Shown: piece after piece, positions 1-61,352 of the stretch | Numbering within the stretch: position 1 is the first letter of the stretch | Layout of the letters: each line of letters starts with the position of its first letter | Virus record (IMG/VR): IMGVR_UViG_3300009187_000027 | Span: 1-61,352 of that record | From: a virus | Taxonomy: Duplodnaviria > Caudoviricetes | Reading direction: 5' to 3' (one strand) | DNA length: 61,352 bases | Position numbers and translations under genes: made by a program | Notes under the pieces: generated by a model | What the model was told of the DNA's origin: nothing | The model's input: the letters and a program-made list of their open reading frames with translations, nothing else | Database searches by the model: none

Positions 1-315
1 GTGGGGGCTGCGAGCCAACCAGTTGAAGCACCCCTACGGTGCTGGCTACCGACCCTATCAGGCTGATGCGTCGGTCGCTGGGATATCCATCCCCAAGGAG
101 GCAAGGAAGCAATCGCTGTTCTCACCCGTCACGGCAGACATGCTGGCCCGCGATCCCCACCTCGCACTGCCCGGCGGCATCGACCAACTCAGGTACTACT
201 CCACCGACAAGCGGTTCGTGAACGGGCGAGGGCTAAACGCTGCGGGAGTCAAGTACACAGATGCCGAGGTCGCAGACATCCTCCAGAAGGAAGTCCTCGA
301 TCCCAACTCAGCGTA
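1..315. repeat. Terminal direct repeat, left copy (matches 61038-61352)
   Basis: Direct comparison: identical except at positions 86, 103, 158, 178, 211, 212. Confidence 0.97.
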
Positions 316-2545
316 TTGGAGTGCCCGGCAGAACGCGAACAGCAACTATGCGAAACTCGGGACGATGAAGTACACCCCGCAGCAGGCGAAGGCTATGGCC
401 CAACTGCTCAACCAGTTGCCGGGTGACGCTCCGATCCTCTCCAACTCCACGCTCGACGCTCAGTCGCGATATCTCGGCGGCAGATACCGCCAGATCGCCA
501 TGACACCCGAGGTGCTGGACACGCTCGCCTCCAAGGCTGTCGAGGTCGCACCGAAGAACGTGCCCGGCGGCAACTCGGTCAACCTGATAACCGCTCTGAA
601 CCAGTTGGCCCTGACCTCGCCCAACCCCGAACTCAAGGCGCTCAAGGAAGCCTACAAGGCTGCGCTTGCAACGATGCCGGGCGGCAAGAAGCCGGGCTTC
701 TGGGCGTGGGCTGCCACGCAGGATGCGTCGATCAACAGCCACATGCCGGGCTTCAAGGCGGCGCTCGCGGCAGACCCCGCACTGAGGTTCCCCGAGTACC
801 TCGCCAAGCAGGGTGACACCCGGTTCATGCCCGGCGGTGCGTCCGACAAACTCAGGGCTGCGGTCGCCAAGCGGGTGGGCAAGAACCCAGAGGACATCCG
901 CCTCTCCAACTACTCGATCCCGAGCGACCTCGTCAGCAGGATGAAGGAGGTCGATCAGTACTACCAGCAGCCCAAGGCTGCTAGCGCAATTCGGGAGGGC
1001 GTCGATCAATTCAATAGGCTGTTCAAGGCACAGGTCTTGCTCTGGCCCTCGCGTTACACCCGCGATCTCATGAGCGGCTTCGTATCCAACACACTGGAGG
1101 CTGGTGCCGACAAGGCTGCGTGGGGGTATCAAGCAGCCACGAAGATTCTCAATGGCGACAAGCAGGCGACCGCCGAGGCACTGCGTGGGCTGGAGCGTTA
1201 CAAGGGCATCGCGGATGACAAGCAACTCCTCGACGCCTTCTACGAGGACATCGGCACCCACAAGGTGCTGACCGGAATCTCCGCCGACCTCGACAAGGAT
1301 GCTGGCATCGCAGGCCAGAGCGTCACCAACATGCTGCCGGGCGTGGTGCCGAAGAGTGCATCACAGATACTCACCGACGCCGCCGGGAAGATGGTCGCCA
1401 ACAAGGGGATGCCAGACTATTTCGGCATTCAAGGAGTTGCACCGTATCTCGGAGTGTTCGGTCACAAGGCAAACACCAAAACAACTGGTGCGCTCTACAA
1501 GGCGGGCGAAGAGATGGCGAACTACACCGACGATCTGAATCGTCTCGGTGGGTTCCTCGCCATGATGTCCAATGGATTGGCCCCGGCGGAGGCTGCCAAG
1601 AGAATCGCATCGGCTCATGTCGTGTACGACGATCTCTCAGAGTTTGAGAAGGGACTGCGCCGCCTCGACCCGTTCTATGCCTATAACCGGGGCATCACCA
1701 AGTGGGGCGTGAAGGCTCTCCAAGAACCTCAAAGCAAGTTGATGCGGATGTACCGCGTCAACGACCGGCTCACGCAGAGCGACGAGGATGCGTACACGCC
1801 ACAGACGATCCGCGATTCAGGCGGCTTCGCCATCCCGAAGTGGGTGGACACTGTCACAGGGCTGCCGCTCGCTGACCTTGGCGACGGTCGCCGAGGATAT
1901 ATCAGCAACCTCGACCTGCCGACGATGGGCGTTGCCAATCTTGCATCCATCAGGAAGCAGGGCAACGACATCGATTGGTCTGGTACGGCTTCAGCCACTG
2001 CGTCGAATTTCCTGAAGCGATCTGCGCCGCTCACGAAAGCCGCGATGGAGTTGGCATTCCAGCGAGACTCATTCTCCAAGCAGCCGCTGGGCCAGAGACC
2101 GACATCGCTTGAGAACACGCTCACCGCTGTGCTGCCGCAGGCAGTTAAGCAGTACATGCCGCAGAACACAGAGGGTCAGGTCAATCTGCCGACGCTCATA
2201 GACAAGGCAGTCGAACTCGCTTACCCCGCTGGCGGTCGAGTGTTCGGCTTCACGCAGGCAGCGAGCGACATGAAGAGCCCGAGTTCGGCTGCGTCAGTGG
2301 GCAATGCCCTGTTCAACACTTTTTCGCCCGTCAAATTTAGGGCGTATGGACAGGAGACCATCAACCGTGACGCGATGCGCGTTTTGGATGACCAGTTCCG
2401 AACCTACGGGGTCATGGAGATGCCGCTCGTCTCCGATGAAGATGTCGAGAAGATGTCTCCCTCGCTCCGCAGGAACTACGAGATCAGGAAGGGACTCCAG
2501 CAGGTCGAGCGTGAGCGCCGAAAGGCGAGGGCTGCTGGTCAATAG
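23..2545 (+). CDS. C-terminal part of the large putative ejection protein (continues from 59911)
   Basis: 840-aa Ala/Gly-rich ORF, last gene of the virion module; position typical of podovirus core proteins. Confidence 0.75.
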   Translation: MKHPYGAGYRPYQADASVAGISIPKEARKQSLFSPVTADMLARDPHLALPGGIDQLRYYSTDKRFVNGRGLNAAGVKYTDAEVADILQKEVLDPNSAYWSARQNANSNYAKLGTMKYTPQQAKAMAQLLNQLPGDAPILSNSTLDAQSRYLGGRYRQIAMTPEVLDTLASKAVEVAPKNVPGGNSVNLITALNQLALTSPNPELKALKEAYKAALATMPGGKKPGFWAWAATQDASINSHMPGFKAALAADPALRFPEYLAKQGDTRFMPGGASDKLRAAVAKRVGKNPEDIRLSNYSIPSDLVSRMKEVDQYYQQPKAASAIREGVDQFNRLFKAQVLLWPSRYTRDLMSGFVSNTLEAGADKAAWGYQAATKILNGDKQATAEALRGLERYKGIADDKQLLDAFYEDIGTHKVLTGISADLDKDAGIAGQSVTNMLPGVVPKSASQILTDAAGKMVANKGMPDYFGIQGVAPYLGVFGHKANTKTTGALYKAGEEMANYTDDLNRLGGFLAMMSNGLAPAEAAKRIASAHVVYDDLSEFEKGLRRLDPFYAYNRGITKWGVKALQEPQSKLMRMYRVNDRLTQSDEDAYTPQTIRDSGGFAIPKWVDTVTGLPLADLGDGRRGYISNLDLPTMGVANLASIRKQGNDIDWSGTASATASNFLKRSAPLTKAAMELAFQRDSFSKQPLGQRPTSLENTLTAVLPQAVKQYMPQNTEGQVNLPTLIDKAVELAYPAGGRVFGFTQAASDMKSPSSAASVGNALFNTFSPVKFRAYGQETINRDAMRVLDDQFRTYGVMEMPLVSDEDVEKMSPSLRRNYEIRKGLQQVERERRKARAAGQ

Positions 2546-2993
2546 CCATGCGACCGTTCAGGAACTCAGGCCCGATGTACGAGTAGTCTTCAGTGTCGAA
2601 CGGGCACAGTGACTCGTCGCCATCGAGCAAGTAGAACTCCTGCCTGAGAAGAAGATACTCGCTGCCGGTGAGCAGAACCCCCGCCGCCATCTGTGCCTGC
2701 TTTTTTAGGGCTGCCTCTCTCTGGCGGGCGGCTACCTTCTCGCGGCGGCAACGCTTCGCATCTCGGGCCTTCTGTCTCTCAGAGAGAAAGTCGGAGCCGA
2801 GGCAGACACCAACCCCACGACCTCGCCTCTTGATTTCAGCAACAATGTAGGCAGGGCATCTGGGGATCGAATCGACGCACCATCGAAGGTAATCGGCATC
2901 GACCTCAGTGACAGGGCAGTTCCGCCACTTCCCAAAGGTCATCACTTGAGGGCATCCGACCCGCGTTGTCTCGCTCGCTCTTTCCATCACCAT
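2484..2993 (-). CDS. DUF3820/QSregVF_b-like domain protein
   Basis: MTFGKWRNCPVTEVDADYLRW matches the MPFGKYKG..I..VP..YL.W pattern; AAGGAG RBS. Confidence 0.7.
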   Translation of the reverse strand: MVMERASETTRVGCPQVMTFGKWRNCPVTEVDADYLRWCVDSIPRCPAYIVAEIKRRGRGVGVCLGSDFLSERQKARDAKRCRREKVAARQREAALKKQAQMAAGVLLTGSEYLLLRQEFYLLDGDESLCPFDTEDYSYIGPEFLNGRMAIDQQPSPFGAHARPAGVPS

Positions 2994-3360
2994 CTCTCCT
3001 TCTTGTAGGGCGATCTCTTAAACACAGTGGGGTAGACCCGGAGTGAGCGAGTGAACAGTGACTCCCCCCCGCAGGGGAGAGTCACGGAACAAGGTCGGGC
3101 ATCCCCGTCGTTTCGCTTGTTCACAGCGGGTGGCATAGGATTACGGGGGGCCACCATCGTTCATCACGACCTCCTACCCCGAGGTGGCGGGCACCTGCCT
3201 GCATCAAACCGCCGAGTCACCAAGCGTTTTGCTATCCACCCCACGGGCTGTGGCCCTTGCGCCAAAGAAGCCCGTGTTTACTCCACCGTTTCGACCTCAG
3301 TCTTCGGCTGGTGGAAACACCGCTGCCCCTTCCTGAATGGGGCTCTGTGCAAGCCGCCCC
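2994..3360 (-). ncRNA. Candidate structured leader or ncRNA
   Basis: No convincing ORF; several nested inverted repeats; promoter-like element at 3361-3386 just upstream. Confidence 0.4.
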
Positions 3361-3386
3361 ATTCTAGGAATCAGGTCAACAGATCG
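3361..3386 (-). promoter_or_regulatory. Short-spacer promoter-like element A
   Basis: CGATCTG TTGACC TGATTCC TAGAAT. Confidence 0.6.
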
Positions 3387-3411
3387 GTCTCATTAAGATC
3401 GAGAAAAATTC

Positions 3412-4095
3412 TTAGAGACCCGCCGTGAACGTGCGTCCCGCCGTGACGAAAAACAGACGCACCAGAAAAGCACCCATCAGCGTGAGCATCAGGCTGCTGG
3501 GCTCTGGAATGGGATCGGGCGACGGGACTGCGGTCGCCGCCATCAAGGCCACCGAACTCCTGAGTCCCGTCTGCTGGAGCGGCTGCCTGATGAGGGACAG
3601 CAGCACAGAGCCAGTGCCAGCAGATACTTGTGCGCTCGCCCGGAAATAGGTCGTGGCGGAGACAATGGTGGCGAGGTCTCCGATGGCGACCCGAGCCCTC
3701 GCCTCGCCCGAGTAGCCGTAGAGCGAGACCTCCAGTGGCAGCAGCAGGTCTCGCGTCAGCGACAGGGTATACCCCTGACCGCTCGACACCGAATCAGGGC
3801 TCAGTGATGCGTATCCCAAGCCAGAGGACACCGTCTGGCCTCCGACAACGAACTGCGTCTGCTCGATGCCGAGCGAGCCCAAGGCGATTCGGGGGCTGCC
3901 CATGCTGATCGCGACGGCGGTGCCGCTCAAGTAGCCGCCCGTGCCCGAAAACGATGCGACCGTCGAGGCATTGTCGCCTGCCCCCCAGACGGCATAGTCG
4001 CCATAGAGGCTGGCTCCCCCGTTGTACTGCTCGACCGTGATGACATCAGCCGATGCCACCGCAGTGAGCGCAAGAAAAGCCCCGAGCAGACGCAC
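3412..4095 (-). CDS. PEP-CTERM sorting-domain surface protein
   Basis: Signal peptide MRLLGAFLALTAVASA; C-terminal IPEPSSLMLTLMGAFLVRLFF; AGGAGG RBS. Confidence 0.8.
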   Translation of the reverse strand: MRLLGAFLALTAVASADVITVEQYNGGASLYGDYAVWGAGDNASTVASFSGTGGYLSGTAVAISMGSPRIALGSLGIEQTQFVVGGQTVSSGLGYASLSPDSVSSGQGYTLSLTRDLLLPLEVSLYGYSGEARARVAIGDLATIVSATTYFRASAQVSAGTGSVLLSLIRQPLQQTGLRSSVALMAATAVPSPDPIPEPSSLMLTLMGAFLVRLFFVTAGRTFTAGL

Positions 4096-4144
4096 AGATC
4101 ACCTCCTTTTAAGGACACGACGCGATCCACTCGGGGCGCTATGC

Positions 4145-4978
4145 TTATGGGGCTTCATCCAGCGGCGGCGGCACCGGCACTGACTCGGTGAGTTGCGAGA
4201 AATCTATGTAGAAGCGGGCGGCGAGGAGAGGATTGCTGTGCCCGAGAAAGCGAGTGGCACTTCCCGGCATACGAGCCTCTAGGTGTGTGGCTGCCGAGCG
4301 TCTTAGCCACTGTATGGAGCCGTCTGCGATCCCGGCAGCCTTGCGAATTTTGCGAAACTCCCGGTGCATCTGGGTGGTCGAAATTGCCCAGCCGAAAAGC
4401 CTCCCGTCAGGGCTGATCTCGCCCAGCCGATGAAGCAGGTCTCTCGTCTTCTCTGAGATGGGACGCACCACCACCTGCCGGGTCTTGCCTGCGGTGACGC
4501 ACACAGCCCCTGAACGGATGTTCGTCCTCCGCAGGGCAAACAGGTCGCCACGCCTGAGTCCGGTCTCATAGCCGACTCGCAGAAAAGCCTCAAACCATAG
4601 GGCTCTCGGGCACCCAGACGGAGAAAATTTTCCTGTGGCCTCCGCCGATCTATTGACAAGCCGGATAAGATCGGATCGTGACCACGCGGGGACGGGCTCG
4701 CGGGGCACTCGGATGGCTGGGCACTTGGGTGGGTGGGCGATCAGCCCCTCCTCATAGGCCCACCTCCAGACAGCCACGATCATGCCTCGCCGGGCTGCGA
4801 GAGTGATCGGGCGATAGCGATTTCTCACGGAGGAGAGATGCGACCACACCAGATCACGGCTGATCGTCTCGCGGGTGATGCCCGCCTTCTCAAGGATGCG
4901 TCCAAGCGCCCGCATGTTGTGAGCGTACATCGCGCTCGTCTCGCGTGTTTTTAGGTATTGCTCGATTAGGTCTCGCAC
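4145..4978 (-). CDS. int: Tyrosine recombinase/integrase
   Basis: ETGLRRGDL (Arg I), GKT (Lys), QWLRRS (Arg II), LGHS, FY (Tyr); GTG start after GGAG. Confidence 0.88.
   Translation of the reverse strand: MRDLIEQYLKTRETSAMYAHNMRALGRILEKAGITRETISRDLVWSHLSSVRNRYRPITLAARRGMIVAVWRWAYEEGLIAHPPKCPAIRVPREPVPAWSRSDLIRLVNRSAEATGKFSPSGCPRALWFEAFLRVGYETGLRRGDLFALRRTNIRSGAVCVTAGKTRQVVVRPISEKTRDLLHRLGEISPDGRLFGWAISTTQMHREFRKIRKAAGIADGSIQWLRRSAATHLEARMPGSATRFLGHSNPLLAARFYIDFSQLTESVPVPPPLDEAP
4646..4671 (+). promoter_or_regulatory. Short-spacer promoter-like element B (antisense within int, facing the replication operon)
   Basis: CGATCTA TTGACA AGCCGGA TAAGAT. Confidence 0.55.
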
Positions 4979-5049
4979 TGCTAGACTCCACTGAACGCAT
5001 GTACATCTACATCTTTCTCTGACGGCGAGTGTTAAAAAGTTTTCCGCAC

Positions 5050-5970
5050 ATGTCAACCAACGAAAAAAACTTGGCCCTACTAAAAGCATGTAAGTCCCAC
5101 TCGCTGGCGGTCGGAGAGGCGTTCGTTCTCCGCGACCTGCCCAACGAGGACTACCACTCGCTCCCGATCCTGTCGAAGTCGCCAGCGTGGGACTTCCACC
5201 GACACGGGCCTCGCTGGTTCCAGCAGACCCGCATCACCAGAACCCAGCCTGCCTACGGGTCGCAGGCAATGCAAGACGGTACGCTCGTACACCTCGCTTT
5301 GGAGGTGACACCCCCCGTTTATCGGGCTAAACGCACGGTAATCCCCGAGGAGTACCAGACGGCGACCGGCGGGATGTCGCAGTCGAAGTCTGCCAAGGCA
5401 TGGCGGGCCGATCAGCCGCCCGACGCCCTGCTGGTGAGCCCGGCATCCGATGCGCTAGTCGAAGCCATCCTTGCCGAGGCGTTCACCAACCCGGCATTCG
5501 TGTCTCTGTACGAGCGTGTCGCTGAACGCGAACTCTCGGTGTTCGGCAGGCGACCGGACGGTCACCTCACTCGCTGCCGGTATGACGCGATCACCGAGGA
5601 CGGCATCGCGCTCGATTACAAGACAACGCGCGATGCCCGCCCGCTGGAGACATGGATCAAGGCTGTGATAGATCACGGCTACCACTTCCAGCAGTCGTGG
5701 TATCAGACGCTTGGAATTCTCGCGGGCGTTGTCAGCGACGAACCGCTGCACTTCATCACGCTGTCCACCACCGCACCCTATCAGGTGCAGGTCGTGACGC
5801 TGCCCGCCGCTCTTGTCGATCCGCAGGACGCACTGATCACTCGCGTACTCGATGAGATCGCCGCTCGCACAGAGACCGACTACTGGTCGCCAGATGGGTA
5901 CGGAGAGGTTCGGGAACTAGCGGTGCCTGCGTGGGCACTGCGTCAACTAGAGGAGAGCATCAATGGCTGA
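5050..5970 (+). CDS. PD-(D/E)XK exonuclease, RecE/ExoVIII-like (DUF3799)
   Basis: NEDYH..LSKS, GTLVH..LE, RCRYD, DYKTT, YHFQ..WY; adjacent to ERF. Confidence 0.85.
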   Translation: MSTNEKNLALLKACKSHSLAVGEAFVLRDLPNEDYHSLPILSKSPAWDFHRHGPRWFQQTRITRTQPAYGSQAMQDGTLVHLALEVTPPVYRAKRTVIPEEYQTATGGMSQSKSAKAWRADQPPDALLVSPASDALVEAILAEAFTNPAFVSLYERVAERELSVFGRRPDGHLTRCRYDAITEDGIALDYKTTRDARPLETWIKAVIDHGYHFQQSWYQTLGILAGVVSDEPLHFITLSTTAPYQVQVVTLPAALVDPQDALITRVLDEIAARTETDYWSPDGYGEVRELAVPAWALRQLEESING

Positions 5971-6646
5971 TGATCGTGAAGTGTGTGACCTCGATGGCAT
6001 TCCGGTGCGGACGGTGGTGCGTGACCACAGGCTGCGTCCCGAGACCGGGCACCTGCCCGCCAGCAGCAGCGAGTTCCTCGACCTGCTGACGGCAGCAATG
6101 TCGGCGGCTCGCCCAAAGATCAGTGAGATCAAGAAGACCACCAAGGGTGCGTTCGGTCGCTACGCCCCGCTGGATGTGGTGCTGGACGCAGTGACTCCAG
6201 CCCTCTCCGAGCATGGCCTCGTCCTTCGCAGCCGCACGATCATCGTCGGTGACGAGGAGTGGCTGGTCACCACCCTGTCCCATACGTCGGGGCAGTTTGA
6301 GCGGTCGATGTCGCGGATCGCTGGCAACCCCGGCGACTACCAGAAGCGGCTGGCTGCGGCGACCTACCTCCGCCGCATGCACACCTCCTGCCTCTGCGGC
6401 GTGGCTGCCGACAGCGACGAGGACGGTGCCGGTCTGGCCCCGGAAAAGCCCCGTGGCCCGACGCCGTTTGAGTTGGCCCGCAAAGCCATAAGTGAGGGTG
6501 GCACACCTCAGTTCCGAGCCATGTCGCTCGCCCGAGCAGCGGCATCCACCGCACAGGGCCGGATCACCGAGGCCCAGTTCGGCGAACTGAAGGCGATCCA
6601 CGACTCGCTGCTGCCCAAGGAGGAGACCGCCAGTGCTGACTCATGA
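5963..6646 (+). CDS. ERF-family single-strand annealing protein
   Basis: YAPLDVVLDAVTPALSEHGL, TTLSHTSGQ, ATYLRR, DEDG. Confidence 0.85.
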   Translation: MADDREVCDLDGIPVRTVVRDHRLRPETGHLPASSSEFLDLLTAAMSAARPKISEIKKTTKGAFGRYAPLDVVLDAVTPALSEHGLVLRSRTIIVGDEEWLVTTLSHTSGQFERSMSRIAGNPGDYQKRLAAATYLRRMHTSCLCGVAADSDEDGAGLAPEKPRGPTPFELARKAISEGGTPQFRAMSLARAAASTAQGRITEAQFGELKAIHDSLLPKEETASADS

Positions 6647-7058
6647 GGACTTAGACGAGATCGAGGGGCGGATCACGAACCTCCATCTGGAGTTTCTGCC
6701 GCAGATCGTGACGGTCGATGTGCCAGCCCTCATCTCAGAGGTGCGGCTGCTGAAGGTGCTGCTGTTCTCCAGCGTGGAGAGCGGCGAGGAGATCACGCAG
6801 GGAGGAGATGACGATGATCGCGACCACGACGAGGCTTTCGGGCAGCCAGTGCAGGACGGTGGAGACGCTCTACGAGGCGGGGAAGACGGTGAAGCAGGTG
6901 GCGTCCTTCACGGGGCTGACATTCCACCGGGTGCGGGCGCATCTGCGTCTGGTGGGCCTGATCCGACCGGGGGTGCGGAGCCCGAGGAAGCCCGACCCCA
7001 CGCCTTCGGAGATCGAGGAGCGGGCAGCCGCGATCAGGTCTCGCTGGAGTGCCTCTGA
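6633..7058 (+). CDS. Hypothetical protein
   Basis: GGAGGAG RBS; overlaps the next ORF by ~250 nt, so the 3' part is uncertain. Confidence 0.5.
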   Translation: MLTHEDLDEIEGRITNLHLEFLPQIVTVDVPALISEVRLLKVLLFSSVESGEEITQGGDDDDRDHDEAFGQPVQDGGDALRGGEDGEAGGVLHGADIPPGAGASASGGPDPTGGAEPEEARPHAFGDRGAGSRDQVSLECL

Positions 7059-7113
7059 GGCGGAGCGCCGCAGGCTTGGGCGTTCGGGCAGTGTCTTTGG
7101 GAGGGTCGCCTGA
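6808..7113 (+). CDS. Small helix-turn-helix protein
   Basis: LYEAGKTVKQVASFTGLTFHRVRAHL HTH pattern; RBS; stop overlaps helicase start. Confidence 0.65.
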   Translation: MTMIATTTRLSGSQCRTVETLYEAGKTVKQVASFTGLTFHRVRAHLRLVGLIRPGVRSPRKPDPTPSEIEERAAAIRSRWSASEAERRRLGRSGSVFGRVA

Positions 7114-8660
7114 TGATCGAGAGTCGTGACCTATTCAACGACCCTCGCCCACGACCGAGGGACTACCAGCAGCATGCCGTTGAGGCGATGCGTGGAGTCC
7201 TTCGGTCGGAGGGTCGGGCTTGCTGCGAGGCGGCGACCGGCACGGGCAAGACGCTCATCGAGGCGATGCTCTCGGAGCATTACCATAAGACGCTGCTCAT
7301 CGATCCGCAGATCACCCTCGTCCACCAGTTGGCGAAGGGCGTCGAGCGATACCGGCTCCGGTCGGTCGAGATCGAGCAGGCCAACAACTGGGCGAACCCC
7401 GACGCTCCCATCGTGGTGGCGAGCCTCGACACGCTGCGGAACATGCGTCGTGCCGAGCGGTTCTCGCCTGACCTAGTGATCGTGGACGAGGCTCACTATG
7501 GCCTCGCCCCCAGCACACGGGCGATGCTCGACTACTACGCCGACAAGGGAGCCCACATCGCAGGCTTCACCGCCACGCCTCATCAGAGACCGGATGGCAG
7601 CAGCCCGCTGGACTATTTCGGATCGTGCCCCGTGCAGTACGGAGTCGCTGCCGCCATCGAGCATGGCTGGCTCACGCCCATCCGAGCCCGGCGAGTAGTG
7701 ATCAAGTCGGCAGACTACACGGGCTGCAAGGTGTTCGGTGACTTCTCCTCACAGGAGGTCGAGCGAATCCTCCGCAGCGAGGCGGCACTGCAAGAGGCGT
7801 GTGCATTGGTCGCTGCCAATCACGATGCGGCTCGCAGCGGTGCTGTCTACTGTGCGTCAATAGACCACGCCGAGGACTGCCGCATGCTGCTTGAGTCTCG
7901 GCATCGCATCCCGACCGCCCTCGTCCATAGCCGTATGTCCCCAGCCCAGAGGCAGGAGGAACTTGCGAGGTTTGAGGGCGGCGAGGCGAAACTAATCTGC
8001 AACGTGGCATGCCTCCGCATGGGCTGGGACAGCCAGCGATGCAGCGAGATACATGTACTGCGACCCATCGCCAGCCTGCCCGCCTACATCCAGACGGTCG
8101 GTCGTGGCCTGCGCCCCGACCCCAAGGACTGCGAGCAGCCGACCGAGTACCTGCGGCGGCTGGCGATCAAGCAGGGCAGGAAGAGCGACTGCCTGCTCAT
8201 CGACTACACAGACACGCACCGCTACCACCGGGTGTGTAGTGCCATCGATGTGGTGATTCCGCGAAAGAAGCAGAAGTATCGCGAGGCTCTGATCCGCCGC
8301 ACAGAAGCGCAGGACATGACTCTGGCGGAACTCCAGCAGGAGGCCCGCGACGAGGAGCGTCGTGAGGCAGAGCGGGCGAGAGCCGAGATGATCGCAGAGA
8401 AGGAGCGTCGGAGCGAGTGCGTGGTCGGCGTGACCTTTGATTCGCGGTCGGCGGATGTGTTCGCCAAGCCGACCGCCGTCACGCCCAAGCGGCAGGGGGC
8501 ACGGCTCATGTGGGGGCCGTACAAGGGCGAACTGATCCGGCTTGTGCCGAGGGGTTACCTCCAGAAGCACCTCGCCCAGATGAAGCGGAGCCCCGGCAAC
8601 GAGTGGTTGGTCAAGGCGATCAAGAGGGAACTCACCACGCTGGAAAAGGAGAGGCCATGA
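7113..8660 (+). CDS. SF2 DEAH-box helicase with C-terminal DUF3820-like domain
   Basis: ATGTGKT, DEAH, TATP, QTVGRGLR; C-terminal MWGPYKGELIRLVPRGYL. Confidence 0.92.
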   Translation: MIESRDLFNDPRPRPRDYQQHAVEAMRGVLRSEGRACCEAATGTGKTLIEAMLSEHYHKTLLIDPQITLVHQLAKGVERYRLRSVEIEQANNWANPDAPIVVASLDTLRNMRRAERFSPDLVIVDEAHYGLAPSTRAMLDYYADKGAHIAGFTATPHQRPDGSSPLDYFGSCPVQYGVAAAIEHGWLTPIRARRVVIKSADYTGCKVFGDFSSQEVERILRSEAALQEACALVAANHDAARSGAVYCASIDHAEDCRMLLESRHRIPTALVHSRMSPAQRQEELARFEGGEAKLICNVACLRMGWDSQRCSEIHVLRPIASLPAYIQTVGRGLRPDPKDCEQPTEYLRRLAIKQGRKSDCLLIDYTDTHRYHRVCSAIDVVIPRKKQKYREALIRRTEAQDMTLAELQQEARDEERREAERARAEMIAEKERRSECVVGVTFDSRSADVFAKPTAVTPKRQGARLMWGPYKGELIRLVPRGYLQKHLAQMKRSPGNEWLVKAIKRELTTLEKERP

Positions 8661-8968
8661 GCCGTGACGTTGAGGGGATGATCGTGGTTCGCGACGGGGA
8701 GGCTGGGACGGTCGAGGTCATGGCCTGCTACCGCCACGGCAGGGACAGCGTCCTCGATCTGGTTGGCGAGGACTGCGGCATGCGATCCAAGGAGGTGGCC
8801 CTGATGGGGCTGCCGGTCGCCGGGCCATGCGTGATGCTCTCGGCATCGACCATCGCCCTTATGAGCGACCCGAATCAGGTGGCGGCGCTGGGCCAGTGGT
8901 TGATCAAGGCAGCGAGCGCGCTGGAGGAGGAACTGGATGCCCTCGATGAGGAGTGGGGAGATGAATAG
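8657..8968 (+). CDS. Hypothetical protein
   Basis: ATGA overlap with helicase stop; RBS. Confidence 0.6.
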   Translation: MSRDVEGMIVVRDGEAGTVEVMACYRHGRDSVLDLVGEDCGMRSKEVALMGLPVAGPCVMLSASTIALMSDPNQVAALGQWLIKAASALEEELDALDEEWGDE

Positions 8969-9092
8969 CACAGTGGTGACCCTCGTTCTGATCGCGATGT
9001 TCGGCTCGCTCGCCGCGACAGCGGGTCTGATTGGATTTGCGGCGGGCTACATCTGGAAGGAACTCATGGATGAGCAGACGCCAAGACCTTAG
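8961..9092 (+). CDS. Small membrane protein (43 aa)
   Basis: MNSTVVTLVLIAMFGSLAATAGLIGFAAGYIWKELMDEQTPRP read by hand; coupled to neighbours. Confidence 0.55.
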   Translation: MNSTVVTLVLIAMFGSLAATAGLIGFAAGYIWKELMDEQTPRP

Positions 9093-9741
9093 AGACATGT
9101 GGGCGATCATCGCCCTAGCATTCGCACTGGGATTTCTTTTCGCCGCGATGTGCCCTGCGGCGGAGCCCGAGACGCTGCGAGATGTGCTGTCGCTCCTGCC
9201 ACCGGAGGACATTCGTGCAGCCGCCGGGCCTGATGGCTGCAAGGTGACGCTGGCTCACGAAGCCACGCACTTCGTTAACTCCAAACTCAGTAAGCCGGGA
9301 GTTCGCGGGTTCTATCTCGGGGATGCAGATGTCTGGACGTTCCCGATCCCGTCACAAACTAAACTCGCGCACGTTGCAGAGGCGATCCCAAGGGAACTGC
9401 GTGGCAAGACCTACAAGACCTACCTCATCGACGCGCAGCAGTGGTGGCAGGACTGCCCGCTGTACCCGTTCGATGAAGCCGTCGCCTACTGGGCGGGGGC
9501 GAAGACCCGCATCGAACTCGGGTTGGCGAATCGGCAGGAGACCGAGCGGTTCGGCGTCGAGTTGCTGGTCTACAGCCAGCATGCCCTCGACCAGATCAAG
9601 CGGCGTGAGCCAGCGTCCTACCCTCACGCTGAACTGGATGAGTTCCTCGATGTCCTCGTCGCCCGAGCAAGGATCATCTGCCGCGAGTTCGACCGCCAGC
9701 CCTACGCCGAGTCACTGAGTGGCAGGGGGTGGATGGAGTGA
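9070..9741 (+). CDS. Exported or membrane-anchored HExxH protein (putative metallopeptidase)
   Basis: Hydrophobic N-terminus, HEATH, downstream FDEA. Confidence 0.55.
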   Translation: MSRRQDLRDMWAIIALAFALGFLFAAMCPAAEPETLRDVLSLLPPEDIRAAAGPDGCKVTLAHEATHFVNSKLSKPGVRGFYLGDADVWTFPIPSQTKLAHVAEAIPRELRGKTYKTYLIDAQQWWQDCPLYPFDEAVAYWAGAKTRIELGLANRQETERFGVELLVYSQHALDQIKRREPASYPHAELDEFLDVLVARARIICREFDRQPYAESLSGRGWME

Positions 9742-10112
9742 GCCGGAACCGCAGGCTGGCGGAGTACGCCAGCACACACGACCGCTGTGCCGTGTGCCAT
9801 TGGCCCGCGCACAAGCGTGAGTGGCGTCGGCAACTGCAAGTCCATCACATCTGCGGCAGGCGAGGCAAAGACCCGCACGACCACCGGAACCTACTGATGC
9901 TGTGCGACCTCGACCACGACGCCTACCACGACGGCGGAATTCCCGGTCGATCTGTTGACCTCGCCCTTATCCTGAAATGCAAAGAGCAAGAGGATGGTCT
10001 TGATCTTGAATATCTGGCGGCTCTTCGGCATCGGAAGTCGTTGCCAGCCGACCCCGTACTACGCATCCCTGACCCCTTCGCGACCGAGCGAATCACCAAC
10101 GCACACCTCTAG
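9738..10112 (+). CDS. HNH endonuclease
   Basis: CAVC...LQVHHI...NLLMLC..DH...H. Confidence 0.82.
   Translation: MSRNRRLAEYASTHDRCAVCHWPAHKREWRRQLQVHHICGRRGKDPHDHRNLLMLCDLDHDAYHDGGIPGRSVDLALILKCKEQEDGLDLEYLAALRHRKSLPADPVLRIPDPFATERITNAHL
9948..9973 (+). promoter_or_regulatory. Short-spacer promoter-like element C
   Basis: CGATCTG TTGACC TCGCCCT TATCCT. Confidence 0.55.
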
Positions 10113-10131
10113 ACCAAGGAAGGCAACGACA

Positions 10132-10509
10132 GTGAAGAGCAGCAGACAGAAGGGAGCCGCCGGGGAGCGGGAACTTGCCGAGGTCTTCCGCGAACTCGGC
10201 TACACGGCGAGGCGCACACAGCAGTACTGCGGTTCTGCTGGGGACGGCGACATCGTGGTCAACGAACTGCCGACGATCCTATGGGAGAGCAAACGTGTCG
10301 AGCGGCTCAACATCCATGAGGCTGTGCATCGAGTCGCCTACGATGCAGGCAGGACGGGCCAGATCGGAGCCGTCTGCCACCGCCGCAACGGCACCGAGTG
10401 GCTGCTGACCATCCGGCTCGCTGACATCCATCACTTTGCCGAGCGTGTGCATCTGGGGATGAAGCGCAGATGGGAGGGCAAGGATGCGCCGCAACCTGAG
10501 AGCGACTGA
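10132..10509 (+). CDS. Hjc-like Holliday junction resolvase
   Basis: SRQKGAAGERELA...GDI...ESKRVE. Confidence 0.8.
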   Translation: MKSSRQKGAAGERELAEVFRELGYTARRTQQYCGSAGDGDIVVNELPTILWESKRVERLNIHEAVHRVAYDAGRTGQIGAVCHRRNGTEWLLTIRLADIHHFAERVHLGMKRRWEGKDAPQPESD

Positions 10510-11008
10510 CCTGATTGTCTGTGCCCTGCTGGCGGAACGACGCAACGTCACGAAGACGGTCGCCAGCAATCGGCGTGTGCATGACGAGAGCGACTTTGCA
10601 ACGCACCTCGTCGGGGTGATGGGCGAGTATGTGGTCGCCGGGTTTCTCGGTGCGAGGGTGGATGACAGCGTCAGCCTGACGGGCGATGACAAGATCACTG
10701 ACCTCCGAGTCAACGGTCGGACGGTGCAGGTCAAGACCCGGAAGGTTCTGCATGGAGAAACGTGGCTGTACTTCAACCGGCGTGAGGACTTCAAGGCTGA
10801 CATCGCAGTGCTGGCTGCGACCGAGAACCTGACCACGGTGCATGTGATCGGATGGATCACGCGAGAGGAGTTTCTTGAGAAGGCGGAGGAGGTTGATTGG
10901 GGGTACGGCCCCCGTCACGGTGTTCGGCAGTCAGCCCTGCTGCCGTTCGCTGCTCTCGTTCAGGGCGAGGAGAGAGTTCATGGCTCTGTTTCATCGGTCG
11001 AAGGTTAA
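10484..11008 (+). CDS. PD-(D/E)XK nuclease-fold protein
   Basis: GVMGEYVVA...D...VQVKT pattern. Confidence 0.6.
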   Translation: MRRNLRATDLIVCALLAERRNVTKTVASNRRVHDESDFATHLVGVMGEYVVAGFLGARVDDSVSLTGDDKITDLRVNGRTVQVKTRKVLHGETWLYFNRREDFKADIAVLAATENLTTVHVIGWITREEFLEKAEEVDWGYGPRHGVRQSALLPFAALVQGEERVHGSVSSVEG

Positions 11009-11366
11009 GGACGGTATCGCAACCTACGGCACGGGTGCCCAGCGTTCGGCGCAGGGCGTGAGGTTTGACGTTCTTTCTCCCATCGGGCTCCGCCGAGTGG
11101 CTGCCCGAGCCCACTTGGGTGCTGAGAAGTACGGAGACTTCAACGTCGAGAAGGGTCTGGCGGTCAGCGTGTTGCTGAACCACGCACTGGCCCATGTCTA
11201 CACCTATCTGGAGGGGAACCGCGACGAGGATCACCTCGCAGCCGCATGCTGGGGGCTGATGTTCGCGATCCACTCCGAGGAACTCTGGCCCGAACTGAAC
11301 CGCGACCTGCGGCAGCCGGGTTGCCAGCCGCCCGCCGCCGCGATGGGAGGTGCCGTCGATGACTGA
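10980..11366 (+). CDS. dATP/dGTP diphosphohydrolase-like protein (DUF5664)
   Basis: RFDVLSP...GAEKYG..N..KG...H...EDHLAAA. Confidence 0.8.
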   Translation: MALFHRSKVKDGIATYGTGAQRSAQGVRFDVLSPIGLRRVAARAHLGAEKYGDFNVEKGLAVSVLLNHALAHVYTYLEGNRDEDHLAAACWGLMFAIHSEELWPELNRDLRQPGCQPPAAAMGGAVDD

Positions 11367-11682
11367 CGATGTCCCATGCCCAGACCCGGTTGATCTGAGC
11401 CACCTGTCGCGGGCGGAGGTGGCTGCGGGATACCGTCGCATCTGCGGGGCAGTCCTGATTCAGGCTGCACTGTCGCTGCGTCGAACTTCTGCGGTGCGAG
11501 ACGCCATCGACAAGTACTCCCTCGACCGGCACTACGACCGGGTGTCGGCGGAGCGTTGGGTGGCTGGCGGCGATGCGCAAATCCCCTTTGAGGAGGCATG
11601 CGAGGCTCTCGACATGCAGCCCGACTACGTCCGCGACCGCATGGGAATGGGCGAGGGGAGGGGTTTGCAGCGTCACCCGTAG
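11359..11682 (+). CDS. Hypothetical protein
   Basis: GGAGG RBS, coupled start; AVLIQA...FEEACEALD. Confidence 0.65.
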   Translation: MTDDVPCPDPVDLSHLSRAEVAAGYRRICGAVLIQAALSLRRTSAVRDAIDKYSLDRHYDRVSAERWVAGGDAQIPFEEACEALDMQPDYVRDRMGMGEGRGLQRHP

Positions 11683-11738
11683 GTGCCGTCCATAAATAGG
11701 GGGAACGGATTCCCCGTTGGGCAGCACAGGGTGGTCGC

Positions 11739-12056
11739 ATGTACACTGGTCGGAAGTTCACGCATCCGCTGGATTGGATCGGGGGCAGGGACGCCCCCTT
11801 ACCCGACCGGATCGAGGCTCGCTCCCGCACCGCAGAACTGGTGTGCCTCATCCTGATCCTCGCCTTGATAGGAGCAGTCTATGGCGTCTGGCAATGGGCC
11901 TCGCGGTGGCGGCAAGCCTACGCGACGGCGGTCGCAGCGCGGAGCGTCATCGAATACGAGCCGCTCTCGGAAGCAGACCCAGCAGCAGGAGACGCCGCCC
12001 CCGGAAAGGGGAGTCGTGGCCTGTCTGGCCTTAGAGGCTGGAGATCGCGGCACTAA
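11739..12056 (+). CDS. Hypothetical membrane protein
   Basis: Single hydrophobic helix LVCLILILALIGAVYGVW. Confidence 0.5.
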   Translation: MYTGRKFTHPLDWIGGRDAPLPDRIEARSRTAELVCLILILALIGAVYGVWQWASRWRQAYATAVAARSVIEYEPLSEADPAAGDAAPGKGSRGLSGLRGWRSRH

Positions 12057-12207
12057 CCCCTGTCAGGGGTGTGATGCCCGAGCGGCGACGGTGCAGGTGG
12101 GCAGCACCGGGAGGCGTCTCCAGTGGCCCCTCTACTGCACCCTCTGCCACGAAAAGATGTGTGCCCGTGAGTGGCGTGACGCATCGTGGACTCGCTACAT
12201 GCGGTGA
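12016..12207 (+). CDS. Small zinc-ribbon protein
   Basis: CQGC and CTLC pairs; GGGGAG before GTG. Confidence 0.4.
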   Translation: MACLALEAGDRGTNPCQGCDARAATVQVGSTGRRLQWPLYCTLCHEKMCAREWRDASWTRYMR

Positions 12208-12210
12208 GTC

Positions 12211-12768
12211 GTGAGCCCATACACGCAGCGGCAACTCACGCCCGAGCAGAGTGCCAGAGCCGAGGACGCAGTCCGGTTTGTCGGGGTCTGCGTCCGCTCG
12301 TTCTTGAAGTCCTGCCCGAGTTATAGAAAGTTGGCGAGGGTCTGCGACTTCGATTCCGCAGCCCGCATGGCTGTGGTCGAGGCGTCCTTTACCTACGACC
12401 CGGCGAAGTCTCAGCCTCAGACGTACTACGGTTCGGCGGTGCGGCATGCCCTCCTCAAAGAGGTGCGCCGCTACCAGCGGAGCAGGGAGGGGGCTGACGA
12501 GAGAGTCTCGTTAGAGAGGGCCATGTCGGAGGCACCGGCACAGGCCCACCGGCAGGCAGGACTAGAGTGTCTAGCCTGCCTGCCGGATGAGGAACGCAGG
12601 CTGGTCGAAGCCCACGTTCTTGAGGGTCACTCGATGCTGGCTATCGGTCGCCAGATCGGCAGGGATTGGCGGACGGTCAAGGCACGACTGCGTCGGGCAC
12701 TACGCCGCCTGTCGGACTGTGTCGCGAGCGGGCAAACGACTGCGGATAACCGTAGCCCCTCGCCTTGA
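12211..12768 (+). CDS. Phage-encoded sigma-70-family (ECF-sized) sigma factor
   Basis: Region-2-like AVVEASFTYDPAK..TY...VR; region-4 HTH LPDEERRLV...GHSMLAIGRQIGRDWRTVKARLRRA. Confidence 0.82.
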   Translation: MSPYTQRQLTPEQSARAEDAVRFVGVCVRSFLKSCPSYRKLARVCDFDSAARMAVVEASFTYDPAKSQPQTYYGSAVRHALLKEVRRYQRSREGADERVSLERAMSEAPAQAHRQAGLECLACLPDEERRLVEAHVLEGHSMLAIGRQIGRDWRTVKARLRRALRRLSDCVASGQTTADNRSPSP

Positions 12769-13456
12769 TCGCGTCACGCACCGTTCGCCACGACCACCTC
12801 TTGGAGTTCGACCGCTTCCAGAACAGGGGGGCGTCCCCCGCTCTGGTCGCGATCTTCTGGAGGGACATCCCCTCGCCCAGCCAGCCAGCCATCTGGTCGA
12901 TGCGTGACCGCTCCTCCAGATCGGGCAGTAGGTAAGAGCCCTTGCCCGTGCCGTGCCTCGCCCAGCCGAACGGTATCTCCACGCACCTGCGACCAACCGG
13001 GACTCCCTTCGACTTCTTCAGCGCCATCACCTCGCGAGTCCGTTCGCTGGCGTACCTCCGCTGCATCTGAGCCAGAGCCAGCATCAGATGCAGCCCGAAC
13101 TCACCGAACGCAGTGGTCGAGTCGAACCCGATGTCGAGGGCTACGAACTCCACGCCTTTGGCCTTCAGAAGTTGGAGCGTGTTCACGCCACCCAGCAGGG
13201 AGCGGGACATGCGATCCAACTTGCTGACCACGATCACATCACCGGGCTGGGCCAGCACCCAGACCTTGGCACCCTCGATGCGGTCGGAGAAGTCCTTGCT
13301 CCCCGAGACCGCCGCATCGTAGTACCAGCCGCCGAGGGTGTAGCCCTTGGGCTGGAGGGTCTGCTGCCAGTAGCCCTCGCATGCCTTCCGCTGCACCTCC
13401 TCAGTTGCACTCTGCTTGTTGGTCGAGTGCCGACCGTAGCAATAGCAGACGCTCAT
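12677..13456 (-). CDS. Serine recombinase (resolvase domain plus short recombinase-like C-terminus)
   Basis: YGRHST..Q, D..VSG, GDVIVVSKLDRMSR, PFGW. Confidence 0.9.
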   Translation of the reverse strand: MSVCYCYGRHSTNKQSATEEVQRKACEGYWQQTLQPKGYTLGGWYYDAAVSGSKDFSDRIEGAKVWVLAQPGDVIVVSKLDRMSRSLLGGVNTLQLLKAKGVEFVALDIGFDSTTAFGEFGLHLMLALAQMQRRYASERTREVMALKKSKGVPVGRRCVEIPFGWARHGTGKGSYLLPDLEERSRIDQMAGWLGEGMSLQKIATRAGDAPLFWKRSNSKRWSWRTVRDAIKARGYGYPQSFARSRHSPTGGVVPDAVVP

Positions 13457-13848
13457 CGCATGGCCCTCCGCCTCTGGCGTTTCATCTCCATCCGCTGATC
13501 CCACCACTGGTCGTTGTCGTATCCGACGAACGCACCAGTTCTGGAGTCGATGTAGTAATCATCGAACTTCCACGCCGCCCTTCCCGCCGGGCCAAGCACA
13601 ACCTCCCTGCCGTCCAACTGCCCGGCCCAGTAGCCCGACCACGGGGTCGCCACCTCCTGCGGTGCCGAGTTCCACGGCAGGTCAGGGAACGGGACATCCA
13701 AGTCCCCGGCACATGCCGCACCGCCGAGCAGGCAGAGCAGCACCACGGGGATGCTATGCCGCGACTTGTGGCACAGCATGTAGTAGATCACGCCGTGCGA
13801 CAGAACCATCATCACGAACCAGCGAACGTCCTCAATGAACTCAGTCAT
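13453..13848 (-). CDS. Hypothetical membrane or exported protein
   Basis: GAGG RBS, hydrophobic segments, coupled to recombinase start. Confidence 0.55.
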   Translation of the reverse strand: MTEFIEDVRWFVMMVLSHGVIYYMLCHKSRHSIPVVLLCLLGGAACAGDLDVPFPDLPWNSAPQEVATPWSGYWAGQLDGREVVLGPAGRAAWKFDDYYIDSRTGAFVGYDNDQWWDQRMEMKRQRRRAMR

Positions 13849-13856
13849 CTCACACC

Positions 13857-14501
13857 TCATGCACTAGGGAGACCGCCGAACACGACGCTGCTACGAGCAG
13901 CATCGATCACCCAATCGACCGAGCCGAACTGCACCGCCCGATACTGCTGGCCCTGCCAGAAAACTGCGGGGCTGTGCATCAGCGACAAATCGAACATCAC
14001 GCAGTCACCGAGCCTGATCTCCCGTGGATCAGCGACGATGTCATCGGTCAGCGTCACGCCATCGGTCACTGGCTGGCGGACGCACAGCCACGGCTTCGCG
14101 AACGACGCGGCGTGGGAGCATCTGCGTTTGAGCAGGAACCCCCAGCACGGGACGATCATCGCACCGCCGACCACCTGCTTACCCTCTGTCGCGGCAGCCA
14201 TTGCGTAAGGCCACTCCGACCGCCAATCGTAGGGGTTCACCCGCCGCATGCCGACCTCCGTATCCACGCCCATCTGGCGTCGGAACCCGGTCATCGCGGA
14301 GTCCAACTGCATGGCGTGATCGATGACGATTGGACACCACGACGCCAGCACACCAGTTGCCTTGCGGTTGGTGACCGCAGCCTTGAGACCTTTCCGACCG
14401 AGCCTCCGCCAAATCCCCTCGACAGCCCCGGTCGTACCTACGATCTTCCGGTGCGTCTTATCGTAAGCCGCGACCAGTGATGGTCTGTCTATCCGCCGCA
14501 T
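13857..14501 (-). CDS. Hypothetical protein
   Basis: GGAGG RBS; in-operon position. Confidence 0.65.
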   Translation of the reverse strand: MRRIDRPSLVAAYDKTHRKIVGTTGAVEGIWRRLGRKGLKAAVTNRKATGVLASWCPIVIDHAMQLDSAMTGFRRQMGVDTEVGMRRVNPYDWRSEWPYAMAAATEGKQVVGGAMIVPCWGFLLKRRCSHAASFAKPWLCVRQPVTDGVTLTDDIVADPREIRLGDCVMFDLSLMHSPAVFWQGQQYRAVQFGSVDWVIDAARSSVVFGGLPSA

Positions 14502-14502
14502 C

Positions 14503-16008
14503 TCAGCCTCCCCTCTTTGCGAGTTCACAAACCTGCATCCACGACGGGATCGGGTACGCCCCGTCCCGCTGCCTGACCAGAGCCACGATCACCCTCGACT
14601 TCAGCCGCTGCTTGGGATAGGGCGTGATGCCATCGGTGATCAGGATCATGCAGTCAGGCTTGAGTTCCCGCTCGCATGCCTCCAGCACCACGCCCATGTC
14701 GGTGCCGCCACCGTGGCCCACCTTCATCGCCTTCGCAGACCTCACGACATCGCGAGAGTGGACTCGCGTGTCGCCCTGCACCACGGTCACCTGTCCGAGA
14801 CGCTTCACCCCCTTCTCGATCACGCCGAGGGCACGGTCACGCAACTCGCTCTCATACCCGAGTTGCATCGAGCCCGAGGTATCCAGCACCACCACCGCAG
14901 ATGGCGTCTGCTTGACCACGCCACGCAGGCGAGGCCCGTCCTCCTGCTGGCGACGAGAGAGCCGCCGCAGGGTGAAGTCGGGCCTGCCCACCGGGCTCGC
15001 AACCGCACGGCAGATGCGGGACAGGAGCAGATCGAACGGGTCAACCTGCCGGGTGAACCGCAGGTCGAGAGCCTCGACCAGTTGGCTGGGGATCGAGCCG
15101 GGCGAGCCAGCCTCGATCTCCTTGATCTTCTCCGCCAAGTCCTTGTCGGCAGCCCACTCACGCTCATCGTCGGTGCCCGAGTCGGGCTCCTCCCATGAAC
15201 GAGGGATGCCGTCAGCACTGCTGCTGCCCGGCGGGTCTACGTCTGCCTCATTCCCGCCATCGTCAGGGCTATCTCCGCCCTCCGCTGCTGGCCCGCCCTT
15301 GCCACCGTCACCATCCTCCGCATCATCGTCACCGCCCGCTGATGAACCGTCGCCTTCATCGTCATCCTCATCGTCGCCCTCGCCGGGCTGCGAGTCGGCA
15401 TCGCCATCGCCGTCATCATCTTCGCTCGATTCCTCCTCGCTCTCGGAGGGAACACCTTCGCCATCCCCGTCTTCGTCCCCGTCCCCGGCATCGTCGGACT
15501 CGTCCTGCTCGCTATCGTCATCACCGTCTGCATCTGACTCGGACTGATCGTCATCGCTCTGCTCCTCATCGTTAGGCTGCTGACGCAGCAGTTCGTAGTA
15601 CTCGGTCGCTGACAGGTTCGAGGGGAACCCGTCATCCTCTGCCACCATCACGCCACTCGGTGCATCGCTGATCCACTTCTTGAGGATTCCATTCACGACA
15701 TAGTCGCAGGCCACATTCCAGAGCCGTGCATTCTCGGCGGTCGGCTTCTCGCCAAGCACCCGTCGAGCGATGCGGGCATGGCCCAGCACCACATGCAGCA
15801 CCTCATGCAGGATCACGAACGCACCTGCCGGGGTGCTGATGCGGTCGGCAAACGCCGGGTCGAAGTAGAGATTCCCCCGAGCGTCCACCGCCGCAGTGCC
15901 CAGCCCCTTCCTCTCGTAGGTGGGCATGCCGTAGACCCGAGCCGCGAGATACGGCAGGATCAAACGGGATGCGATCTTCCAAGCGGTCACCTTCTCACGC
16001 GGTTCCAT
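14503..16008 (-). CDS. DUF2201-type metallopeptidase-like/VWA protein
   Basis: HEVLH, WNVACD..VN, acidic linker, MIDAS DTSGSM, GGGTD, ITDG. Confidence 0.9.
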   Translation of the reverse strand: MEPREKVTAWKIASRLILPYLAARVYGMPTYERKGLGTAAVDARGNLYFDPAFADRISTPAGAFVILHEVLHVVLGHARIARRVLGEKPTAENARLWNVACDYVVNGILKKWISDAPSGVMVAEDDGFPSNLSATEYYELLRQQPNDEEQSDDDQSESDADGDDDSEQDESDDAGDGDEDGDGEGVPSESEEESSEDDDGDGDADSQPGEGDDEDDDEGDGSSAGGDDDAEDGDGGKGGPAAEGGDSPDDGGNEADVDPPGSSSADGIPRSWEEPDSGTDDEREWAADKDLAEKIKEIEAGSPGSIPSQLVEALDLRFTRQVDPFDLLLSRICRAVASPVGRPDFTLRRLSRRQQEDGPRLRGVVKQTPSAVVVLDTSGSMQLGYESELRDRALGVIEKGVKRLGQVTVVQGDTRVHSRDVVRSAKAMKVGHGGGTDMGVVLEACERELKPDCMILITDGITPYPKQRLKSRVIVALVRQRDGAYPIPSWMQVCELAKRGG

Positions 16009-16045
16009 CGCAGTCTCCTTTCTGTTGGTTGTCGTTCCGAAACAA

Positions 16046-17173
16046 TCAGCCAATCGTCGTTCGCTTCTTCAGTTCGATCAGCGGCTTGAGGGCGGCAGCC
16101 TTGGGGGCGTAGCCCTTCTCGCTGGCGATCCGCTGGAGTTCCCCGGTGTGGCGGAGTGCCAGTTCGGGGGACGCCCTCTCACCCACGGTGGCGAGGAACT
16201 TCGCCGCCGCATCCCATCGGTCGGGGCTGAAGTCCCTGCCCGAGAGGGTCGCCATCACCGCACCCGTCACGGTGATCGTCCGGTCGGGACGAGCCGGGTC
16301 GTGGGCGAACGTGACGAAGCCGTCGAGCAGGTCAACGGGGTTGACCAGATCGTTGGCAGCCCGCCATGTCACGAACTGAAGCGTGGCGTTGTCGCCAACG
16401 CAGCCCTCGACCATCGACCGCACCATCTTGCTGCCGACCGTCATGTCGCAGCCGCATGCATCGGCGGCGGCGAGGCAGCGGACAGCGTTCGACCACGACC
16501 GTTCAGTGGGGTACGCCCACTGCGAGTCATCCTCTGGAACAACGGAGTCGAGGTTGTCCGACGCCGTCAGGAAGTCAGCGAGCAGGCCACCCCACCGCTC
16601 GACGCAGCCGCTCTGATCCCAGTTGGTGGGCAGGGTCGGGAACACGGGGTCTTCCCACTTGAGGGTGCGGAGACCAGACAGCCACGCCTTCCTATCCTTC
16701 TGCCACTGGGCGTGGAAGAACCTGTTCACCGTGGGCAGGGACAGCGGCTGCCCGTTGGGCGTGATCGCCGCCGGGTTGGTCGCCGCGATCACCACCGTAT
16801 CCCTCGACAAGTGGAAGTCACCGACCCGCAGGTCTTGAATCAGCGTGAGGAACGCTGCCTGCACGGCAGGTGCGACCGCACACAGTTCATCGAGGAAGAG
16901 CAGGCCACCCGGAGTGAACAGAGCCTCCGCCCAGCCCATCGGCAGCATTCGGCAGAGACCCTTCGCGTTGTCGGGCACCGGCAGACCGCCGATGTCCTCC
17001 GGGGAACACTGCGTCCCGAGCAGCGTGACGAACCGACGCTTCAGCGAGCGGGCCATCGCGTTGATGGTTGCCGTCTTGCCCGCACCCGGCGGGCCGACGA
17101 GCAGGACGGGGACGCCCGCCATCGCAGCGATGAGGGCGGGAAGCATCGGGTGATCGAACACAATCGCAAACAT
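16046..17173 (-). CDS. MoxR-like AAA+ ATPase
   Basis: GPPGAGKT, LLFLDEL, AATNP, NRF; adjacent VWA gene. Confidence 0.9.
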   Translation of the reverse strand: MFAIVFDHPMLPALIAAMAGVPVLLVGPPGAGKTATINAMARSLKRRFVTLLGTQCSPEDIGGLPVPDNAKGLCRMLPMGWAEALFTPGGLLFLDELCAVAPAVQAAFLTLIQDLRVGDFHLSRDTVVIAATNPAAITPNGQPLSLPTVNRFFHAQWQKDRKAWLSGLRTLKWEDPVFPTLPTNWDQSGCVERWGGLLADFLTASDNLDSVVPEDDSQWAYPTERSWSNAVRCLAAADACGCDMTVGSKMVRSMVEGCVGDNATLQFVTWRAANDLVNPVDLLDGFVTFAHDPARPDRTITVTGAVMATLSGRDFSPDRWDAAAKFLATVGERASPELALRHTGELQRIASEKGYAPKAAALKPLIELKKRTTIG

Positions 17174-17251
17174 GTGAGAGACTCCTGTGGGAACCATCGA
17201 ACCCAGCGGGGAGGAACACCCTCCCCGCAAAACAATCAGCCAATCGCCAGA

Positions 17252-18118
17252 TCAGGCGGAGATATCCGCCAGTTCCAGCATCGCGAACTTCGTGTCGAGT
17301 GCCTCGACCACCATCGCGACCTCATGCAGACCGACGCCGAACATCTGCTGGTAGGCAGCGATCTTCTGCTTCGCGTTCTCGATGTCATCCTTCCTGCGGG
17401 CGATGCCGCCCTTGGTCATGTCGTGACCGGCGAGCAGGTCAGCCTCCAGTTCCGACCGCATCGCAGCGACCTCCGCCGTGAACGCCCGCACCGCCTCGCG
17501 AGCGATGTCGGGGTTGTCCAGCAGCGGGAACCGGGCCACCGACAGACGCACCTCCGAGTCGGGGTTCGCTGGCCCCTCCTCGATCTGCCTTGCCAGATCG
17601 GTGAACGTCTGGAGCAGACCACCAGCGAGGAAGTACACGCCGCCGCCGTCACGCAGCGACGTTGCCGACCACGCCTTGGTCATGGCCCTGACGAGCAGGC
17701 TGCCCACGGTGGACGCCTCGTAGTAGTCGAGCCGATCCCGGTAGATCGTCTCGATCTCCTGACCACCCGTGATGGGCAGGCCCGCGAAGGTGACCGAGAC
17801 CCGGTCGCTGGCGTCCGCCTTGACCGTGAACTGGTAGTCGTGGGTGTTGCTCTCGACCCCCTTGGTCTCACGCAGCACCTCGAAACCCAGCACCGCCCGG
17901 TCGAGCGGCACGATCTCCCACCTCGACCTCTTCCCCGCCTTGCCGAGGTGCTGCCTGATCGCACGACCGAGGGCCATCGCCCTCTTCTCCCGGCGGGGCA
18001 GCAACTTGCTGAGACCGAGGGACATGAACGCCCGGTCGAACACCGTCTTGCGGCAGCGACCGCTGTTCAGAACGACGAGAGCCCCATCGGCGGACGGGGG
18101 GATGGAAAAAGAACGCAT
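17252..18118 (-). CDS. Conserved hypothetical protein upstream of MoxR/VWA (DUF6744/DUF3150-like)
   Basis: LRDGGGVYF motif, C-terminal coiled coil, gene context. Confidence 0.55.
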   Translation of the reverse strand: MRSFSIPPSADGALVVLNSGRCRKTVFDRAFMSLGLSKLLPRREKRAMALGRAIRQHLGKAGKRSRWEIVPLDRAVLGFEVLRETKGVESNTHDYQFTVKADASDRVSVTFAGLPITGGQEIETIYRDRLDYYEASTVGSLLVRAMTKAWSATSLRDGGGVYFLAGGLLQTFTDLARQIEEGPANPDSEVRLSVARFPLLDNPDIAREAVRAFTAEVAAMRSELEADLLAGHDMTKGGIARRKDDIENAKQKIAAYQQMFGVGLHEVAMVVEALDTKFAMLELADISA

Positions 18119-18171
18119 GGGAAAACTCCTTGATGGAGGTGAAGAAAACAAAGGCATCACGCGATGCCAAT

Positions 18172-18202
18172 AAAAAAGGGACGCACCACAACGGTGCATC
18201 CC
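18172..18202 (-). terminator. Intrinsic terminator
   Basis: GGGATGCACC-GTTGT-GGTGCGTCCC followed by TTTTTT. Confidence 0.75.
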
Positions 18203-18228
18203 AGTGTCCAACACAGGTCAACAGATCG
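18203..18228 (-). promoter_or_regulatory. Short-spacer promoter-like element E
   Basis: CGATCTG TTGACC TGTGTTG GACACT. Confidence 0.5.
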
Positions 18229-18247
18229 ATCCGAATCAATCAGCCAA

Positions 18248-18775
18248 TCAGCAACTCGGCAGTGCCGAGAACACTGCACTCGCCGCGATGTCCTTGCCCT
18301 GCCGCTGAACCGAGCGGAGGGTGGAGCCCCGGCAGAAATTCGACTGCCTCTCCCCGCACTCATCGACCCGAGAGAGGTACTTCACGAACACGGTCTTCAC
18401 CTTCACGCCCTTGACCGCTCGCTCCATGACACGCATCTCCACGGTGCGGATGGTGCCACAGCCCTCGATCACCTCGACCTCGATCACCCTGCCGCCGAGG
18501 CCCACGCCACGAATGTCTGCCCGCCAGCAGAGCATGTGCCACTCGGGCTGGTCGTGCATGCAACGCACGGTGTAGGTGGCACCCATGATCGCCCTCTTCC
18601 AGCCGATGCGACCGAACTTCTTCCAGCCCTCCTCAGTGGAGAGGCTGGCCTCGCATCGCGACAGCAACTTGGTGCGGGTCACGGCGAACTTCGTGCCCCC
18701 ATACCAGTGGAAACCGCCCATGTTTGGGCTCGTCGTGATCCACCACCTCGACTTGTCTCGCGTCTTGCCCATCAC
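18248..18775 (-). CDS. Hypothetical protein
   Basis: Coupled to upstream stop; own stop fused to the 13-mer repeat. Confidence 0.65.
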   Translation of the reverse strand: MMGKTRDKSRWWITTSPNMGGFHWYGGTKFAVTRTKLLSRCEASLSTEEGWKKFGRIGWKRAIMGATYTVRCMHDQPEWHMLCWRADIRGVGLGGRVIEVEVIEGCGTIRTVEMRVMERAVKGVKVKTVFVKYLSRVDECGERQSNFCRGSTLRSVQRQGKDIAASAVFSALPSC

Positions 18776-19179
18776 TAGCCCTCCCCGGATGTGTCAATGG
18801 TCACGTTGCCGAACTTCAATTGCCCGTCCTCGCTCTCGCTGACAAAAGGGAACGGGATGTCCACGATCTGCCCCAGTTTCTTGACCTTGGCCTTCGTCTT
18901 TCGGTCAAGGTGCGAAGCCTTGACGCAGCCGATGGTTCCAGAGTCAACGCTGTACTCCCGACCCTCGTTGTCCTCGTAGATCCCGTCGCCATACGCGGTG
19001 CCGTGATAGGCCACCTCGATGCCGCCCTTCAGAACGAACCTGCCCTCAAAACATTTGTTTCGATTGGGCCCGGTTCGGATTGGGTACATGAGTTTCAGCA
19101 ACTCGTCCCACTGTGCGTCGGTCAGCACATAGCACAGATCACCGACGTAGTACCTTCCTTCAGGCATTCGCTCGCTCAT
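18775..19179 (-). CDS. Conserved phage hypothetical protein (DUF4241-like)
   Basis: YYVGDLCYV...TAYGDG.Y...VDSGTIGC; GGAGG RBS. Confidence 0.7.
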   Translation of the reverse strand: MSERMPEGRYYVGDLCYVLTDAQWDELLKLMYPIRTGPNRNKCFEGRFVLKGGIEVAYHGTAYGDGIYEDNEGREYSVDSGTIGCVKASHLDRKTKAKVKKLGQIVDIPFPFVSESEDGQLKFGNVTIDTSGEG

Positions 19180-19269
19180 CTCGTTGTCCTCCAGAAACAC
19201 AGCGACCCCGGTCAGGTAACGCACCTGCCGGGGTCGCTGTTGGTTGTGTCTTCCGAATCAATCAGCCAA

Positions 19270-19509
19270 TCATGCGATGCCGACGATCTCCATCGCCCGC
19301 TCCGCATGGTCTCTCTCGCACCACGCTACCGCCTCCGCCTTGGTCTTGACCAGCGGCGGGTAGATCGCCTTGTTGCCCTCATGCCTCGCCGCCTGCCAGC
19401 CCTTGAAGGGGGCCGGTCGGAGGGCATAGGTCACGCCACCTCCAGCATCCGCCTCCCACCAGCGTCGATCCGAGCCGATGTAGTACCGCCGCCTCCAACT
19501 CAGCATCAC
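19270..19509 (-). CDS. Hypothetical protein
   Basis: GGAGG RBS; stop fused to repeat. Confidence 0.65.
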   Translation of the reverse strand: MMLSWRRRYYIGSDRRWWEADAGGGVTYALRPAPFKGWQAARHEGNKAIYPPLVKTKAEAVAWCERDHAERAMEIVGIA

Positions 19510-19859
19510 TCACCTCCCTTCACGATGGAGTCCACCTCGTCGGTCATCGAACGCAGTAGGGTGCGGGCAGCGTCAGCCACCTCGCGGTGCCGCTCGTAGT
19601 CCCGCTCGATGCAGTCGGTCACCCGCTCAACGAGCCAGTGAACCCAGCGATCCCCGTTGCAAAGTTGCACTTGCCGGTGCAACTCACGCAGCATGGCGAT
19701 CAGCGGGTTCTTGCCAACGAACCCGTCCTCCCGCATCCACTGGCGGATTGCATCAATCTGCCGGTACACGCCGACTTCTGTGAACGCCTCAGTCTTCGTC
19801 CACTTCACGAACCTCTCGACCATCGCATCGCTAACGTCATACGTTGAACGCTTCGCCAT
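19506..19859 (-). CDS. Hypothetical protein
   Basis: AAGGA RBS downstream of repeat. Confidence 0.7.
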   Translation of the reverse strand: MAKRSTYDVSDAMVERFVKWTKTEAFTEVGVYRQIDAIRQWMREDGFVGKNPLIAMLRELHRQVQLCNGDRWVHWLVERVTDCIERDYERHREVADAARTLLRSMTDEVDSIVKGGE

Positions 19860-19909
19860 TGCATCATCCTTTCCTGTTGGGGTTGAATCGATCCAGAACA
19901 ATCAGCCAA

Positions 19910-20497
19910 TCACGAACGCTTTGCCTCCAGCACCACCCACTTCTGTGCCGCATCTTCCAGCGACATTGCGAAGTAGTTCTCGCCACGCAGCACGACCTGT
20001 TCCAGCACCCGCCCCGCCTCATCGCAGGTGGCGGCGACGATCTCGTTGAACTCAGCCAACGATTCGACGCTGCCGAGGCACAACTTCAGGTTGAGCGTCT
20101 GGCCCATCAGCGGAAGGGCATCCATCAGATCACCGAAACTGTCATCGCCCCGGTCGAATGAGAACCGAGCCTTCTCGCAGGCGGCGTATGCCTTGCGCGT
20201 GTAGTGCGACCACGACAGGGCGAAGTGAACCGCCGCCGCGAAATCGCCACCACCCACCACGGCACACCTGAAGAACTCGTCCGCCGCCGCCTCAACGTAG
20301 CCCTCCTTCCGATGCGTCATCGTGTCGAGCAGCACCTCGCGGAACCGCACGACCACATGCCAGAAGTGTTCCGGCTGCATGGGAGGGACGCCACGCTTGA
20401 AGTCCATGAAATTCTCATCGAACTCAGACCGGGCATCGCTGAACGCCTTGGCCTGCTTCATGATCTTGCTGGTCAGGATGCTCGTTGCTTTCGTCAT
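19910..20497 (-). CDS. Hypothetical protein
   Basis: AAGGAG RBS; stop fused to repeat. Confidence 0.7.
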   Translation of the reverse strand: MTKATSILTSKIMKQAKAFSDARSEFDENFMDFKRGVPPMQPEHFWHVVVRFREVLLDTMTHRKEGYVEAAADEFFRCAVVGGGDFAAAVHFALSWSHYTRKAYAACEKARFSFDRGDDSFGDLMDALPLMGQTLNLKLCLGSVESLAEFNEIVAATCDEAGRVLEQVVLRGENYFAMSLEDAAQKWVVLEAKRS

Positions 20498-20541
20498 CGT
20501 CAGTCTCCTTTGGAGGGTGTGAATCGAACCCGTCAAACCAA

Positions 20542-21105
20542 TCAGCCACGCGGACGGCAGTCCCGAAACATCCAGACCGGGGAGGACTTGGTGCCGCCCA
20601 CCTTCATCGCACTGTGCATGGGCACGCCGAGCGCGCTGCGGCACAGTTCGTACACCTCGTAGTCGCTGCCCGCGTGGTGGCGTGGGCTGGACGGGTGATT
20701 GAGGATCACCATGCCGCCGTCACGCACGGCACGTCCGATCTGTTTGAGCGTTTCACGCATCATCGCCACCGAAGACTGCACGTTCATCACGTTCGATGCG
20801 AAGACGAGGTCGTACTCACCGGGGTGGATGATCAGCCCCGTGTAGTTCTTGCCGAAGTCGTACTCGTGAACCTTCGCCTCGGGGTGAGCCTTGCGGATCA
20901 TCTCCGAATGCAGGAAGTGCCCGTCCTTCCCCGGCTTCCCGGCACCGAAGTTGAGGATGTTGTGGAACCCGATGCGGTTGCCGACAGAATCGGCGTGTAG
21001 CAGGTCGATCACGACACGGGGGACAAGAGCGCGGGCACCAACGGCACCAGCACTACGGGCAGTGGCATTGGCACGAGCGATGTAGTCGAGGGTCATCGAT
21101 TTCAT
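20542..21105 (-). CDS. Class I SAM-dependent methyltransferase-like protein
   Basis: ILNFGAGK motif I; YDLVFASNVMNV. Confidence 0.7.
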   Translation of the reverse strand: MKSMTLDYIARANATARSAGAVGARALVPRVVIDLLHADSVGNRIGFHNILNFGAGKPGKDGHFLHSEMIRKAHPEAKVHEYDFGKNYTGLIIHPGEYDLVFASNVMNVQSSVAMMRETLKQIGRAVRDGGMVILNHPSSPRHHAGSDYEVYELCRSALGVPMHSAMKVGGTKSSPVWMFRDCRPRG

Positions 21106-21190
21106 TGGGGAGCCTCCGAAAACGCAGCGACCCCGGCGGGAAACGCTCCAGCCGGGGCCGCTGCAATGGGTGTTCAGATCAATCAGCCGA

Positions 21191-21670
21191 TCAGTCGCTG
21201 ATCACCACCGAGGTGACCTCGCATGCCACCATCCCTGCGTCGATGCCGAGGGCCAGCAGCACAGCCACCGCTGCATGGCACCCCGTTAAGGCGGCGATTG
21301 CCTCGTAGCAGTGGGCAATCGAGAGCATCAGCACAGCCACGCCGATGGCCCCGGTGATGCGAGCGAGGCTGTAGTGCCGCCGCCGATGGGTCAGCCCCGC
21401 CACCTTGCCCAGCAGCAGGACGAGCAGCGGGATGACGGCACCCAGCACGACCGCCGCCCACTGCAAACCCTCCGGGGCATGCCGCGATCCCGCCCACGCA
21501 TTCAGTGCCATCGACAGCACCGCCGAAACGGTGACGTAGAGCAGGCACCAGCGGGCCAGACCGTCACGCCGCCGGATGGTGGTGCGGGGGGGCTGCGTCT
21601 TCCGACGCCGAGACTTCTTCTCGGTGGTGACGGTGGTGACGGTGGGAATCCTGTTGATCGTGTCGATCAT
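21191..21670 (-). CDS. Four-helix membrane protein (DUF2637-like)
   Basis: Four hydrophobic segments, LS..N and GID motifs. Confidence 0.6.
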   Translation of the reverse strand: MIDTINRIPTVTTVTTEKKSRRRKTQPPRTTIRRRDGLARWCLLYVTVSAVLSMALNAWAGSRHAPEGLQWAAVVLGAVIPLLVLLLGKVAGLTHRRRHYSLARITGAIGVAVLMLSIAHCYEAIAALTGCHAAVAVLLALGIDAGMVACEVTSVVISD

Positions 21671-21764
21671 GTGGTGAACCTCCTGAAACGCGACAGGCCA
21701 CGAACTGGAACGCCCAGCCGTGGCCTGCCGCAGTGTGTGTGTCCGAACCAATCAGCCGAACGGA

Positions 21765-22742
21765 TCAATGGCAGCCGATAGCCACCACTCCGGGGAAGAC
21801 GAACGTGCCATCGGCTTTCTTCGCACCGCATGCATGGGCGTTCTCGCCCTTGTGCGTCACGCAGGCACCGCACTTGCCCGAGCAGGACAATGCCCGCTCG
21901 TAGCCCAGAGCCCGAGCGGCTTCACGCACCGCCCGGTGATACTCAGGATCGTCGTAGCGGTCGTAGCCCTTGGCCTTCCGCATGAACTTCTTGTCGATGT
22001 ACACCGACAGAAACCGCTCACGGGTCACGGGCAGACCGAGCATCTTCTCCATGAATTCGGCATCGCCGTCGTAGATCGATCCGCTCGACACGTTTAGAAC
22101 GTAGTTGTCGGGGAACGCGGCACCCGTGGCATGCCAATCCATGAACAGCCCCCACGACTTGGAGTACCCGTAGCACAGAACGTCGGGCCGCTGGCGGAGC
22201 ATGTTCCACCAGAATTGCATGGTCGAGAGGGAATCGAAATCGCCGTCAACGTACAGCCGGAACGTGATGTCCACGGGCAGCACCTTGAATGCGTCGATGA
22301 TCGCCCGCCGATTGAACCGCAGCAGCAGGGTATTCATGAGTTGCCGCAGATAGCCGCCGGGCGTCCGCCATGCTTTCTTGGAGTAGCACCACTTGGCACA
22401 ATCGCCCGCACCTGGGCATGTGACGATGGGCAACGCCGAGAACGCCACGAACGGCAATTTCATGTTGCCATGCATGGCGAAGATGGCGAACGGCAGACCG
22501 CCGTCCCGCATGCACTGGACGAACCGCAGCATCTCTTCACGCCATCCCCGAGGGGTAGCGGAACCGGCACGGCGGGCAGCCTTGCGATTCCTCTTCTTCT
22601 GCGATGCACCGGGCAGTGTGATCGGCAGAGTGAGAGCGACAGCCTCGATGCATGCCAGTGCATCATCGAGCGTTTCAGCCCGCATGCACTGCCATGCCAG
22701 ATCGAGGGCACGTTGATTCGAGAACTTGGGAGCGTAGCCCAT
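21765..22742 (-). CDS. GP88-like Cys-rich (Fe-S/radical-SAM-like) protein
   Basis: GNMKL...TCPGAGDCAKWCY, FRLYVDGDF, YGYSKS, C-terminal CSGKCGAC. Confidence 0.7.
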   Translation of the reverse strand: MGYAPKFSNQRALDLAWQCMRAETLDDALACIEAVALTLPITLPGASQKKRNRKAARRAGSATPRGWREEMLRFVQCMRDGGLPFAIFAMHGNMKLPFVAFSALPIVTCPGAGDCAKWCYSKKAWRTPGGYLRQLMNTLLLRFNRRAIIDAFKVLPVDITFRLYVDGDFDSLSTMQFWWNMLRQRPDVLCYGYSKSWGLFMDWHATGAAFPDNYVLNVSSGSIYDGDAEFMEKMLGLPVTRERFLSVYIDKKFMRKAKGYDRYDDPEYHRAVREAARALGYERALSCSGKCGACVTHKGENAHACGAKKADGTFVFPGVVAIGCH

Positions 22743-22835
22743 GTGAGCCTCCATGAAACGCGACAGCCCGCAGCATGGAAACGCTCCACGCTGCGGGCTG
22801 TCGGGGTGTGCAAAACAATCAGCCGAATGAACGAA

Positions 22836-23162
22836 TCAGCGGGGGCGGGCAACGACCTCATGCCCGCCGCGATTCACCTCGATCATGCCGCCCTCGGCGG
22901 CGGCATCGCAGAGGGCGTCGAGGCAGCCCAAGGAGATGATCTTGTCGGTGTAGTCCTCGCCGCCCCTGCAATACTTCATCGAAGCATGCTGTTCCCCGAC
23001 GGCGAGACTGCGGAGCGTCGGAGACACACAATGCTCGATCACATCGTCGCTCCACGTTCCACTCCAATGCTGTTGAATGTGGTCGAGCAGTTGGGAGAGG
23101 TTGCAGACGTATCGGCGGACGCTGTGGGTCTGATGCTCAACGGTGACGAGAAGGAATCGCAT
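22836..23162 (-). CDS. Hypothetical protein (first gene of the accessory array)
   Basis: AGGAGA RBS downstream of repeat. Confidence 0.65.
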   Translation of the reverse strand: MRFLLVTVEHQTHSVRRYVCNLSQLLDHIQQHWSGTWSDDVIEHCVSPTLRSLAVGEQHASMKYCRGGEDYTDKIISLGCLDALCDAAAEGGMIEVNRGGHEVVARPR

Positions 23163-24033
23163 GGTGGTGTTCTCCTGTTTGGGTGTTTGGGTCTCACAGA
23201 ACAATCAGCCAATCCCAAAAGCCCACTAGGCTTGTCGCATGCTGCGACGGTCTTGCCATAAACCTTGTGCGGGGTCGTGGTGACACGGGCCGCGATGGCT
23301 GGTCGAAAATGGATGACGGTTTGGGTCTTCGCTGGGACATAAACCAAGCGAGAGACTTTGGGATCGCGGTACGCACATTCGGCCCCGCGTTCCGTTGCGG
23401 TCGTGCGGAAGTCCTTGCCCCGCCGCGAGTTGCGTCCGACCCCCGGCCCGGCCCCCCGCCGCATCGGCCCCCATATAACGCTCGCCCTCGCTATTTTTCC
23501 CCAAAAAACCTCATCGCCGCAGCGCATCTAAACCAAGCCCTCTCGCTGCCCGCCAAAAGCCCGATTGCTGAACAGGCGTTCACTTACCCTCCCCAGACCT
23601 GAACGCCCGTCTAATCGCATCCTAGAGCCTCACAGAGGCATGCCCGTCTTCGCCACCCTCTCTCCACAACATTGGCATGGAGGAGACATGGAGTACGCAG
23701 AAGAGTGGGACGAGCAGGACGATGCCCTCAGTGAACTCATCGAGTTCCTCTGAGCCGCTTGATCGCGACCGTCGCTACTTCGGAGACCCGTATGACCTCT
23801 TCACCGGCAGCCAGCCGTTCGGTGACCCCAACGCATGGCTCCCAGAGTCGGTGGACGCCAAGTCGCACTCGTTGCTCTATCCGCTGGGCATGGGCTGGTC
23901 GGAGTTCCGCCCTCCTGTGATCGAGCCCGCAGCCCCTGCGGAGCCGTCGAGCATTTCCCTTGCCATCTTCGCCATCGCCATCCTCTGGCTCATGGCTGTG
24001 CGTGATTTCATCCTCGCAAGAATTTTTGACCGT

Positions 24034-24059
24034 CGATCTGTTGACCTCACTCGTAGGCT
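24034..24059 (+). promoter_or_regulatory. Short-spacer promoter-like element D, upstream of ssb
   Basis: CGATCTG TTGACC TCACTCG TAGGCT, ending 47 nt before the ATG. Confidence 0.6.
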
Positions 24060-24106
24060 GGGTGAGAACGGGACGCGAGAGCCCGTGACACCCAGAGGAG
24101 AGAGCA

Positions 24107-24478
24107 ATGATCGAGGCGACAGTGGTCGGCAACGTGGGCCAGAAGCCCGAACTTCGTGAGACCAAGACCGGGAAGGTGATGTGCCGGTTCTCGGTGGCAT
24201 CGACCTACAAGTCCAAGCAGGGGGAAGAGGGCACCACAACGTGGGTCTCTGTCCTCTGCTTCGATGAGATGGCTGCCGAGGTGGCTGCCAAGGCTGACAA
24301 GGGCCAGCGTGTCGTGGTGACCGGCAGGCTGGAACTGGAGAAGTACGAAAAGGATGGCGTCGAGCGGCAGTCGCTGACGATGCTCGCCAACGAGGTCGGG
24401 CTCTCGCTGCGGTTCCCGCCGCGTGGTGCCAAGCCGAAGAACGCTGATCCCGAGGCGGAGTGGACTTCGCCCTTCTAG
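24107..24478 (+). CDS. ssb: Single-stranded DNA-binding protein
   Basis: VVGNVGQKPELRET..G, FSVA, KGQRVVVTGRL, C-terminal ...SPF. Confidence 0.93.
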   Translation: MIEATVVGNVGQKPELRETKTGKVMCRFSVASTYKSKQGEEGTTTWVSVLCFDEMAAEVAAKADKGQRVVVTGRLELEKYEKDGVERQSLTMLANEVGLSLRFPPRGAKPKNADPEAEWTSPF

Positions 24479-24501
24479 GACTCCTGTGGGGGAGGTGAGC
24501 C

Positions 24502-24750
24502 GTGCGTCAGAAGGAACTGACCTTTTTGAGGACTTTGCTCAAGCAGCCCTCATGCGGCATAGACGCCGACACGGCTCGCCTCCTTTGCCTTCTCGGTGCC
24601 TCAGTGGTTTTGGGCACCAACGCGATCCCCATGTGGTTAGAGGTCTCGATTGAGCGGCACATCCGAGGATTCGATGCGGCGGGAGATAGAGCGTCTCCGC
24701 AAGGAAGTCGAGAGACTGAGGGAACTTCTACGAAAGGCTGGCTGGCCTGA
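24502..24750 (+). CDS. Hypothetical protein
   Basis: GGAGG RBS; stop overlaps next start. Confidence 0.5.
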   Translation: MRQKELTFLRTLLKQPSCGIDADTARLLCLLGASVVLGTNAIPMWLEVSIERHIRGFDAAGDRASPQGSRETEGTSTKGWLA

Positions 24751-25223
24751 TGTTTGACGAGATCAAGGAAGACCTCGCTGAATTGAACCCGTTTGCCCTG
24801 CTGGCTGTGGGTCTTGAGGACGCCCTGATCGGCTACACCCTCAACCACCACGACCCGATTCGGGCGGTCTACGACTACAACAAGTGCCTCCGAGTCCTGA
24901 TGGAGCGGGACGGCATGGACGCGGAGGGTGCCGATGAGTTCCTCTCGTTCAACACCCTTGGTGCCTTTGTCGGCACCGATGGCCCGCTGTACGTCCGACT
25001 GCCCGACCTTGAGGAAGAGGTTAAGAGGCTCACCGACGAGGAGCGTGAGGCTGTGGATATTGCGTGTATGAATCTTGCGGAGACAGTCCGCAGGGGGCGA
25101 CAGAAGCAGGACGAGTACATGCAAGAGGGAGATTTGGAGGGGGGCAAGTGGACAGAGAAGGGTGTAGTTTCTCTGGTTCAAGCCCGCGACACGCTCCGCT
25201 CGCTGCTGGAGAGGCTGAAATGA
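24750..25223 (+). CDS. Conserved phage hypothetical protein
   Basis: GLEDALIG...AVYDY.KC...DGM....A.EF..FN..GA.VG. Confidence 0.75.
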   Translation: MFDEIKEDLAELNPFALLAVGLEDALIGYTLNHHDPIRAVYDYNKCLRVLMERDGMDAEGADEFLSFNTLGAFVGTDGPLYVRLPDLEEEVKRLTDEEREAVDIACMNLAETVRRGRQKQDEYMQEGDLEGGKWTEKGVVSLVQARDTLRSLLERLK

Positions 25224-25651
25224 GTGAACCCGTAGAACATGCCGCAGGCACAGACATCACCGCCCGCCTCACCACATGGTGCCACGCTCCACAGGCGGCG
25301 TCGGCTCAAGACATCATGGACGAGGCGGCGAGGGAGATTGAGCGGCTGCGCTGCGTTACAAAACCTCTGCCAAAAGAAATTTGGGCAGAGCATTCGTTAC
25401 ACCCCACCGACGAGGAGCGGCGAGTCCTGCGCGATCTGCGAGACAGTTACGCCGCCGAAGACGATCAGGAGTGCAACCGGATCGCGTCGGTGCTGCACGG
25501 GCTTCTGGAGAGGCTGAACTGCCGAGAGAACTTCGGTAGTTCGCCACACCTCTCCGAGCGTGACCGGGACTTACTCCGGTTCGCCGCCAACACCATCGGG
25601 GATGCTGACTGCTCAGAACTCTTCCGCAGGCTGCTGCGGGTTCTTGGTTAG
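25220..25651 (+). CDS. Hypothetical protein
   Basis: ATGA overlap; EAAREIERLR. Confidence 0.6.
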   Translation: MSEPVEHAAGTDITARLTTWCHAPQAASAQDIMDEAAREIERLRCVTKPLPKEIWAEHSLHPTDEERRVLRDLRDSYAAEDDQECNRIASVLHGLLERLNCRENFGSSPHLSERDRDLLRFAANTIGDADCSELFRRLLRVLG

Positions 25652-26542
25652 CCCCGACAAAGCACCCGCCGCCATGACCGATGGCACCTGAACCCCACGC
25701 CTGAAGAGAACCTCTTTGAGTTGGTCGGGAAGGGAGTTGTACATCCGGTACGCCAGCAGGCTCATGGTTGGCTGGTAGCCGGTGTTCTGGAGTCTCTGCA
25801 ACCCAGCGACCCGATACCAGTTCCACGCCCGAGCAAATTCCTCTGGCGTCTTGGGGAGCCTGCCCATCTCAAGGGCGTACACCCGGCGAACCTCTGCGAG
25901 CCGTGGATCGACCTCCTGCCGCTCAAACAGGTAGTCGGTCAGTTCCTTCTGGCCCTTGCCGTACTTTCTGCCCTTCCCAGAAAGTGGAATGTTCGCGGCT
26001 GCGGCTCTCCGAGCCTCAGTGTTGATGTCGCCCACGCCCCACGGCGGCACTGAAGCCTCCAACTGCTTCAGCGGATCACTCAGGAGGCCAGCATGCGTGG
26101 ATTCGTGCCCAATCGTCATGGGGCTGTCTGGGTTGACCACATCGTGGTTCAAGACGATCCGCTTACCACCGTTAGGCATCCTGTCGTAGTGAGCGACAGT
26201 CGTGGGCTCTAGGGGATCGCTGAATCGATAGTCGGAGATCACCCGAATCGGTGCGTCAGCGTCCGACTGCGAAAACGCCCCGTACCTGTCGTTCACCCCG
26301 TACTGACCGGGGAGCCCCTTTTGGCGGATATTGTCCACGCTTGCATCAATGGCGGCATCTACGCCGCCGTCGATGTTGGCGTACCACGGGGCAATGGCTT
26401 GCCGAAACGTGGTCACTGGGGCTTCGCCTTGCCCCGCAGCCTTGAGGGCTTTCCGAACGACATCGAGGGGTTGAGAGAAGTCCCCTTCGATGACATCCAG
26501 CGGCTGGGCTAGGTTGCGGACGGCACGATCAATAACCCCCAT
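25613..26542 (-). CDS. HExxH-containing protein, possibly virion-associated
   Basis: HESTH, later E..RL; coupled to upstream gene. Confidence 0.65.
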   Translation of the reverse strand: MGVIDRAVRNLAQPLDVIEGDFSQPLDVVRKALKAAGQGEAPVTTFRQAIAPWYANIDGGVDAAIDASVDNIRQKGLPGQYGVNDRYGAFSQSDADAPIRVISDYRFSDPLEPTTVAHYDRMPNGGKRIVLNHDVVNPDSPMTIGHESTHAGLLSDPLKQLEASVPPWGVGDINTEARRAAAANIPLSGKGRKYGKGQKELTDYLFERQEVDPRLAEVRRVYALEMGRLPKTPEEFARAWNWYRVAGLQRLQNTGYQPTMSLLAYRMYNSLPDQLKEVLFRRGVQVPSVMAAGALSGLTKNPQQPAEEF

Positions 26543-27920
26543 CGAGCATCCCCTCTTGAACTCGTAGTGCCCTCAGTCCCTCCTGCCGCGCCTTCTCGTC
26601 ATCGATGAAACGCTGCCGGTCGCCGGGCTTCGGTCGGACGGGCGTGAGGGCGTTGCTGCCCCACGGGAACGCAGCAGACGCAGCCAAGGCATTCGTCGGC
26701 TCCCAGATGGTCTCATCGAGAGCCACCCGCTTTGCGACTGCGGGGGCCATAGCCCGAGCGGTCTTGAGCCCGGCGAGCAGCCCACCCTTCGCCGCCGACA
26801 TGCCTGTCTTGTAGGCCATTGGCCCGACGCCACCTAGCAAGACAGTGCCGGGGTCGAGCGGAATGTACTTGAAGTCGTTGAAGAACTCCCATGCAGGGCT
26901 CATCGACCTGCCCTGCGAGTGTGCGTAATCCATCGCAGTCGGCTTGGCAGCCATCTGCGTGGCGGCGGCACGGGCGTTGATGAAGTTGTGCCGCTGATCC
27001 CCGATCCCGTCTGGCACCTTTGGGCTTGGGGATGTCGAGTCCATGAGGGATGCCGTGTAGGTGGACTCGTCCATCAACGCACCGGGGTAGTTCACGACGC
27101 CCCTGACCAAGTCCTTGGCGGTTCCCAGCAAGCCCCACATGGGCGTATTGTCTTTCCTGACAGCCCGCCCGGCTGCGTTCTCCATCATGCTCCAGTTCAT
27201 CAGACTTCGACCGATGAGCGAGTCGCCGCCTGCGGTGAGGAAGTTCGCGGCACTACCGTTCACGCCGCCATCCTCAGAGAAATTTGGGAAAGGCGAGGTC
27301 TGCGGGTAGTAGTTGTGAACCAAACTCGCATGCTTCGTCGGGCTCTCATCCGCCTGCTGGTGCATGCGGGCTGACAGCGACATGGCTGAGTCTCTGGATT
27401 GCTGTGCAATGCGTGGGTCTACTGAATACCCCAGCAATCCGCTCAAGGGCGAAGTCCCATACTGGACGGGGGTGTTGTCCAGTTTCCCCGAGGCGAGGTC
27501 TTCGATTGACGGGGCCACTCTGACTCCAGCGGCAGCCCGCACCAGATTGCTGTCCCGCAGAACCTCATACCGCTGCTGATCGCCGGGGCCAAGGGCGTAC
27601 CATCCCGATCCCGTCTGGTCGGCAATCTGCTGCCGCTCCGATGGCGAGATGCCTCTGGGCACTGGCATGCTAGCGGCGCTTTTCATCCGCTGATCGATCA
27701 AGCCGAGCAGTGCGTTCCGGTCTTCCGCGAACTCAGGCGAGCGGACAAGCAGGGTATCGACTGCCTCTTGTGGGTCGCTTTCAGGAACCCACTTCTGCAT
27801 CACCGGGGCGAGACGTTGTGCCACGGCATGCTCCGCCTCCGACTTCCTTCGCAGGTCGCTCTGGGCTGTGTCGCCCCCAAGCATCCAGTTCATCAACGCA
27901 GTGACGTTCGGCTCGCTCAT
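26529..27920 (-). CDS. Hypothetical protein, internal-virion-like composition
   Basis: 463 aa; AGGAG RBS preceded by GCCATAAG. Confidence 0.7.
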   Translation of the reverse strand: MSEPNVTALMNWMLGGDTAQSDLRRKSEAEHAVAQRLAPVMQKWVPESDPQEAVDTLLVRSPEFAEDRNALLGLIDQRMKSAASMPVPRGISPSERQQIADQTGSGWYALGPGDQQRYEVLRDSNLVRAAAGVRVAPSIEDLASGKLDNTPVQYGTSPLSGLLGYSVDPRIAQQSRDSAMSLSARMHQQADESPTKHASLVHNYYPQTSPFPNFSEDGGVNGSAANFLTAGGDSLIGRSLMNWSMMENAAGRAVRKDNTPMWGLLGTAKDLVRGVVNYPGALMDESTYTASLMDSTSPSPKVPDGIGDQRHNFINARAAATQMAAKPTAMDYAHSQGRSMSPAWEFFNDFKYIPLDPGTVLLGGVGPMAYKTGMSAAKGGLLAGLKTARAMAPAVAKRVALDETIWEPTNALAASAAFPWGSNALTPVRPKPGDRQRFIDDEKARQEGLRALRVQEGMLDGGY

Positions 27921-27937
27921 CTTTTTCTCCTGTCGTT

Positions 27938-27960
27938 CTTATGGCTTGCCGGGCCATAAG
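27938..27960. promoter_or_regulatory. Back-to-back GCCATAAG motifs (putative divergent late promoter)
   Basis: CTTATGGC-ttgccgg-GCCATAAG between divergent genes. Confidence 0.65.
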
Positions 27961-27996
27961 CCCTACGCAGCCCTAACCCGAGATAAGGAGATGCAC

Positions 27997-28455
27997 ATGC
28001 GGTGGTATTCCGCGCCCCTGTTGATTTTGGCCCTGTCTGGCTTCGCGAACGCTCAAGAGCCGAACCGGCTCTATCGCACTGAGTGCAACGGCACGACCTG
28101 CAAGCGGGTCTACGTCGGCAGCGAGTTTGAGAACCGAGTGATCGACATCCACAACCGAGAGCGGCAGGCAAGAGGGCTTGCCCCTCTGCGAGTGAGCCAG
28201 CGGCTGATGGACTTTGCTCGTTCGTGGAGCAACACGCAGGCCAAGCACAGACGCATGTACCACAGCGGCGGGCCATACGCCGAAAATGTTGCCGTGGGGC
28301 AGCCCAATCCCGAGTCTGTCTCGCAGGCTTGGCTGAAGTCCCCCGGTCACTACCGGAACTGGATGACACCGTCTCACCGTGAGATCGGCGTCGGTGCCGT
28401 GCGGGCTCCCAACGGCAGCATTTACTGGACAACCGTCTTCACAGGCGGCAACTGA
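27997..28455 (+). CDS. Secreted CAP/SCP-domain protein
   Basis: Signal peptide; HNRER..GL.PL, AENVA.G, WLKSPGHYRN, IGVG, YWT. Confidence 0.9.
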   Translation: MRWYSAPLLILALSGFANAQEPNRLYRTECNGTTCKRVYVGSEFENRVIDIHNRERQARGLAPLRVSQRLMDFARSWSNTQAKHRRMYHSGGPYAENVAVGQPNPESVSQAWLKSPGHYRNWMTPSHREIGVGAVRAPNGSIYWTTVFTGGN

Positions 28456-28482
28456 GCAACACCACCCCCCGAGACCCAAGCC

Positions 28483-29538
28483 ATGAGCGACGAAGAACTG
28501 ATCGAAGACGATATCCCCGAGAACGACGCACCCGAGGCTGACGTTCCCGACGAGATCGAGCCGGAAGTCGAGGCACCCGAGGCTCCGCAGCCCGAGCAGA
28601 CGGTCTGGTCAGCGTTCCGCTCGCTGCCCGAGTTCCAGAACGTGCAGGACGATAGGGCCATTGCCCAGCGTCTCTACATGGCTCTGGAGCGAGAGAAGCA
28701 GGCCAGCCACGCCCTCCAGCAGTACCAGCAGATCATGCCGGTCGCACAGGAGTACCTCAAGAACCGCCCCGAGTTTGAGAAGTGGCGGCTCGCCCAGAAC
28801 GCTCCCGCCCCGCAGGCTCCTGTTCCTGCTCCCGCTGCTGCCGAGGCTCCCAAGAAGTGGTGGAACCCGCCGGAACTGCGGGACGCCTACAAGAAGTACA
28901 TCGTCAAAGATGAGCAGGGCAGGGACACGATCCACCCGGATACGCCCCTCGATGCCCGCCATGCCATCACCGAGTTCTTCGACTACAAGAGCAAGTTCGC
29001 CAACGACTTTCTCTCAAACCCGGAGCAGACTCTCGCCCCGGTGATCGAGCGGTTTGCCCGCGAGCAGGCCCAGCAGATTGTGAAGTCACAACTGGAGGAA
29101 GCGGGCCGCAATCAGTACGTCCAGACCCTTGAAGAACAGAACAAGGGATGGCTCTACAGCGACCCGGCAAAAAAAATTGTCTCACCGGAGGGGGCTGCTT
29201 GCCAGAAGTATATCGAACAGGCAGCCGCCTATGGCATCGATTCACCCGAAGCCAGATGGAACTATGCCCTTCAGATGGTCGAGCGTGACCTTCTGATTCA
29301 AGTTCAGCAGGCTCAAGGAAGTCAGGCACAGCGACAGGCATTCCAGCAGTCGCTTGAGGCAGTGGCCCCGCCGCAACCGGCGAGGCAGTCTCAGGCGGAA
29401 GCCAACATGGAGTACCTCCGCCGGGCCGCTTCGCGGACAGCCAATCGCGCTCAACCGGCTCCTGCGGACACCGCTCCAAAGGGTCGGACGTTTGAAGAAC
29501 AACTGTTATCGACACTGGAAACCGAACGACTGATCTGA
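28483..29538 (+). CDS. Putative capsid scaffolding protein
   Basis: Acidic N-terminus, helical Q/A-rich, immediately upstream of the capsid gene. Confidence 0.65.
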   Translation: MSDEELIEDDIPENDAPEADVPDEIEPEVEAPEAPQPEQTVWSAFRSLPEFQNVQDDRAIAQRLYMALEREKQASHALQQYQQIMPVAQEYLKNRPEFEKWRLAQNAPAPQAPVPAPAAAEAPKKWWNPPELRDAYKKYIVKDEQGRDTIHPDTPLDARHAITEFFDYKSKFANDFLSNPEQTLAPVIERFAREQAQQIVKSQLEEAGRNQYVQTLEEQNKGWLYSDPAKKIVSPEGAACQKYIEQAAAYGIDSPEARWNYALQMVERDLLIQVQQAQGSQAQRQAFQQSLEAVAPPQPARQSQAEANMEYLRRAASRTANRAQPAPADTAPKGRTFEEQLLSTLETERLI

Positions 29539-29566
29539 AAGGTCGGTCACACAAAGGAGCGCTCGC

Positions 29567-30685
29567 ATGGCGACAGAGACTGATTGGGCTCGCGCAATTG
29601 GCACGACGATCACCAACTACCTTCGGCAGGAAGAGATCGCCGTCCTCCGCAAGTACCGGGTCTACGCCGCCCTTGAATCGAGCGGCAACGTCCTGACCAA
29701 TCAATCGGGAAGGGGCTTTTCATGGGAGGTAAAATTTCGCCAGCAGCCCGTGAGCGGTAACAATGGAGAAACTCCTCGCACGTTCGCCCGCCACAACCTG
29801 TGGAAGACCGCGAAACTCGACTATCGCGGCTATCAGGTCACCGACGCGATCTATCGTCGTGAGATGCTGGAAAATCGCGGTCAGCAGGCTCTGATCAACG
29901 TCGCTGGCAAAATGGCCCAGCGTCTTCAGGAGTCGATGGAGTCCCACCTGTCCCGCGAGGTCTACGTTGACGGCGATCAGGTCGGCAACGAACTCCGGTT
30001 TCAGGGGCTGGACACCATGTTCGGCTACGACGGCACCATCAACGTGAACGATGGTACGAAGCGGGCCTACAACGCTGCCGATCCGTTCTGCTGGCCCAAG
30101 GACACCTACGCCGGTCTCTCGACCGAACTGGGTGCCGAGGCGGGCTCGCAGTTGGAGAAGGGTTCGTGGCCCAACGTCGCCTGCGATCCTGAGTACGACT
30201 ACTACTCTCCGATCATCTGTGCCTACAACTCGTCCTACTTCAAGGGACAGTCGGCAACGTGGAAGGATCAGTGCGTCGAGGCTGTCCGCGAGGCGATCCA
30301 CCAGACCAAGCGGAACGACACGAAGGAATCCGCCATCGACCTCGTTCTGGTGGATCGTCGGATGTACATCGACTACATGAACCGGCTCGACTCCAAGGAG
30401 CGGGCCATCGTCACCAAGACGGCGGGCCTGAAGTCCTACGGATTCGGTGATGTTTTCGAGCAGGATGGCGTCGAAATCTCGACCGAGTACGCGGTGCCCA
30501 CGGGCTGTGGCTACGGGCTCTCCATCGGCAACATGTATCTGCATGCGATGGAAGGCTCGCTGATCACGGCTGAAGGCCCCTATTACAGCGAAACGAATCA
30601 GTCCTATAGGTACTGTGCTTCTGTTCTCGCCAACCTGCGATTCGTTAGTCCTCGCAACTTTTTCAAACTGGTCGCCGCCAAGTAA
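29567..30685 (+). CDS. Major capsid protein
   Basis: 372 aa; VYVDG...FQGL; C-terminal NLRFVSPRNF; position after scaffold. Confidence 0.8.
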   Translation: MATETDWARAIGTTITNYLRQEEIAVLRKYRVYAALESSGNVLTNQSGRGFSWEVKFRQQPVSGNNGETPRTFARHNLWKTAKLDYRGYQVTDAIYRREMLENRGQQALINVAGKMAQRLQESMESHLSREVYVDGDQVGNELRFQGLDTMFGYDGTINVNDGTKRAYNAADPFCWPKDTYAGLSTELGAEAGSQLEKGSWPNVACDPEYDYYSPIICAYNSSYFKGQSATWKDQCVEAVREAIHQTKRNDTKESAIDLVLVDRRMYIDYMNRLDSKERAIVTKTAGLKSYGFGDVFEQDGVEISTEYAVPTGCGYGLSIGNMYLHAMEGSLITAEGPYYSETNQSYRYCASVLANLRFVSPRNFFKLVAAK

Positions 30686-30706
30686 CCCCCAAGGAAAGCA
30701 AAGACG

Positions 30707-31189
30707 ATGTCATATCAACTCGATCCCGGTTTCGGTCGCGGCGAGGTTCTTGGTGTTCTGTGGGATCATCCCATCGAGAAGACCGATCCCACCAAGACGG
30801 GAGCCTCTCAGGTTCTCACGACCAAGCAGTTCACCGACGTTGACCCGCACACGGGTTCCGTTCTCTCCAACGAGATCGTGACCTGCGTGGCGGTTCGCAA
30901 CGACACGGGTGCCGACCTCGTCGCTGGCGAAGAGGCGACCGTCTCGGGCTACAAGGGCGTCGTGGATGAGTACCTCACCAAGGACGTTCCCGAGAACGAG
31001 GTCTGCTGGCTGGTTGTGGCTGGCCCGACCCAGAAGCCGGTGGGCACCCGAGTTCGTCTGACCCCGGCTGCGGCAACGGACTTCGCCCTGCCCAAGATCG
31101 GCGGCGACGATGATGCCGATGTCACCCCAATCGACACCACCACCGATGCGGTGCCGGTCACCGCCCCCGACACCACCACCACCCCGTGA
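30707..31189 (+). CDS. Putative capsid decoration protein
   Basis: Follows MCP; GVVDEYL...CWLVVAGP. Confidence 0.55.
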   Translation: MSYQLDPGFGRGEVLGVLWDHPIEKTDPTKTGASQVLTTKQFTDVDPHTGSVLSNEIVTCVAVRNDTGADLVAGEEATVSGYKGVVDEYLTKDVPENEVCWLVVAGPTQKPVGTRVRLTPAAATDFALPKIGGDDDADVTPIDTTTDAVPVTAPDTTTTP

Positions 31190-31197
31190 GGTCAGTC

Positions 31198-31446
31198 ATG
31201 CGTCTTGCCCTGATCGTTCTCCTTGCTCTCGTCTCGACCGCTGCCTTCGCTGACACGAAGCCCGCCGAGGATCGCAAGGAACTGAAGTACCAGAAGCACG
31301 TTGCCAAGCGCAGCGGGCGGATCGAGAAGCACGAAGCCAAGCGGGCCTTCAAGGCCAAGCGGCTTGAGAAGCGGGCGAACTTCAATCTCTCCGAGAACAA
31401 GAAGTTCGACGCGAAGAAGGACGCCCTCAAGGAAACCGTCAAGTAG
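31198..31446 (+). CDS. Small secreted Lys-rich protein
   Basis: Signal peptide MRLALIVLLALVSTAAFA, then a basic helix. Confidence 0.6.
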   Translation: MRLALIVLLALVSTAAFADTKPAEDRKELKYQKHVAKRSGRIEKHEAKRAFKAKRLEKRANFNLSENKKFDAKKDALKETVK

Positions 31447-31469
31447 CACTTGACCACTGGAGCGGACAC

Positions 31470-31512
31470 AGAGGGCGGCGGGCTGACGAGAGTCGCCTGA
31501 CCGCCCTCTTTG
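31470..31512 (+). terminator. Hairpin after capsid operon (probable terminator)
   Basis: AGAGGGCGG...CCGCCCTCT-TTG; short T tract. Confidence 0.5.
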
Positions 31513-31519
31513 CTGACAC

Positions 31520-32068
31520 ATGCCAACCGACGAACACATTCGGAAAGAAGAGCCGAAGGATAAGGGCTTCGCACCGAAGGCTCCCGAGCCGAAGGTGAAG
31601 AACGGGCCTGCGGCAACTTTGGCCCCGCTGCCGAGGATGCCCGATCCGCCGGGGGAGCCCAAGAAGCCGCTTGAGCCTCCCGAGATGGAGAAGCCGCCGA
31701 AGCAACTGGCGCATGCCAGCAAGTTGACCCATGAAGCCCCGTCGTATGGCTGGGACGTATCCGACAGCGCCCAGTTCGCCTACCCCGGCGAAGCGGCAGC
31801 CTACAAGGCAGGGCAAGAACTTCAGGCAGCCCAAGCCGAGTACGCAGACGCCCTTATGAGCAACCCTCTTGCCATCACTGGCATTGGGAGGCGTGTGCAG
31901 TCTCTTTCCAACTACCTCAATGCGTATCGCGCAGGCGTTCAGTTGCCCGACCAGCATGTCCTGCCTCGCGCCCAGATGACGGGCTACCACACCCGAGCGG
32001 GTTTTGACACTAACCCGGCGCAAAGTCAGTTCATCCAAACCCCCCACTGGCACGAATTAGAAGGGTAG
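31520..32068 (+). CDS. Hypothetical Pro-rich protein
   Basis: 182-aa ORF in the late region. Confidence 0.6.
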   Translation: MPTDEHIRKEEPKDKGFAPKAPEPKVKNGPAATLAPLPRMPDPPGEPKKPLEPPEMEKPPKQLAHASKLTHEAPSYGWDVSDSAQFAYPGEAAAYKAGQELQAAQAEYADALMSNPLAITGIGRRVQSLSNYLNAYRAGVQLPDQHVLPRAQMTGYHTRAGFDTNPAQSQFIQTPHWHELEG

Positions 32069-32070
32069 TT

Positions 32071-32631
32071 ATGGGATACCTCGATCAAGACCTTGAGTCT
32101 GGCTACGCCCGCAAGCAGATGCTTTATGACGGCATGCAGCGTGGTCATGAGCAGAGGCGCTTGGAAGCCCTCATGGCCTTGCGTCGGGCCGAGGACGCTG
32201 GCAACCCGACCGGGTTTGGCATGGGTGCTTCGCAGGTTCAGCACTACAACGCCGCCCACGAAGGTCAGATTTACTCGATGGGCGAGGATGTCATGCGGGC
32301 CGATTTGGACGCAGGGCATAACGCCCGCGATTGGGGCAACTGGGCTAGCGGCAGGCAACTCCAGCACGAACGCAACCTCCAGAACAACGAGTCGATGACC
32401 CGCCAGATTTCCGCCCAGCAGCCCAGTATGGTTGCCGCCCAAGAGGCAGCCGCCACGGGGCAGGTCGCCAACGCTATCGGCGGCATGGGCAACGGTTTCC
32501 AGTTGGGTCAAGGGACGCCCGGTCTTGCTCAAGGCAACCTCTCGATCCACGACCACCAAGGCAACCGGATTGGTGGCACCTACCAGCCCCCGCAGGGCGC
32601 TCTCAGCGGACTCATCAGGCGTAGGCGATAA
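32071..32631 (+). CDS. Hypothetical Gly/Gln-rich protein
   Basis: 186-aa ORF, 2 nt after the previous stop. Confidence 0.65.
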   Translation: MGYLDQDLESGYARKQMLYDGMQRGHEQRRLEALMALRRAEDAGNPTGFGMGASQVQHYNAAHEGQIYSMGEDVMRADLDAGHNARDWGNWASGRQLQHERNLQNNESMTRQISAQQPSMVAAQEAAATGQVANAIGGMGNGFQLGQGTPGLAQGNLSIHDHQGNRIGGTYQPPQGALSGLIRRRR

Positions 32632-32699
32632 CCCCGGCGGAAGCCGGGTCTCGGGGCCACACCGTGGGGACGCCTGCGGTGTGGTTTCTAGGCTGACTT

Positions 32700-33266
32700 A
32701 TGGACGCTAACCAGCAGTGCTGTCAGGAGTGCGGAACAGTTCGCCCACGGGGGGCAACGCACTTTCCTCGCTACAAAGGCCAAGACCTTCTTTGCATCTC
32801 CTGCGTGGGTGCAAAGAAGCGGATGCGGCAGGAGGCCAAGCGGGAGGCCCGCGAAGCCAAGATGCGTTCGCTGGAGACCCGAGCCGTAGACGCAATGCTG
32901 GAGGCGGCGGGCAAGGGCGGATCGAACATCCCGCACTCTGCGGAACTCCTTGAGACCGTCATGGGCCACTTTGGTGGCGTGAATGGATTCTCCTCGCTCC
33001 TGCTCAAGCAGTACTTTGAGTCCAAGCCGGGCAGTGCCACCCGCACCAAGATGCTGGAGATGATCACGCGGCTCGTCACGACCAATGCCGATCAGGGTGG
33101 CTCGCGGAAGCCCCTTCAGTTCTGGAGCGAGGAAGAACTGGAGAACGAACTCCAAGGTCGCCTGATCGAGGTCGCCGCCACGGTCGTGCCTCGACTCAGC
33201 CACATCACCGAGGTGGAACATGCAGCCCCTGCCGACAGTCCAGCAGGCGTCGAAGTACTCCCGTGA
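32700..33266 (+). CDS. Putative terminase small subunit
   Basis: Overlaps terL start; N-terminal CxxC pairs; helical. Confidence 0.5.
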   Translation: MDANQQCCQECGTVRPRGATHFPRYKGQDLLCISCVGAKKRMRQEAKREAREAKMRSLETRAVDAMLEAAGKGGSNIPHSAELLETVMGHFGGVNGFSSLLLKQYFESKPGSATRTKMLEMITRLVTTNADQGGSRKPLQFWSEEELENELQGRLIEVAATVVPRLSHITEVEHAAPADSPAGVEVLP

Positions 33267-34923
33267 TCGCCTCCTAGAACTTCAGGGGGAAATCAGCGAG
33301 CGGCGGATCGAGGCGTTGCGGCTCTACCACCCGAGCCCCAAGCAGGACGATTTCCACGCCTCGACGGTGAGTGAGCGTCTGGTAATAGGCGGCAACAGAA
33401 GCGGCAAGACATTTTCTTCCGCAATGGAGATTGCCCGAGCCGCCACTGGTCAAGACCCATATAAGAAGTACCCGGAGCGGGATGGAGTCATTGCCTGCGT
33501 CGGTCGGAATTGGTCGCACATCGGGATGGTGATGGTGCCTTACCTGCTGCGGGCAGGGGCGTACAAGATCATCAGGGACGAACAGAGCGGCGAGTGGCGG
33601 GCTTTCGATCCGGTGCGAGACGTTAACCGCAAAGCACAGACGAAGCCCGCTCCACCGCTCCTTCCGCCCCGGATGATCAAAAGCACCTCTTGGATGCTGA
33701 AGAGTGCGGGCTACTGCAACAACATCGAGTTGCACAATGGCTGGCGCATCTTCTTCTTCTCGGCAGAAGGCGAAGCGCCCCAAGGATTTCAAGCCGACCT
33801 CGTATGGTGTGACGAGGACTTGCTGAATGACTCGTTCCTGCCCGAGTTGCAGGCACGACTTGCCGACCGTAAGGGGCGGCTCGTCTTCTCCGCCATGCCG
33901 CACAGCAAGTCGGACTCCCTTCTGGGGCTGTCCGAGCGAGCGGACAGGGCTGCCGAGAGTGGGGTCGAAAACCCGACCATCAAGAAGTGGGTGTTCCGAT
34001 TCCTCGACAACGAGTACATCGACGGGGAAGAGAAGTCCAAGATGATCGAGCGGTGGGCGGCTCAAGGGGAGGAAGTCCTCCGCATGAGAGCCGAGGGCGA
34101 GTTCACCACCGACTCAGTCCTGATGTACCCCACCTTCCATTCGTCAGTGCATGGCTACGACCGGGAAGACCTGCCCAACAAGGTCTCTATTCCCGAGGAT
34201 TGGACGCATTACGCCAGCATCGATCCGGGGCACACGGTGGCTGCTGCCGTGTTTGCCGCCGTGCCACCGGACAACTCGATGATCCTGATCTATGACGAAC
34301 TCTACCTGCGGCAGGCCAATGCCCGAACCTTCGGTGAGGAGTTCGCCAAGAGGGTCGGGTCTCAGCCATTCAATGCGTTCATCATCGACATGCACGGTGG
34401 CAGGATCACCGACATCGGCTCTGGCAAGCAGGTGGTTCTGCAATATGTAGAGCAACTGCGGGATCGGGGCATACGCTCCGCCACGACCGGGTCTGGGTTC
34501 ATCGCCGGTTGCGATGACATTGCCGCCCGCACCTCTGCCGTGCGTACAGCGATGCACATTCGCCCTAGCGGGACGCCCAAACTTCGCGTCCTCCGGGGGA
34601 CATGCCCGAACCTGATTCGGGAGATCAACCGCTACAGGAAGAAGACCGCGACGGTGAACGGCATGGTCGTGGTCACCGACACCCCGAACACACGGGGCGA
34701 GGTGCATGCTGTCCAGACGATGGAGTACCTCGTCGCCTACGAACCAAAATTCGTGTTTCGCAAGCCCGATCTTAAGGAGACCGATCCGCTTCCGCCGTGG
34801 TTCAATGCATATATGGCTCGAAAGAGTCAGAGAGAGAAGGGGTCGGCGGTTGTGTATTTCGGCCCCGAGAGTGACCGCACCAATGACATGGAGGCCAACC
34901 TTGGCATCGCAGAATGGGTCTGA
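33220..34923 (+). CDS. terL: Terminase large subunit
   Basis: GGNRSGKT Walker A, VWCDE Walker B, RNase-H-like SIDPG, IYDELY. Confidence 0.93.
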   Translation: MQPLPTVQQASKYSRDRLLELQGEISERRIEALRLYHPSPKQDDFHASTVSERLVIGGNRSGKTFSSAMEIARAATGQDPYKKYPERDGVIACVGRNWSHIGMVMVPYLLRAGAYKIIRDEQSGEWRAFDPVRDVNRKAQTKPAPPLLPPRMIKSTSWMLKSAGYCNNIELHNGWRIFFFSAEGEAPQGFQADLVWCDEDLLNDSFLPELQARLADRKGRLVFSAMPHSKSDSLLGLSERADRAAESGVENPTIKKWVFRFLDNEYIDGEEKSKMIERWAAQGEEVLRMRAEGEFTTDSVLMYPTFHSSVHGYDREDLPNKVSIPEDWTHYASIDPGHTVAAAVFAAVPPDNSMILIYDELYLRQANARTFGEEFAKRVGSQPFNAFIIDMHGGRITDIGSGKQVVLQYVEQLRDRGIRSATTGSGFIAGCDDIAARTSAVRTAMHIRPSGTPKLRVLRGTCPNLIREINRYRKKTATVNGMVVVTDTPNTRGEVHAVQTMEYLVAYEPKFVFRKPDLKETDPLPPWFNAYMARKSQREKGSAVVYFGPESDRTNDMEANLGIAEWV

Positions 34924-35251
34924 GCAGTACGTTCCGCCGGAAGTTTCTGTCGGTGATTGCGTTCTGTATCACGACAATCCGACGATTCATAACGACCCGA
35001 GGGTGGGCTACATCTGCCGCCGACCGGGGATGTTCACAGTCTCGATCCTCGTCTTCAGCCCTGATCAGGGGTGGATTGAGAAGCCATCGGTTCGCCACGC
35101 CGACGATCCGGGGCTGGAAACCAACCCCGCGTGGCGGCAGTGGGGTTCGTGGGAACTGCACCCAACCGCCGCGCTGCTCAAGCGGCTCGACGGGATGATG
35201 CCCCAACTGACGGTACTTCTGGCCCGAAATGGCGGCAAGGGCCGCGATTAA
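34901..35251 (+). CDS. Hypothetical protein
   Basis: TTG start after GGAGG; VSVGDCVLY. Confidence 0.6.
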   Translation: MASQNGSEQYVPPEVSVGDCVLYHDNPTIHNDPRVGYICRRPGMFTVSILVFSPDQGWIEKPSVRHADDPGLETNPAWRQWGSWELHPTAALLKRLDGMMPQLTVLLARNGGKGRD

Positions 35252-35252
35252 G

Positions 35253-35260
35253 GCCATAAG
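35253..35260 (+). promoter_or_regulatory. GCCATAAG motif upstream of portal
   Basis: Ends 18 nt before ATG 35279. Confidence 0.55.
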
Positions 35261-35278
35261 GTCTGTTGGAGGAACCCC

Positions 35279-37390
35279 ATGCCCAGCGACATTGGCGACG
35301 ATTATTCCGCAGGTCTAGAGCCCACCCCCAAGCAGCCAACGCTTGATGGAGACTCGCCGCTGCGTCGTATCGCCGCCAACTGGCTGAAGAACATCGAGGC
35401 TGCCCGCAAGGCCAAGAGGGTGTTCGACGCCGACGCTGCCGAGTCCATGCGGTTCTTCGATGGTGGTCAGAAGTATCTCTTCGATGCTGGCTGGAGGGGG
35501 CAGGGGCTCATGTCCCGCCCCATTCCAGCGCCAGCGTTTCGGATGTCTGTGAACCGTGTTTTTGAAGCGGTCAAGTTGCTGGGCGCTGTGATCTATAACC
35601 GGAACCCGAACCGGACTGTAACGCCCCGCAAGTTCCCCGTGATCCCGCCAGACATTCTCGGGATCAGCCCAGACGGGATGACGGTAGACCCGATGTCTGG
35701 CATGCCCATGCCCGACCCTGCGGCTCAGATGTACATGCAGACCTCGCAGGCTGTGGGCATGCAGGAGAGTGCCAAGCAGACGCAGGCCAAACTCCTTGAG
35801 GCGTACCTCAACTTCACGCCTCTTGAGAACGACCTGAAGTTGCACAGCAGGCTGGCGGTCGATGAGGGCATTATCAAGGGGGGCGGAGTTCTCTGGACTG
35901 AGGCTCTGGAGTATCCGAACGTCCCGCCCGCAGAGCCGACGATGACGGTGGGCTCGTTCTCGGACAGCGTGGACAACCTGCTGCTCGACCCGGATGCCCA
36001 GACCATCGAGGAGATCACTTGGTGTGCCAAGCGGTGCTACGCCCCAATCGACATGGTTGCTCGCCAGTATGGCCTGACGAGAGACGATCTCCGCAAGCAC
36101 CTTGAGTCGTTCGACGAGCAGGCGAGGGCTGGCGACACCGACCCGAACAACACCACCAACCCGAACAACAACAAGCGTCGGGCTGGCAAGACTAACGAGA
36201 TCGTCTGCTACTACAAGATTTGGTCGAAGTGCGGATTTGGTGATCGCCTCAAGAGTGCCAAGAAAGAGGATCGCGGACTGTTCGATCCGCTTGGCGACTA
36301 CGCCTACATCGTCGTGGCGGAGGGGCTGGAGTACCCGCTCAACGTCCCTCCGAGCGTACTGAACGAGCAGCCTGATCAGGATGGAGTCCCTCAGAGCATG
36401 CGGGCCCGGGCGGCATGGCCCATTCCTTTCTGGGCGGATCGTGGCGGCTGGCCCTTCTCGATGATTGCCTTCCACCGCAAGCCCAACTCGCTCTGGCCCA
36501 TCTCCCACATCAAACCGGGTATTAGCGAATTGAGATTCGTGAATTGGTGCATGTCGTTCCTCGCACAGAGGATCAGCATCAGTTGCGAGACGCTGATTGG
36601 CGTCTCCAAGGCTGCCGATCAAGACCTCAAGCAGCAGATACTCGCCCCCTCCGAGTGTGGCTTCAAGATCGTGGAGATCAGCGAGGCTCTCGGTCGGAAC
36701 GTCAACGAGATCATCAGCATCTTCCAGCAGCCCGGCGTTTCTCAGGACATCTGGCAGATTTGCAACGCCGCCATCGAGTTGTTCGACAAGCGGGTTGGGC
36801 TCACCGAACTCACTTACGGTCTCACTCGGGCGAGCCTGCGATCTGCCACAGAGGCACAGGTCAAGTCCGACCAGATCAGCATCCGCCCCGATGACATGGC
36901 GGAGCAGGTCGAGAACTGGCAGACGCAGATTGCCCGCAAGGAGGCGATGGCTGCCCGGTGGCTGCTGCGGGGCACCGATGTGGCGTCTGTCCTTGGCCCC
37001 CTTGGTGCCGAGGCGTGGGACAGGCAACTCGCAAGCAACACCGACGCCGATGTCTCTGCTGTTGCGAGGGAGTTTGACTACCGGGTCGAGGCTGGCACGA
37101 CACGCAAGCCGAACAAGGGCACACGCATTCAGCAGGCCAACGAGGCGCTTCAGGTTCTGGGGCCAATGCTCCAGCAGGTCGCTGCCTCTGGCAACGTGCA
37201 GCCCTTCAACACGCTTCTCTCGTACTGGGCCGATGTCAACGACTTCGACGCCTCTGGGATGCTCCTCCCCCCGCCGCCGCCACCTGCTCCCCCGATACCG
37301 TCCGGGGTGTCACCGGGTGCTACCTCCTCTCCTCCAGCGCCCGAGAGCAGGGGCGGCGGTGGGGCCGCTCAACCGGAGCCTGTGGCGTGA
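35279..37390 (+). CDS. Portal protein (podovirus type)
   Basis: 703 aa after terL; DNLLLDPDA, RSATEAQ, FDYRVEAGT; Pro-rich tail. Confidence 0.82.
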   Translation: MPSDIGDDYSAGLEPTPKQPTLDGDSPLRRIAANWLKNIEAARKAKRVFDADAAESMRFFDGGQKYLFDAGWRGQGLMSRPIPAPAFRMSVNRVFEAVKLLGAVIYNRNPNRTVTPRKFPVIPPDILGISPDGMTVDPMSGMPMPDPAAQMYMQTSQAVGMQESAKQTQAKLLEAYLNFTPLENDLKLHSRLAVDEGIIKGGGVLWTEALEYPNVPPAEPTMTVGSFSDSVDNLLLDPDAQTIEEITWCAKRCYAPIDMVARQYGLTRDDLRKHLESFDEQARAGDTDPNNTTNPNNNKRRAGKTNEIVCYYKIWSKCGFGDRLKSAKKEDRGLFDPLGDYAYIVVAEGLEYPLNVPPSVLNEQPDQDGVPQSMRARAAWPIPFWADRGGWPFSMIAFHRKPNSLWPISHIKPGISELRFVNWCMSFLAQRISISCETLIGVSKAADQDLKQQILAPSECGFKIVEISEALGRNVNEIISIFQQPGVSQDIWQICNAAIELFDKRVGLTELTYGLTRASLRSATEAQVKSDQISIRPDDMAEQVENWQTQIARKEAMAARWLLRGTDVASVLGPLGAEAWDRQLASNTDADVSAVAREFDYRVEAGTTRKPNKGTRIQQANEALQVLGPMLQQVAASGNVQPFNTLLSYWADVNDFDASGMLLPPPPPPAPPIPSGVSPGATSSPPAPESRGGGGAAQPEPVA

Positions 37391-37776
37391 GCCCAAGGGC
37401 TGCGATAGCCAGAAAGGGAAACAGGTCGGACGCTGGGCGTCTGAAGGAGGCTCTGCGTAAACGTCGCCACGACCTGTGGAAAAAGTTCGCCCTTATACCG
37501 GAGCAGTACGAGGCTGCCTCTGAGCGTCAGGGTGGTGTGTGTTCGATCTGCAAGCAGAAGTGCCAGACCAACGAGCGTCTGGCTGTAGACCACGACCATG
37601 CGACGGGCCACTACCGTGGGCTTCTGTGCCGGAAATGCAACACCGCCCTTGGACTGTTCTCGGACTCTCCAGAGATGCTCCGAAGGGCAGCCGCCTATCT
37701 GGATCGCGGCGGCTCTGATGACTTCTGTTTCGTCACCTTTACCAAACTCATGGAGGAGCGATGGACAAAGAACTGA
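37387..37776 (+). CDS. Endonuclease VII-family protein
   Basis: QGGVCSIC...LAVDHDH.TG.YRGLLCRKCNTALG.F.D. Confidence 0.9.
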   Translation: MSPRAAIARKGNRSDAGRLKEALRKRRHDLWKKFALIPEQYEAASERQGGVCSICKQKCQTNERLAVDHDHATGHYRGLLCRKCNTALGLFSDSPEMLRRAAAYLDRGGSDDFCFVTFTKLMEERWTKN

Positions 37777-38363
37777 TAAACGACATTGCCGATGCCGCAG
37801 GTCTTGGGCAGCACTGGGTGGAGGAGTTTCCGCCAGAACTGCGTGGTGCCTCGCAGGAGTCTAAACGCATCTATCGGTCGGCTATGGCAAACGGGTCAGG
37901 ATACAAGTTCGCCATCATGGTTGCTCTCCAGCAGCCGCCGGGCACCCGTGGCACCGACCGTACACTGATGGAGGGAAAACTCAGCGGCGGCGATCTCGAC
38001 AAACTGCCGACCCGACAGGCCCAGCGAATGGTCAGGGAGGCCCGCGCCGCCGGGATCAACATCTCGGGCAAGACCTACATGTCTGGCATCGCCAACAAGT
38101 CTGGTCACTGCGATCCGAGGGCGTGGGTGTCCAGCGTGGATGAGGTCAAGAAGGTCTGCAAGGATCGTGGCCTGAGTATCCGGGGTGCCGTCAACTTCGA
38201 CAGCCCCGAGGTGGCCCCCCCGAAGAGCGTCCCGATCAACCCGAAACTGGAGCGGCAACTGATCAAGGATTATCAGGCCAAAAACCCCGGCATGTCTCGG
38301 CGGGACGCAAAGCAGATCGTCTGGGACAAGCACGTTCCGCACTGGAAAAAGACCGGCAAATAG
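37761..38363 (+). CDS. Hypothetical protein
   Basis: GGAGGAG RBS, 200 aa. Confidence 0.7.
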   Translation: MDKELINDIADAAGLGQHWVEEFPPELRGASQESKRIYRSAMANGSGYKFAIMVALQQPPGTRGTDRTLMEGKLSGGDLDKLPTRQAQRMVREARAAGINISGKTYMSGIANKSGHCDPRAWVSSVDEVKKVCKDRGLSIRGAVNFDSPEVAPPKSVPINPKLERQLIKDYQAKNPGMSRRDAKQIVWDKHVPHWKKTGK

Positions 38364-38422
38364 CCTGCCGTTTCCGCAGACAAAAAGGCCACAAACAGGG
38401 TGACCCCCTATGGAGAGCCCTG

Positions 38423-38737
38423 ATGGCAAGGATCGAGCGGAACAGCGCAACTTTCCCGGTCAAGATGACCGCCGATCTGGCTACGAGTCAGGTCATCCCC
38501 TACGCGGCTTCGGCGGCGGGCGTTTTCGTCTGCACCGAGGGCGCTGGCAAGGTCGAGTGGCATGTGACCCACGACCCGGATTCGCCAGCCGTCCCGATGT
38601 TCGACTCCAAGAACGCCCCGGTGACGAGCGACGTTTCCGCCGGGAACGCTGTCGAACTGCCGAGTGCCCTTTTCGCCGCAACCTACATCGTGGGCGTTGG
38701 GGTTGACTGTGAGGGTTTCCTCTGCGTTTCGGGGTGA
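38423..38737 (+). CDS. Putative small structural protein
   Basis: Beta-rich 104 aa; GGAG RBS. Confidence 0.65.
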   Translation: MARIERNSATFPVKMTADLATSQVIPYAASAAGVFVCTEGAGKVEWHVTHDPDSPAVPMFDSKNAPVTSDVSAGNAVELPSALFAATYIVGVGVDCEGFLCVSG

Positions 38738-38740
38738 CGC

Positions 38741-38899
38741 ATGTCCCAAGACCAGAGGCTCCTGATCAACGGTTCGGATGACAGCGGTGGGCCGCCCCTG
38801 CCCCCGCCGCCGCCAGTGACCTACCGCATCCTGCAAGAAGACTCGTTCCTGATCCTGACAGAGGCTGGCTTCCCGCTGAGAAAAGAAACGAACACCTAA
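38741..38899 (+). CDS. Small virion-type protein (52 aa)
   Basis: MSQDQRLLING...ILQEDSFLILTEAG read by hand; abuts next start. Confidence 0.55.
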   Translation: MSQDQRLLINGSDDSGGPPLPPPPPVTYRILQEDSFLILTEAGFPLRKETNT

Positions 38900-39697
38900 G
38901 TGGCTGACACACGCATATCCGCTCTGCCCGCTGGCGTAGCCGCCGCCACCACGCTCTTGCCGGGCGTCAATTCGGGCACTACGCAGCGTATCACCGTGCA
39001 GTCGGTGCTGGACTTGGTTGGCTTGATTCAAGGCCCGCCGGGCGTGGACGGGGCACCCGGCGTACCGGGCGCAGACGGTGCTGACGGTCTGCCGGGCGAG
39101 AGCGTCACCGTCTTTGAGAGCGCCACCGAGCCGACCGCCGCCCGCATTGGCGACCTCTGGATCGAGCCGCAGCCCGATGGGCAGTTCCGGCTCTACGTCT
39201 GGACAAGCACGGGCTGGGAGGTTGTCTCGTCTGGAACGGGCAGCCCGACTCTCGTCTCTGAGGATGAGCCCACCGGCGCGTTCCCAGAGGGCTCTCTTTG
39301 GATCGACCCGACCTGTGACCCGACCGTCACTGGCACGGGGACATTCTCCAACCTGAATCCGCCGGTCTACGTTGATCCGCCTGTGACGCAGCAGGCGAAC
39401 GGTCTGTCGATTGGCCTGAGTCCTGACGGGCTTGAGTACCACGAACCGCCAGTGGTTGGGGCAGTGCCGGTATCAGTTGGCGGCGTGACCTACCTCATGC
39501 CGCTGATTGAGGCTCCGAGTGACCTTCGGGCCGCTCCTCTGTTCACGTTCGATGACCCGCCCACGACCCAGACTTTTGCTGGCGACTACATCGGGGTATC
39601 CCCTGACGGTCAGGTCTATTTTGAGCCATCGACCGTTGGTGGAATCCCGGTCGTTGTCGCTGGCAAGACCTATCTCCTACCACTCTGGGAACGCTGA
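38900..39697 (+). CDS. Tail fibre-associated protein with collagen repeat
   Basis: MADTRISALP, G-X-Y run, GDLW/GSLW motifs. Confidence 0.75.
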   Translation: MADTRISALPAGVAAATTLLPGVNSGTTQRITVQSVLDLVGLIQGPPGVDGAPGVPGADGADGLPGESVTVFESATEPTAARIGDLWIEPQPDGQFRLYVWTSTGWEVVSSGTGSPTLVSEDEPTGAFPEGSLWIDPTCDPTVTGTGTFSNLNPPVYVDPPVTQQANGLSIGLSPDGLEYHEPPVVGAVPVSVGGVTYLMPLIEAPSDLRAAPLFTFDDPPTTQTFAGDYIGVSPDGQVYFEPSTVGGIPVVVAGKTYLLPLWER

Positions 39698-39698
39698 A

Positions 39699-41789
39699 AT
39701 GCCCGCACCGACTCGCCCGCAGCCATATCGCGTTGAGCCCAATGCCCTCTCGGTTCCGAAGGGGCTGGTTGGGGTGTACACCGACGCCGAGATCGACGCA
39801 CTTCTGGCTGCCCTGCCTGCCGGTGGCGACCCTGCCATCACTGTCCACGCTGGGTCGCCCCCTGTGCCGCTCTCCGGTGACCCAACCCCGCAAGAGTTGG
39901 AAGACTCCTTTGCCGTCCTGCCCAATGGGTTGCATTACTATCCCGACAACGGCTCGCTGGTTGCCGTCTTGCGCGGGGAGTATCAGACAACCATCACGAT
40001 CACTGGTGCCGTCAAGTCGGTCGCCCAGATCGTCAAGTCTTCGGCTGGCCTGCCCACTCCCGAAAACCCGTCAATGATCGTCACGCAAGCCGCTGACGGG
40101 AGGTGGCTCCGGGTAAGGGGCGACAGGCTGGATCAGCCGTTTGGCGACCCAGAGATAGTTGACATCTTCAAGTTGGTCGCCAGCGGTGACCTGACGGTTC
40201 TGAATGCCTACTACACGGCGCTGGAGGTCGATGCCCTTCTGGCTGCACTGCCGACCGGCGGCGACTGCGACACCTCCAACTACTACGTCAAGGAGGACGT
40301 AAACGTCTTTCTGGCAGACAAGGCGGATAAGGAAGACACATACACGAAGCCGGAAATCGATGCCATCCTAGTGCCCCTGCAATCTTCCTCAGACAATGCC
40401 GCTGATGCTATTCGGGAACTGGCAGCCAAGTGCATTGAACTCAAGAAGACCACCTACACGAAGAACGAGACCGACGAAGCCATCGCTGCCGCTGTCTCAG
40501 GTCAACTCACGCCTGAACAGATCGAGGAGATCATCTCTCAGGTCGGCCCGGTCGATCTGACGGCATACTTCAAGAGCGAGGACTTCACCGGGCCAAACGT
40601 AGCCCTCGCCCTTCAGGGCCAGACGATTCAGGCGGACGGGCTGACAACTACGAACTTCATCCTGAGTGACCATGCGATTGGTGCCAGTGGCGGTCGCATC
40701 GTCACGCAGGAACTGGGTGGCCCCGAGAACACGGTGGCCTACCTGTCTGACATCGTGGCTCCCGACCTGACTGCATACGCGAAGGCACAGAGCAGCAGCC
40801 AGAACCTCCTCACCAAAACCATAACTGCCGTAGGCTATGGGTTTGGCAGCACAGTCACGCCCCCAGCCGCTCTTTCCTACACCGACACGGGGGAAGGCTT
40901 TGGCACCCGGCTGGTGTTAACCGTTGGCTTAGTTAACGACTATGTAGCCCTGCGGTCGGACTTTGAACCGATCAAGGCCCGCATGGATGCAATGGAGAGC
41001 AAGGGTGCCCCGACCGTCGATCTCTCGACAACTGCCAGCAAGGAGTCGGTCGATCTCCTCCGCAGCCAAGTGCAGACCATCTTCGACTCGATCTACACGC
41101 GGGTCGAAGCAGATGCCCGATACCCGGAGCAGGCGAAGACCTACACGAAGGCTGAGTGCGACGGCAAGTTCCTGACGATTGTGGACATCAACCAGTTCGC
41201 CTACAAGGCTGACGTTTACACGCAGAAGCAGACCGATGACCGCTTCATGCGGATCGAGCAGGCTTTCAGCAAGGTGGACTTCGATAACCAGATGGCGTTG
41301 ATGCTGTACTCCCGCAAGCAGATTGATGACCGGCTGGCTGCCATCAACCCTCTCGGCTCACCGTCGATCAACAACCCGGCCCTAGCGGAATTCAAGCAGT
41401 CGGTGCTGGATGAGGTGAAGTTGATGCTTGCAGGCGGCACGAAGCAACCGCCGCCAGACATTGATTGGACATGGATGATTCGCATGGATGGGGCGAAGGA
41501 GTCTGTCTCTACCGAGATTCAAGCGCGGATGATCGGTGGGTTCATAGAACTCAAGGGGACTCTGTCGTTCAATGCTGGCAGCGGCGCGTGGGTGCCGCTG
41601 CGACTGCCGCCACAGTTTCCGCTGGCGGAACTTGAGGCGAACTATCCGCTTGCCATGCGGCTCGTTGGGTCTGCCGTTACCTATGGCTACTGCACCGTCA
41701 GTAACAAAGACCGCAACATCTCGTGTAGTCCCGGCGCACGTTCAAGCGAGGCGGCATTTTCTGGCATTCGCTGGAAGGCGGCTTACTAG
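39699..41789 (+). CDS. Fibre protein with YTKxE repeats
   Basis: Repeated Y(T/S)K.E.D units; beta-rich C-terminus. Confidence 0.75.
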   Translation: MPAPTRPQPYRVEPNALSVPKGLVGVYTDAEIDALLAALPAGGDPAITVHAGSPPVPLSGDPTPQELEDSFAVLPNGLHYYPDNGSLVAVLRGEYQTTITITGAVKSVAQIVKSSAGLPTPENPSMIVTQAADGRWLRVRGDRLDQPFGDPEIVDIFKLVASGDLTVLNAYYTALEVDALLAALPTGGDCDTSNYYVKEDVNVFLADKADKEDTYTKPEIDAILVPLQSSSDNAADAIRELAAKCIELKKTTYTKNETDEAIAAAVSGQLTPEQIEEIISQVGPVDLTAYFKSEDFTGPNVALALQGQTIQADGLTTTNFILSDHAIGASGGRIVTQELGGPENTVAYLSDIVAPDLTAYAKAQSSSQNLLTKTITAVGYGFGSTVTPPAALSYTDTGEGFGTRLVLTVGLVNDYVALRSDFEPIKARMDAMESKGAPTVDLSTTASKESVDLLRSQVQTIFDSIYTRVEADARYPEQAKTYTKAECDGKFLTIVDINQFAYKADVYTQKQTDDRFMRIEQAFSKVDFDNQMALMLYSRKQIDDRLAAINPLGSPSINNPALAEFKQSVLDEVKLMLAGGTKQPPPDIDWTWMIRMDGAKESVSTEIQARMIGGFIELKGTLSFNAGSGAWVPLRLPPQFPLAELEANYPLAMRLVGSAVTYGYCTVSNKDRNISCSPGARSSEAAFSGIRWKAAY

Positions 41790-41829
41790 TGATTCTCTCT
41801 AACCACCACATCATCGAGGACAAGAAGTA

Positions 41830-43011
41830 ATGGCTTGCATGTACTACTGGTCGGGCACGGCTTGGCTCCCGGTCTCCTCTGGTGGCGGCGGCTCCGACTC
41901 GGCGCACATCGTCTCCGACACCGAGCCGACAGGAGTGGCGGCGGTGGGCGACTTGTGGATTCAGCCGAACGGCACTGCCCCTCCGGGTTCACCGGGCGAG
42001 GGTGAGCCCGGCCCGCAGGGCGAACCGGGCCTTGCTGCCACAATCGAAGTGGCTGAAACGATCACGATTGGTGCTGGACTTCCAGCCTCAGTGATCAATG
42101 TCGGGAACGAGAACAAGGCATCTCTGTCATTCAAGATTCCTCAAGGCTTGCCCGGTGCGGCTGGCCCGGCTGGCCCGCAGGGCGTTCAAGGCGTGGACGG
42201 GATTCAAGGCCCGCCGGGCGTTCAAGGCGTGGACGGGATTCAAGGCCCGCCGGGTCTTGGCATCCGATACGCAGGCACGGTCGATGCTCAAGGCGACCTT
42301 CCCGCAACTGCCACGCAAGGCGATCTCTATGTTGTCTCGACTCCCGAGCCCGCTAGGGGTTTTGTCTGGGATGAGGTGAAGGCTGCATGGCAAGACTCTG
42401 GCCCGGTGCAAGGCCCGCAGGGCGTGGCTGGCCCGCAGGGCATCAAGGGCGACACTGGCCCCGCTGGCCCCGCCGGTGCTGATGCTGCCATTGTTCCCGC
42501 CACCGCCACTGTACTCGGCGGCGTGAAGATCGGCTCCGGCGTCACGGTCGCGGCTGACGGCACCATCTCTGTTGCCGGTGGTGGCTCTGGCTATCTGCCT
42601 CTGTCTGGCGGCACCATGACCGGCACTATCGTTGCTGGCACTGCTGCAACCTTCGCCACCAATTCGGCTGGAACCTACAAACTCAGTCTTGCTGGTGGTG
42701 GTGTTGCTGTCATGGCTGGCAGCAACTTGACGGTGTGGACAGGTGCCCAGATCACGAACTATGTGCCCCTCGTTACTCCCGGCACTGGCACCGGTGTGCA
42801 GTTTGGCAGCGGTGGTGGCTCACTGAATCGCGGCAGTGTGCTGGGGAAGATCGCTGCCACTGGCATGATCGAACTGCCGACCACTCCACCGGCTGCGGGT
42901 GAGGCTGTCAGGCGCGACTATGTGGACGGTCGAGTGATCGCACAAGCCGCTGGTGGTGCCGCCCCCGCTGTCACCGGACTGAACGCTGGAACCCTGTGGG
43001 TTGAATACTGA
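41830..43011 (+). CDS. Collagen-like tail fibre
   Basis: G-X-Y runs, ATATVLGGVKIG, YLPLSGGTMTG. Confidence 0.82.
   Translation: MACMYYWSGTAWLPVSSGGGGSDSAHIVSDTEPTGVAAVGDLWIQPNGTAPPGSPGEGEPGPQGEPGLAATIEVAETITIGAGLPASVINVGNENKASLSFKIPQGLPGAAGPAGPQGVQGVDGIQGPPGVQGVDGIQGPPGLGIRYAGTVDAQGDLPATATQGDLYVVSTPEPARGFVWDEVKAAWQDSGPVQGPQGVAGPQGIKGDTGPAGPAGADAAIVPATATVLGGVKIGSGVTVAADGTISVAGGGSGYLPLSGGTMTGTIVAGTAATFATNSAGTYKLSLAGGGVAVMAGSNLTVWTGAQITNYVPLVTPGTGTGVQFGSGGGSLNRGSVLGKIAATGMIELPTTPPAAGEAVRRDYVDGRVIAQAAGGAAPAVTGLNAGTLWVEY
42181..42252 (+). repeat. 36-bp tandem duplication in collagen region
   Basis: ggcgttcaaggcgtggacgggattcaaggcccgccg x2. Confidence 0.9.
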
Positions 43012-43424
43012 TGACCGTACAAGTCCTCAACTCCGGTGCATGGAAAGAAGCCACCCCGAAAGGTGTGCTTGTTGGTGGTGCATGGGTCACTCCCAAGAAG
43101 ATGTACAGCCTCGTTGGTGGTGAGTGGAATCTCGTCTGGGAGGAAGCCTCCACTGAAGAGCCGCCTTACCTCTATGCCTGCGATGCCGTCTACAAGCCGG
43201 GATATGTAGTTGACTTCACAGCCCGCATCGGTGCCCCCGAAGACCCCGAAGAAGCCTTCATGTTTCGGTGTGTGCAGATTCCGCGAGATGGCTATGTCGG
43301 TCGCACCTTCTCAAAGACATGGGCGGAGGGGTTCACCAAACTGGATTGCACACTTGAAGATGTGTCCAACGTGGCGGGTCGCGACCGACGCAAGATCGAG
43401 TTCTCCATCAACCCAAGACCCTAA
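43011..43424 (+). CDS. Tail-associated protein
   Basis: GAWK/GAWV/GEW repeats; coupled start and stop. Confidence 0.65.
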   Translation: MTVQVLNSGAWKEATPKGVLVGGAWVTPKKMYSLVGGEWNLVWEEASTEEPPYLYACDAVYKPGYVVDFTARIGAPEDPEEAFMFRCVQIPRDGYVGRTFSKTWAEGFTKLDCTLEDVSNVAGRDRRKIEFSINPRP

Positions 43425-43666
43425 TGGCACACAACCTCTACTACTTCGACGGCACAGGCTGGCAGCCGATCTCATCGGGTGGCGGCGGCAGTGTTGGCCC
43501 TCAAGGCCCACAGGGCGAGCCGGGCAAATCAATCAACGTCTTCGTTCAGCAAACCACTCCCACCACTGCCAGCGTGGGTGACCACTGGATCAACGACGGT
43601 GTGACGAAGACGTATCGAACGCTTGATGAAGTGAAGACCTACCGAACTCTTGATGACCTAACCTGA
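43424..43666 (+). CDS. Small collagen-motif fibre protein
   Basis: [24 protein letters not shown] x2. Confidence 0.65.
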
Positions 43667-43673
43667 AAGGAAC

Positions 43674-44279
43674 ATGACTATGGCTGATGTCCTTGTATAC
43701 AACGGAACCGAATGGCTGTCTCTGCGTGGCCCCGCTGGTGCCGATGGTGTCGCCGGTGCGGACGGTGCGCAGGGCGAGGTCGGCCCCGCAGGCCCTGCCG
43801 GTGCGGACGGTGTTGCTGGTGAGGCTGGCCCGAAGGGCGATCCGGGCGAGCAAGGCCCTGCCGGTGAGAAGGGTGACAAGGGCGACTCGGGCAGCGGCGT
43901 GACCATCAAGGGCACTGCCACTGCGTTCCCGCCTGACGCTGCTCCTGAAGTCGGTGATATGTGGCTTGCTGGTGATCCGGTGCCGGTTGGCACTCCTGCC
44001 AGCGCGAGCGGCCCTGCCCAGCCCGGCGACGGGATCGTGTGGGATTCGGCGGCGTGGATCAACGTCGGCCCCGTGCGTGGCCCGGTTGGCCCGCAAGGCC
44101 CCGCTGGTGCGGACGGCGTTGACGGTGTCGCCGGTGCCGATGGTGCGAAGGGCGATCCCGGCGAGAAGGGTGAGGCTGGTGCGGATGGTGCCGATGGCGT
44201 GTCGCAGGAAGTCTATGGCCCGCAGCCCAACGAGCCGGTCGGTGCCGCGAAGGGCGCGATCTGGTTCCAGATTCCGTAA
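43674..44279 (+). CDS. Collagen-like fibre protein
   Basis: Two long G-X-Y tracts. Confidence 0.8.
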
Positions 44280-44338
44280 CGTCATCGAAGAGGGGGCTGC
44301 AATCTCGCACCCCCTAGCACCTCTAAGGCTCAATCATC

Positions 44339-46159
44339 ATGGCTGATCCCAACCCTCATATCTTCGACGGTACGAAGTGGCTCTCGCTCAAAGGTGCTGA
44401 TGGGCAACCCGGCCCCACGACGGTCAGTGCAGATGCTGGCAACGCTACTAGGCTGGGCTCTGACGGGCGAATCTACACGCCTACCGTCACGCCGCCTGCC
44501 GCCTCTACAACGCCGCCAATCACTGATGCCGCCACCGCTGCGGTTGGTACGTCTGCCGCCTATGCCCGAGCCGATCACGTTCACCAACTGCCGACCCTAG
44601 CCGCTCTCGGTGCTGCGGCTGCCAACCACACTCACAAACTGGACGATCTGACTGACGTTGCCGTCACCACTCCAGCCACCGGGCAAGTGGTTCGTTACAA
44701 CGGCACCCAGTTCGTGAATGCGGCTCTGGCCTATACGGACATCACTGGGACTCCAGCGATCCCTGCCGCAGTCAACCCCTCTACCGTTGCCGGTGCCGCT
44801 GACTCTGCCGCTGGTGCCGTTGGAACCGCCACGACATACGCCCGTGCCGATCACTCGCACCCCTTTCCAACCGCTGCACAGGTCGGTGCGATCACTCAGG
44901 CACAAGCCGATGCCCGATACGTCGAGGTGGCTGGCGACACGATGACGGGGCCGCTCACCGTCGCCACGAATCTCAGCGTCGATACGACCGGCGGTGTTGG
45001 CATCGCGGAGATTGCATCGTTGCCGGTGTTTGCTGCTGGTGCGAGTGGCCCGGTGTTGACGCTGGAGAACACTGCCGGGCGGGCGGCGATCCGGCTCGGT
45101 ACGTCGGCGACGGCTACGAATAATATCTTCATCGATAGCATCGGCGATGGGCGGCTTGCTCTGCGAACTGGCAACGTCGGTACTATTCCAGAGCAATTGA
45201 TTGCCGTTATCGGAAAATCTGCTGTCGGTTGGAATACTGACGGCTTCACAGTCTCCACTGCTGCGTTAGTGCCTTACTGTCAGTTTGCCCCTTCTACGTC
45301 TGCAATCACCACAAACTCGCTTTCGATAGTAACGTCGGACGGCGCGTCGATTGCGAATTTTACCAAAAATGGCATTGGATTTCGTACTGACGGCTTCAAC
45401 GTACTTACTCCTGCCGGAACCACCCCCTACTGTCAGTTTGGCCCACTCGCCAGCGCAATCTCAACGGATGCGTTTACAGTTCGTGACACCGCTGCGCAGA
45501 CTCGTCTGAATGTCTCTACGTCAGGCTCTCGGGTTGTCGGCCCAGAAGTCGTTATTATCGACGACGCTGGCTACCGTCTTGCTACGTTCAAGGACAGGGC
45601 GCTTGCTATCGGAACGCTCGACGCGCTGGGGGATGCAGCGGCGGCTCAGATCGTTGTAGTGGGTGACGATCTTGGAGGCGTGGCGGCGTCCGCTGCATCT
45701 ACGCTGGCTCAAAGCAACACGCGGGCCACAGTCTCGATCCGCCCTAGTCCATACAGCGGATACACGCTGGCGATTGGTCCGGAGTCCACGAATAATGCTC
45801 CTTACATACAAGGGGTGACCTACGCGGGAGGCTCGGCGGCTTCACCGGTTTCGATCAATCCGTTTGGCGGCGGGATTGGTATCGGGCTCATTCCTACTGT
45901 GGCTGGCGTCGAGGCGGAAGTCGGTGGTGATCTGCTGATTCGCGGCGCGGTGAACTGCTCTGGAAACATCACCAGTACCGGCACCGCTCACGCATTCGCG
46001 GCTGGCTCGATCCCCAGCCCTGCGGTGATCGGCAACACACCGAGAACCATCGCCGCCACTGGCTCGGCTGGCTTTGCGGGCCAGATGGTATGGGACGATA
46101 ACTTCATCTACCTGAGAACCACCAGCGGCTGGAAAAAAGTAGCCCTCACGGCGATCTAA
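44339..46159 (+). CDS. Tail fibre / receptor-binding protein
   Basis: YARADH x2, LDDLTDV, GDTMTGPL, C-terminal WDDNFIYL....WKKVAL. Confidence 0.8.
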   Translation: MADPNPHIFDGTKWLSLKGADGQPGPTTVSADAGNATRLGSDGRIYTPTVTPPAASTTPPITDAATAAVGTSAAYARADHVHQLPTLAALGAAAANHTHKLDDLTDVAVTTPATGQVVRYNGTQFVNAALAYTDITGTPAIPAAVNPSTVAGAADSAAGAVGTATTYARADHSHPFPTAAQVGAITQAQADARYVEVAGDTMTGPLTVATNLSVDTTGGVGIAEIASLPVFAAGASGPVLTLENTAGRAAIRLGTSATATNNIFIDSIGDGRLALRTGNVGTIPEQLIAVIGKSAVGWNTDGFTVSTAALVPYCQFAPSTSAITTNSLSIVTSDGASIANFTKNGIGFRTDGFNVLTPAGTTPYCQFGPLASAISTDAFTVRDTAAQTRLNVSTSGSRVVGPEVVIIDDAGYRLATFKDRALAIGTLDALGDAAAAQIVVVGDDLGGVAASAASTLAQSNTRATVSIRPSPYSGYTLAIGPESTNNAPYIQGVTYAGGSAASPVSINPFGGGIGIGLIPTVAGVEAEVGGDLLIRGAVNCSGNITSTGTAHAFAAGSIPSPAVIGNTPRTIAATGSAGFAGQMVWDDNFIYLRTTSGWKKVALTAI

Positions 46160-46162
46160 GGC

Positions 46163-46366
46163 ATGACAACCATGAATCAAATCGAGACGGCAGAACCAAA
46201 GCAGATCGTCATCGCTGACGCGGACGTAGCCGCTCTGTTGGCACTTCGGCAGGAGTATTATCCCGGCGAGGAACTGCCGCCCTACTACCCGCTCAAGGTT
46301 GAGCAGCCAACGCTGACTCCGCCGGATTTGCGGACGCCGATTGAGGATGCAGAGAAGACTGCTTAG
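46163..46366 (+). CDS. Hypothetical protein (possible fibre chaperone)
   Basis: 67 aa directly after the fibre gene. Confidence 0.5.
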   Translation: MTTMNQIETAEPKQIVIADADVAALLALRQEYYPGEELPPYYPLKVEQPTLTPPDLRTPIEDAEKTA

Positions 46367-46410
46367 TTGGGCAGCCCCATAGTGTACAATGGTTCATAAG
46401 GAGACCTGAG

Positions 46411-47376
46411 ATGATGAACGCGACCTACTGTGCCCACGATGTCATTGACTACCTGATGCAGTCCGTTGGCGGCGGAGCGCAGGATCAGGAGCATCGCGTC
46501 CTGCGGGCTGCCACGCACCACTCGTACCGGGATGTGTGTGCCGCCAAGGATTGGCTGTGGCATGTCACCACCTCCACGATCACCACGGTGGCAGACCAGA
46601 ACACCTACCTGCTGCCCGAAGACTGCTCCAACGTGGACTCGCTGGTGCCGCCCGACAACACGACGGTCACCTCGTACATTGCCCCAGCCGAGTGGCTGCG
46701 TCTTGAGCAGAGCAACCTGACGCTGGGCGAGCCGACCTATTACACGGTCATGAAGTCGGACGATGCGAAGACGTTCGACCGATGGGTCATTCGGATTGCG
46801 GGCAAGGTGAAGGCGGGCATCGAGTTCCGGTACACCTACCGACGCCGCCCGAAACCCTTGATGCTGATGGGCTACGAGACGCAGGCTCGCACTGGATACG
46901 CCACCGTCACTGGCACGACCATCACGGGGAAGAACACCGCTTTCCCGCCAAAGTCTGCCGGGGCGATCTTCCGCATTGGCACACCGGGCAACTACCCGGA
47001 GCCAATGACGGGCATGTACCCGTATCAGGAGCAGGGACGAATCGCAGCCCGAGTGGACGATGACTCGCTGACCCTTGAGGTTCCATTTGCTGGAACCTAC
47101 ACCGACTGCCGGTTTGTGATCTCCGACTATCTCGATGTCTCGCCGGGGATGTTCACCGCTCTCCTGACGGGTGCCGAGATGTGGCTTGCCCGACTTCAGG
47201 GCAAGAACGTCGAGGGTGCAGTCCAGATGTACACCCGAGACCTGCGTCTCGCGATGGAGAATGACGTTGTCGCTCCCATCTCCGGTCGCCGGGCTCCGTT
47301 CGACCGAGTGCCCGATGCCGATGGGGCGAGGTATGCGGGAATCTATTCCCCGCTTGGCCCAGACACCGGCAGTTGA
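46411..47376 (+). CDS. Putative head-tail adaptor (tail tubular A-like)
   Basis: W.W...T...Y.LP.D, G.PTYY, YTYRRRP. Confidence 0.65.
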   Translation: MMNATYCAHDVIDYLMQSVGGGAQDQEHRVLRAATHHSYRDVCAAKDWLWHVTTSTITTVADQNTYLLPEDCSNVDSLVPPDNTTVTSYIAPAEWLRLEQSNLTLGEPTYYTVMKSDDAKTFDRWVIRIAGKVKAGIEFRYTYRRRPKPLMLMGYETQARTGYATVTGTTITGKNTAFPPKSAGAIFRIGTPGNYPEPMTGMYPYQEQGRIAARVDDDSLTLEVPFAGTYTDCRFVISDYLDVSPGMFTALLTGAEMWLARLQGKNVEGAVQMYTRDLRLAMENDVVAPISGRRAPFDRVPDADGARYAGIYSPLGPDTGS

Positions 47377-47383
47377 GTGACCC

Positions 47384-47662
47384 ATGCTCCGAATCAATAA
47401 GTTCACCGGACTCATCACCCGTGCATCGCCTTACGCTGTGCCGCCGGGAGGATCGCAGTCTCAGGTCAACTTCGTGGTGAGTGCCCCCGGAGAAATCCGC
47501 ACCCGAGGCGGCATGGCTGGCATCCGATTCAAGGCTGGGCGTCTTGGCGGCGGCGTGGTCGAGCAGGTGTTCCCGATCTCGGGTGGTTACGACCGACCGG
47601 ACAGGGCTGTCGTGATCGACTCTAACGGAGAGATCGAGATCGTAGACGGCGCAACGCTGTGA
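47384..47662 (+). CDS. Protein resembling the N-terminus of a tail nozzle/stabilisation protein
   Basis: FTGL...N....GEIRTRGG. Confidence 0.5.
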   Translation: MLRINKFTGLITRASPYAVPPGGSQSQVNFVVSAPGEIRTRGGMAGIRFKAGRLGGGVVEQVFPISGGYDRPDRAVVIDSNGEIEIVDGATL

Positions 47663-47663
47663 G

Positions 47664-50549
47664 GTGCCAGTGTCTCTCTATCGTCTTGCAGCCAACAATC
47701 CCGCCACGCTTGCTGTCGGGAAGCACCAGTTCGCCTATCTGTATCAGGGCTATGGTCAGCGACCGCTTCGCATAGACCTCCTTGATGGCACCATCACGCC
47801 TAGTGGCATTGACGAGCCTCCCACGCCGCCGGATGTTGCGGAGGCTGGCCCGGTCAAGTACTACGTTGCCCGCGTGGACGTTGGCTACGGTGGCAGGCAA
47901 TACACGCTGCCTCCCGTGATCCAGTTCGACGGCACGGCAGAACGCAAGGCTGTAGCCAGATGCTTTCTGGATGGCGACCGGATCGGCTCTGCACTCTTGG
48001 TGGACGGCGGCAGGGGGTATCTGTCTCCGCCAGACGCCACGCTCGACGCCACGCCCGGCAGCGGGGCGGTGCTGGAGGCTGTGCTGGCTGGCATTGCTCC
48101 GCCGACCACGGGACTCAATGCGGCGGAGATCATTCGCAGTGCCGACTACGCCCCGTGCCTGCCCCCCGTGGACTATGACGGTGTGCCGTGCCCCGGCGGG
48201 ACGCCTAGCCCTGCGTGGACTGCGCAGGACACCAAAGGCAACCCTTGGAGGTTCGTAAAGAGAGCCGGGACTTCCCTGACATACTCAGTGAAACTCGCAC
48301 AGACGTTCGGCTCCGCGACCACGACCTACACCCGGATTGCCGAGGCGGAGATCACGTTTGATCAGACGGTAACCGTCAACGGTCTCACCTACCCGCTCAA
48401 CGCCACCAATCGAGGCGTGAGGATCGTAGATCAGGGTGCGGACTATTCTGGGGATGTGATCATCGAGGTTCGTGGGGCACCCCGTGGCTCAAACGGAATT
48501 CCCGACCAGAGCCTGTGCGGGTCTACTTCAACGCAGCCGCTCGTAATCTCGTTCACGCGAGCCGCCGTCGTGACCACAGCGTCTCGACCGATTGCCAGCG
48601 TCATCGTCAGGGACGGCGGGTCGGGTTACGCGGGCACGCCATCCATTACTGTCTCGACGCAGTACGGCTCCGGGGCGACCCTGCGAGCCACGACATCGAG
48701 CGGTCGGATCACTGGCGTGTCGGTGGTCTCTGGTGGCTTGTACACCGACACCCCCGATCTGGCTGTGGACAGCGGCGGCGGGGCTGTGATCCCGATTGCG
48801 CGGGCTCACCTGCGTGGCGTCTATCAGTGCTGCTATCGCTACGTCGATGACACTCCCGAAGACCGTGGTGGCCCGATCTGCTCTTCGATATCGCCCATCT
48901 TTGAACTCGACTGCGGGGAGGGTGTTGGTGCGGTGGCGTGGGCATACGCAGACCCTCCCGTCGTTGATGGGCGCACGTTGAGGGTGGAACTGTGGCGAAC
49001 GACCGGGGATCAGGCATACCAACTCTACCGGCTCCCTGAGAGTGCCAAGACTCTCGATGACCTGACAGACTCGGAACTGCAAGACCCCAACCGGGAGAAC
49101 TACCTCTCGATGCCGATCCTCCTGCCGAACGGTGAACTCAACGCCGGTCGGTTCGGAGTGCCGCCGTCCGACAAGGCTGTGGCCTGCATGTTTCAGGATC
49201 GGCTCTGGATCGCGGGAGACACATCTGGCCTTGAGCCGAACACCCTCTACTACTCGGAGGTGGACGAGCCCGAGAGCATCCCCGATGTGAACGATCTCGT
49301 CCTCCAGACGAACGTGAAGGGGCACGACGCAATCACTGCCCTCATCCCATACGGTGGCTCGCTGGGGGTAATGCAGGCTCACCACGCCTATCGCCTGTCA
49401 TATGTCGCCCAGCCGCTGATCGACGCCAATCTCCAGATTGCAGCGTTCCGGGGGTGCGTCAGCCAGAGGTGCTGGGACGAGTACGAAGGCGTGATCTACG
49501 CAATGGACACTGACGGGGTGTATGCCCTCGACCAGAGCGGCAAGGTCGAGCCCATCAGCGAGGCGATCTCCGACCTGTTCATGTACAGGATCGACTTCAC
49601 TGACCCGAAGTGGTTCTCGGTCGTTGCGGACAAGAACCTCAATGTGCTGCGTGTAAGCGTCAGGCTGATCGGAGACGAGCCGGGGGAGTACCCGACGAGG
49701 CAGTACTGCTACTCGTTTGAGACTCAGGCGTGGTGGCAGGAGCGTTACCCGCACCCGCTGGTTGGAGGCTGCAACCTCACTGACTCGACGGGCTACTACC
49801 GATGCTTTTACGGTGGGGCGGAAGGGCAGGTGTACGGGGTTGCCTACGGAAATGCGGACGTAGCCTACAAGACAGTCACCGGCATCACCGTCACCAACCC
49901 CGGCAAGGGATATAGGAAGCCGCCTGCCGTCAGGATTCAGGGCGGCGTGGGGGCGGTAGTCGAGTCTGCCGTTCGCGGAGACGGCTCGCTGCTGGGCCTA
50001 TACGTTCGCGCTGGCGGCTACGGATTCGACGCCCCGGTGGTTGTCATTGATCCCCCGGATGACCCGGATGGGGTGCAGGCGGAGGCCACCTGCACCGTGG
50101 ATAGCGGCACCACTGCCATCCCCTGCTGGTTCAAGACGGGCAACTTGGAATACCCGTCCGACTCGATAGCACCGGGCGGCAAGGTGGATGCCAACCGGGG
50201 AGTCGGTGTGCTGTTCTCACCGACCCAAGGCGAGAGCCAACTGCGTCTCAAGATGTACTACAACGGGCAGGTGTACCCCCGTGCCAACGTCGCCTACCGG
50301 GATCGAGGCGACGGTGCGATCTACAGCGACACCGAGCCATCGGTCGTGATGGACATGGACAAGGGGAAGCAGCCCGAGGAACTGTCATCTGGCATCTGCC
50401 GGGCTCTGTTCTCGGGCGGGACAATGGATGACTTCCGGGGCAACGACAGGCATGTGGCTGTCGAGTTCTACGGGCACCGCGATGACGCTGGCCCGGTGGT
50501 TCTGCACCAGATCGATGTCTACGGCATCCCGACGCCGGGAGGTGGCTGA
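47664..50549 (+). CDS. Tail nozzle/stabilisation protein (tubular B / P22 gp10-like) with inserted beta repeats
   Basis: FQDRLWIAG, LYYSE...PE, ITAL, GCVS; several GG.GY...P repeats. Confidence 0.7.
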   Translation: MPVSLYRLAANNPATLAVGKHQFAYLYQGYGQRPLRIDLLDGTITPSGIDEPPTPPDVAEAGPVKYYVARVDVGYGGRQYTLPPVIQFDGTAERKAVARCFLDGDRIGSALLVDGGRGYLSPPDATLDATPGSGAVLEAVLAGIAPPTTGLNAAEIIRSADYAPCLPPVDYDGVPCPGGTPSPAWTAQDTKGNPWRFVKRAGTSLTYSVKLAQTFGSATTTYTRIAEAEITFDQTVTVNGLTYPLNATNRGVRIVDQGADYSGDVIIEVRGAPRGSNGIPDQSLCGSTSTQPLVISFTRAAVVTTASRPIASVIVRDGGSGYAGTPSITVSTQYGSGATLRATTSSGRITGVSVVSGGLYTDTPDLAVDSGGGAVIPIARAHLRGVYQCCYRYVDDTPEDRGGPICSSISPIFELDCGEGVGAVAWAYADPPVVDGRTLRVELWRTTGDQAYQLYRLPESAKTLDDLTDSELQDPNRENYLSMPILLPNGELNAGRFGVPPSDKAVACMFQDRLWIAGDTSGLEPNTLYYSEVDEPESIPDVNDLVLQTNVKGHDAITALIPYGGSLGVMQAHHAYRLSYVAQPLIDANLQIAAFRGCVSQRCWDEYEGVIYAMDTDGVYALDQSGKVEPISEAISDLFMYRIDFTDPKWFSVVADKNLNVLRVSVRLIGDEPGEYPTRQYCYSFETQAWWQERYPHPLVGGCNLTDSTGYYRCFYGGAEGQVYGVAYGNADVAYKTVTGITVTNPGKGYRKPPAVRIQGGVGAVVESAVRGDGSLLGLYVRAGGYGFDAPVVVIDPPDDPDGVQAEATCTVDSGTTAIPCWFKTGNLEYPSDSIAPGGKVDANRGVGVLFSPTQGESQLRLKMYYNGQVYPRANVAYRDRGDGAIYSDTEPSVVMDMDKGKQPEELSSGICRALFSGGTMDDFRGNDRHVAVEFYGHRDDAGPVVLHQIDVYGIPTPGGG

Positions 50550-51064
50550 TGGCATTCACAAAACAGGGAGGTGCTATCGAGCAAGCCTTGGTCACGGGCG
50601 GTTTCTCGCCGCTCCAAGCCAACTCGCTCATGTACGCCATCGCCAACTGCGCCCAGCCCCTTGAGCATCGAGGCCCGTTCACGATCAGTTATGTCCCGCA
50701 GCAGGTCAGGCTCGTAACGCCCGAGAAGGAAAAGTACGCCTACGAGAAGTTCAACTTCACGACGAGCGAGGGCGAGCGTCGTGCGTTCCAGCCTGCGCCC
50801 CCCACTGATTTCTGCACCCAATACCCAGACGCCCCTGAGTGTATCGAGACGCCGGGATGCGACCTGTCTACAGCCTGCGACAGGCTGGACGGCATCGAGC
50901 GCAGGCTTGATGACATTGACGAGTTTCGCGACGAGGCAGGCAGAACCTTCCGAGAAATTGCCGACCTGCTCGCGGAAGCCAACAGGGCTGTAGCGGAACT
51001 ACAGAGCGGATTGGCGGAGATACGGGAGTTCCTCCGCAACACCACAGACTGCCCGTCCCCATGA
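50549..51064 (+). CDS. Hypothetical coiled-coil protein
   Basis: Coupled start; C-terminal heptads. Confidence 0.65.
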   Translation: MAFTKQGGAIEQALVTGGFSPLQANSLMYAIANCAQPLEHRGPFTISYVPQQVRLVTPEKEKYAYEKFNFTTSEGERRAFQPAPPTDFCTQYPDAPECIETPGCDLSTACDRLDGIERRLDDIDEFRDEAGRTFREIADLLAEANRAVAELQSGLAEIREFLRNTTDCPSP

Positions 51065-52452
51065 CGCTCTACCGCTGGGCGAAGCAGTTACTGGTACGAA
51101 GCAAGTATGGCGGCAAACTGGCTGCCAGCGCGGAGTGCTGCTGCAAGAAGTGGTATTGCGTTTTGACAACAGGTAAGGCTTACGAGTGCCGCGACTCGGC
51201 ACCCGACCCGAACACTGGCGATCAACTCCTCTCAGAGCATCCCAACGAGAAGGCATGCAACAAGGAGTGCTACGAGCGTTACTTCTGCGTCACGAACCCT
51301 TCGGGCTCAAAGGAGTGTGTCAAGGAAGGCGAGGTCAACAACCGTCCTGCGGACGGGCCTTACAAACGGTCGGAGTGTGACGAACGGTGCCGAACGTGCC
51401 CTCACTGCGGGGACGAAGCCTGTCAGGCGGAGGCGAAGGGCGACTTCAGCATTCTCGACACTTGCTGCTCATCCGCCAGTGAAGTCTGGGAGTTCCGGGG
51501 CGGGCAGTGGGAGATCATCTCCAACTGCGGCGGCGACCCGAAGTCGTTCTGCGTGGGCGAGGTGATCGACCCGTTCCCCGCCTCACCCAACGAAGGCGAC
51601 CAGTTCACCCTGCGATGCACAGGTCTGGGCAATGTCGATCTTCCGAGCGGCAAAGACTGCCCGAAGTGCAAGTGGGGCTGCAAGACTGACTCATCGACAG
51701 GCGAGAAGAAGTGCGAGCGGGACGAAGACGGGGACTACGACACCGAAGAAGAATGCAAGCCGCCGTGCGCTGGGGTCTGGTACTGCAAGGACTCATCAAC
51801 GTGCGAGCGTAAGACCACGCCGCCATCCCCCGGAAAGCAGGGGTACGACACCGAGCAGGAGTGCCTTGACAAGGCTCCCGAAGAGTGCCCAGAGAAGCGA
51901 TGGCGATGCGAGAGTTCAGACGCTTGCATCGCGGAGATCGAGCAGGCTGGCACGGCATACTTTGACACCGAGCAGGATTGCCTCGATGCGGCACCCGACC
52001 AGTGCCCTCCGCCATGCAATGGCTGGCCTCCGAACAAAATCACCGGAGACCCACTCTCGGGGAACTACACATCAGTGCGATACCTACCAGACTACCCGCC
52101 GGGATTCATGCCAGACCCAGTTCCCGGCGACCCGCCTCCTCCGCGAGCCCCTCGTCGCTGGAGGACTACAGCCACCGTCACCACGAACAAACGCGATCTT
52201 GTGCCGGGACAGTGTGCCATAGAAACCACCATAGTCGAAAAGACAGTCCTGCTTGAGTGCAAGGGCGGCGACATCAACGAAGTGGACTACGCACCGTTCC
52301 AGCCAGCGCCTGCGATATGGGACATCAACGACCCCTGCTGGACGGGTGCGTCTGTCCTTGACCGCAAGCAGGAGACGCATCAAATCTTCGACGGGTTTGG
52401 CGAGAACGGCGAGGAGTACTTCGGGCCAACCGAATGCGGGCTATGCCCATAG
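51061..52452 (+). CDS. Cysteine-rich repeat protein
   Basis: ECCCK; repeated W.C...C...(Y/F)DTE.(E/D)C modules. Confidence 0.75.
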   Translation: MTLYRWAKQLLVRSKYGGKLAASAECCCKKWYCVLTTGKAYECRDSAPDPNTGDQLLSEHPNEKACNKECYERYFCVTNPSGSKECVKEGEVNNRPADGPYKRSECDERCRTCPHCGDEACQAEAKGDFSILDTCCSSASEVWEFRGGQWEIISNCGGDPKSFCVGEVIDPFPASPNEGDQFTLRCTGLGNVDLPSGKDCPKCKWGCKTDSSTGEKKCERDEDGDYDTEEECKPPCAGVWYCKDSSTCERKTTPPSPGKQGYDTEQECLDKAPEECPEKRWRCESSDACIAEIEQAGTAYFDTEQDCLDAAPDQCPPPCNGWPPNKITGDPLSGNYTSVRYLPDYPPGFMPDPVPGDPPPPRAPRRWRTTATVTTNKRDLVPGQCAIETTIVEKTVLLECKGGDINEVDYAPFQPAPAIWDINDPCWTGASVLDRKQETHQIFDGFGENGEEYFGPTECGLCP

Positions 52453-52462
52453 GAGGTGTACA

Positions 52463-52876
52463 ATGGAACAGATGCTCCACGAATACACAGTCCGCCCCGC
52501 AGGTCGCCTTACGATCTACCGCTGCCGCCACTGCGGGAAGGGTGTGGCCCGCGACACCCCGCCGCCTGACGAGGCTTGCTCTAAGAGGGAGTCCCCGCCC
52601 GCTCCGCCTGCTGGGGCGGGTACGGAACTCTCTCGCATGCTGTCGAGCATTGGGATCAAGGCATCACCGAATTGCTCCTGCCGAGCAAAGGCCCGCGAGA
52701 TGGACACCCGTGGAATTGCGTGGGTTGAAGCCAATATCGACCTGATTGCCGGGGAGGATGGCTGGCTGCACCAGCAGGCCAAGGCCCGCAAATTGCCCTA
52801 CTCAGTGATGGTGGGGCGTCGGCTCGTTCGGGTGGCGGTTTCGCGGGCAAAAAAGAACCCCAACGCCACCCCTTAA
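52463..52876 (+). CDS. Cys-containing hypothetical protein
   Basis: AGGAGG RBS; CRHC; GAGTEL...CSC...MD..G..W. Confidence 0.65.
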   Translation: MEQMLHEYTVRPAGRLTIYRCRHCGKGVARDTPPPDEACSKRESPPAPPAGAGTELSRMLSSIGIKASPNCSCRAKAREMDTRGIAWVEANIDLIAGEDGWLHQQAKARKLPYSVMVGRRLVRVAVSRAKKNPNATP

Positions 52877-52901
52877 TTCTGCCGCTTTCTCGCTCTGCCG
52901 G

Positions 52902-52909
52902 GCCATAAG
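52902..52909 (+). promoter_or_regulatory. GCCATAAG motif upstream of the ejection-protein operon
   Basis: TGCCGGGCCATAAGCC, same 16-mer as at 27947-27962. Confidence 0.6.
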
Positions 52910-52926
52910 CCTGTCAGGAGCGAGAT

Positions 52927-53334
52927 ATGGCTGGGCTGAATTACCAGACGGGTGTGCAGGCAACGCAGGCCACCAATCCCGGTGCGCTTGCTGGACTCTT
53001 GAAGTCCCCGGCTCGCTCCCCACTGGGCTCTGCCACTGGGCAGAGGGCTGCCCAGCAGTTCTTCAAGCAGAACGCCCTCAACGATTGGGGGCAGATGTCC
53101 ACCTCTGTGCAGCAGGCCAACGCACAGCAGTTCATGTCCTCCCAGAAGTTGCGGTCGGAAGCCGCAATGAACGGGCTTGAGTACCTCAACCGGGTCAACT
53201 CGGACTTTAACGAGCGAGCCCGCAATCAGGCATCTCTGGGTGCTGACGTACAAGCCTCCAACCTTGGCTACCAGTTCGGGGCACAGGCTGCCGCTCTGCG
53301 TCGTGCCGCCAACATCAGGAGGAATAACCCCTGA
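52927..53334 (+). CDS. Gln/Ala-rich putative internal virion protein
   Basis: Composition and position. Confidence 0.6.
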   Translation: MAGLNYQTGVQATQATNPGALAGLLKSPARSPLGSATGQRAAQQFFKQNALNDWGQMSTSVQQANAQQFMSSQKLRSEAAMNGLEYLNRVNSDFNERARNQASLGADVQASNLGYQFGAQAAALRRAANIRRNNP

Positions 53335-53786
53335 TGGCTATCGCGTCTGACCCAACGCTTGGCAACGTCGCGATGCAAACGACGTACAAGCCGCCGCAGA
53401 AGATCGATCCCTCCGCGTCGATCACGAACACGCTGGCGCAAGGCGACCAGATGGCGGACTACCGCGCCAACGTCAAGGGGCTGGATCGGGCTGGCTTCTC
53501 GCGTGGCAAAGGCCAGCAGTACGCCGCCGGTCTGGCGGGCATGAAGGCCATCGGTGATTCGCGCCAGCGCGCCGCTCAGTCGCAGCAGGAAGCCGACACA
53601 GTCAACGCTCAGATGCAGACCGACTACGAGTACGGTCGCGAGACCGAGGCTCAGAAACTCGCGATGGTTCAGCAGGCTCAGAGCCAGAGCGATTGGTCTG
53701 TGCAGATGGCACAGCAGCAGGCGGCGGCTCGCATCGCATCCGCACAGCAGTCGGGGCAACTGCAACTTCTCACTGCCCTCGTCTAG
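53334..53786 (+). CDS. Gln/Ala-rich putative internal virion protein
   Basis: Composition; coupled start. Confidence 0.6.
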   Translation: MAIASDPTLGNVAMQTTYKPPQKIDPSASITNTLAQGDQMADYRANVKGLDRAGFSRGKGQQYAAGLAGMKAIGDSRQRAAQSQQEADTVNAQMQTDYEYGRETEAQKLAMVQQAQSQSDWSVQMAQQQAAARIASAQQSGQLQLLTALV

Positions 53787-53795
53787 GAGACCTCC

Positions 53796-54137
53796 ATGCA
53801 TTCCTTTGATCTCGATGACCTGCGCCCCAGCGCCCTCAAGCGGATGCTCAAAGAGGCACTTCTCAAGGGCGACCTCAAGGACAAGGCGAAGCACAGCGCT
53901 CAAGACGATGAGGACGCACGACGCGAAAGCCTCGTAGACCTCCATGAGTCCAAGGGCGACAGCAAGCCGCCAAAGGTCACCAGCGATGACCTCCCCGAGG
54001 AACTCCGCAAGGTCGCCTCCGAGGATGACTCGGATGAGAAGGAGCCGCCCAAGAAGAGCGGCAAGAAGGTTCCTCCGCAGTTCGCAAAGAAGGGCTCCAA
54101 GAAGAACGCTCCCCCGTTCGCCAAGAAGGGGAAGTGA
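53796..54137 (+). CDS. Lys/Asp-rich hypothetical protein
   Basis: AGGAG RBS; PP(Q)FAKKG x2. Confidence 0.65.
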   Translation: MHSFDLDDLRPSALKRMLKEALLKGDLKDKAKHSAQDDEDARRESLVDLHESKGDSKPPKVTSDDLPEELRKVASEDDSDEKEPPKKSGKKVPPQFAKKGSKKNAPPFAKKGK

Positions 54138-57100
54138 TGGCAGACCCCCGTAAGTTCATCAGCGCACTCAAGGCCCAGAACCTCTCCGACTTGAGTGACG
54201 CGGAGAAGGCTGCCGCCCCCGGCGGGCCTGTCTTCCAGCAGGGCGCAAAGAAGAAGAACGGCGAGAGCGGGAAGATTTCCGTTCGCGGCTCTGGGAAGAC
54301 CGACGCCGAGGCGATCATGCTCGCCATTCAGAACCCGGAGGCGAGGGGGTTCATTGCCAACCTGCCGCCCGACGAAATCGCCGACCTCTACGACCGCATT
54401 GCCGAGGTCAACAAGGGCTGGGCTGACGAGTTCTCTGGGATCATCATGGACGGCAACCCTGCCGTCGCCCTGCCAGAGACCGACGAGAATCCGCTTCGTG
54501 AGCGACCGGGCCAGATTACAAGGAACACTCCCGAGCCGACCAACAGTCTTGCGGATCGGCTGGATGCCGAGATCGAGATATCGGATCGCAGGGATGACGC
54601 TCGACTGAGAGGGCAGCGAGACACCCTCGACCAGATGAAGGGCGTGAGCCGCCGCGATCCACCAACGACTGCCGCCGACGCAGTCGCCAACAAGGCTCCC
54701 GAGCGTGTCTCGCCGCCAGCCTACAAAGACGAGCAGATCGTCATCTCTCGGTTTGAGAAGGGGAAGGGCAAGGGAAAGCCCACGAAGGTCACGCAGAGGA
54801 TATCTGGCCCCAAGTCCGCGCCAGAGGGACGCTCGCCCGCCAGCCGCACCGCTCCCGTTGGCGAATACCAACCCGACAGGCGTCTCGGAAAGGCATTGCT
54901 CCAGTTCTTCAAGGATGTCGCTAAGACGGGATGGACTGTACCCGAGGACATCGAGTGGAGCGTTCCAGCCAAGGGCGACAAACCTGCCAAGACGGTGACG
55001 TACAAGGCTGGAGACAAACCCTCCGCTGCCGACCTGCAAGCCATATACCGCAGGAAGCCTGAGTGGCTGCGTGACGTTCGCGTCTCGCTCTACAAAGACC
55101 CACGCAGTCGGGCTCGCGGTCAGGTTCTTCCGACAGGAGAAGAGGCTGCCCTGCCTTCCGCCCCACGCTCTGGTTCGCCGGGGAAACTGGGGCGGATGAA
55201 AGAGGGCTACTACGGCAACAAGACAGGCACGACCGACAAGAAGGGTGCCCTGCTCGATGCTCGCTCCAACAACTCAAAGCAAGAGACGCTCGCCCGAAAG
55301 GTGACAGAGGCTTCAGGCTTCAATCCCGCCGCCGCCGAGGGCATGGGGCTGACTCGCTCCCGAGAGGAAATGATCGAGGGCGGCTTCGATCCCGGCGGCG
55401 TTAAGTCGCCCGTTGGCGATTCCAGAATGCAGGGGCCAGAGAAGCGAGTTGATACAGCGCACTGGCTTGTCAGGGACATGTACAAGGAGAAGGGGGACGC
55501 GATCCTTGAGTTCCTCCGCACCGCCCCGGATGAATCCGCACAGCGTCAGGCTCTGAAGGTCGCACAGAGCATCGTCAATCGGAACACCCCGACAACGGAT
55601 CGCATCTCGCGGGTTGCCGCAGCGGACTCGGTGATGGGTGTGTTCGATGCCTTGATGACGGGTGCCGGTCGGAAGTCCTACGTTCCCGGCCCCGACCTCC
55701 AGAAGTTCCAGCGTGAAGCCGTTTCGGGTGATGTCGAGGCGGGACGCATACCTGTTTCCAGCCCCGATGTCACGCCCACCCGAGTGATGGACATTCACCC
55801 ATACAACTCCCGCCCCATCACCGTGGCTGGCGGATTGGCTGTGCCACTCGACAAGGTGAAGTTGCGTTCTGGCTTGTCGAACGACGCACCTGCGGATGTG
55901 ACCCGTGTACCGATGACCGTAGACCTGCCCAAGTCCACGGCGACACCGGGCGTCTACGCGGGCAAGGGTGCCGATGAGATGGTGGCGATCTTCGATGCGA
56001 AGTACAATGGCATGGGCCTTGACGAAGTTCGCGACTACCTCGATGAGGCAATCAAAGCGGGCAAGAACGCGGGCGAGGATGTTGCCGAACTGGAGTTCGA
56101 CCGGAACGCCCTGCTGGACGCCCGCACCGAGCGGAAGTCTTTTGAGGAGATGCTCGCTGGCCTCGACCGGGCGGATGCGACGAGTCGTTACGACAAGTTC
56201 ATACAGCCCAGAGAGAAAGCCGTCGAAGAGAAGCCGAAGCGTGGCGGCAAGAAGACCGTGGCAGTGGAGAAGCCCCTGCCTCTGGCGCAACGCGGAATCC
56301 GATACGTCCGAACCCGAGACGCAGACGGGAATCCCGTTGTCACCGAAATCCGCGAGCCGGTCGCGGCAACGTCAGAGGTTCCTGTGGCGGAGACACTGCC
56401 TCAGAACACGACGCCGAGCGAGCCAACGCCTGCGCCGACTCCAGCACCGACCCCCGCTCCGACGCCGACTCCAGCGCCGACACCGACGCCCACCCCGACT
56501 CCTGCATCCACGCCTGCCGCACCCAAGGGTGGTCTGGGCGAGGACTACCGTGCGCTCGCCTCCATCGCCGCTTCTGGCGACACGCCGCACGAAGACCTCG
56601 TCTCGCTCATGGCTGACCTCGACTCCCAGTACTCTATGGAGAAGGATGCTGGCGGACCGTCCAAGGAGATCGACAGGCTGCGAAAGGCAGCCGCCGCCGC
56701 AGTGAAGGCCCGAGCCCCGAGGAAGGGCAACACCCGAGTCCGACAGGGTGCTACGACCAACCTGACCCCGCCACCGCCCGCTCCGACTCCGACGCCTGCG
56801 CCCACGCCTGTTGCCACGAGCGTTCCTGCCGAACCGAGCGCAGTTGCGAAGCCGGAAAGAAAGCCACGGGCACCCGCAGCGCCGCCGCCTGTCGATAGCC
56901 GTGGGTTCCCGACATCGACCTACAGTGAGCCGCTGGGGCCGGGCGGGACACCTCAGTCCGACGCTTGGTTGTTCGACCGTCGTGGCACCGATTTGCTGGA
57001 TGTCTCTTATGGGGACGGCGGCAAGGTCAACGTAGACTCGACCATCATGGGCTTTCCGCCCGCTGACTCCACCGAAGGATGGCTGCCGCTTCATGCGGAG

Positions 57101-57928
57101 GCGAAGAGGAGGTTTGGTGGAGATTCGCCCGAAGCACAGACGCTGAGAGATGTGCGTCGGGCACTGTCATCTGCTGGTGCTGCGTCTGCGGAACCCAGTG
57201 ATTTGATGAGCGCTCTCGGGATGGACGGCTATGACTCGCCCGAAGTCCTGCCTGATCGCATTCCGCCCAGCGTTGGCGACTACAACGTCCCTTTCCCCGA
57301 GGGTCTGTCATCGCCTCTGACTCCACCTCTCCGATCATCTTGGAGCCCGGCGGGAGCCCACTCGGTTTGGGTGCCGCCGACGCCGCCACCAAAACAGAAC
57401 CCACCGGGGCAATCGTCTGAGTGGTTCCCGGCGGGTGCGTCCGAGCCTTTCTCCAACCCTGTCTATGGCCCTTCGCTGCCGCCAGATTGGGACGGCTCCG
57501 CACTTGGCAATGCGGCGCGGAATGCCGATTCTTCCGCATTCTCAAACCCCATGCAGGGGCCACCGCTGCCGCCGGGATGGAACGGATCGTCTGCCGCACA
57601 GGCGGCTGTGCAGGCTAGTCCCTCCACCGCAGCGCCGACCCCCGGCATGCTGACTCGCCTGTGGAGAGGCACGACGCCGGGCAGGGCGATTATTGGCGGG
57701 GCGGCGGCGCTGGGTGCGCTGGGTTATTGGAACAGAGGCGACAACGGGCCACAGGAGACGGGTCTCCAGCCGTGGACTCCCGCCGCTCCAACGCCAGTAC
57801 CTTCCGATACGGAAGGCGAAGACATCGGCAGGGCGATGGCAGCCCTCAAGGCGATACAGGCGACTAGGGAAGACCGTGGCGGCAGCATGGGCTACGCCGG
57901 TTTTGATTGGCGAAACGGAGGTCGGTGA
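54137..57928 (+). CDS. Large Pro/Thr-rich putative ejection protein
   Basis: ~1263 aa, PT/PA tracts, late hydrophobic segment AIIGGAAALGALGYW. Confidence 0.7.
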   Translation: MADPRKFISALKAQNLSDLSDAEKAAAPGGPVFQQGAKKKNGESGKISVRGSGKTDAEAIMLAIQNPEARGFIANLPPDEIADLYDRIAEVNKGWADEFSGIIMDGNPAVALPETDENPLRERPGQITRNTPEPTNSLADRLDAEIEISDRRDDARLRGQRDTLDQMKGVSRRDPPTTAADAVANKAPERVSPPAYKDEQIVISRFEKGKGKGKPTKVTQRISGPKSAPEGRSPASRTAPVGEYQPDRRLGKALLQFFKDVAKTGWTVPEDIEWSVPAKGDKPAKTVTYKAGDKPSAADLQAIYRRKPEWLRDVRVSLYKDPRSRARGQVLPTGEEAALPSAPRSGSPGKLGRMKEGYYGNKTGTTDKKGALLDARSNNSKQETLARKVTEASGFNPAAAEGMGLTRSREEMIEGGFDPGGVKSPVGDSRMQGPEKRVDTAHWLVRDMYKEKGDAILEFLRTAPDESAQRQALKVAQSIVNRNTPTTDRISRVAAADSVMGVFDALMTGAGRKSYVPGPDLQKFQREAVSGDVEAGRIPVSSPDVTPTRVMDIHPYNSRPITVAGGLAVPLDKVKLRSGLSNDAPADVTRVPMTVDLPKSTATPGVYAGKGADEMVAIFDAKYNGMGLDEVRDYLDEAIKAGKNAGEDVAELEFDRNALLDARTERKSFEEMLAGLDRADATSRYDKFIQPREKAVEEKPKRGGKKTVAVEKPLPLAQRGIRYVRTRDADGNPVVTEIREPVAATSEVPVAETLPQNTTPSEPTPAPTPAPTPAPTPTPAPTPTPTPTPASTPAAPKGGLGEDYRALASIAASGDTPHEDLVSLMADLDSQYSMEKDAGGPSKEIDRLRKAAAAAVKARAPRKGNTRVRQGATTNLTPPPPAPTPTPAPTPVATSVPAEPSAVAKPERKPRAPAAPPPVDSRGFPTSTYSEPLGPGGTPQSDAWLFDRRGTDLLDVSYGDGGKVNVDSTIMGFPPADSTEGWLPLHAEAKRRFGGDSPEAQTLRDVRRALSSAGAASAEPSDLMSALGMDGYDSPEVLPDRIPPSVGDYNVPFPEGLSSPLTPPLRSSWSPAGAHSVWVPPTPPPKQNPPGQSSEWFPAGASEPFSNPVYGPSLPPDWDGSALGNAARNADSSAFSNPMQGPPLPPGWNGSSAAQAAVQASPSTAAPTPGMLTRLWRGTTPGRAIIGGAAALGALGYWNRGDNGPQETGLQPWTPAAPTPVPSDTEGEDIGRAMAALKAIQATREDRGGSMGYAGFDWRNGGR

Positions 57929-59904
57929 TGGCTGAAACAGAGGCACAGCGGATCGAGCGACTCAGGGCGAGGCGCGACGAACTCAATCGGCAGGGGAGGC
58001 CCGCTCCGAAGTGGGAGCCACAAGCACTCGACGGCGCACCTGAACCGCCGCAATGGGAACCCCCCGCCCTCGACGGCGCACCCGATGCGATGTGGGAAGC
58101 CCCGCGCCGCACCTATTCGCCACCGGGAGCATACGAGCCACAGACCGCACCGCAGCGTCCCGCCGCCGCCGCGCCACAGCCTGCACCGCAGCGTCCCGCC
58201 GCACAGGTTGACGCTCCGCACCCAGACATTGCCTCAGTGGCGTGGGACGCCAGCGGCAATGCACTGCCGAACCAGCCACGCCCCGTGCCCGTCACGCCGC
58301 CAGACTCAGGCATCGTCCCTCATCAGTGGACTGACACCACCGGGAATTACTCGCGATTCGGTCGGATGACGGGCTTCGACACCCAGAACGGGGTCGTGAG
58401 AATCAAGACCGCCACTGGCGAGACGTATGTGCCGATGTCTCGGCTCTCGCCGCGAGACCGCGAGTACGTTCAATCGCAGCCCGAGATGCCGTGGCAGGCT
58501 GACCCGAGGCAGCAAAGCATCGCAGAGCGTAAGCGACCTCAGTACGTCGGCAAGCCCAAGCCGCCGATTGTCGGGGACGCGCCCAAGCCCGTGAAGGCCA
58601 AGGCCCAAGTGACTCCCGAGACTGCACCAACGCCAGACGCTGGCGGGAAGTCCGCTCGCGAGGTCGCTGCTGCCGTGGTCAGGCCCGAACTGACGGGAGA
58701 CTACGACGCCGACGTTCGTGCCCTCCACTTTTTCCATCTCGGGAACGGGATGACTGCTGAAGAGGCGAGTCGGCAGGCTGTCAAGGATGTGATGCGTGGC
58801 AGTCAGGAGGCGGATCGCAAGTCCCGTGCAGACGCCGCCGCCGCGCAGGAGGAGGCGAGGAAGAACGCCACAGTCGCACCGCAGCGCCGATGGGACGGCT
58901 CTGTTGTCACGGGCGAGATGCATCCCGGCCCGAACCTCCTCGACCCGACAGAGCAAGACCTCAAGGAGATGAGCCCATCTGAACTGGGCTTCCACCAGTG
59001 GGTGAACGAGCAGGGCGCTGGCTCCGCAAGGCAGGGCAGGTATAACCCCGCAGGATTTGAGCGGAACCAGCAGGCGATGGTAGCCAAGAAGTCCGAGTGG
59101 GATCGCAAGCAGACCGAGAAGGATCGGCTAAAGCGATGGGACTCAAACGGCGACGGTTTTCTGTCCCCAGAAGAAGAGAAGACGGGCAGGGACGCGGTCG
59201 CGAGGAATGCCGAGCGTCAAAACTTGATGCGTCAATACACGAGGGTTGGTGGGCAAGACGCTCTCGACATGGAGTTCCATGAGTTTGAGCAGAAGCCCGA
59301 GCAACGCCAGAACGCACTCTTTGAGGCGCATCAGGAAAAGTTGGCTCGCTTGGATCAGCAGGATGCCCGCCGCAGAAACGATTGGCAGGAGATGCAGGCC
59401 ACCGGACGCACCTACCGGCAGATCACTGCGTTCAGGACGCTGTCGAACCCCAACGCTTCGCCCGAAGAGAAGTTGGCTGCGGCGGCGGAACTAGGCCCAG
59501 AAGCGTCTCGCAACTACCGACAGCAGGTTGCGACTGACGCATGGGCACGGGCGCAGGGCGGGAACAAACCCAGCGGCAAGCCGAACCCCTACAACGCTGG
59601 CATCGATCTGGCGAATACCTATACCGGCGACGAGCCGTATGATGTCGCTCATACCAACCTCGCCGGGACGATGGCTGCTAACGGTCTGGATGCGACTGCT
59701 GCCAATACGCAAGCCACGATCATCATGCAGCAACTCGCATTCAGGGAGATTCTCGCCGGGAGGGAGCCGTCGCCCAATCAAATGCCTGCCCTGAGAATGC
59801 CGGGCAAGAAAAAGGAAGAGTTCCGAGCCTTGGCGGCAAGGCACGGCGTTCACGATCCCGCTGTGGCGGATGCGATCTATGACAAGTACCGACTCGGGGA
59901 GTAG
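57928..59904 (+). CDS. Putative virion protein with SHD1 domain and EF-hand
   Basis: WTDTTG...G.V.I...G...VPMSRLSPRDREYV (SHD1); DSNGDGFLSPEE (EF-hand). Confidence 0.72.
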   Translation: MAETEAQRIERLRARRDELNRQGRPAPKWEPQALDGAPEPPQWEPPALDGAPDAMWEAPRRTYSPPGAYEPQTAPQRPAAAAPQPAPQRPAAQVDAPHPDIASVAWDASGNALPNQPRPVPVTPPDSGIVPHQWTDTTGNYSRFGRMTGFDTQNGVVRIKTATGETYVPMSRLSPRDREYVQSQPEMPWQADPRQQSIAERKRPQYVGKPKPPIVGDAPKPVKAKAQVTPETAPTPDAGGKSAREVAAAVVRPELTGDYDADVRALHFFHLGNGMTAEEASRQAVKDVMRGSQEADRKSRADAAAAQEEARKNATVAPQRRWDGSVVTGEMHPGPNLLDPTEQDLKEMSPSELGFHQWVNEQGAGSARQGRYNPAGFERNQQAMVAKKSEWDRKQTEKDRLKRWDSNGDGFLSPEEEKTGRDAVARNAERQNLMRQYTRVGGQDALDMEFHEFEQKPEQRQNALFEAHQEKLARLDQQDARRRNDWQEMQATGRTYRQITAFRTLSNPNASPEEKLAAAAELGPEASRNYRQQVATDAWARAQGGNKPSGKPNPYNAGIDLANTYTGDEPYDVAHTNLAGTMAANGLDATAANTQATIIMQQLAFREILAGREPSPNQMPALRMPGKKKEEFRALAARHGVHDPAVADAIYDKYRLGE

Positions 59905-59910
59905 CCGCTC

Positions 59911-61352
59911 ATGGCAATCGGCGTCCCTGCCTCCGAGTCCAGAAAAGCCGAGATGGCAGATGCCATCAAGGCTGAAGAATTGCGCCGCCTAACCTCCGGG
60001 TCGAGCGGCATCGAGAATTTCTTCTGGGGACTCGACACTCTCGACGCCACCGCCCGCAGTGCGGTGGATTTCTTGCAAGATGGAACATGGAATAACCCGC
60101 TCGATCCCAACCAGCGGGTGACCGGAGAGCAGATCGTTGCCAACGCTGGCCTGAAGTCGGGCAACGGTGCCCTCGACTTCGCGACGGGGCTGGCGACCGA
60201 GATGCTGCTCTCCCCGACCAACCTCATCAGTGGCCCGCTGGGTGCCCTCCGCCCTGCTGGCAAGGCTGCAAAGGCTGCCGGGCTGCTCGACAACGCAGCG
60301 ACCATTGCATCCAAGCGTGTTGTTGCCGCACCCACGGCGGAGGCGACACGCATAGCAACGGCTATGGGCTCGACACCCGCCGACTATCTGGAGCATGCCG
60401 CCCGTCCGCTCGTCGGGCCGCGAGTGGCGCAGAAATCACTCACCATCCAAGACCTCATCGATGAAATCGCTGACCCGGTCAAGAAGGTGGAAGCCCAGAG
60501 GGGCATCGATGACTATGCGAGGACACAGGGGCTAACCCCGACAGACCTTCAAGGCCCACTCGGTGCGGACATAGGGGTCGATTACCTTGCGGGCAGCGCT
60601 ACGGGCAGCCTGCCGGGCGGCGACAAGATTGCGTCGGCTCTGGATTCCGCTGGCGACCGAATCATGTGGAGTCCAGCACTCCGATTCGGCAGCCAACTCT
60701 TCGACAAGAACGTCGCTGGTAGGTACGACGCAGAAGACCAAGCGATGGCGATGCGGTTCAACACCGCCGGGGCGGCAGGCGATAAGAGCGCACGCCTCAT
60801 GACGGTGCAGGATTTGAACAAACTGCGTGACGCACAGATTCCAGACGCTGTGGCTCAAGCCACCGGCATCAAAAGCGTCACCTCGCCTGAGTCATTCGCC
60901 GCTATCGACCGTCTCCTTGAGGGTGTTGCCCACACCAAGTCTGACGAGGCGTACCTTGCGGGCGTCCCAGAGGTAGCAGCCTATGTGGACGCCCTCAAGA
61001 ACGGTCGCTTCCCACAGGCTCTCGCAGACAGCAAGGAGTGGGGGCTGCGAGCCAACCAGTTGAAGCACCCCTACGGTGCTGGCTACCGACCCTATCAGGC
61101 TGATGCGTCGGTCGCTGGGATAGCCATCCCCAAGGAGGCGAGGAAGCAATCGCTGTTCTCACCCGTCACGGCAGACATGCTGGCCCGCGATCCCAACCTC
61201 GCACTGCCCGGCGGAATCGACCAACTCAGGTACTACTCCACCGACAAAAGGTTCGTGAACGGGCGAGGGCTAAACGCTGCGGGAGTCAAGTACACAGATG
61301 CCGAGGTCGCAGACATCCTCCAGAAGGAAGTCCTCGATCCCAACTCAGCGTA
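59911..61352 (+). CDS. N-terminal part of a ~1223-aa protein spanning the genome join; probable internal virion/ejection protein
   Basis: ATG at 59911 (MAIGVPASESRK...) reads to the window end and is in frame with 23..2545 through the repeat. Confidence 0.8.
   Translation, partial: MAIGVPASESRKAEMADAIKAEELRRLTSGSSGIENFFWGLDTLDATARSAVDFLQDGTWNNPLDPNQRVTGEQIVANAGLKSGNGALDFATGLATEMLLSPTNLISGPLGALRPAGKAAKAAGLLDNAATIASKRVVAAPTAEATRIATAMGSTPADYLEHAARPLVGPRVAQKSLTIQDLIDEIADPVKKVEAQRGIDDYARTQGLTPTDLQGPLGADIGVDYLAGSATGSLPGGDKIASALDSAGDRIMWSPALRFGSQLFDKNVAGRYDAEDQAMAMRFNTAGAAGDKSARLMTVQDLNKLRDAQIPDAVAQATGIKSVTSPESFAAIDRLLEGVAHTKSDEAYLAGVPEVAAYVDALKNGRFPQALADSKEWGLRANQLKHPYGAGYRPYQADASVAGIAIPKEARKQSLFSPVTADMLARDPNLALPGGIDQLRYYSTDKRFVNGRGLNAAGVKYTDAEVADILQKEVLDPNSA
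61038..61352. repeat. Terminal direct repeat, right copy (circular overlap)
   Basis: gtgggggctgcgagcc...aactcagcgta repeats bases 1-315. Confidence 0.97.

Follow-up and report, generated by a model that had tools for sequence, protein, structure and literature searches.

Promoter spacing is among the firmest rules of bacterial transcription. The question raised by the present locus is what reads a promoter-like element, repeated five times in one phage genome, in which a −35-like hexamer stands only 7 nt from a −10-like hexamer. The window (the whole stretch of DNA analysed, 61 352 nucleotides) is the complete genome of an uncultured podophage of ∼61 kb with an SU10-like portal and adaptor.

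The five-copy element and its surroundings

The five copies proposed in the sequence-only reading were recovered on the strands and at the positions given there, namely 3374–3386(−), 4646–4658(+), 9948–9960(+), 18216–18228(−) and 24034–24046(+). With their second hexamers they are as follows.

3361..3386, − strand: A1, CGATCTG TTGACC tgattcc TAGAAT, non-coding
4646..4671, + strand: A2, CGATCTA TTGACA agccgga TAAGAT, antisense within the ORF of a tyrosine integrase (Pfam PF00589)
9948..9973, + strand: A3, CGATCTG TTGACC tcgccct TATCCT, in the 3′ part of HNH ORF 9729–10112
18203..18228, − strand: A4, CGATCTG TTGACC tgtgttg GACACT, non-coding
24034..24059, + strand: A5, CGATCTG TTGACC tcactcg TAGGCT, in the 3′ end of ORF 23677–24159

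The pattern CGATCTRTTGACM was matched five times in the window against 0.34 expected, and at least five matches were obtained in none of 100 dinucleotide shuffles; allowing up to two mismatches in the 11-mer core gave no extra signal in the window (19 matches, 22 expected). An exact 14-mer, CGATCTGTTGACCT, is common to four of the five copies, and the copy at 4646 departs from it at three of the 14 positions. The first hexamer is −35-like, TTGACC or TTGACA, in all five sites and is followed after exactly 7 nt by the second, so that the constant gap noted earlier was borne out in every copy. The second hexamers read TAGAAT, TAAGAT, TATCCT, GACACT and TAGGCT. Since TAnnnT occurs at a frequency of only 0.0020 per position in this genome, its presence at one offset in four of the five copies (the exception being GACACT) is far beyond chance. 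Compared with a canonical sigma-70 promoter, the sites have the hexamers and lack the 16–18 nt spacer (7 nt in 5/5); on reading of the window and relative sequences, no consistent −10-like hexamer was found 17 nt after TTGACM. The box has no dyad symmetry, and comparison with relatives showed the 13-mer box to be private to the window phage.

All five sites are co-oriented with the next gene downstream, as had been claimed, with the corrections that several lie inside ORFs, at a distance or before hairpins. A1 is situated between the stop of a PEP-CTERM-like gene (3412) and gene 2484–2993(−), 367 nt upstream of the latter. A2 overlaps the integrase codons S-D-L-I-R-L-V-N-R-S and points, from 357 nt before exoVIII, to the operon exoVIII–Erf–helicase that runs on to a sigma gene. 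A3 lies just upstream of a RusA-like gene and the operon ending in the sigma gene. A4 is directly preceded by a copy of motif B and has gene 17252–18118(−) and MoxR-type AAA/VWA genes downstream, and A5 ends 47 nt before the SSB start (24107). Three copies (A2, A3 and A5) thus overlap ORFs, A3 and A5 both encoding R-S-V-D-L in frame. A serine recombinase gene (12677–13507) is located between the inverted pair A3/A4. An AATT-type tract upstream, another feature of the sequence-only reading, is present in four of the five copies, the exception being the copy at 18228. The tracts and the hairpins near the sites are listed below.

3404..3413, − strand: A/T tract AAGAATTTTT, UP-element-like, upstream of A1 (coordinates counted from the sequence)
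4621..4633, + strand: A/T tract GAGAAAATTTTCC upstream of A2
9936..9943, + strand: GGAATTCC upstream of A3
24018..24027, + strand: A/T tract AAGAATTTTT upstream of A5
18178..18202, − strand: terminator-like hairpin, 10–11 pairs then TTTTTT (z −3.8), beginning one base past the second hexamer of A4
18153..18168, − strand: second, weaker terminator-like hairpin before start codon 18118
24060..24093, + strand: stable hairpin (z −5.1), beginning one base past the second hexamer of A5 and ending just before the ssb ribosome-binding site

At only two of the five sites (A4 and A5) does a significant hairpin follow the second hexamer.

Short and canonical spacings in related phages

Related phages were found in mixed bins, which lend no specific support to a host among Planctomycetota. 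In 12 non-redundant relatives (597 kb) TTGAC-N8-TAnnnT was matched 16 times and was the sole enriched spacing, as 20 other spacings (3 to 23) averaged 2.65 matches in the same genomes and none exceeded 9; the total was 18 when all 14 genomes were included. The arrangement recurs at four orthologous places among the early genes, namely at ssb, at rusA, at gene 17252 and within int, where it is antisense and faces exoVIII. Among the 18 sites listed the spacer is 7 nt in 16 and 6 nt in two, both from G003 and reading GATAAT, and the spacer sequences vary; because the sites were gathered by the TTGAC/TAnnnT pattern, the constancy of these letters among the 18 follows in part from the way they were chosen. 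L355 adds two further short-type sites beyond these 18. Copies per phage are few, from two to five. The fixed spacing, the loss of which in homologous phages had been named as the refuting observation, is therefore kept there. The 5′ extension of the box is uniform inside each phage and different from phage to phage, a pattern that fits co-evolution with a phage-encoded binding protein. Relatives retain just the two hexamers and their distance, and no peptide. Neither GATC nor the remainder of the box's 5′ half is found in them, which leaves the earlier suggestion of a GATC-N4-GACC pseudo-palindrome acting as operator unsupported.

Inside int, four phages with integrases ∼36% identical to that of the window retain TAAGAT through the codon pair GAT-CTT, and CTT accounts for only 9.9% of Leu codons; retention by way of a rare codon in diverged integrases indicates selection on DNA and not on protein. 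TTGAC inside int is also favoured by conserved Val-Lys/Asn codons.

The same phages hold canonical promoters. A scan of 60 kb yielded three weak matches where about ten were expected, and only one promoter of this kind is plausible in the window.

4958..4987, + strand: TTGCTC-N18-TAGACT, canonical promoter immediately upstream of exoVIII

It is orthologous to TTGACC/T-N17-TACACT of relatives, and forms a tandem pair with A2, which is the more distal of the two; in G001, G002, L355 and the window alike, a canonical promoter follows the short one by ∼300 nt, before exoVIII. At orthologous positions the short form is found in some relatives and the canonical 16–17-nt form in others. Upstream of ssb, 23 distinct regions comprised three with the short form, 13 with the canonical form and none with both, and at int of G016 the same TTGACA is retained with the −10 at 17 nt instead. 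In a Pirellulaceae bin with related phage contigs, tRNA promoters at 16–18 nt were present in eight of 31 upstream regions and the 7 nt spacing in none of the 31. Because canonical promoters occur in the same phages, the short sites would represent a second promoter class and not the host standard. Comparison among phages thus supports the earlier proposal of a non-canonical class with a fixed 7-nt spacer. The proposal that the host reads it was narrowed: reading by the standard host holoenzyme alone is unlikely, given the coexisting canonical promoters and the 16–18 nt spacing of the tRNA promoters.

Candidate readers of the short sites

The best explanation, which is put forward tentatively and at less than even odds, is that the five sites are a second, factor-dependent promoter class driving replication and recombination units of the delayed-early or ‘middle’ type. 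The 7 instead of ∼17 bases between the boxes suggest that a phage-made factor is needed besides the host enzyme, and the strict spacing points to polymerase contact rather than simple occlusion. The canonical promoter at 4958 would be the immediate-early promoter and the single source of a phage-encoded specificity protein. This protein would bind the box, made up of the invariant TTGAC(C/A) and a phage-specific 5′ extension (CGATCTG in the window phage), at a fixed distance from the −10; located at about −32 to −20, the box would replace the usual −35 contact. The protein may bridge to or remodel region 4 of sigma, in the manner of sigma appropriation in T4 or sigma adaptation by PafBC, while the host holoenzyme would read the primary-sigma-type −10 hexamer (T/G)AnnnT, usually followed by G, possibly helped by the upstream A/T tracts as UP-like elements. 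The reader is thus predicted to be a phage protein, either the conserved ECF-like sigma or an activator whose geometry resembles that of T4 MotA or PafBC. The elements, their constant spacing, their conservation at orthologous gene starts and their coexistence with canonical promoters are observed; that transcription begins at the sites, in what order in time, and which protein reads them are inferred. Several points count against the explanation: the ORFs scanned gave no activator-like protein, it would be a coincidence for an activator box to spell the −35 consensus TTGAC(A/C), the letters of the hexamers are partly fixed by the search pattern, TTGAC inside int is favoured by codons as well, the copies per phage are few, and the two terminator-like hairpins after A4 are odd for a promoter of the next gene.

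By analogy, the position and gene class of the sites appear to match known hybrid promoters. In T4 middle promoters a MotA box, (a/t)(a/t)(a/t)TGCTTtA, is separated by 12 ± 1 bp from the −10; these promoters serve replication and recombination genes, often stand in tandem with early promoters and can be helped by UP elements (PMC2988021). The present sites would share with them a host-type −10 with a phage-specific box, set a short and constant distance away, in place of the −35, service to replication and recombination genes, a tandem arrangement with early promoters and UP-type help. They differ in the box (TTGAC with its 5′ extension at 7 bp, compared with TGCTTtA at 12 ± 1 bp), and the window phage has no recognised relative of MotA or AsiA: Pfam and PHROGs scans of 84 ORFs and a relaxed Pfam scan of 27 small ORFs gave no match to either, in searches that remote homologues could escape. 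The PafBC motif has the form tTGTCRgtg-8 nt-TAnnnT and differs from the present one in sequence. PafBC is, moreover, a host WYL-domain activator, and the scan of the phage ORFs revealed neither a WYL protein nor anything else resembling an activator. Any resemblance to it would lie in position: mycobacterial PafBC-dependent hybrid promoters are described with a −26 element at −23 to −28, a canonical −10 and no −35 (PMC8635444), and the TTGAC box would lie at about −25 to −20 if the second hexamer is at −12 to −7.

A phage sigma factor might instead read the sites directly, which is considered rather unlikely.

12211..12768, + strand: gene for an ECF/sigma-28-like sigma factor, closing the operon that 4958, A2 and A3 serve

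Region 4 would then contact the box and region 2 (T/G)AnnnT in a compact geometry, and A2 and A3, upstream of the gene's own operon, would give positive autoregulation. With TIGR02937 the 185 aa product scores 42.4 bits, just below a cut-off of 42.9 bits; region 4 in Pfam and the structures of SigK, WhiG and RpoE are matched as well. No other transcription protein can be recognised in the window. The protein is present, with 33–59% identity, in every relative covering the region; standing at the end of an operon driven by a canonical promoter, it would be made first. Helix and extension vary together in a comparison resting on four phages only: G000, G001 and G002 have the putative recognition helix RDWRT(V/I)K and similar extensions of the G-R-A-W-C type, and G003 has VQWQTVK and the extension TCTGGAAAAS. 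Of the 18 sites, four have a second hexamer starting with G and another two have GATAAT, which is unusual for primary-sigma promoters. On the other side, region 4 of sigma-70-family members, ECF sigmas included, sits on the β-flap and so demands spacers of ∼15–19 nt, and TTGAC and TAnnnT followed by G are hallmarks of primary sigma. In G004 and G005, which are distant relatives, the sigma is conserved and the early regions show no short-type site. Comparison with ECF-sigma promoters, which have a GGAAC-type −35 about 16–17 nt upstream of a CGT-type −10, gives a mixed picture: a G-R-A-W-C-like block occurs in the close clade, 2–3 nt before TTGAC and 15–16 nt before the second hexamer; distant-clade sites lack this block, and the −10 has the form TAnnnT instead of CGT. 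Sigma-54 promoters (−24/−12) also have two elements about one helical turn apart near the start site, but neither of their signatures (GG at −24 and GC at −12) is found in the five sites, and no sigma-54 gene is present in the window. The phiEco32-like phages offer a parallel, being podoviruses with a small divergent sigma and distinct promoter classes for host and phage sigma. However, in the characterised members the phage sigma uses the motifs tAATGTAtA or GTAAtg-16-aCTA and serves middle/late or late genes (PMC8948821), whereas the present sites serve early-type genes and resemble primary-sigma hexamers 7 nt apart. The window phage has a separate late-gene motif, gCCATAA, which suits a phage sigma better; the 12211 sigma is a candidate reader of either the short sites or the late motif.

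It is less probable still, and judged unlikely, that the sites are ordinary weak host promoters (a −10, a G-rich discriminator and UP-like tracts) in whose spacer the box would be the operator of an immunity repressor or other regulator. Some would have a poor −35 (TnGAnC) 15–16 nt upstream, and the operator would switch all early units together. Since the phage has an integrase, one would expect a repressor acting through an operator that its early promoters share. The 14-mer identical in four copies goes beyond the need of any sigma contact, and the same asymmetric site recurs in the early promoters of the window phage with other extensions in relatives, as immunity specificities vary. G at −6 (12/18), A at −5 (16/18) and C at −3 (13/18) yield a weak TnGAnC at 15-nt spacing, and TTGAGA stands 16 nt before TAAGAT at the int site of G002, yet distant-clade short sites (L370/L372, L364/L373) have no such upstream block. 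The stoperators of cluster A mycobacteriophages (L5 gp71) are a comparable case: these asymmetric 13–14-bp sites contain a TTGAC(A) core, are scattered over the genome and point along transcription, and one of them overlaps the −35 of the early promoter. A repressor site can do without a constant distance to the −10. The stoperators number some 20–30 and are repressor sites without a fixed −10 distance, whereas five copies are found here and the distance to the −10 hexamer is fixed (7 nt in 16/18) and conserved across phages. The part common to all phages is exactly the −35 consensus core, and no repressor-like helix-turn-helix protein was recognised among the scanned phage ORFs to bind a box that lacks dyad symmetry.

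That the sites are not promoters but serine or tyrosine recombination sites, coding by-products or 5′ parts of terminator or insulator units is very improbable, since the ORF overlap with its shared R-S-V-D-L frame, the strong hairpin adjoining A4 and the recombinase gene between A3 and A4 are outweighed by the non-coding A1 and A4, the retention of hexamers and distance without peptide, the lack of the dyad symmetry that invertase sites have, the restriction of significant hairpins to two sites, and the shared orientation with downstream genes at positions where other relatives have canonical promoters.

Two spacings in one phage family

Beside the factor-dependent class preferred above, a broader view is possible though somewhat doubtful: a new sigma-70-family geometry in which a region-4-type helix-turn-helix would read TTGAC one turn closer, near −23, beside a normal −10, with 7- and 16–17-nt spacers sorting temporal classes. 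The reader would be the host sigma, its region 4 shifted by a phage protein, or else the small phage sigma. If this is true, an environmental phage family sorts the same two hexamers into two temporal classes by choice of spacer.

The signature TTGAC-N8-(T/G)AnnnT with a phage-specific 5′ extension can be searched for, and may serve in annotating early and middle units in abundant uncultured ∼60-kb phages and in picking templates for in vitro work. Within one family, two consensus hexamers occur at two discrete spacings (7 and 16–17 nt), and one spacing takes the place of the other at orthologous gene starts. Should the short form prove active, these phages would have built a second regulatory class from host promoter parts by shifting one box by a helical turn, which would point to an adaptor still to be discovered or to a phage sigma factor employed in an unusual way.

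Five promoter-like sites with a 7-nt spacer

The pattern CGATCTRTTGACM matched at five positions in the window [3386(-), 4646(+), 9948(+), 18228(-) and 24034(+)] against 0.34 expected, and 0/100 shuffles reached five. An exact 14-mer, CGATCTGTTGACCT, is common to four copies and the 4646 copy deviates at three positions; searching for the core at two mismatches gave no extra copies (19 matches versus 22 expected). The second, -10-like hexamer lies exactly 7 nt downstream in 5/5, at a background TAnnnT rate in this genome of only 0.0020 per position, and AATT-type tracts are located 5' of four copies. Taken together, the match counts, the fixed distance and the tracts confirm the observation in the sequence-only reading, which had described a five-copy element of this kind. 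An exact 14-mer scan of IMG/VR gave one per contig among the matches listed, consistent with chance. The sites (A1-A5) are as follows.

A1, 3361-3386 (-): second hexamer TAGAAT; 367 nt upstream of gene 2484-2993
A2, 4646-4671 (+): TAAGAT; antisense within int, aimed at exoVIII, 357 nt distant
A3, 9948-9973 (+): TATCCT; in the 3' part of the HNH ORF, immediately upstream of rusA
A4, 18203-18228 (-): GACACT; 85 nt upstream of gene 17252-18118
A5, 24034-24059 (+): TAGGCT; its end 47 nt upstream of ssb

A hairpin directly 3' of the second hexamer was significant at A4 (z -3.8, then TTTTTT) and A5 (z -5.1) only, and a 5' hairpin was therefore rejected as a regular component of the sites; at the orthologous G001 site a terminator-like hairpin precedes the site and does not follow it as at A4.

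The window, which is the entire IMG/VR virus record, was rated 100% complete by CheckV. It carries a terminal direct repeat (1-315 versus 61038-61352, 309/315 nt the same, 6 mismatches), and the ORF from 59911 runs on in frame into 2-2545, so that the genome on record is either circularly closed or terminally redundant. Its modules are listed below.

Recombination and replication: integrase (int), 4145-4996/5089 (-); exoVIII, Erf, helicase, HNH, RusA, SSB
Transcription: small sigma factor gene, 12211-12768
Leftward operon: serine recombinase; MoxR-type AAA and VWA genes
Podovirus structural module: large terminase; SU10-like portal and adaptor; collagen-like fibres

No tRNA genes are encoded in the window and an Rfam search of it matched no family. 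GATC occurs 412 times in the whole window versus 212 expected from composition (~2x). The HNH ORF (9729-10112) and the RusA-like ORF [9994-10509(+)] overlap by ~118 nt in different frames, and relatives align in one continuous stretch across both parts; a frameshift, a RusA start inside the overlap or an error in sequencing could account for this. The gene at 3412-4095(-) is moron-like and encodes a secreted protein whose end is a sorting signal of PEP-CTERM-like type (Pfam PF07589, E 0.035, under the cut-off), a hint of a host with exosortase; no homologue was found in any fetched relative. A 472-nt noncoding divergent control region (23205-23676) has CATAAACC / CTAAACC motifs repeated on the + strand and is without a canonical promoter.

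Conservation of the spacing in related phages

Relatives were gathered via portal, SSB and sigma alignments. More than 570 portal relatives were found, and the best terminase identity among cultured phages was only ~24%; the AAA ATPase as sole protein query returned no relatives, and a conserved 110-aa early protein matched unnamed clusters only in the Atlas. The exact box was not found in five complete relatives. The pattern TTGAC-N8-TAnnnT, corresponding to the 7-nt spacer (short form), gave 4, 2, 3, 1, 1 and 2 matches in six genomes (other spacings from 3 to 23: 0 to 3) and 18 in total in 14 genomes (other spacings 0 to 9). In the 12 genomes left after removal of the near-duplicates G008 and G009 there were 16 matches, whereas other spacings averaged 2.65 and peaked at 9. 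The element belongs to the early region, since 22 mostly structural-region fragments were nearly devoid of it (two further short matches, both upstream of ssb, and two control matches). More distant relatives supplied 54 early-region loci (700 kb with duplicates left in), in which two spacings were enriched, 17 nt between TTGAC and TAnnnT (20 matches) and 8 nt (11); ten matches at 13 nt came largely from one coding orthologue.

The 7-nt spacer was present, with differing spacer sequences, in 16 of 18 tabulated sites, those in relatives being picked by the TTGAC/TAnnnT pattern itself with few sites per phage. Both exceptions are from G003, with GATAAT at 6 nt. The fixed spacing, whose loss in homologous phages would have told against the sequence-only reading, is thus largely kept. 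In these 18 pattern-chosen sites, where hexamer invariance is partly by construction, the second hexamer begins with T in 12 and G in 4, and is followed by G in 13; 5' of TTGAC, A stands at -5 in 16, G at -6 in 12 and C at -3 in 13. This upstream extension is uniform within each phage, each with its own sequence, and the block is absent from distant-clade sites.

Window: CGATCTG
G002: GA(A)CGC
G001: GGAC(G/T)CA or GAACCTA
G003: TCTGGAAAAS

The conserved places holding the short form number four. Its occurrences in the compared genomes (G) and loci (L) are given below.

Upstream of ssb: G000, G001, G002, G003
Antisense within int: G000, G001, G002, G003, G006, L355
Upstream of rusA: G000, G002, G006
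Upstream of HNH: G017
Upstream of the 17252 homologue: G000, G001, G002, G003, L355

Within int, four phages with integrases ~36% identical to that of the window form TAAGAT through the Asp-Leu codons GAT-CTT. Only 9.9% of Leu codons are CTT, a sign of selection at the DNA level. Because conserved Val-Lys/Asn codons also favour the int TTGAC, the int position alone is no proof of pairing.

The short form and the canonical form (16-18 nt spacer) interchange. Among 23 distinct ssb upstream regions, 13 carry canonical TTGnnn-N16-18-TAnnnT, three the short form, none both and seven neither. G016 retains the int TTGACA, but with TAAAGT 17 nt away, and canonical antisense promoters occur within int in G004 and G017. 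Upstream of exoVIII the two forms stand in tandem in G001, G002, L355 and the window, the short one ~300 nt upstream of the canonical one. In G002 [~14800-15050(+)], upstream of the gene 2484 homologue, TTGACG has a -10 TATAGT 19 nt away; in L364 (781) and L373 (5517) the 7-nt form precedes a similar leader (..attcactcgc..). This region is a further case of interchange.

Canonical promoters, the host standard and other motifs

A canonical promoter scan gave three weak matches in 60 kb versus ~10 in shuffles. The looser TTGnnn-N16-18-TAnnnT matched four times in the window genome, of which only TTGCTC-N18-TAGACT (4958-4987), directly 5' of exoVIII, is intergenic and co-oriented.

The 13 portal relatives from genome collections are contigs of phage size, spread over bins of six different groups from mixed phyla. 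In the tRNA upstream regions of one Pirellulaceae bin, which may not be the phage's host, TTGACn lies 16-18 nt before the -10 in 8/31 and 7 nt before it in 0/31. Genome-wide the short pattern is rarer in this bin than its reversed control (68 versus 159). On the evidence of this one bin, short spacing was rejected as the host-standard architecture.

The late-gene motif GGGCCATAAGCC is exact at 27951-27962 and 52900-52911 (+); it or gCCATAA also occurs at ~35250 (+), just upstream of late (structural) genes, and in several close relatives (loci L123-L146) a distance of 10-14 nt separates gCCATAA from the ribosome-binding site of portal downstream. It is a candidate single-element late promoter and possibly a target of the phage sigma. 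An inverted repeat, CTTATGGC-N6-GCCATAAG (27938-27959), overlaps it in the divergent region that separates 26529-27920(-) from the gene for the CAP-domain protein.

Another motif, TTGGCTGATTG(T/A)TT(C/T)GGA, is more frequent than the five-copy element, with nine copies (≤3 mismatches) versus 0.12 expected. They lie between 16036 and 23212, on the minus strand only, where genes of the leftward operon adjoin: 16053, 17243, 18247, 19269, 19909, 21190, 21759, 22826 and 23212. Six copies viewed in context each lie ~30-70 nt upstream of the next start codon, with a CA-rich leader after four and TGA stops inside the motif. Homologous variants are CTGATCGGCTGAnTGTTTCGGA in G001 and TGCGGCTAGTAGTTCTAG (five copies) in G002. 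This motif may serve as a different class of promoter or as a signal at the RNA level.

Candidate readers of the sites

Three features argue for a dedicated reader, encoded by the phage and expected to contact the polymerase: the short form coexists with canonical promoters, its distance is strict, and the extension is uniform within a phage. The -10 followed by G resembles a primary-sigma element, and a predicted box position of about -32 to -20 is where MotA and PafBC replace the -35 contact. These features favour, as a tentative first choice, a 'middle' promoter of hybrid type that depends on an activator or adaptor. The T4 MotA box lies at -35 to -26, 12 ± 1 bp from the -10 (PMC2988021), and the PafBC element at -23 to -28 (PMC8635444). 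The likeness to both would be a box in place of the -35 contact; the window sites lack the sequences that define either system, the defining proteins were not recognised among the ORFs scanned, and the sites differ from canonical promoters in spacing. We infer a temporal scheme of the transcription units from gene order only.

Recognition by the phage's own conserved sigma is the obvious alternative, though a less probable one. This sigma would be made from the canonical operon, and in four phages, the only close ones compared, its putative recognition helix varies together with the extension. However, sigma-70-family geometry disfavours a 7-nt spacer, and this phage has a separate late-gene motif. 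The phage sigmas of phiEco32-like phages, as described in PMC8948821, serve middle/late or late genes. Directly 5' of the sigma gene, 11881-12207(+) is a Cys-rich (CxxC ... CxxCHxxxC) zinc-ribbon-like ORF, whose product is a possible anti-sigma or sigma partner. A comparison for clade-specific early genes as adaptor candidates was dropped as too insensitive: this ORF looked clade-specific in it, yet a similar one precedes sigma in G005.

A weak host promoter whose spacer holds a repressor operator is somewhat less probable again, and nonpromoter readings are unlikely. A sigma-54 promoter was rejected because GG and GC are absent, and an invertase site because the box is without dyad symmetry. 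A T7- or N4-like phage polymerase was dismissed on the lack of a Pfam RNAP match and on a crude scan for motifs in eight large proteins (one DEDGD only), which could miss a divergent enzyme.

Word searches in open-access text found no description of a 7-nt spacer class. Recognition of TTGAC at -23 by a region-4-type domain, if real, would be a new geometry.

What the first reader, a model, noticed from the sequence alone, without database searches (positions are those of the whole stretch)
16043..23214. Accessory gene array punctuated by ten oriented GATTGGCTGATTG repeats fused to gene ends
Seen: GGCTGATTG is invariant in 10 copies, six of them the full 13-mer, all on the minus (sense) strand. 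Nine sit at or within ~15 nt of a stop codon, often supplying or abutting the TGA; the tenth precedes the first gene. Most continue into (T/A/G)TT(C/T), a C/A-rich linker, an optional hairpin, a Shine-Dalgarno and an ATG. The region is thus cut into units of 1-2 unrelated genes. I did not notice the motif elsewhere. Known analogies: asymmetric 13-bp stoperators of mycobacteriophage L5, lambda nut boxA/boxB sites, and PeSL cassettes of T4-type phages. Inference: a cassette-like system for regulating or shuffling early accessory genes, with a serine recombinase at the distal end of the same operon.
Basis: partly seen in the sequence, partly recalled or inferred. Interest (0 to 1): 0.9.

Follow-up and report, generated by a model that had tools for sequence, protein, structure and literature searches.

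The report
Oriented intergenic motif array in phage operon
A temperate freshwater phage marks every gap between genes in one accessory-gene operon with the same oriented 18-base motif, often followed by a conserved hairpin, and related phages keep this layout while changing the motif's central letters and swapping the genes in between.

Summary
GGCTGATTG occurs 10 times in this complete 61-kb phage genome, always on the minus (sense) strand and only at 16043-23210 (0.71 expected). All 9 operon junctions with a gap of 37 nt or more carry it; none of the 5 tight junctions do. The conserved block is 18 nt, GATTGGCTGATTGnTTyG, with no second promoter-like block. Four leaders add a ~19-bp hairpin with a GCGUU apex just before the Shine-Dalgarno. 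Three related ~60-kb phages keep the frame GGCT-NNNNG-TTY in the same operon but with other cores. Between the two closest relatives the 4-nt core differs at 16 of 24 positions and the frame at 0 of 42. Accessory genes differ between genomes and strains. Some breakpoints lie at the motif, but most lie at other short junction repeats. Best reading: a composite regulatory leader whose motif is read by a phage-specific factor, most likely as a stoperator-like DNA site. The repeats also act as short-homology recombination points, as PeSLs do. A dedicated role for the serine recombinase is not supported. I rate it a new variant of a known kind; its function is untested.

The parts
23197..23214 (-). 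Motif copy 1 (18-nt block), 39 nt upstream of the g1 start; no gene upstream
22811..22828 (-). Motif copy 2, 11 nt after the g1 stop; followed by a GCGUU hairpin and the SD of g2
21744..21761 (-). Motif copy 3, after the g2 stop; GCGUU hairpin; SD of g3
21175..21192 (-). Motif copy 4, after the g3 stop; GCGUU hairpin; SD of g4
20534..20551 (-). Motif copy 5; contains the g4 stop codon; short unstructured leader of g5
19894..19911 (-). Motif copy 6; the g5 stop overlaps its upstream edge; short leader of g6
19254..19271 (-). Motif copy 7; the g7 stop overlaps its upstream edge; followed by the hairpin shared with three relatives; SD of g8
18232..18249 (-). Motif copy 8 (best tandem 8-mer); the g9 stop overlaps its upstream edge; followed by a terminator-like hairpin at 18202-18178
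17228..17245 (-). Motif copy 9, after the g10 stop; short hairpin; SD of g11 (ATPase)
16038..16055 (-). Motif copy 10; contains the g11 stop codon; short leader of g12
22760..22802 (-). GCGUU-apex hairpin, 19 pairs (approximate bounds)
21690..21733 (-). GCGUU-apex hairpin, 19 pairs (approximate bounds)
21123..21165 (-). GCGUU-apex hairpin, 17-18 pairs (approximate bounds)
19199..19240 (-). GCGUU-containing apex hairpin, 16-18 pairs (approximate bounds)
12677..23162 (-). Operon g1-g15. Backbone: GP88-like g2, g6, g10, MoxR-type ATPase g11, DUF2201 metallopeptidase/VWA g12, g13 and serine resolvase g15. Interleaved genome-specific genes: g1, g3, g4, g5, g7, g8, g9, g14.
6808..7113 (+). Small HTH-like protein that diverges fast between relatives; candidate reader of the motif (inference only)

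Best explanation
The array is a set of composite intergenic leaders in one accessory-gene operon of a temperate phage. Each leader runs: stop codon of the upstream gene, an oriented 18-nt motif, a C/A-rich linker, an optional ~19-bp hairpin with a GCGUU apex, the Shine-Dalgarno and the start codon. SHOWN: the motif fills every sizeable gap of this operon and occurs nowhere else in the genome. Relatives keep an invariant frame (GGCT...GTTY) around a core that is specific to each genome and that changed in concert. The hairpin stems covary around a fixed apex. Genes between the modules turn over. INFERRED: the core is the specificity part of a binding site for a phage-encoded, sequence-specific factor. 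I think the motif most likely acts on DNA as an operator or roadblock that keeps or shuts this operon off, as stoperators do. The hairpins act on the RNA of the downstream gene, in stability, processing or translation. Because the modules are repeated, they also serve as short-homology recombination points through which accessory genes are gained, lost and moved, as with PeSLs.
For: Distribution: 10 of 10 copies on the sense strand; 9 of 9 gaps of 37 nt or more occupied and 0 of 5 tight junctions occupied; the region is 90% coding. Single 18-nt block. Relatives: G001 has GGCTAGTAG x5 plus variants, G006 has GGCTTGTAG x5, and G007 has mixed GGCTGAnnG cores. In each genome the copies in stop-to-start gaps lie only in the homologous operon; the loose frame pattern also matches elsewhere, apparently by chance. 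G006 versus G007 at 6 orthologous sites: core 16/24 different, frame 0/42, flanks 52/252 (inflated by indels); Fisher p = 5.8e-6. Temperate lifestyle: tyrosine integrase present in all 5 genomes. A small HTH protein is 33-47% identical in every pair, while its neighbours are 86-91% identical between G006 and G007, and its putative recognition helix differs. The stoperator properties used for comparison were read in PMC6550527 (passages). Hairpins: z-scores -3.2 to -4.5. 12 hairpins share the apex and have stems of 13-22 standard pairs whose identity varies at ranks 4-8 and 12-14. 15 such hairpins occur, only in this operon, across four genomes. Turnover. PeSL anatomy was read in PMC2839356 (abstract and sections 13 and 16).
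Against: No binding, transcript or expression data exist. No reader protein has been identified, and the HTH protein does not follow the motif grouping (G001 near G006, G000 near G007). No motif copy lies near any regulator gene or in the other early operon, unlike stoperators, which are spread across the genome. The G007 and G001 cores are heterogeneous, so strict specificity is not general. One G006 junction has the hairpin leader but no motif. In the more distant G008, the elements at equivalent positions look promoter-like, which favours a promoter reading. The sense-strand restriction, the closeness to stop codons and the unpaired state of the motif fit an RNA-level site equally well.
Confidence: 0.4

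Rival explanations
1. The motif is a co-transcriptional or RNA-level signal, read on the nascent RNA or on the non-template strand. It could be a processing site for a sequence-specific endoribonuclease, or a nut/ops-like antitermination or anti-polarity site placed where ribosomes release. The hairpin would then be a boxB-like or stabilising partner.
For: All copies lie on the sense strand inside one transcription unit. The motif is unpaired in every fold, and two of the four short leaders fold less well than 198-199 of 200 shuffles. The stop codon lies within 11 nt of the motif. The layout of motif, 15-19 nt spacer and hairpin with a fixed pentaloop recalls boxA-boxB (recalled, not tested). 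A strong terminator-like hairpin sits inside the operon after copy 8.
Against: No NusG-like or Q-type antiterminator was detected. Rfam gave no match (best E 0.79). A host factor would not explain cores that differ between close relatives. Known nut, put and ops sites occur once or twice per operon (recalled).
Confidence: 0.27
2. The motif is the core of a factor-dependent promoter, so that each cassette is its own transcription unit. This would make it a true PeSL equivalent.
For: PeSL anatomy matches: stop codon in an AT-rich stretch, promoter, stem-loop, SD, start. G008 has an oriented repeat at four gaps of the same operon with a -35-like TTGACG, a 16-nt conserved spacer and a TG-containing -10-like block, part of which resembles the window's motif. 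Copy 1 precedes the first gene. A sigma-like protein is encoded in all five genomes.
Against: There is only a single 18-nt block and no second element within -50 to +70. The consensus scan found no sigma-70-like site on the minus strand. The sigma-like protein's recognition helices are nearly identical in genomes with different cores. No T7-type polymerase hit was found, although that control rang nowhere. Copy 8 is followed within about 35 nt by a strong terminator-like hairpin.
Confidence: 0.15
3. The motif is the crossover site of a dedicated site-specific recombination system (serine resolvase or integrase) that excises and inserts gene cassettes. The core would work like a lox/FRT spacer that must match between partner sites.
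For: The sites are direct, oriented repeats that bound 1-2-gene units. The frame is invariant and the core is hypervariable but homogeneous within two genomes. An X3 contig joins the g11 end plus motif to the g5 leader; this is the junction expected of a circle, a duplication or a moved cassette. The extra G007 cassette starts at a motif. A resolvase gene ends the operon.
Against: There is no dyad symmetry: best arm match 5.40 of 10 against 5.43 in shuffles. At 18 nt the motif is short for such sites (recalled). Three of four G006/G007 indels, and the g8 loss in X6, are bounded by other junction repeats. The resolvase is conserved in G008, which lacks the motif. Ten direct sites would be unstable, yet two samples carry near-identical arrays.
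Confidence: 0.1

Closest known systems
PeSL (promoter-early stem-loop) cassettes of T4-type phages (PMC2839356; abstract and sections 13 and 16 read)
   Same: Repeated intergenic modules that begin at the upstream stop codon in an AT-richer stretch, contain a stem-loop and end with the SD and start codon. They concentrate beside ORFan genes in plastic regions, and gene gain, loss and replacement between close relatives occurs at them.
   Different: PeSLs carry a sigma-70 consensus promoter; here there is one 18-nt block without -35/-10 features. The stem-loop here sits directly before the SD and has a fixed GCGUU apex. The core is genome-specific. The phage is a temperate podovirus-like phage with SU10-type portal and adaptor hits.
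Stoperators of Cluster A mycobacteriophages (PMC6550527; passages read)
   Same: Short asymmetric sites, oriented with transcription, mostly not at promoters, many per genome. The consensus differs between related temperate phages and co-varies with their repressor.
   Different: Stoperators number 20-30 and are spread over the whole genome, including the repressor locus. Here there are 10 sites in one operon and none near a regulator gene. No repressor is identified, and there is no sequence similarity to stoperators.
SAS/ESAS repeats of Cluster K mycobacteriophages (PMC3203893; passages read)
   Same: A 13-bp asymmetric repeat in one orientation, restricted to the non-structural genes. About half have an adjacent inverted repeat whose consensus differs between subclusters. 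Function unknown.
   Different: SAS lie 3-7 bp before start codons and include the SD. Here the motif abuts the stop codon and lies 34-118 nt before the start. The authors found little support for ESAS hairpins, whereas here the stems covary.
Lambda nut (boxA-boxB) and ops/RfaH sites (recalled, no paper read)
   Same: An oriented linear element, a spacer and a hairpin with a defined pentaloop, read during transcription.
   Different: Those sites occur once or twice per operon. No N, Q or NusG-like gene was found. The hairpin stems here are about four times longer.

Membership tests
PeSL | Sigma-70-like -35 and -10 promoter inside the module | tested here: not met
   Single conserved block; no promoter-like site on the minus strand of 12000-24500. 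The host consensus is unknown.
PeSL | Stable stem-loop in the intergenic module | tested here: met
   5 of 10 leaders carry a strong hairpin and 1 of 10 a shorter one. Terminator activity was not tested.
PeSL | Gene indels and replacements between close relatives at the modules | tested here: met
   The breakpoints lie in the module (motif, linker/SD or gene end), not always at the motif.
Stoperator | Asymmetric ~13-bp site oriented with transcription, many copies | tested here: met
   10 of 10 on the sense strand; no dyad symmetry.
Stoperator | Sites spread through the genome, including the repressor locus and the early promoter operator | tested here: not met
   All copies lie within 7.2 kb of one operon.
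Stoperator | Bound by the immunity repressor; blocks elongation | not testable with these tools
   No repressor identified and no RNA runs available.
Stoperator | Motif differs between related phages together with the reader protein | tested here: inconclusive
   Cores differ. The HTH candidate diverges fast but does not track the core groups.
Recombinase crossover site (integron attC, res/hix, lox-like) | Inverted-repeat arms around the crossover point | tested here: not met
Known RNA families (Rfam 15) | Match to a curated covariance model | tested here: not met
   Best E-values 0.79 and 0.85, far below the gathering scores.

The most novel reading that the evidence does not exclude
The frame-plus-variable-core motif is the recognition site of a phage-private cassette system. 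A fast-evolving phage factor reads a 4-5-nt 'address' shared by all junctions of one genome. Regulation of the accessory array, and exchange of cassettes, would then be restricted to phages that carry the same address. This would be a heterospecific, integron-like or immunity-like barcode for accessory genes.
Probability: 0.12. Interest if true: 0.85.

Novelty: new variant of a known kind. Interest (0 to 1): 0.6.

Why it matters
Short oriented intergenic repeats in phage non-structural regions are known from a few cultured groups, and for most of them the function is unresolved. This uncultured freshwater family offers a clean natural experiment. It has an invariant frame, a core that changed at every site of one genome while the flanks stayed the same, and a separable hairpin with a fixed apex. 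The cis-trans pair should therefore be findable by simple binding and swap tests. The motif also tags a set of mostly unknown accessory genes. Shared regulatory sequences have been used to find viral anti-defence genes (PMC11065993, abstract read), so the tag could guide function discovery. It also shows at base resolution how repeated leaders channel gene shuffling.

Tried and rejected
Relatives and host:
- Megablast against cultured phages found nothing. tblastn with the ATPase found matches of only about 25% identity.
- The single-protein ATPase scan found nothing.
- Genome-collection scans for prophage relatives found nothing, so the host is unknown.
- No tRNA was found. The PEP-CTERM-like moron had one homologue, without a name.
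- A second backbone alignment returned the same four relatives.

Expression data:
- No RNA holder was listed, so no expression evidence could be sought.
- Parts of the array without contig cover in runs X3 and X6 are not interpreted.

Leads dropped:
- An apparent absence of an HNH/MazZ gene from G007 was an artefact of my crude gene caller; tblastn finds both genes in all five genomes.
- The sigma-like protein is rejected as reader of the variable core.
- The idea that the motif supplies stops in all three frames is rejected: by reading, its TGAs cover two frames.
- Similarities to IHF, DnaA, CcrM, MotA-box, ECF and boxA consensus sequences were considered from memory only and are not claimed.

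Other negative or weak results:
- PF04542 gave no hit. PF00940 gave no hit, but its control rang nowhere. No PurZ.
- PADLOC gave no hits for g1-g10 and only generic AAA hits for g11. PHROGs hit only g8, in a family of unknown function.
- Literature: the 9-mer string occurs in 388 papers; the 8 listed are unrelated primers or sequences. A keyword search for a stop-associated phage repeat class found none among the 8 of 9 papers listed. Supplements were not opened.
- Two further joints (15502/16756 in X3 and 14832/20320 in X6) have short sides or may come from other organisms, and were not used.


Full report
OBSERVATION. The 9-mer GGCTGATTG occurs 10 times in the window, all on the minus strand between 16043 and 23210. 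Dinucleotide shuffles give 0.71 on average and never more than 3. The window is a complete IMG/VR virus record of 61,352 bp, so this is the whole-genome count. Six copies are the exact 13-mer. Aligning the ten sites shows one conserved block of 18 nt, GATTGGCTGATTGnTTyG, with nothing else conserved from -50 to +70. In its best copy it is a tandem 8-mer.

GENE CONTEXT. The region is a minus-strand operon of 15 genes. It holds a GP88-like protein, a MoxR-type AAA ATPase (g11), a DUF2201 metallopeptidase/VWA protein (g12) and a small serine resolvase (g15). The rest have no family, apart from one PHROG of unknown function. All 9 junctions with a gap of 37 nt or more hold the motif; the 5 junctions with gaps of 8 nt or less hold none. 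The region is 90% coding. The upstream stop codon lies inside the 9-mer at 2 sites, 2 nt before it at 4 sites (there it is the TGA of the upstream half-repeat) and 7-11 nt before it at 3 sites. The distance to the next ATG varies from 34 to 118 nt. Copy 1 has no gene upstream. The tie to stop codons is therefore explained most simply by compaction against a module that begins with a TGA-containing motif.

LEADERS. Short leaders (34-41 nt from the 9-mer to the ATG) are C/A-rich. Those of g5 and g6 fold less well than 198-199 of 200 shuffles; those of g1 and g12 are no different from shuffles. Four long leaders carry near-perfect ~19-bp hairpins with z-scores of -3.2 to -4.5 and a GCGUU apex, ending 5-8 nt before the SD. 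Copy 8 is followed by a strong terminator-like hairpin plus a T-run. Rfam has no match.

RELATIVES. The terminase (65-66% identity) and an ATPase alignment led to four complete or near-complete relatives of 57-63 kb: G001, G006, G007 and G008. All five genomes carry the integrase, the resolvase and a convergent sigma-like gene, so the family is probably temperate. G001, G006 and G007 have the same kind of array on the sense strand of the homologous operon. It has the frame GGCT-NNNNG-TT(C/T) but other cores: G001 has AGTAG x5 plus variants, G006 has TGTAG x5, and G007 is mixed. At six orthologous sites of the closest pair (G006 and G007; most proteins 85-99% identical), the 4-nt core differs at 16 of 24 positions, the frame at 0 of 42 and the flanks at 52 of 252. 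The flank figure is an overestimate because of indels. Fisher's p is 5.8e-6. In G006 five different ancestral or sister cores correspond to one identical core. That cannot be drift, and it is hard to obtain by conversion, because the site-specific flanks are kept. This is the main reason to infer a sequence-specific reader.

G008 lacks the motif. At four gaps of the same operon it has another oriented repeat that looks promoter-like.

Hairpins with the GCGUU apex and 16 or more pairs number 15 in the four genomes. All lie in this operon on the sense strand. Among the 12 analysed, stem pairs swap GC, CG and AT at ranks 4-8 and 12-14 while staying paired. One hairpin is nearly identical in four genomes yet precedes a different gene in each. 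Some hairpins have no motif before them.

GENE TURNOVER. 8 of the 15 window genes have no homologue in the relatives' operons. Four G006/G007 indels were read at base level:
- One extra cassette starts exactly at a motif and is bounded by a 20-nt repeat of the gene's 3' end.
- Two are bounded by repeats of linker/SD or SD/start sequence.
- One lies between the SD and the next gene.

In contigs of other samples:
- A 540-nt X3 contig joins 16038 to 20530 with two letters between. That links the end of g11 plus its motif to the g5 leader, and the crossover cannot be placed more finely than the motif and a few bases after it.
- Another X3 contig fits only 22740-22843, the g1/g2 intergenic module, and runs on unlike on both sides.
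- An X6 contig skips g8 precisely.

The modules, more than the 9-mer itself, are therefore the exchange points. This is the PeSL picture.

READER CANDIDATES. The sigma-like protein has nearly the same recognition helices in genomes with different cores. No T7-type polymerase, NusG-like or Q-like protein was detected. A small protein between ERF and the helicase (6808-7113) is HTH-like: the G007 orthologue matches HTH_psq at E = 2e-4, and atlas neighbours partly carry HTH_23. It is 33-47% identical in all pairs and differs in the putative recognition helix. It is a lead only. The sites lack dyad symmetry, which argues against classical recombinase sites.

VERDICT. I rank the mechanisms as follows: DNA operator or roadblock for a phage-specific factor (0.40, with PeSL-like shuffling as a by-product), RNA-level or co-transcriptional site (0.27), factor-dependent promoter (0.15) and dedicated recombination site (0.10). 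No function was tested, because no RNA data exist for this phage. The element works like known intergenic repeat systems (PeSL, stoperator, SAS/ESAS) but fails a defining feature of each, so I file it as a new variant of a known kind.

Noticed in passing
window 12211-12768 (+): A 185-aa sigma-like protein (Sigma70_r4_2, E = 6e-11; no region-2 Pfam hit), convergent with the operon end and conserved in all five genomes. Probably a middle or late regulator; its promoters were not sought.
   Followed up: partly
window 4145-5089 (-) and 3412-4095 (-): A tyrosine integrase. Next to it is a window-specific gene with a signal peptide and a C-terminal PEP-CTERM-like tail (motif recalled from memory), a moron-type gene that hints at a Gram-negative host.
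   Followed up: partly
window 23-2545 (+): The 840-aa ORF at the record start matches the C-terminal two-thirds of a ~1240-aa protein of G007, so the record may be linearised inside this gene. No Pfam, PHROG or PDB sequence match.
   Followed up: partly
window 10875-11366 (+): MazZ-like dATP/dGTP diphosphohydrolase domain (E = 5e-12) without a PurZ-type adenylosuccinate synthetase in the genome.
   Followed up: yes
window 23204-24107: About 900 nt between the operon and the divergent SSB gene has no convincing ORF. It contains three GGTTTA-type short repeats (seen by eye). Relatives carry a membrane protein and an antisense HNH gene there.
   Followed up: partly
window 13904-13916 (-): A degenerate copy of the 13-mer (2 mismatches) inside the 3' part of g13, 47 nt before its stop; possibly a decayed site.
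   Followed up: no
G008 (L147-L148), 17792-25340 (+): A different oriented repeat: TTGA(C/G)G, a 16-nt conserved spacer and nATTGTG. It occurs at four to five gaps of the homologous operon, each followed by a hairpin.
   Followed up: partly
window 18118-17252 upstream region, and the equivalents in G001, G006 and G007: A TTGAC(A/C/G) -35-like hexamer is conserved upstream of the family C gene (g10) in four genomes. In the window it overlaps the terminator-like hairpin; it may be an internal promoter.
   Followed up: no

Follow-up and report, generated by a model that had tools for sequence, protein, structure and literature searches.

In a complete 61-kb phage record (the window, 61,352 nucleotides), five intercistronic hairpins combine unlike stems with a nearly invariant five-base loop, which raises the question of what such hairpins do and whether something reads their loop. 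An earlier note had assigned them GCGUU loops in four cases and GUGUU in one, and had suggested a protein-binding translational switch, a boxB-like antitermination element or RNase III processing sites. All five were found where the note had placed them, on the minus (gene-sense) strand and with those loops. The phage lineage is uncultivated and has no close cultured relative.

Intergenic cassettes and gene shuffling

The hairpins lie in a non-structural operon that encodes GP88 (PF17338), methyltransferase-like, DUF6744-like, MoxR-type AAA and DUF2201/VWA genes and is punctuated by repeated intercistronic cassettes. Bit scores in the following list are from a covariance model.

13857..23162, minus strand: non-structural operon, 13 genes, each preceded by an SD
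16043..23214, minus strand: linear motif, ten copies with core GGCTGATTG, one per non-overlapping spacer (cores at 16043, 17233, 18237, 19259, 19899, 20539, 21180, 21749, 22816 and 23202)
17206..17228, minus strand: H1, 9 bp, loop GUGUU; z −2.14; 11.1 bits, E 0.46
18153..18202, minus strand: two classical intrinsic-terminator hairpins with U tracts, from a terminator scan
19200..19239, minus strand: H2, 17–18 bp, bulged A in the 3′ arm, loop GCGUU; z −4.85; 73.4 bits
21124..21164, minus strand: H3, 17 bp, one U-C mismatch, loop GCGUU; z −3.96; 64.5 bits
21690..21731, minus strand: H4, 18 bp, bulged U in the 3′ arm, loop GCGUU; z −3.75; 68.7 bits
22761..22803, minus strand: H5, 19 bp, loop GCGUU; −43.6 kcal/mol, z −4.72; 49.9 bits

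Within the window, exact GGCTGATTG copies are confined to 16043–23210, all on the same strand, and the usual extended form of the motif is GATTGGCTGATTG. Allowing up to one mismatch gave 37 matches against 18.2 expected (0 of 100 shuffles). The motif opens each of ten spacers and adjoins the upstream stop codon: the TGA falls within the core in two copies, precedes it by 2 nt in four and by 7–15 nt in the remaining four. Its central letters vary between related phages. The earlier note had touched on this 13-mer, which is indeed present, but did not describe its ten-copy, stop-linked setting. All five hairpins sit 4–19 nt downstream of a same-strand copy, and the cassette runs in the order stop codon, linear motif, CA-rich tract and SD, the hairpin and its U-rich tail occurring together as a single, optional module. 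Five of the ten spacers carry a hairpin with a G(C/U)GUU loop, one carries the two U-tract terminators and four are hairpin-free. Spacers with a hairpin measure 78–94 nt (44–55 nt once the hairpin is removed), while hairpin-free spacers measure 37–63 nt and lack GYGUUU ahead of the SD. By their coordinates, the hairpins start 23–33 nt past the upstream stop codon, a distance which, compared with the general size of a ribosome footprint, leaves them clear of the terminating ribosome.

The terminator pair occupies the same cassette position as the G(C/U)GUU hairpins, between the linear motif of spacer 18237 and the SD that serves the gene with its start at 18118, and four of the hairpins lie upstream of these tandem terminators at 18.2 kb. 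An intrinsic (Rho-independent) terminator consists of a GC-rich hairpin followed by a U tract. With regard to the stem (GC-rich, loop of 3–8 nt), the 9–19 bp stems and five-base loops conform to this description. Using a U-tract rule of at least 5 T in the 8 nt directly after the stem, the terminator scan flagged both hairpins at 18202–18153 and 0/5 of the G(C/U)GUU hairpins, which carry 3–5 U in those 8 nt, in line with the earlier statement that they lack long U tracts. Only 1 promoter-like site was found in 12 kb, against 1.8 expected, and none in the spacers; a search of the phage's encoded proteins for a phage RNA polymerase found none. Since spacer promoters and such a polymerase are missing, the operon would be read by the host polymerase and any internal terminator would be leaky; with no promoter after the hairpins, the remaining downstream genes would fall silent if termination were strong. 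The window sequence was present in none of the RNA runs searched for it.

Genes next to the cassettes are not conserved, and the places where relatives have gained, lost or reordered genes coincide with the cassettes. Homology to one relative (G001) is mosaic, covering the GP88 frame from its start codon nearly to its stop and, separately, one spacer cassette. In one metagenome contig the gene at 19179–18775 is absent and the cassette SD is fused to the next gene, while in another two spacers are joined close to their linear motifs. Junctions that could be placed fall at the linear motif or at the SD/start codon, not within the hairpin. Six genes of the operon (g1, g3, g4, g5, g8 and g9) had no homologue in 10 related loci; the hairpin-bearing phages share SSB, the DUF6744-like protein, the MoxR AAA protein and DUF2201/VWA. 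The phage itself encodes a tyrosine recombinase, whose general Phage_integrase domain is the sole recombinase match, and an ERF/SSB recombination module.

Structure, strand and conservation of the hairpins

The four long hairpins (17–19 bp, plus a possible loop-closing G-U pair) share a GYGUUU(U)C tail leading into GGAGG, 18–20 nt before the start codon. H2 has the tail UGUUUCU before the start codon at 19179, H3 has GUUUUC before 21105, H4 has GUUUCA before 21670, and H5, upstream of the GP88-family gene starting at 22742, has CGUUUCAU followed by GGAGG at 22760–22748. As the earlier note had described, exactly these four hairpins repeat G(C/U)GUUU at the base of the 3′ arm, with GGAGG after it; no other gene start in the window has this arrangement. 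The hairpin base lies at a near-fixed 6–9 nt from the SD, and two pairs of hairpins are nearly letter-identical in the base of the 3′ arm, the tail and the SD, which marks them as paralogous. The RNA of the four long spacers folds at −42 to −44 kcal/mol (z −3.75 to −4.85), with 0/200 shuffles as stable. H1 is a marginal member of the family: 5/200 shuffles of its spacer fold equally well, it lacks the GYGUUUC tail and an adjacent SD, it ends 32 nt before the start codon at 17173, and its arms are an SD-like GGGGAGG (5′) and CCUCCCC (3′). Thus, of the five-member family originally proposed, the four long hairpins (50–73 bits) hold and H1, at 11.1 bits (E 0.46), is borderline.

Several observations support the hairpins as real structured elements read on the transcript strand. 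Compensatory changes were present at 13/18 stem pairs in 7- and 10-sequence alignments and at 15/18 in a 27-sequence alignment, values that 0/500 shuffles reached, bearing out the claim that pairing is retained despite differing stems. The reported wobble asymmetry was likewise confirmed, with 5 G-U pairs in the sense and 0 in the antisense orientation of the five window hairpins, and 15 versus 3 across 14 hairpins; the sense fold was the more stable in 12 of these 14, with 2 ties. A covariance model scored the four long hairpins at 50–73 bits in sense and 11–21 bits in antisense. The search of viral contigs with such a model, as the note had recommended, found more copies in related phage contigs with the loop kept. 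The Rfam comparison it had also suggested matched no known family: Rfam 15 gave 0 matches over the whole window, and with permissive filters 3 matches in 15900–23400 (E 0.47–1, 18–25 bits), none of which passed the gathering thresholds of 37–100 bits at or above which a covariance-model score denotes family membership.

GCGUU is the aligned loop in 14/22 full-length members, or 15/22 if H5 is included, which the model aligned with extra loop letters. Among members outside the discovery set and not fetched by a loop-containing pattern, it was found in 7–8 of 13, and it recurs among phage contigs whose shared proteins are only 31–65% identical. By comparison, 1/117 bacterial hairpins of the same stem type has such a loop. 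At GP88-encoding loci, GCGTT was the commonest loop (13 times) of 1429 pentaloop hairpins, with [AG]CGTT loops 17 times in the gene sense versus 2 on the opposite strand. An extra nucleotide occupies one 3′-arm position in 17/22 members. The tail is almost always three U then C (3–4 U in 8 nt in 20/22 full-length members, mean 3.1) and shows no lengthening among them; some members in relatives have longer U tails, one of them U5; the short constant tail looks more like a specific motif than a U tract. Loop and tail are kept where the remaining spacer is unalignable between contigs. Variant loops also occur, the G001 counterpart of H2 having CGAGUGA and other members AACUU or ACGUC, and one cassette type is near-identical in three contigs.

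Possible roles of the hairpins

The reading we favour, with a probability of roughly 40%, is that the hairpins are leaky terminators or transcript-end hairpins punctuating one long transcript. Each hairpin, acting at the RNA level, is an optional, very stable stem-loop with an R-UUU-C tail that sits after the CA-rich tract of a cassette and ahead of its ribosome-binding site, and the cassettes would punctuate a long operon transcribed by the host. The module may stop part of the transcription as a leaky intrinsic terminator (attenuator), leaving a 3′ hairpin that would protect the upstream message, and expression would step down gene by gene along the operon. Being repeated as a whole, the cassette may also provide a homology patch for the gain, loss and reordering of accessory genes. 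We infer termination or attenuation, together with message stabilization, from the stable sense folds, the hairpin–tail unit, the terminators of spacer 18237, the U5 tail and the precedent of the promoter-early stem-loops (PeSLs) between early genes of T4-type phages, for which measurements showed terminator or attenuator activity and which bring about modular shuffling (PMC2839356, PMC4122927). Points against termination are the three-U-then-C tail, the absence of scan flags, the long stems, the conserved loop and the extra 3′-arm nucleotide. The earlier note recognized the structured element and missed the optional-module cassette, the gene shuffling and the neighbouring terminators; because of these three features, a terminator or punctuation role is at least as likely as the switch, boxB-like or RNase III options. 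Termination leaves the GCGUU loop unexplained, and the conserved loop, bulge and tail, which fall outside the punctuation model, imply an additional reader of the hairpin.

Such a reader could be the whole explanation, which we regard as possible but doubtful: a sequence-specific RNA-binding factor, from phage or host, would recognize the GCGUU loop presented on a rigid stem, the 3′ bulge and the unpaired, single-stranded GYGUUUC by the SD, and would either block or aid ribosome binding or load in a nut-like manner for antitermination ahead of the 18.2-kb terminators, co-controlling a subset of the operon genes. The constancy of the loop over covarying stems in divergent contigs, its rarity in bacterial hairpins of the same stem type, its prominence and strand bias at GP88 loci, the 3′-arm nucleotide, the constant distance to the SD and the placement of four hairpins before the tandem terminators all favour this reading. 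However, otherwise homologous cassettes swap the loop, stems of 17–19 bp exceed what an operator needs, and half of the spacers lack a GYGUU-loop hairpin (four hairpin-free, and 18237 with canonical terminators). A search of the phage proteins yielded no candidate hairpin-binding protein and no recognizable N-like small basic protein; their sole Arg-rich stretch is on a membrane-like protein. A broader version, in which the GCGUU hairpin, its bulge and the GYGUUUC twin are the site of a putative factor common to one lineage of freshwater (possibly Planctomycetota) phages, which would switch a set of accessory early genes together as a multi-copy nut-like or translational regulon on mobile cassettes, is tentative and rather improbable.

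Processing by RNase III, in which cleavage would release a separate message for each gene from the polycistronic early RNA, is unlikely. Stems of 17–19 bp plus the possible loop-closing pair approach the about two turns of double-stranded RNA that make an RNase III site, the 3′-arm irregularity could direct cleavage, and the intercistronic position just before ribosome-binding sites of a phage non-structural operon has precedents in the early regions of T7 and SP82. This stem length is nonetheless borderline, H1 has only 9 bp, and a conserved loop and tail are not expected of RNase III sites. Very unlikely, in our view, is a role at the DNA level, with palindromes and linear motif as recombination sites (attC-like or PeSL-like) and RNA folding as a by-product. 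The cassettes do coincide with module boundaries, the accessory genes between them are not conserved, the recombinase and ERF/SSB module are encoded, and the G-T bias could equally serve a folded single DNA strand; against this, the placeable junctions lie outside the hairpin, the 4/10 hairpin-free spacers are still module borders, the hairpins show no attC-type core pair, and the coupling of tail and SD suggests a role in the message. We give hardly any weight to paralogous palindromes that merely spread with the cassette, their pairing kept by quasi-palindrome correction and their loop inherited. Imperfect palindromes are known to be corrected by template switching, and the hairpin paralogy and the near-identical cassette type fit this reading, but loop and tail persist at 31–65% protein identity amid unalignable spacer sequence, and correction of DNA would not yield strand-asymmetric G-U pairs.

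Relation to known systems

In their probable role of punctuating one long transcript, the hairpins resemble cassettes found between genes of other phages. PeSL cassettes, too, are short and repeated and occupy the intergenic spaces of a plastic non-structural region; each holds a stable stem-loop and closes with an SD and start codon. They lie beside orphan genes, at places where related phages differ by an insertion, deletion or replacement (PMC2839356, PMC4122927). The window shows the same shuffling in the mosaic G001 homology, the contig joints at cassette borders and the six genes without homologue. In contrast, each PeSL cassette contains a sigma-70-like promoter that its stem-loop precedes (PMC2839356, PMC4122927), whereas the cassettes here have no promoter-like hexamers, the only promoter-like site in 12 kb is outside the spacers, and the gap between hairpin and SD is only 6–8 nt. 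The hairpin here instead lies downstream of a linear motif and abuts the SD, its loop and tail are conserved while stems covary, and the two kinds of cassette are not similar in sequence.

In Cluster K mycobacteriophages, the start-associated sequence (SAS) is a 13-bp repeat with the SD just before start codons, and around half of the sites have 17-bp inverted repeats upstream (the extended SAS, ESAS; PMC3203893). In both systems an asymmetric repeat accompanies the translation starts of some non-structural genes, all sites point the same way, and roughly one site in two is directly preceded by an imperfect inverted repeat whose spacer varies (PMC3203893); the window has the tail and GGAGG at 4 starts and an inverted repeat in 5/10 spacers. 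The two differ in that ESAS arms are a conserved 17-bp sequence, whereas the arms here vary and pairing, loop and tail are kept, and in that the 13-mer here is tied to the upstream stop rather than the start; the sequences are unrelated and the host group differs (PMC3203893).

Intrinsic terminators resemble the family in their GC-rich hairpin, the U residues at once after it and the position downstream of a stop codon, and a canonical pair stands in spacer 18237; they differ from it in that the tail here is 3–4 U then C, the loop is conserved and the stems are unusually long, terminator stems usually being shorter than 17–19 bp. A lambda-type nut site has a linear boxA 5′ of a boxB hairpin, with a short stem (~5 bp) and a purine-rich GNRA-like pentaloop, occurs about twice per genome and is served by a small arginine-rich N protein. 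In both arrangements a linear element stands a few nucleotides ahead of a pentaloop hairpin, and terminators of an early operon follow downstream, but the stems here are 17–19 bp long (only 9 bp in H1), the loop reads G(C/U)GUU, there are 4–5 copies, and it is the linear motif, not the loop, that varies between related phages. The analogy to boxB, as put forward previously, thus fails on its defining shape, because the stems are long and the loop is GCGUU. Like these hairpins, the RNase III sites of the T7 early region are long, mutually paralogous stem-loops that separate early cistrons on a polycistronic phage transcript, but they have a conserved internal loop and a longer overall helix. 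An integron attC site carries an inverse-core and a core at the two ends of an imperfect palindrome and is used by an integron integrase; it was rejected as a model, the conserved letters here being a direct repeat (loop and 3′ tail) and not an inverted pair at the stem base.

The accompanying 13-mer alone resembles the stoperators of Cluster A mycobacteriophages (PMC9283540). Stoperators are asymmetric sites of ~13 bp in many copies in short intergenic spaces, and share with the 13-mer one orientation relative to transcription, an integrase-bearing phage and central letters that differ among relatives. The 13-mer copies differ in being confined to one operon and in overlapping or abutting a stop codon, and no repressor was identified.

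Repeated intergenic cassettes are a route by which several phage groups regulate and shuffle accessory genes, and descriptions from groups other than the T4-type phages and mycobacteriophages are few. Here, in an uncultivated lineage, a stop-linked linear motif occurs together with a hairpin that covaries in its stem and is under selection in its loop, which offers a compact, testable model for the metering of polycistronic early transcripts and for the movement of orphan genes between phages. Should a dedicated reader of the loop exist, the two would form a new RNA–protein regulatory pair; if not, the cassettes would be a well-documented instance of terminator-type punctuation and a candidate Rfam family.

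Stem-loops in a non-structural operon

The 61,352 bp record represents a single virus, with an estimated completeness of 100%. Besides an integrase, it encodes a PDDEXK-like protein, an ERF-type annealing protein and SSB, as well as a helicase, large terminase, portal, and head and tail proteins. No tRNA genes were found in the window, and Pfam and PHROGs scans of its large reading frames recovered no phage RNA polymerase. Searches of cultured phages gave no DNA match to the 9-kb region (near mode) or to the cassette containing hairpin H2 (distant mode), and no tblastn match to GP88; the terminase shares only 24% protein identity with its nearest cultured relatives (Xylella and Arthrobacter phages). 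The hairpins lie in a run of 13 minus-strand genes (g1–g13), which encode a GP88-family protein (PF17338, E = 4e-18), a MoxR-type AAA protein and a DUF2201/VWA protein, with weak matches to methyltransferase-like and DUF6744-like proteins.

Features of the window referred to in the text
4145–5089, minus strand: integrase
23162 down to 13857, minus strand: run of 13 genes with a Shine-Dalgarno (SD) sequence before each
22761–22803, minus strand: hairpin H5, 19 bp, loop GCGUU
21690–21731, minus strand: hairpin H4, 18 bp, bulged U, loop GCGUU
21124–21164, minus strand: hairpin H3, 17 bp, U-C mismatch, loop GCGUU
19200–19239, minus strand: hairpin H2, 17–18 bp, bulged A, loop GCGUU
17206–17228, minus strand: hairpin H1, 9 bp, loop GUGUU

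Several features of the operon deserve description. The GP88-family protein (21765–22742, minus strand) had 954 relatives at E < 0.001 among 8000 scored, with invariant cysteine clusters at positions 109, 115, 119 and 287, 291, 294, 305; its motifs include RLYVDGDF and GYSKSW. It looks like a metal-binding enzyme that is widespread in aquatic phages. At 14503–17173 (minus strand), the MoxR-type AAA gene precedes a DUF2201 metallopeptidase-like/VWA gene, which has a long acidic insert; the pair and its two neighbours, g10 and g13, make up the conserved operon core in all relatives that bear the hairpin. A stretch of ~450 nt upstream of the first cassette (23226–23680, minus strand) contains no convincing gene, its sole reading frame being Gly/Arg-rich and without a family match. 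It is likely the operon promoter and leader region, facing a divergent plus-strand gene at 23677.

All five hairpins described in the earlier note, with loops GCGTT (four) and GTGTT (one) in DNA letters, were found on the minus strand, which is the sense strand of the genes. The second G(C/T)GTTT reported at the stem base of the four long members was also recovered: the stem base of H2–H5 runs into G(C/U)GUUU(U)C, with GGAGG 6–8 nt and the start codon 18–20 nt past the stem, and this tail-plus-SD layout is unique to these four gene starts within the window. G-U pairs in H1–H5 fall on the transcript strand, as had been proposed (5 sense, 0 antisense), and long U tracts are indeed missing, with 3–5 U in 8 nt of tail and none of the five hairpins flagged by a terminator scan of the window. 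Folding energies of the four long spacers are −42 to −44 kcal/mol (z −3.75 to −4.85; 0 of 200 shuffles as good), while the H1 spacer folds more weakly (z −2.1). Within the window, a covariance model built from seven hairpins, which itself carries the loop consensus, gave high scores to the four long hairpins only (50–73 bits), with the sense strand far above the antisense; H1 scored 11.1 bits (E = 0.46). The five-member family proposed earlier thus stands for H2–H5, with H1 as a marginal member.

The hairpin as an optional part of an intergenic cassette

Each operon spacer starts, next to the upstream stop codon, with a short linear motif, which is followed by NTTYGGA, a CA-rich tract and the SD sequence. 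The motif, GGCTGATTG, is present in exactly ten copies, all on the minus strand and confined to 16043–23210, with one copy per spacer between non-overlapping genes. At ≤1 mismatch there are 37 sites against 18.2 expected, a count that no shuffle reached. The upstream gene terminates in TGA in nine cases out of ten; this stop is within the 9-mer in two of them and 2 nt ahead of it in four. Spacers measure 37–63 nt without a hairpin and 78–94 nt with one, the latter being 44–55 nt once the hairpin is subtracted. Because these subtracted lengths fit those of the hairpin-free spacers, we regard the hairpin and its tail as an optional unit inserted where the CA-rich tract meets the SD sequence. In a sixth spacer (motif at 18237), two canonical U-tract terminators occupy the position of the hairpin. 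This spacer (18218–18247, minus strand) also contains ATCTGTT, the class II pause/termination word of T7-type polymerases; as no such polymerase was found, its presence is probably due to chance.

The linear motif is phage-specific, with a common GGCT followed by a central GATTG, AGTAG, GATAG or TGTAG. The related phage record G002 carries its own version seven times on a single strand (939–4340 and 57757–62394). The motif abuts or contains the upstream stop, and some versions carry TGA, others TAG triplets. Judged by its sequence and placement, it behaves like a phage-specific protein-binding site, in the manner of a stoperator, or like a stop-linked module border. Its closest likeness is to the stoperators of Cluster A mycobacteriophages (PMC9283540). 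Searching viral contigs with the 13-mer form of the motif returned single chance matches only. Other candidates were rejected: a promoter, given the lack of sigma-70-like hexamers, and a sigma-54 site, whose letters, read by eye, are present in only 2 of 10 copies and with spacing off by one. An ECF-type −35/−10 element, a tRNA anticodon-arm mimic and a CsrA site were also considered and dropped, as key letters or positions of their consensus sequences are absent.

Two further long hairpins, of ~21 and ~19 pairs, lie on the plus strand directly upstream of late-region reading frames, at 32647–32694 and 39469–39514. The 3′ arm of the former includes GGUUUCUAGG, and this hairpin may cover the ribosome-binding site belonging to the gene that precedes the large terminase; the latter contains CGCTGATTG, a copy of the 9-mer with one mismatch.

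Covariation and conservation among related phages

The hairpin family is genuine, statistically supported and strand-specific. A GP88 search identified one close relative, G001 (locus L124; 86% protein identity), and alignment-based searches yielded about 160 loci more distant than it. Single-protein locus searches with g8, g10 and g11, and GP88 as a single protein against genome contigs, gave no relatives. In G001, the same 9-mer occurs five times, ahead of hairpins with stems unlike those of the window and with loops AACUU, ACGUU, CGAGUGA and GUGUU; its other spacers hold further hairpins. Outside its training set, the covariance model matched two hairpins in G002 (60.7 and 51.4 bits) and one in another related locus, L216 (41.6 bits). 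A pattern for one stem subtype retrieved eight more viral contigs (five of 53–62 kb) and two small Planctomycetota-binned contigs, and these loci also held extra hairpins outside the requirements of the pattern. A search with apex plus tail gave 117 chance matches, none forming a hairpin.

RNAalifold predicted 18 pairs, 13 with compensatory change. Paired cells made up 87.3%, 89.4% and 92.7% of the alignments of 7, 10 and 27 sequences, against 68.7%, 70.8% and 72.4% after shuffling, percentages that are partly circular because the hairpins were selected for pairing; the larger alignments were also fitted to the model. The covariation and new copies in related contigs that the earlier note had looked to were both found: pairs changed on both sides numbered 13, 13 and 15 of the 18, respectively, and 0 of 500 shuffles reached the observed score. 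Pairing fell to 32–50% when the 3′ partners were shifted by 1–3 columns. Of 14 hairpins folded in both orientations, 12 were more stable as the sense strand and 2 were ties; G-U pairs numbered 15 sense against 3 antisense.

Of the 22 full-length members, 14 have GCGUU as the loop in the alignment; H5, to which the model gave additional loop letters, would make 15. Nearly all have the tail R-UUU-C (mean 3.1 U in 8 nt), and 17 carry an extra nucleotide at one 3′-arm position. The 27-sequence alignment includes seed hairpins of L427–L436, L438 and L442, which were fetched by a pattern requiring RCGTT and are excluded from the count of loop conservation; of the 13 members outside both this fetch and the discovery set, 7 have GCGUU (8 with L216, aligned as GCGU), the others having CGAGUGA (2), ACGUU (1), ACGUC (1) and AACUU (1). 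A control set of 117 distinct bacterial hairpins, matched for stem type and with any loop, contained one RYGUU loop, which is about the chance rate. In GP88-encoding loci, GCGTT was the commonest pentaloop on stems of ≥8 bp (13 of 1429), and [AG]CGTT loops among the matches listed were on the gene strand in 17 cases and on the other strand in 2. Inspection by eye found no AACGC partner near the hairpins for a pseudoknot between the loop and sequence elsewhere.

The nearest GP88 relatives in binned genomes and the two binned subtype contigs (L413–L417, L438 and L442) carry Planctomycetota labels (Planctomycetaceae, Aureliella, Pirellulaceae and Pirellulales). This is a weak hint of a Planctomycetota host, as these short contigs could be phage DNA that fell into the bins by chance. 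Different cassettes were also seen. A more distant relative (L209, ~500–3950, plus strand; GP88 identity 58%) carries six or more copies of one in which the hairpin sequence itself is kept, with 11-bp arms and loop AAUUUC, flanked by a conserved upstream word and by a GUUUGG tail and then a GAAGGA ribosome-binding site. In the two copies of a second cassette type in G001 (L124 7470–7587 and 8460–8559), the outer flanks are near-identical and mutually pairable, and the inner hairpin is wholly different.

Possible functions and known relatives of the cassette

We consider the single most likely reading to be that the hairpin is a leaky terminator, or attenuator, with a probability of about 0.4. 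We favour it because the stem is very stable and the tail U-rich, canonical terminators occupy the same slot in a neighbouring spacer, and terminator activity has been measured for the promoter-early stem-loops (PeSLs) of T4-type phages (PMC2839356, PMC4122927). The element acts on the transcript strand and, starting 23–33 nt downstream of the upstream stop codon, has room to fold; attenuation would also leave a protective 3′ hairpin. A scan revealed no promoter-like site after the hairpin. A search of sequencing runs returned no RNA run with the sequence, and the four runs compared comprised DNA contigs only. Termination does not account for the length of the stem, which is unusual, or for the conservation of the loop, the recurrence of the 3′ bulge and the constancy of the three-U tail, so recognition of the loop by an RNA-binding protein, exerting translational or nut-like antitermination control, stays a serious rival, if a somewhat unlikely one. 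No candidate for such a protein was recognised among the examined proteins of the phage or those common to its relatives, and the hairpins differ from lambda nut sites in stem length, loop and copy number.

The remaining readings are less probable. We think it improbable that the hairpins are RNase III processing sites. A role primarily in DNA-level recombination is more doubtful still, and least probable of all is that these are inherited palindromes with no function of their own.

Gene shuffling was seen at the cassettes. Homology to G001 comprises the GP88 frame almost in full, starting at the start codon at 22742 and ending no more than nine bases short of the stop, and, separately, the H2 spacer cassette (82% identity), whose adjoining genes differ. 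Homologues of g10–g13 and the SSB gene are present in the ten related loci, in which g1, g3, g4, g5, g8 and g9 have none. Contigs from other metagenome runs contain two joints: 18776 to 19188, where the g8 frame is gone and the cassette SD is fused to the next gene, and 20530 to 16038, where two spacers meet close to their 9-mers; both are suggestive rather than proof, the contigs having been matched at 80% likeness. Core proteins of hairpin-sharing phages are only 31–65% identical and non-genic DNA is scarcely alignable (between the window and G001, at one cassette only), which argues that the loop and tail either are under selection or have spread horizontally with the cassette.

Among described systems, the nearest are PeSL cassettes and the start-associated sequences (SAS) and extended SAS (ESAS) of Cluster K mycobacteriophages (PMC3203893). 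Unlike PeSLs, the present cassettes contain no recognisable promoter and order their parts differently; unlike ESAS, they have variable arms and a fixed loop. In the literature searched, neither the loop sequence nor repeated stem-loops between early genes of phages led to a description of this hairpin motif, and Rfam holds no matching family, in keeping with its earlier reading as an unrecognised motif. Within a lineage of uncultivated freshwater phages the hairpin family is conserved, and the cassette, whose function we infer, is a new form of a known type of phage intergenic regulatory cassette.
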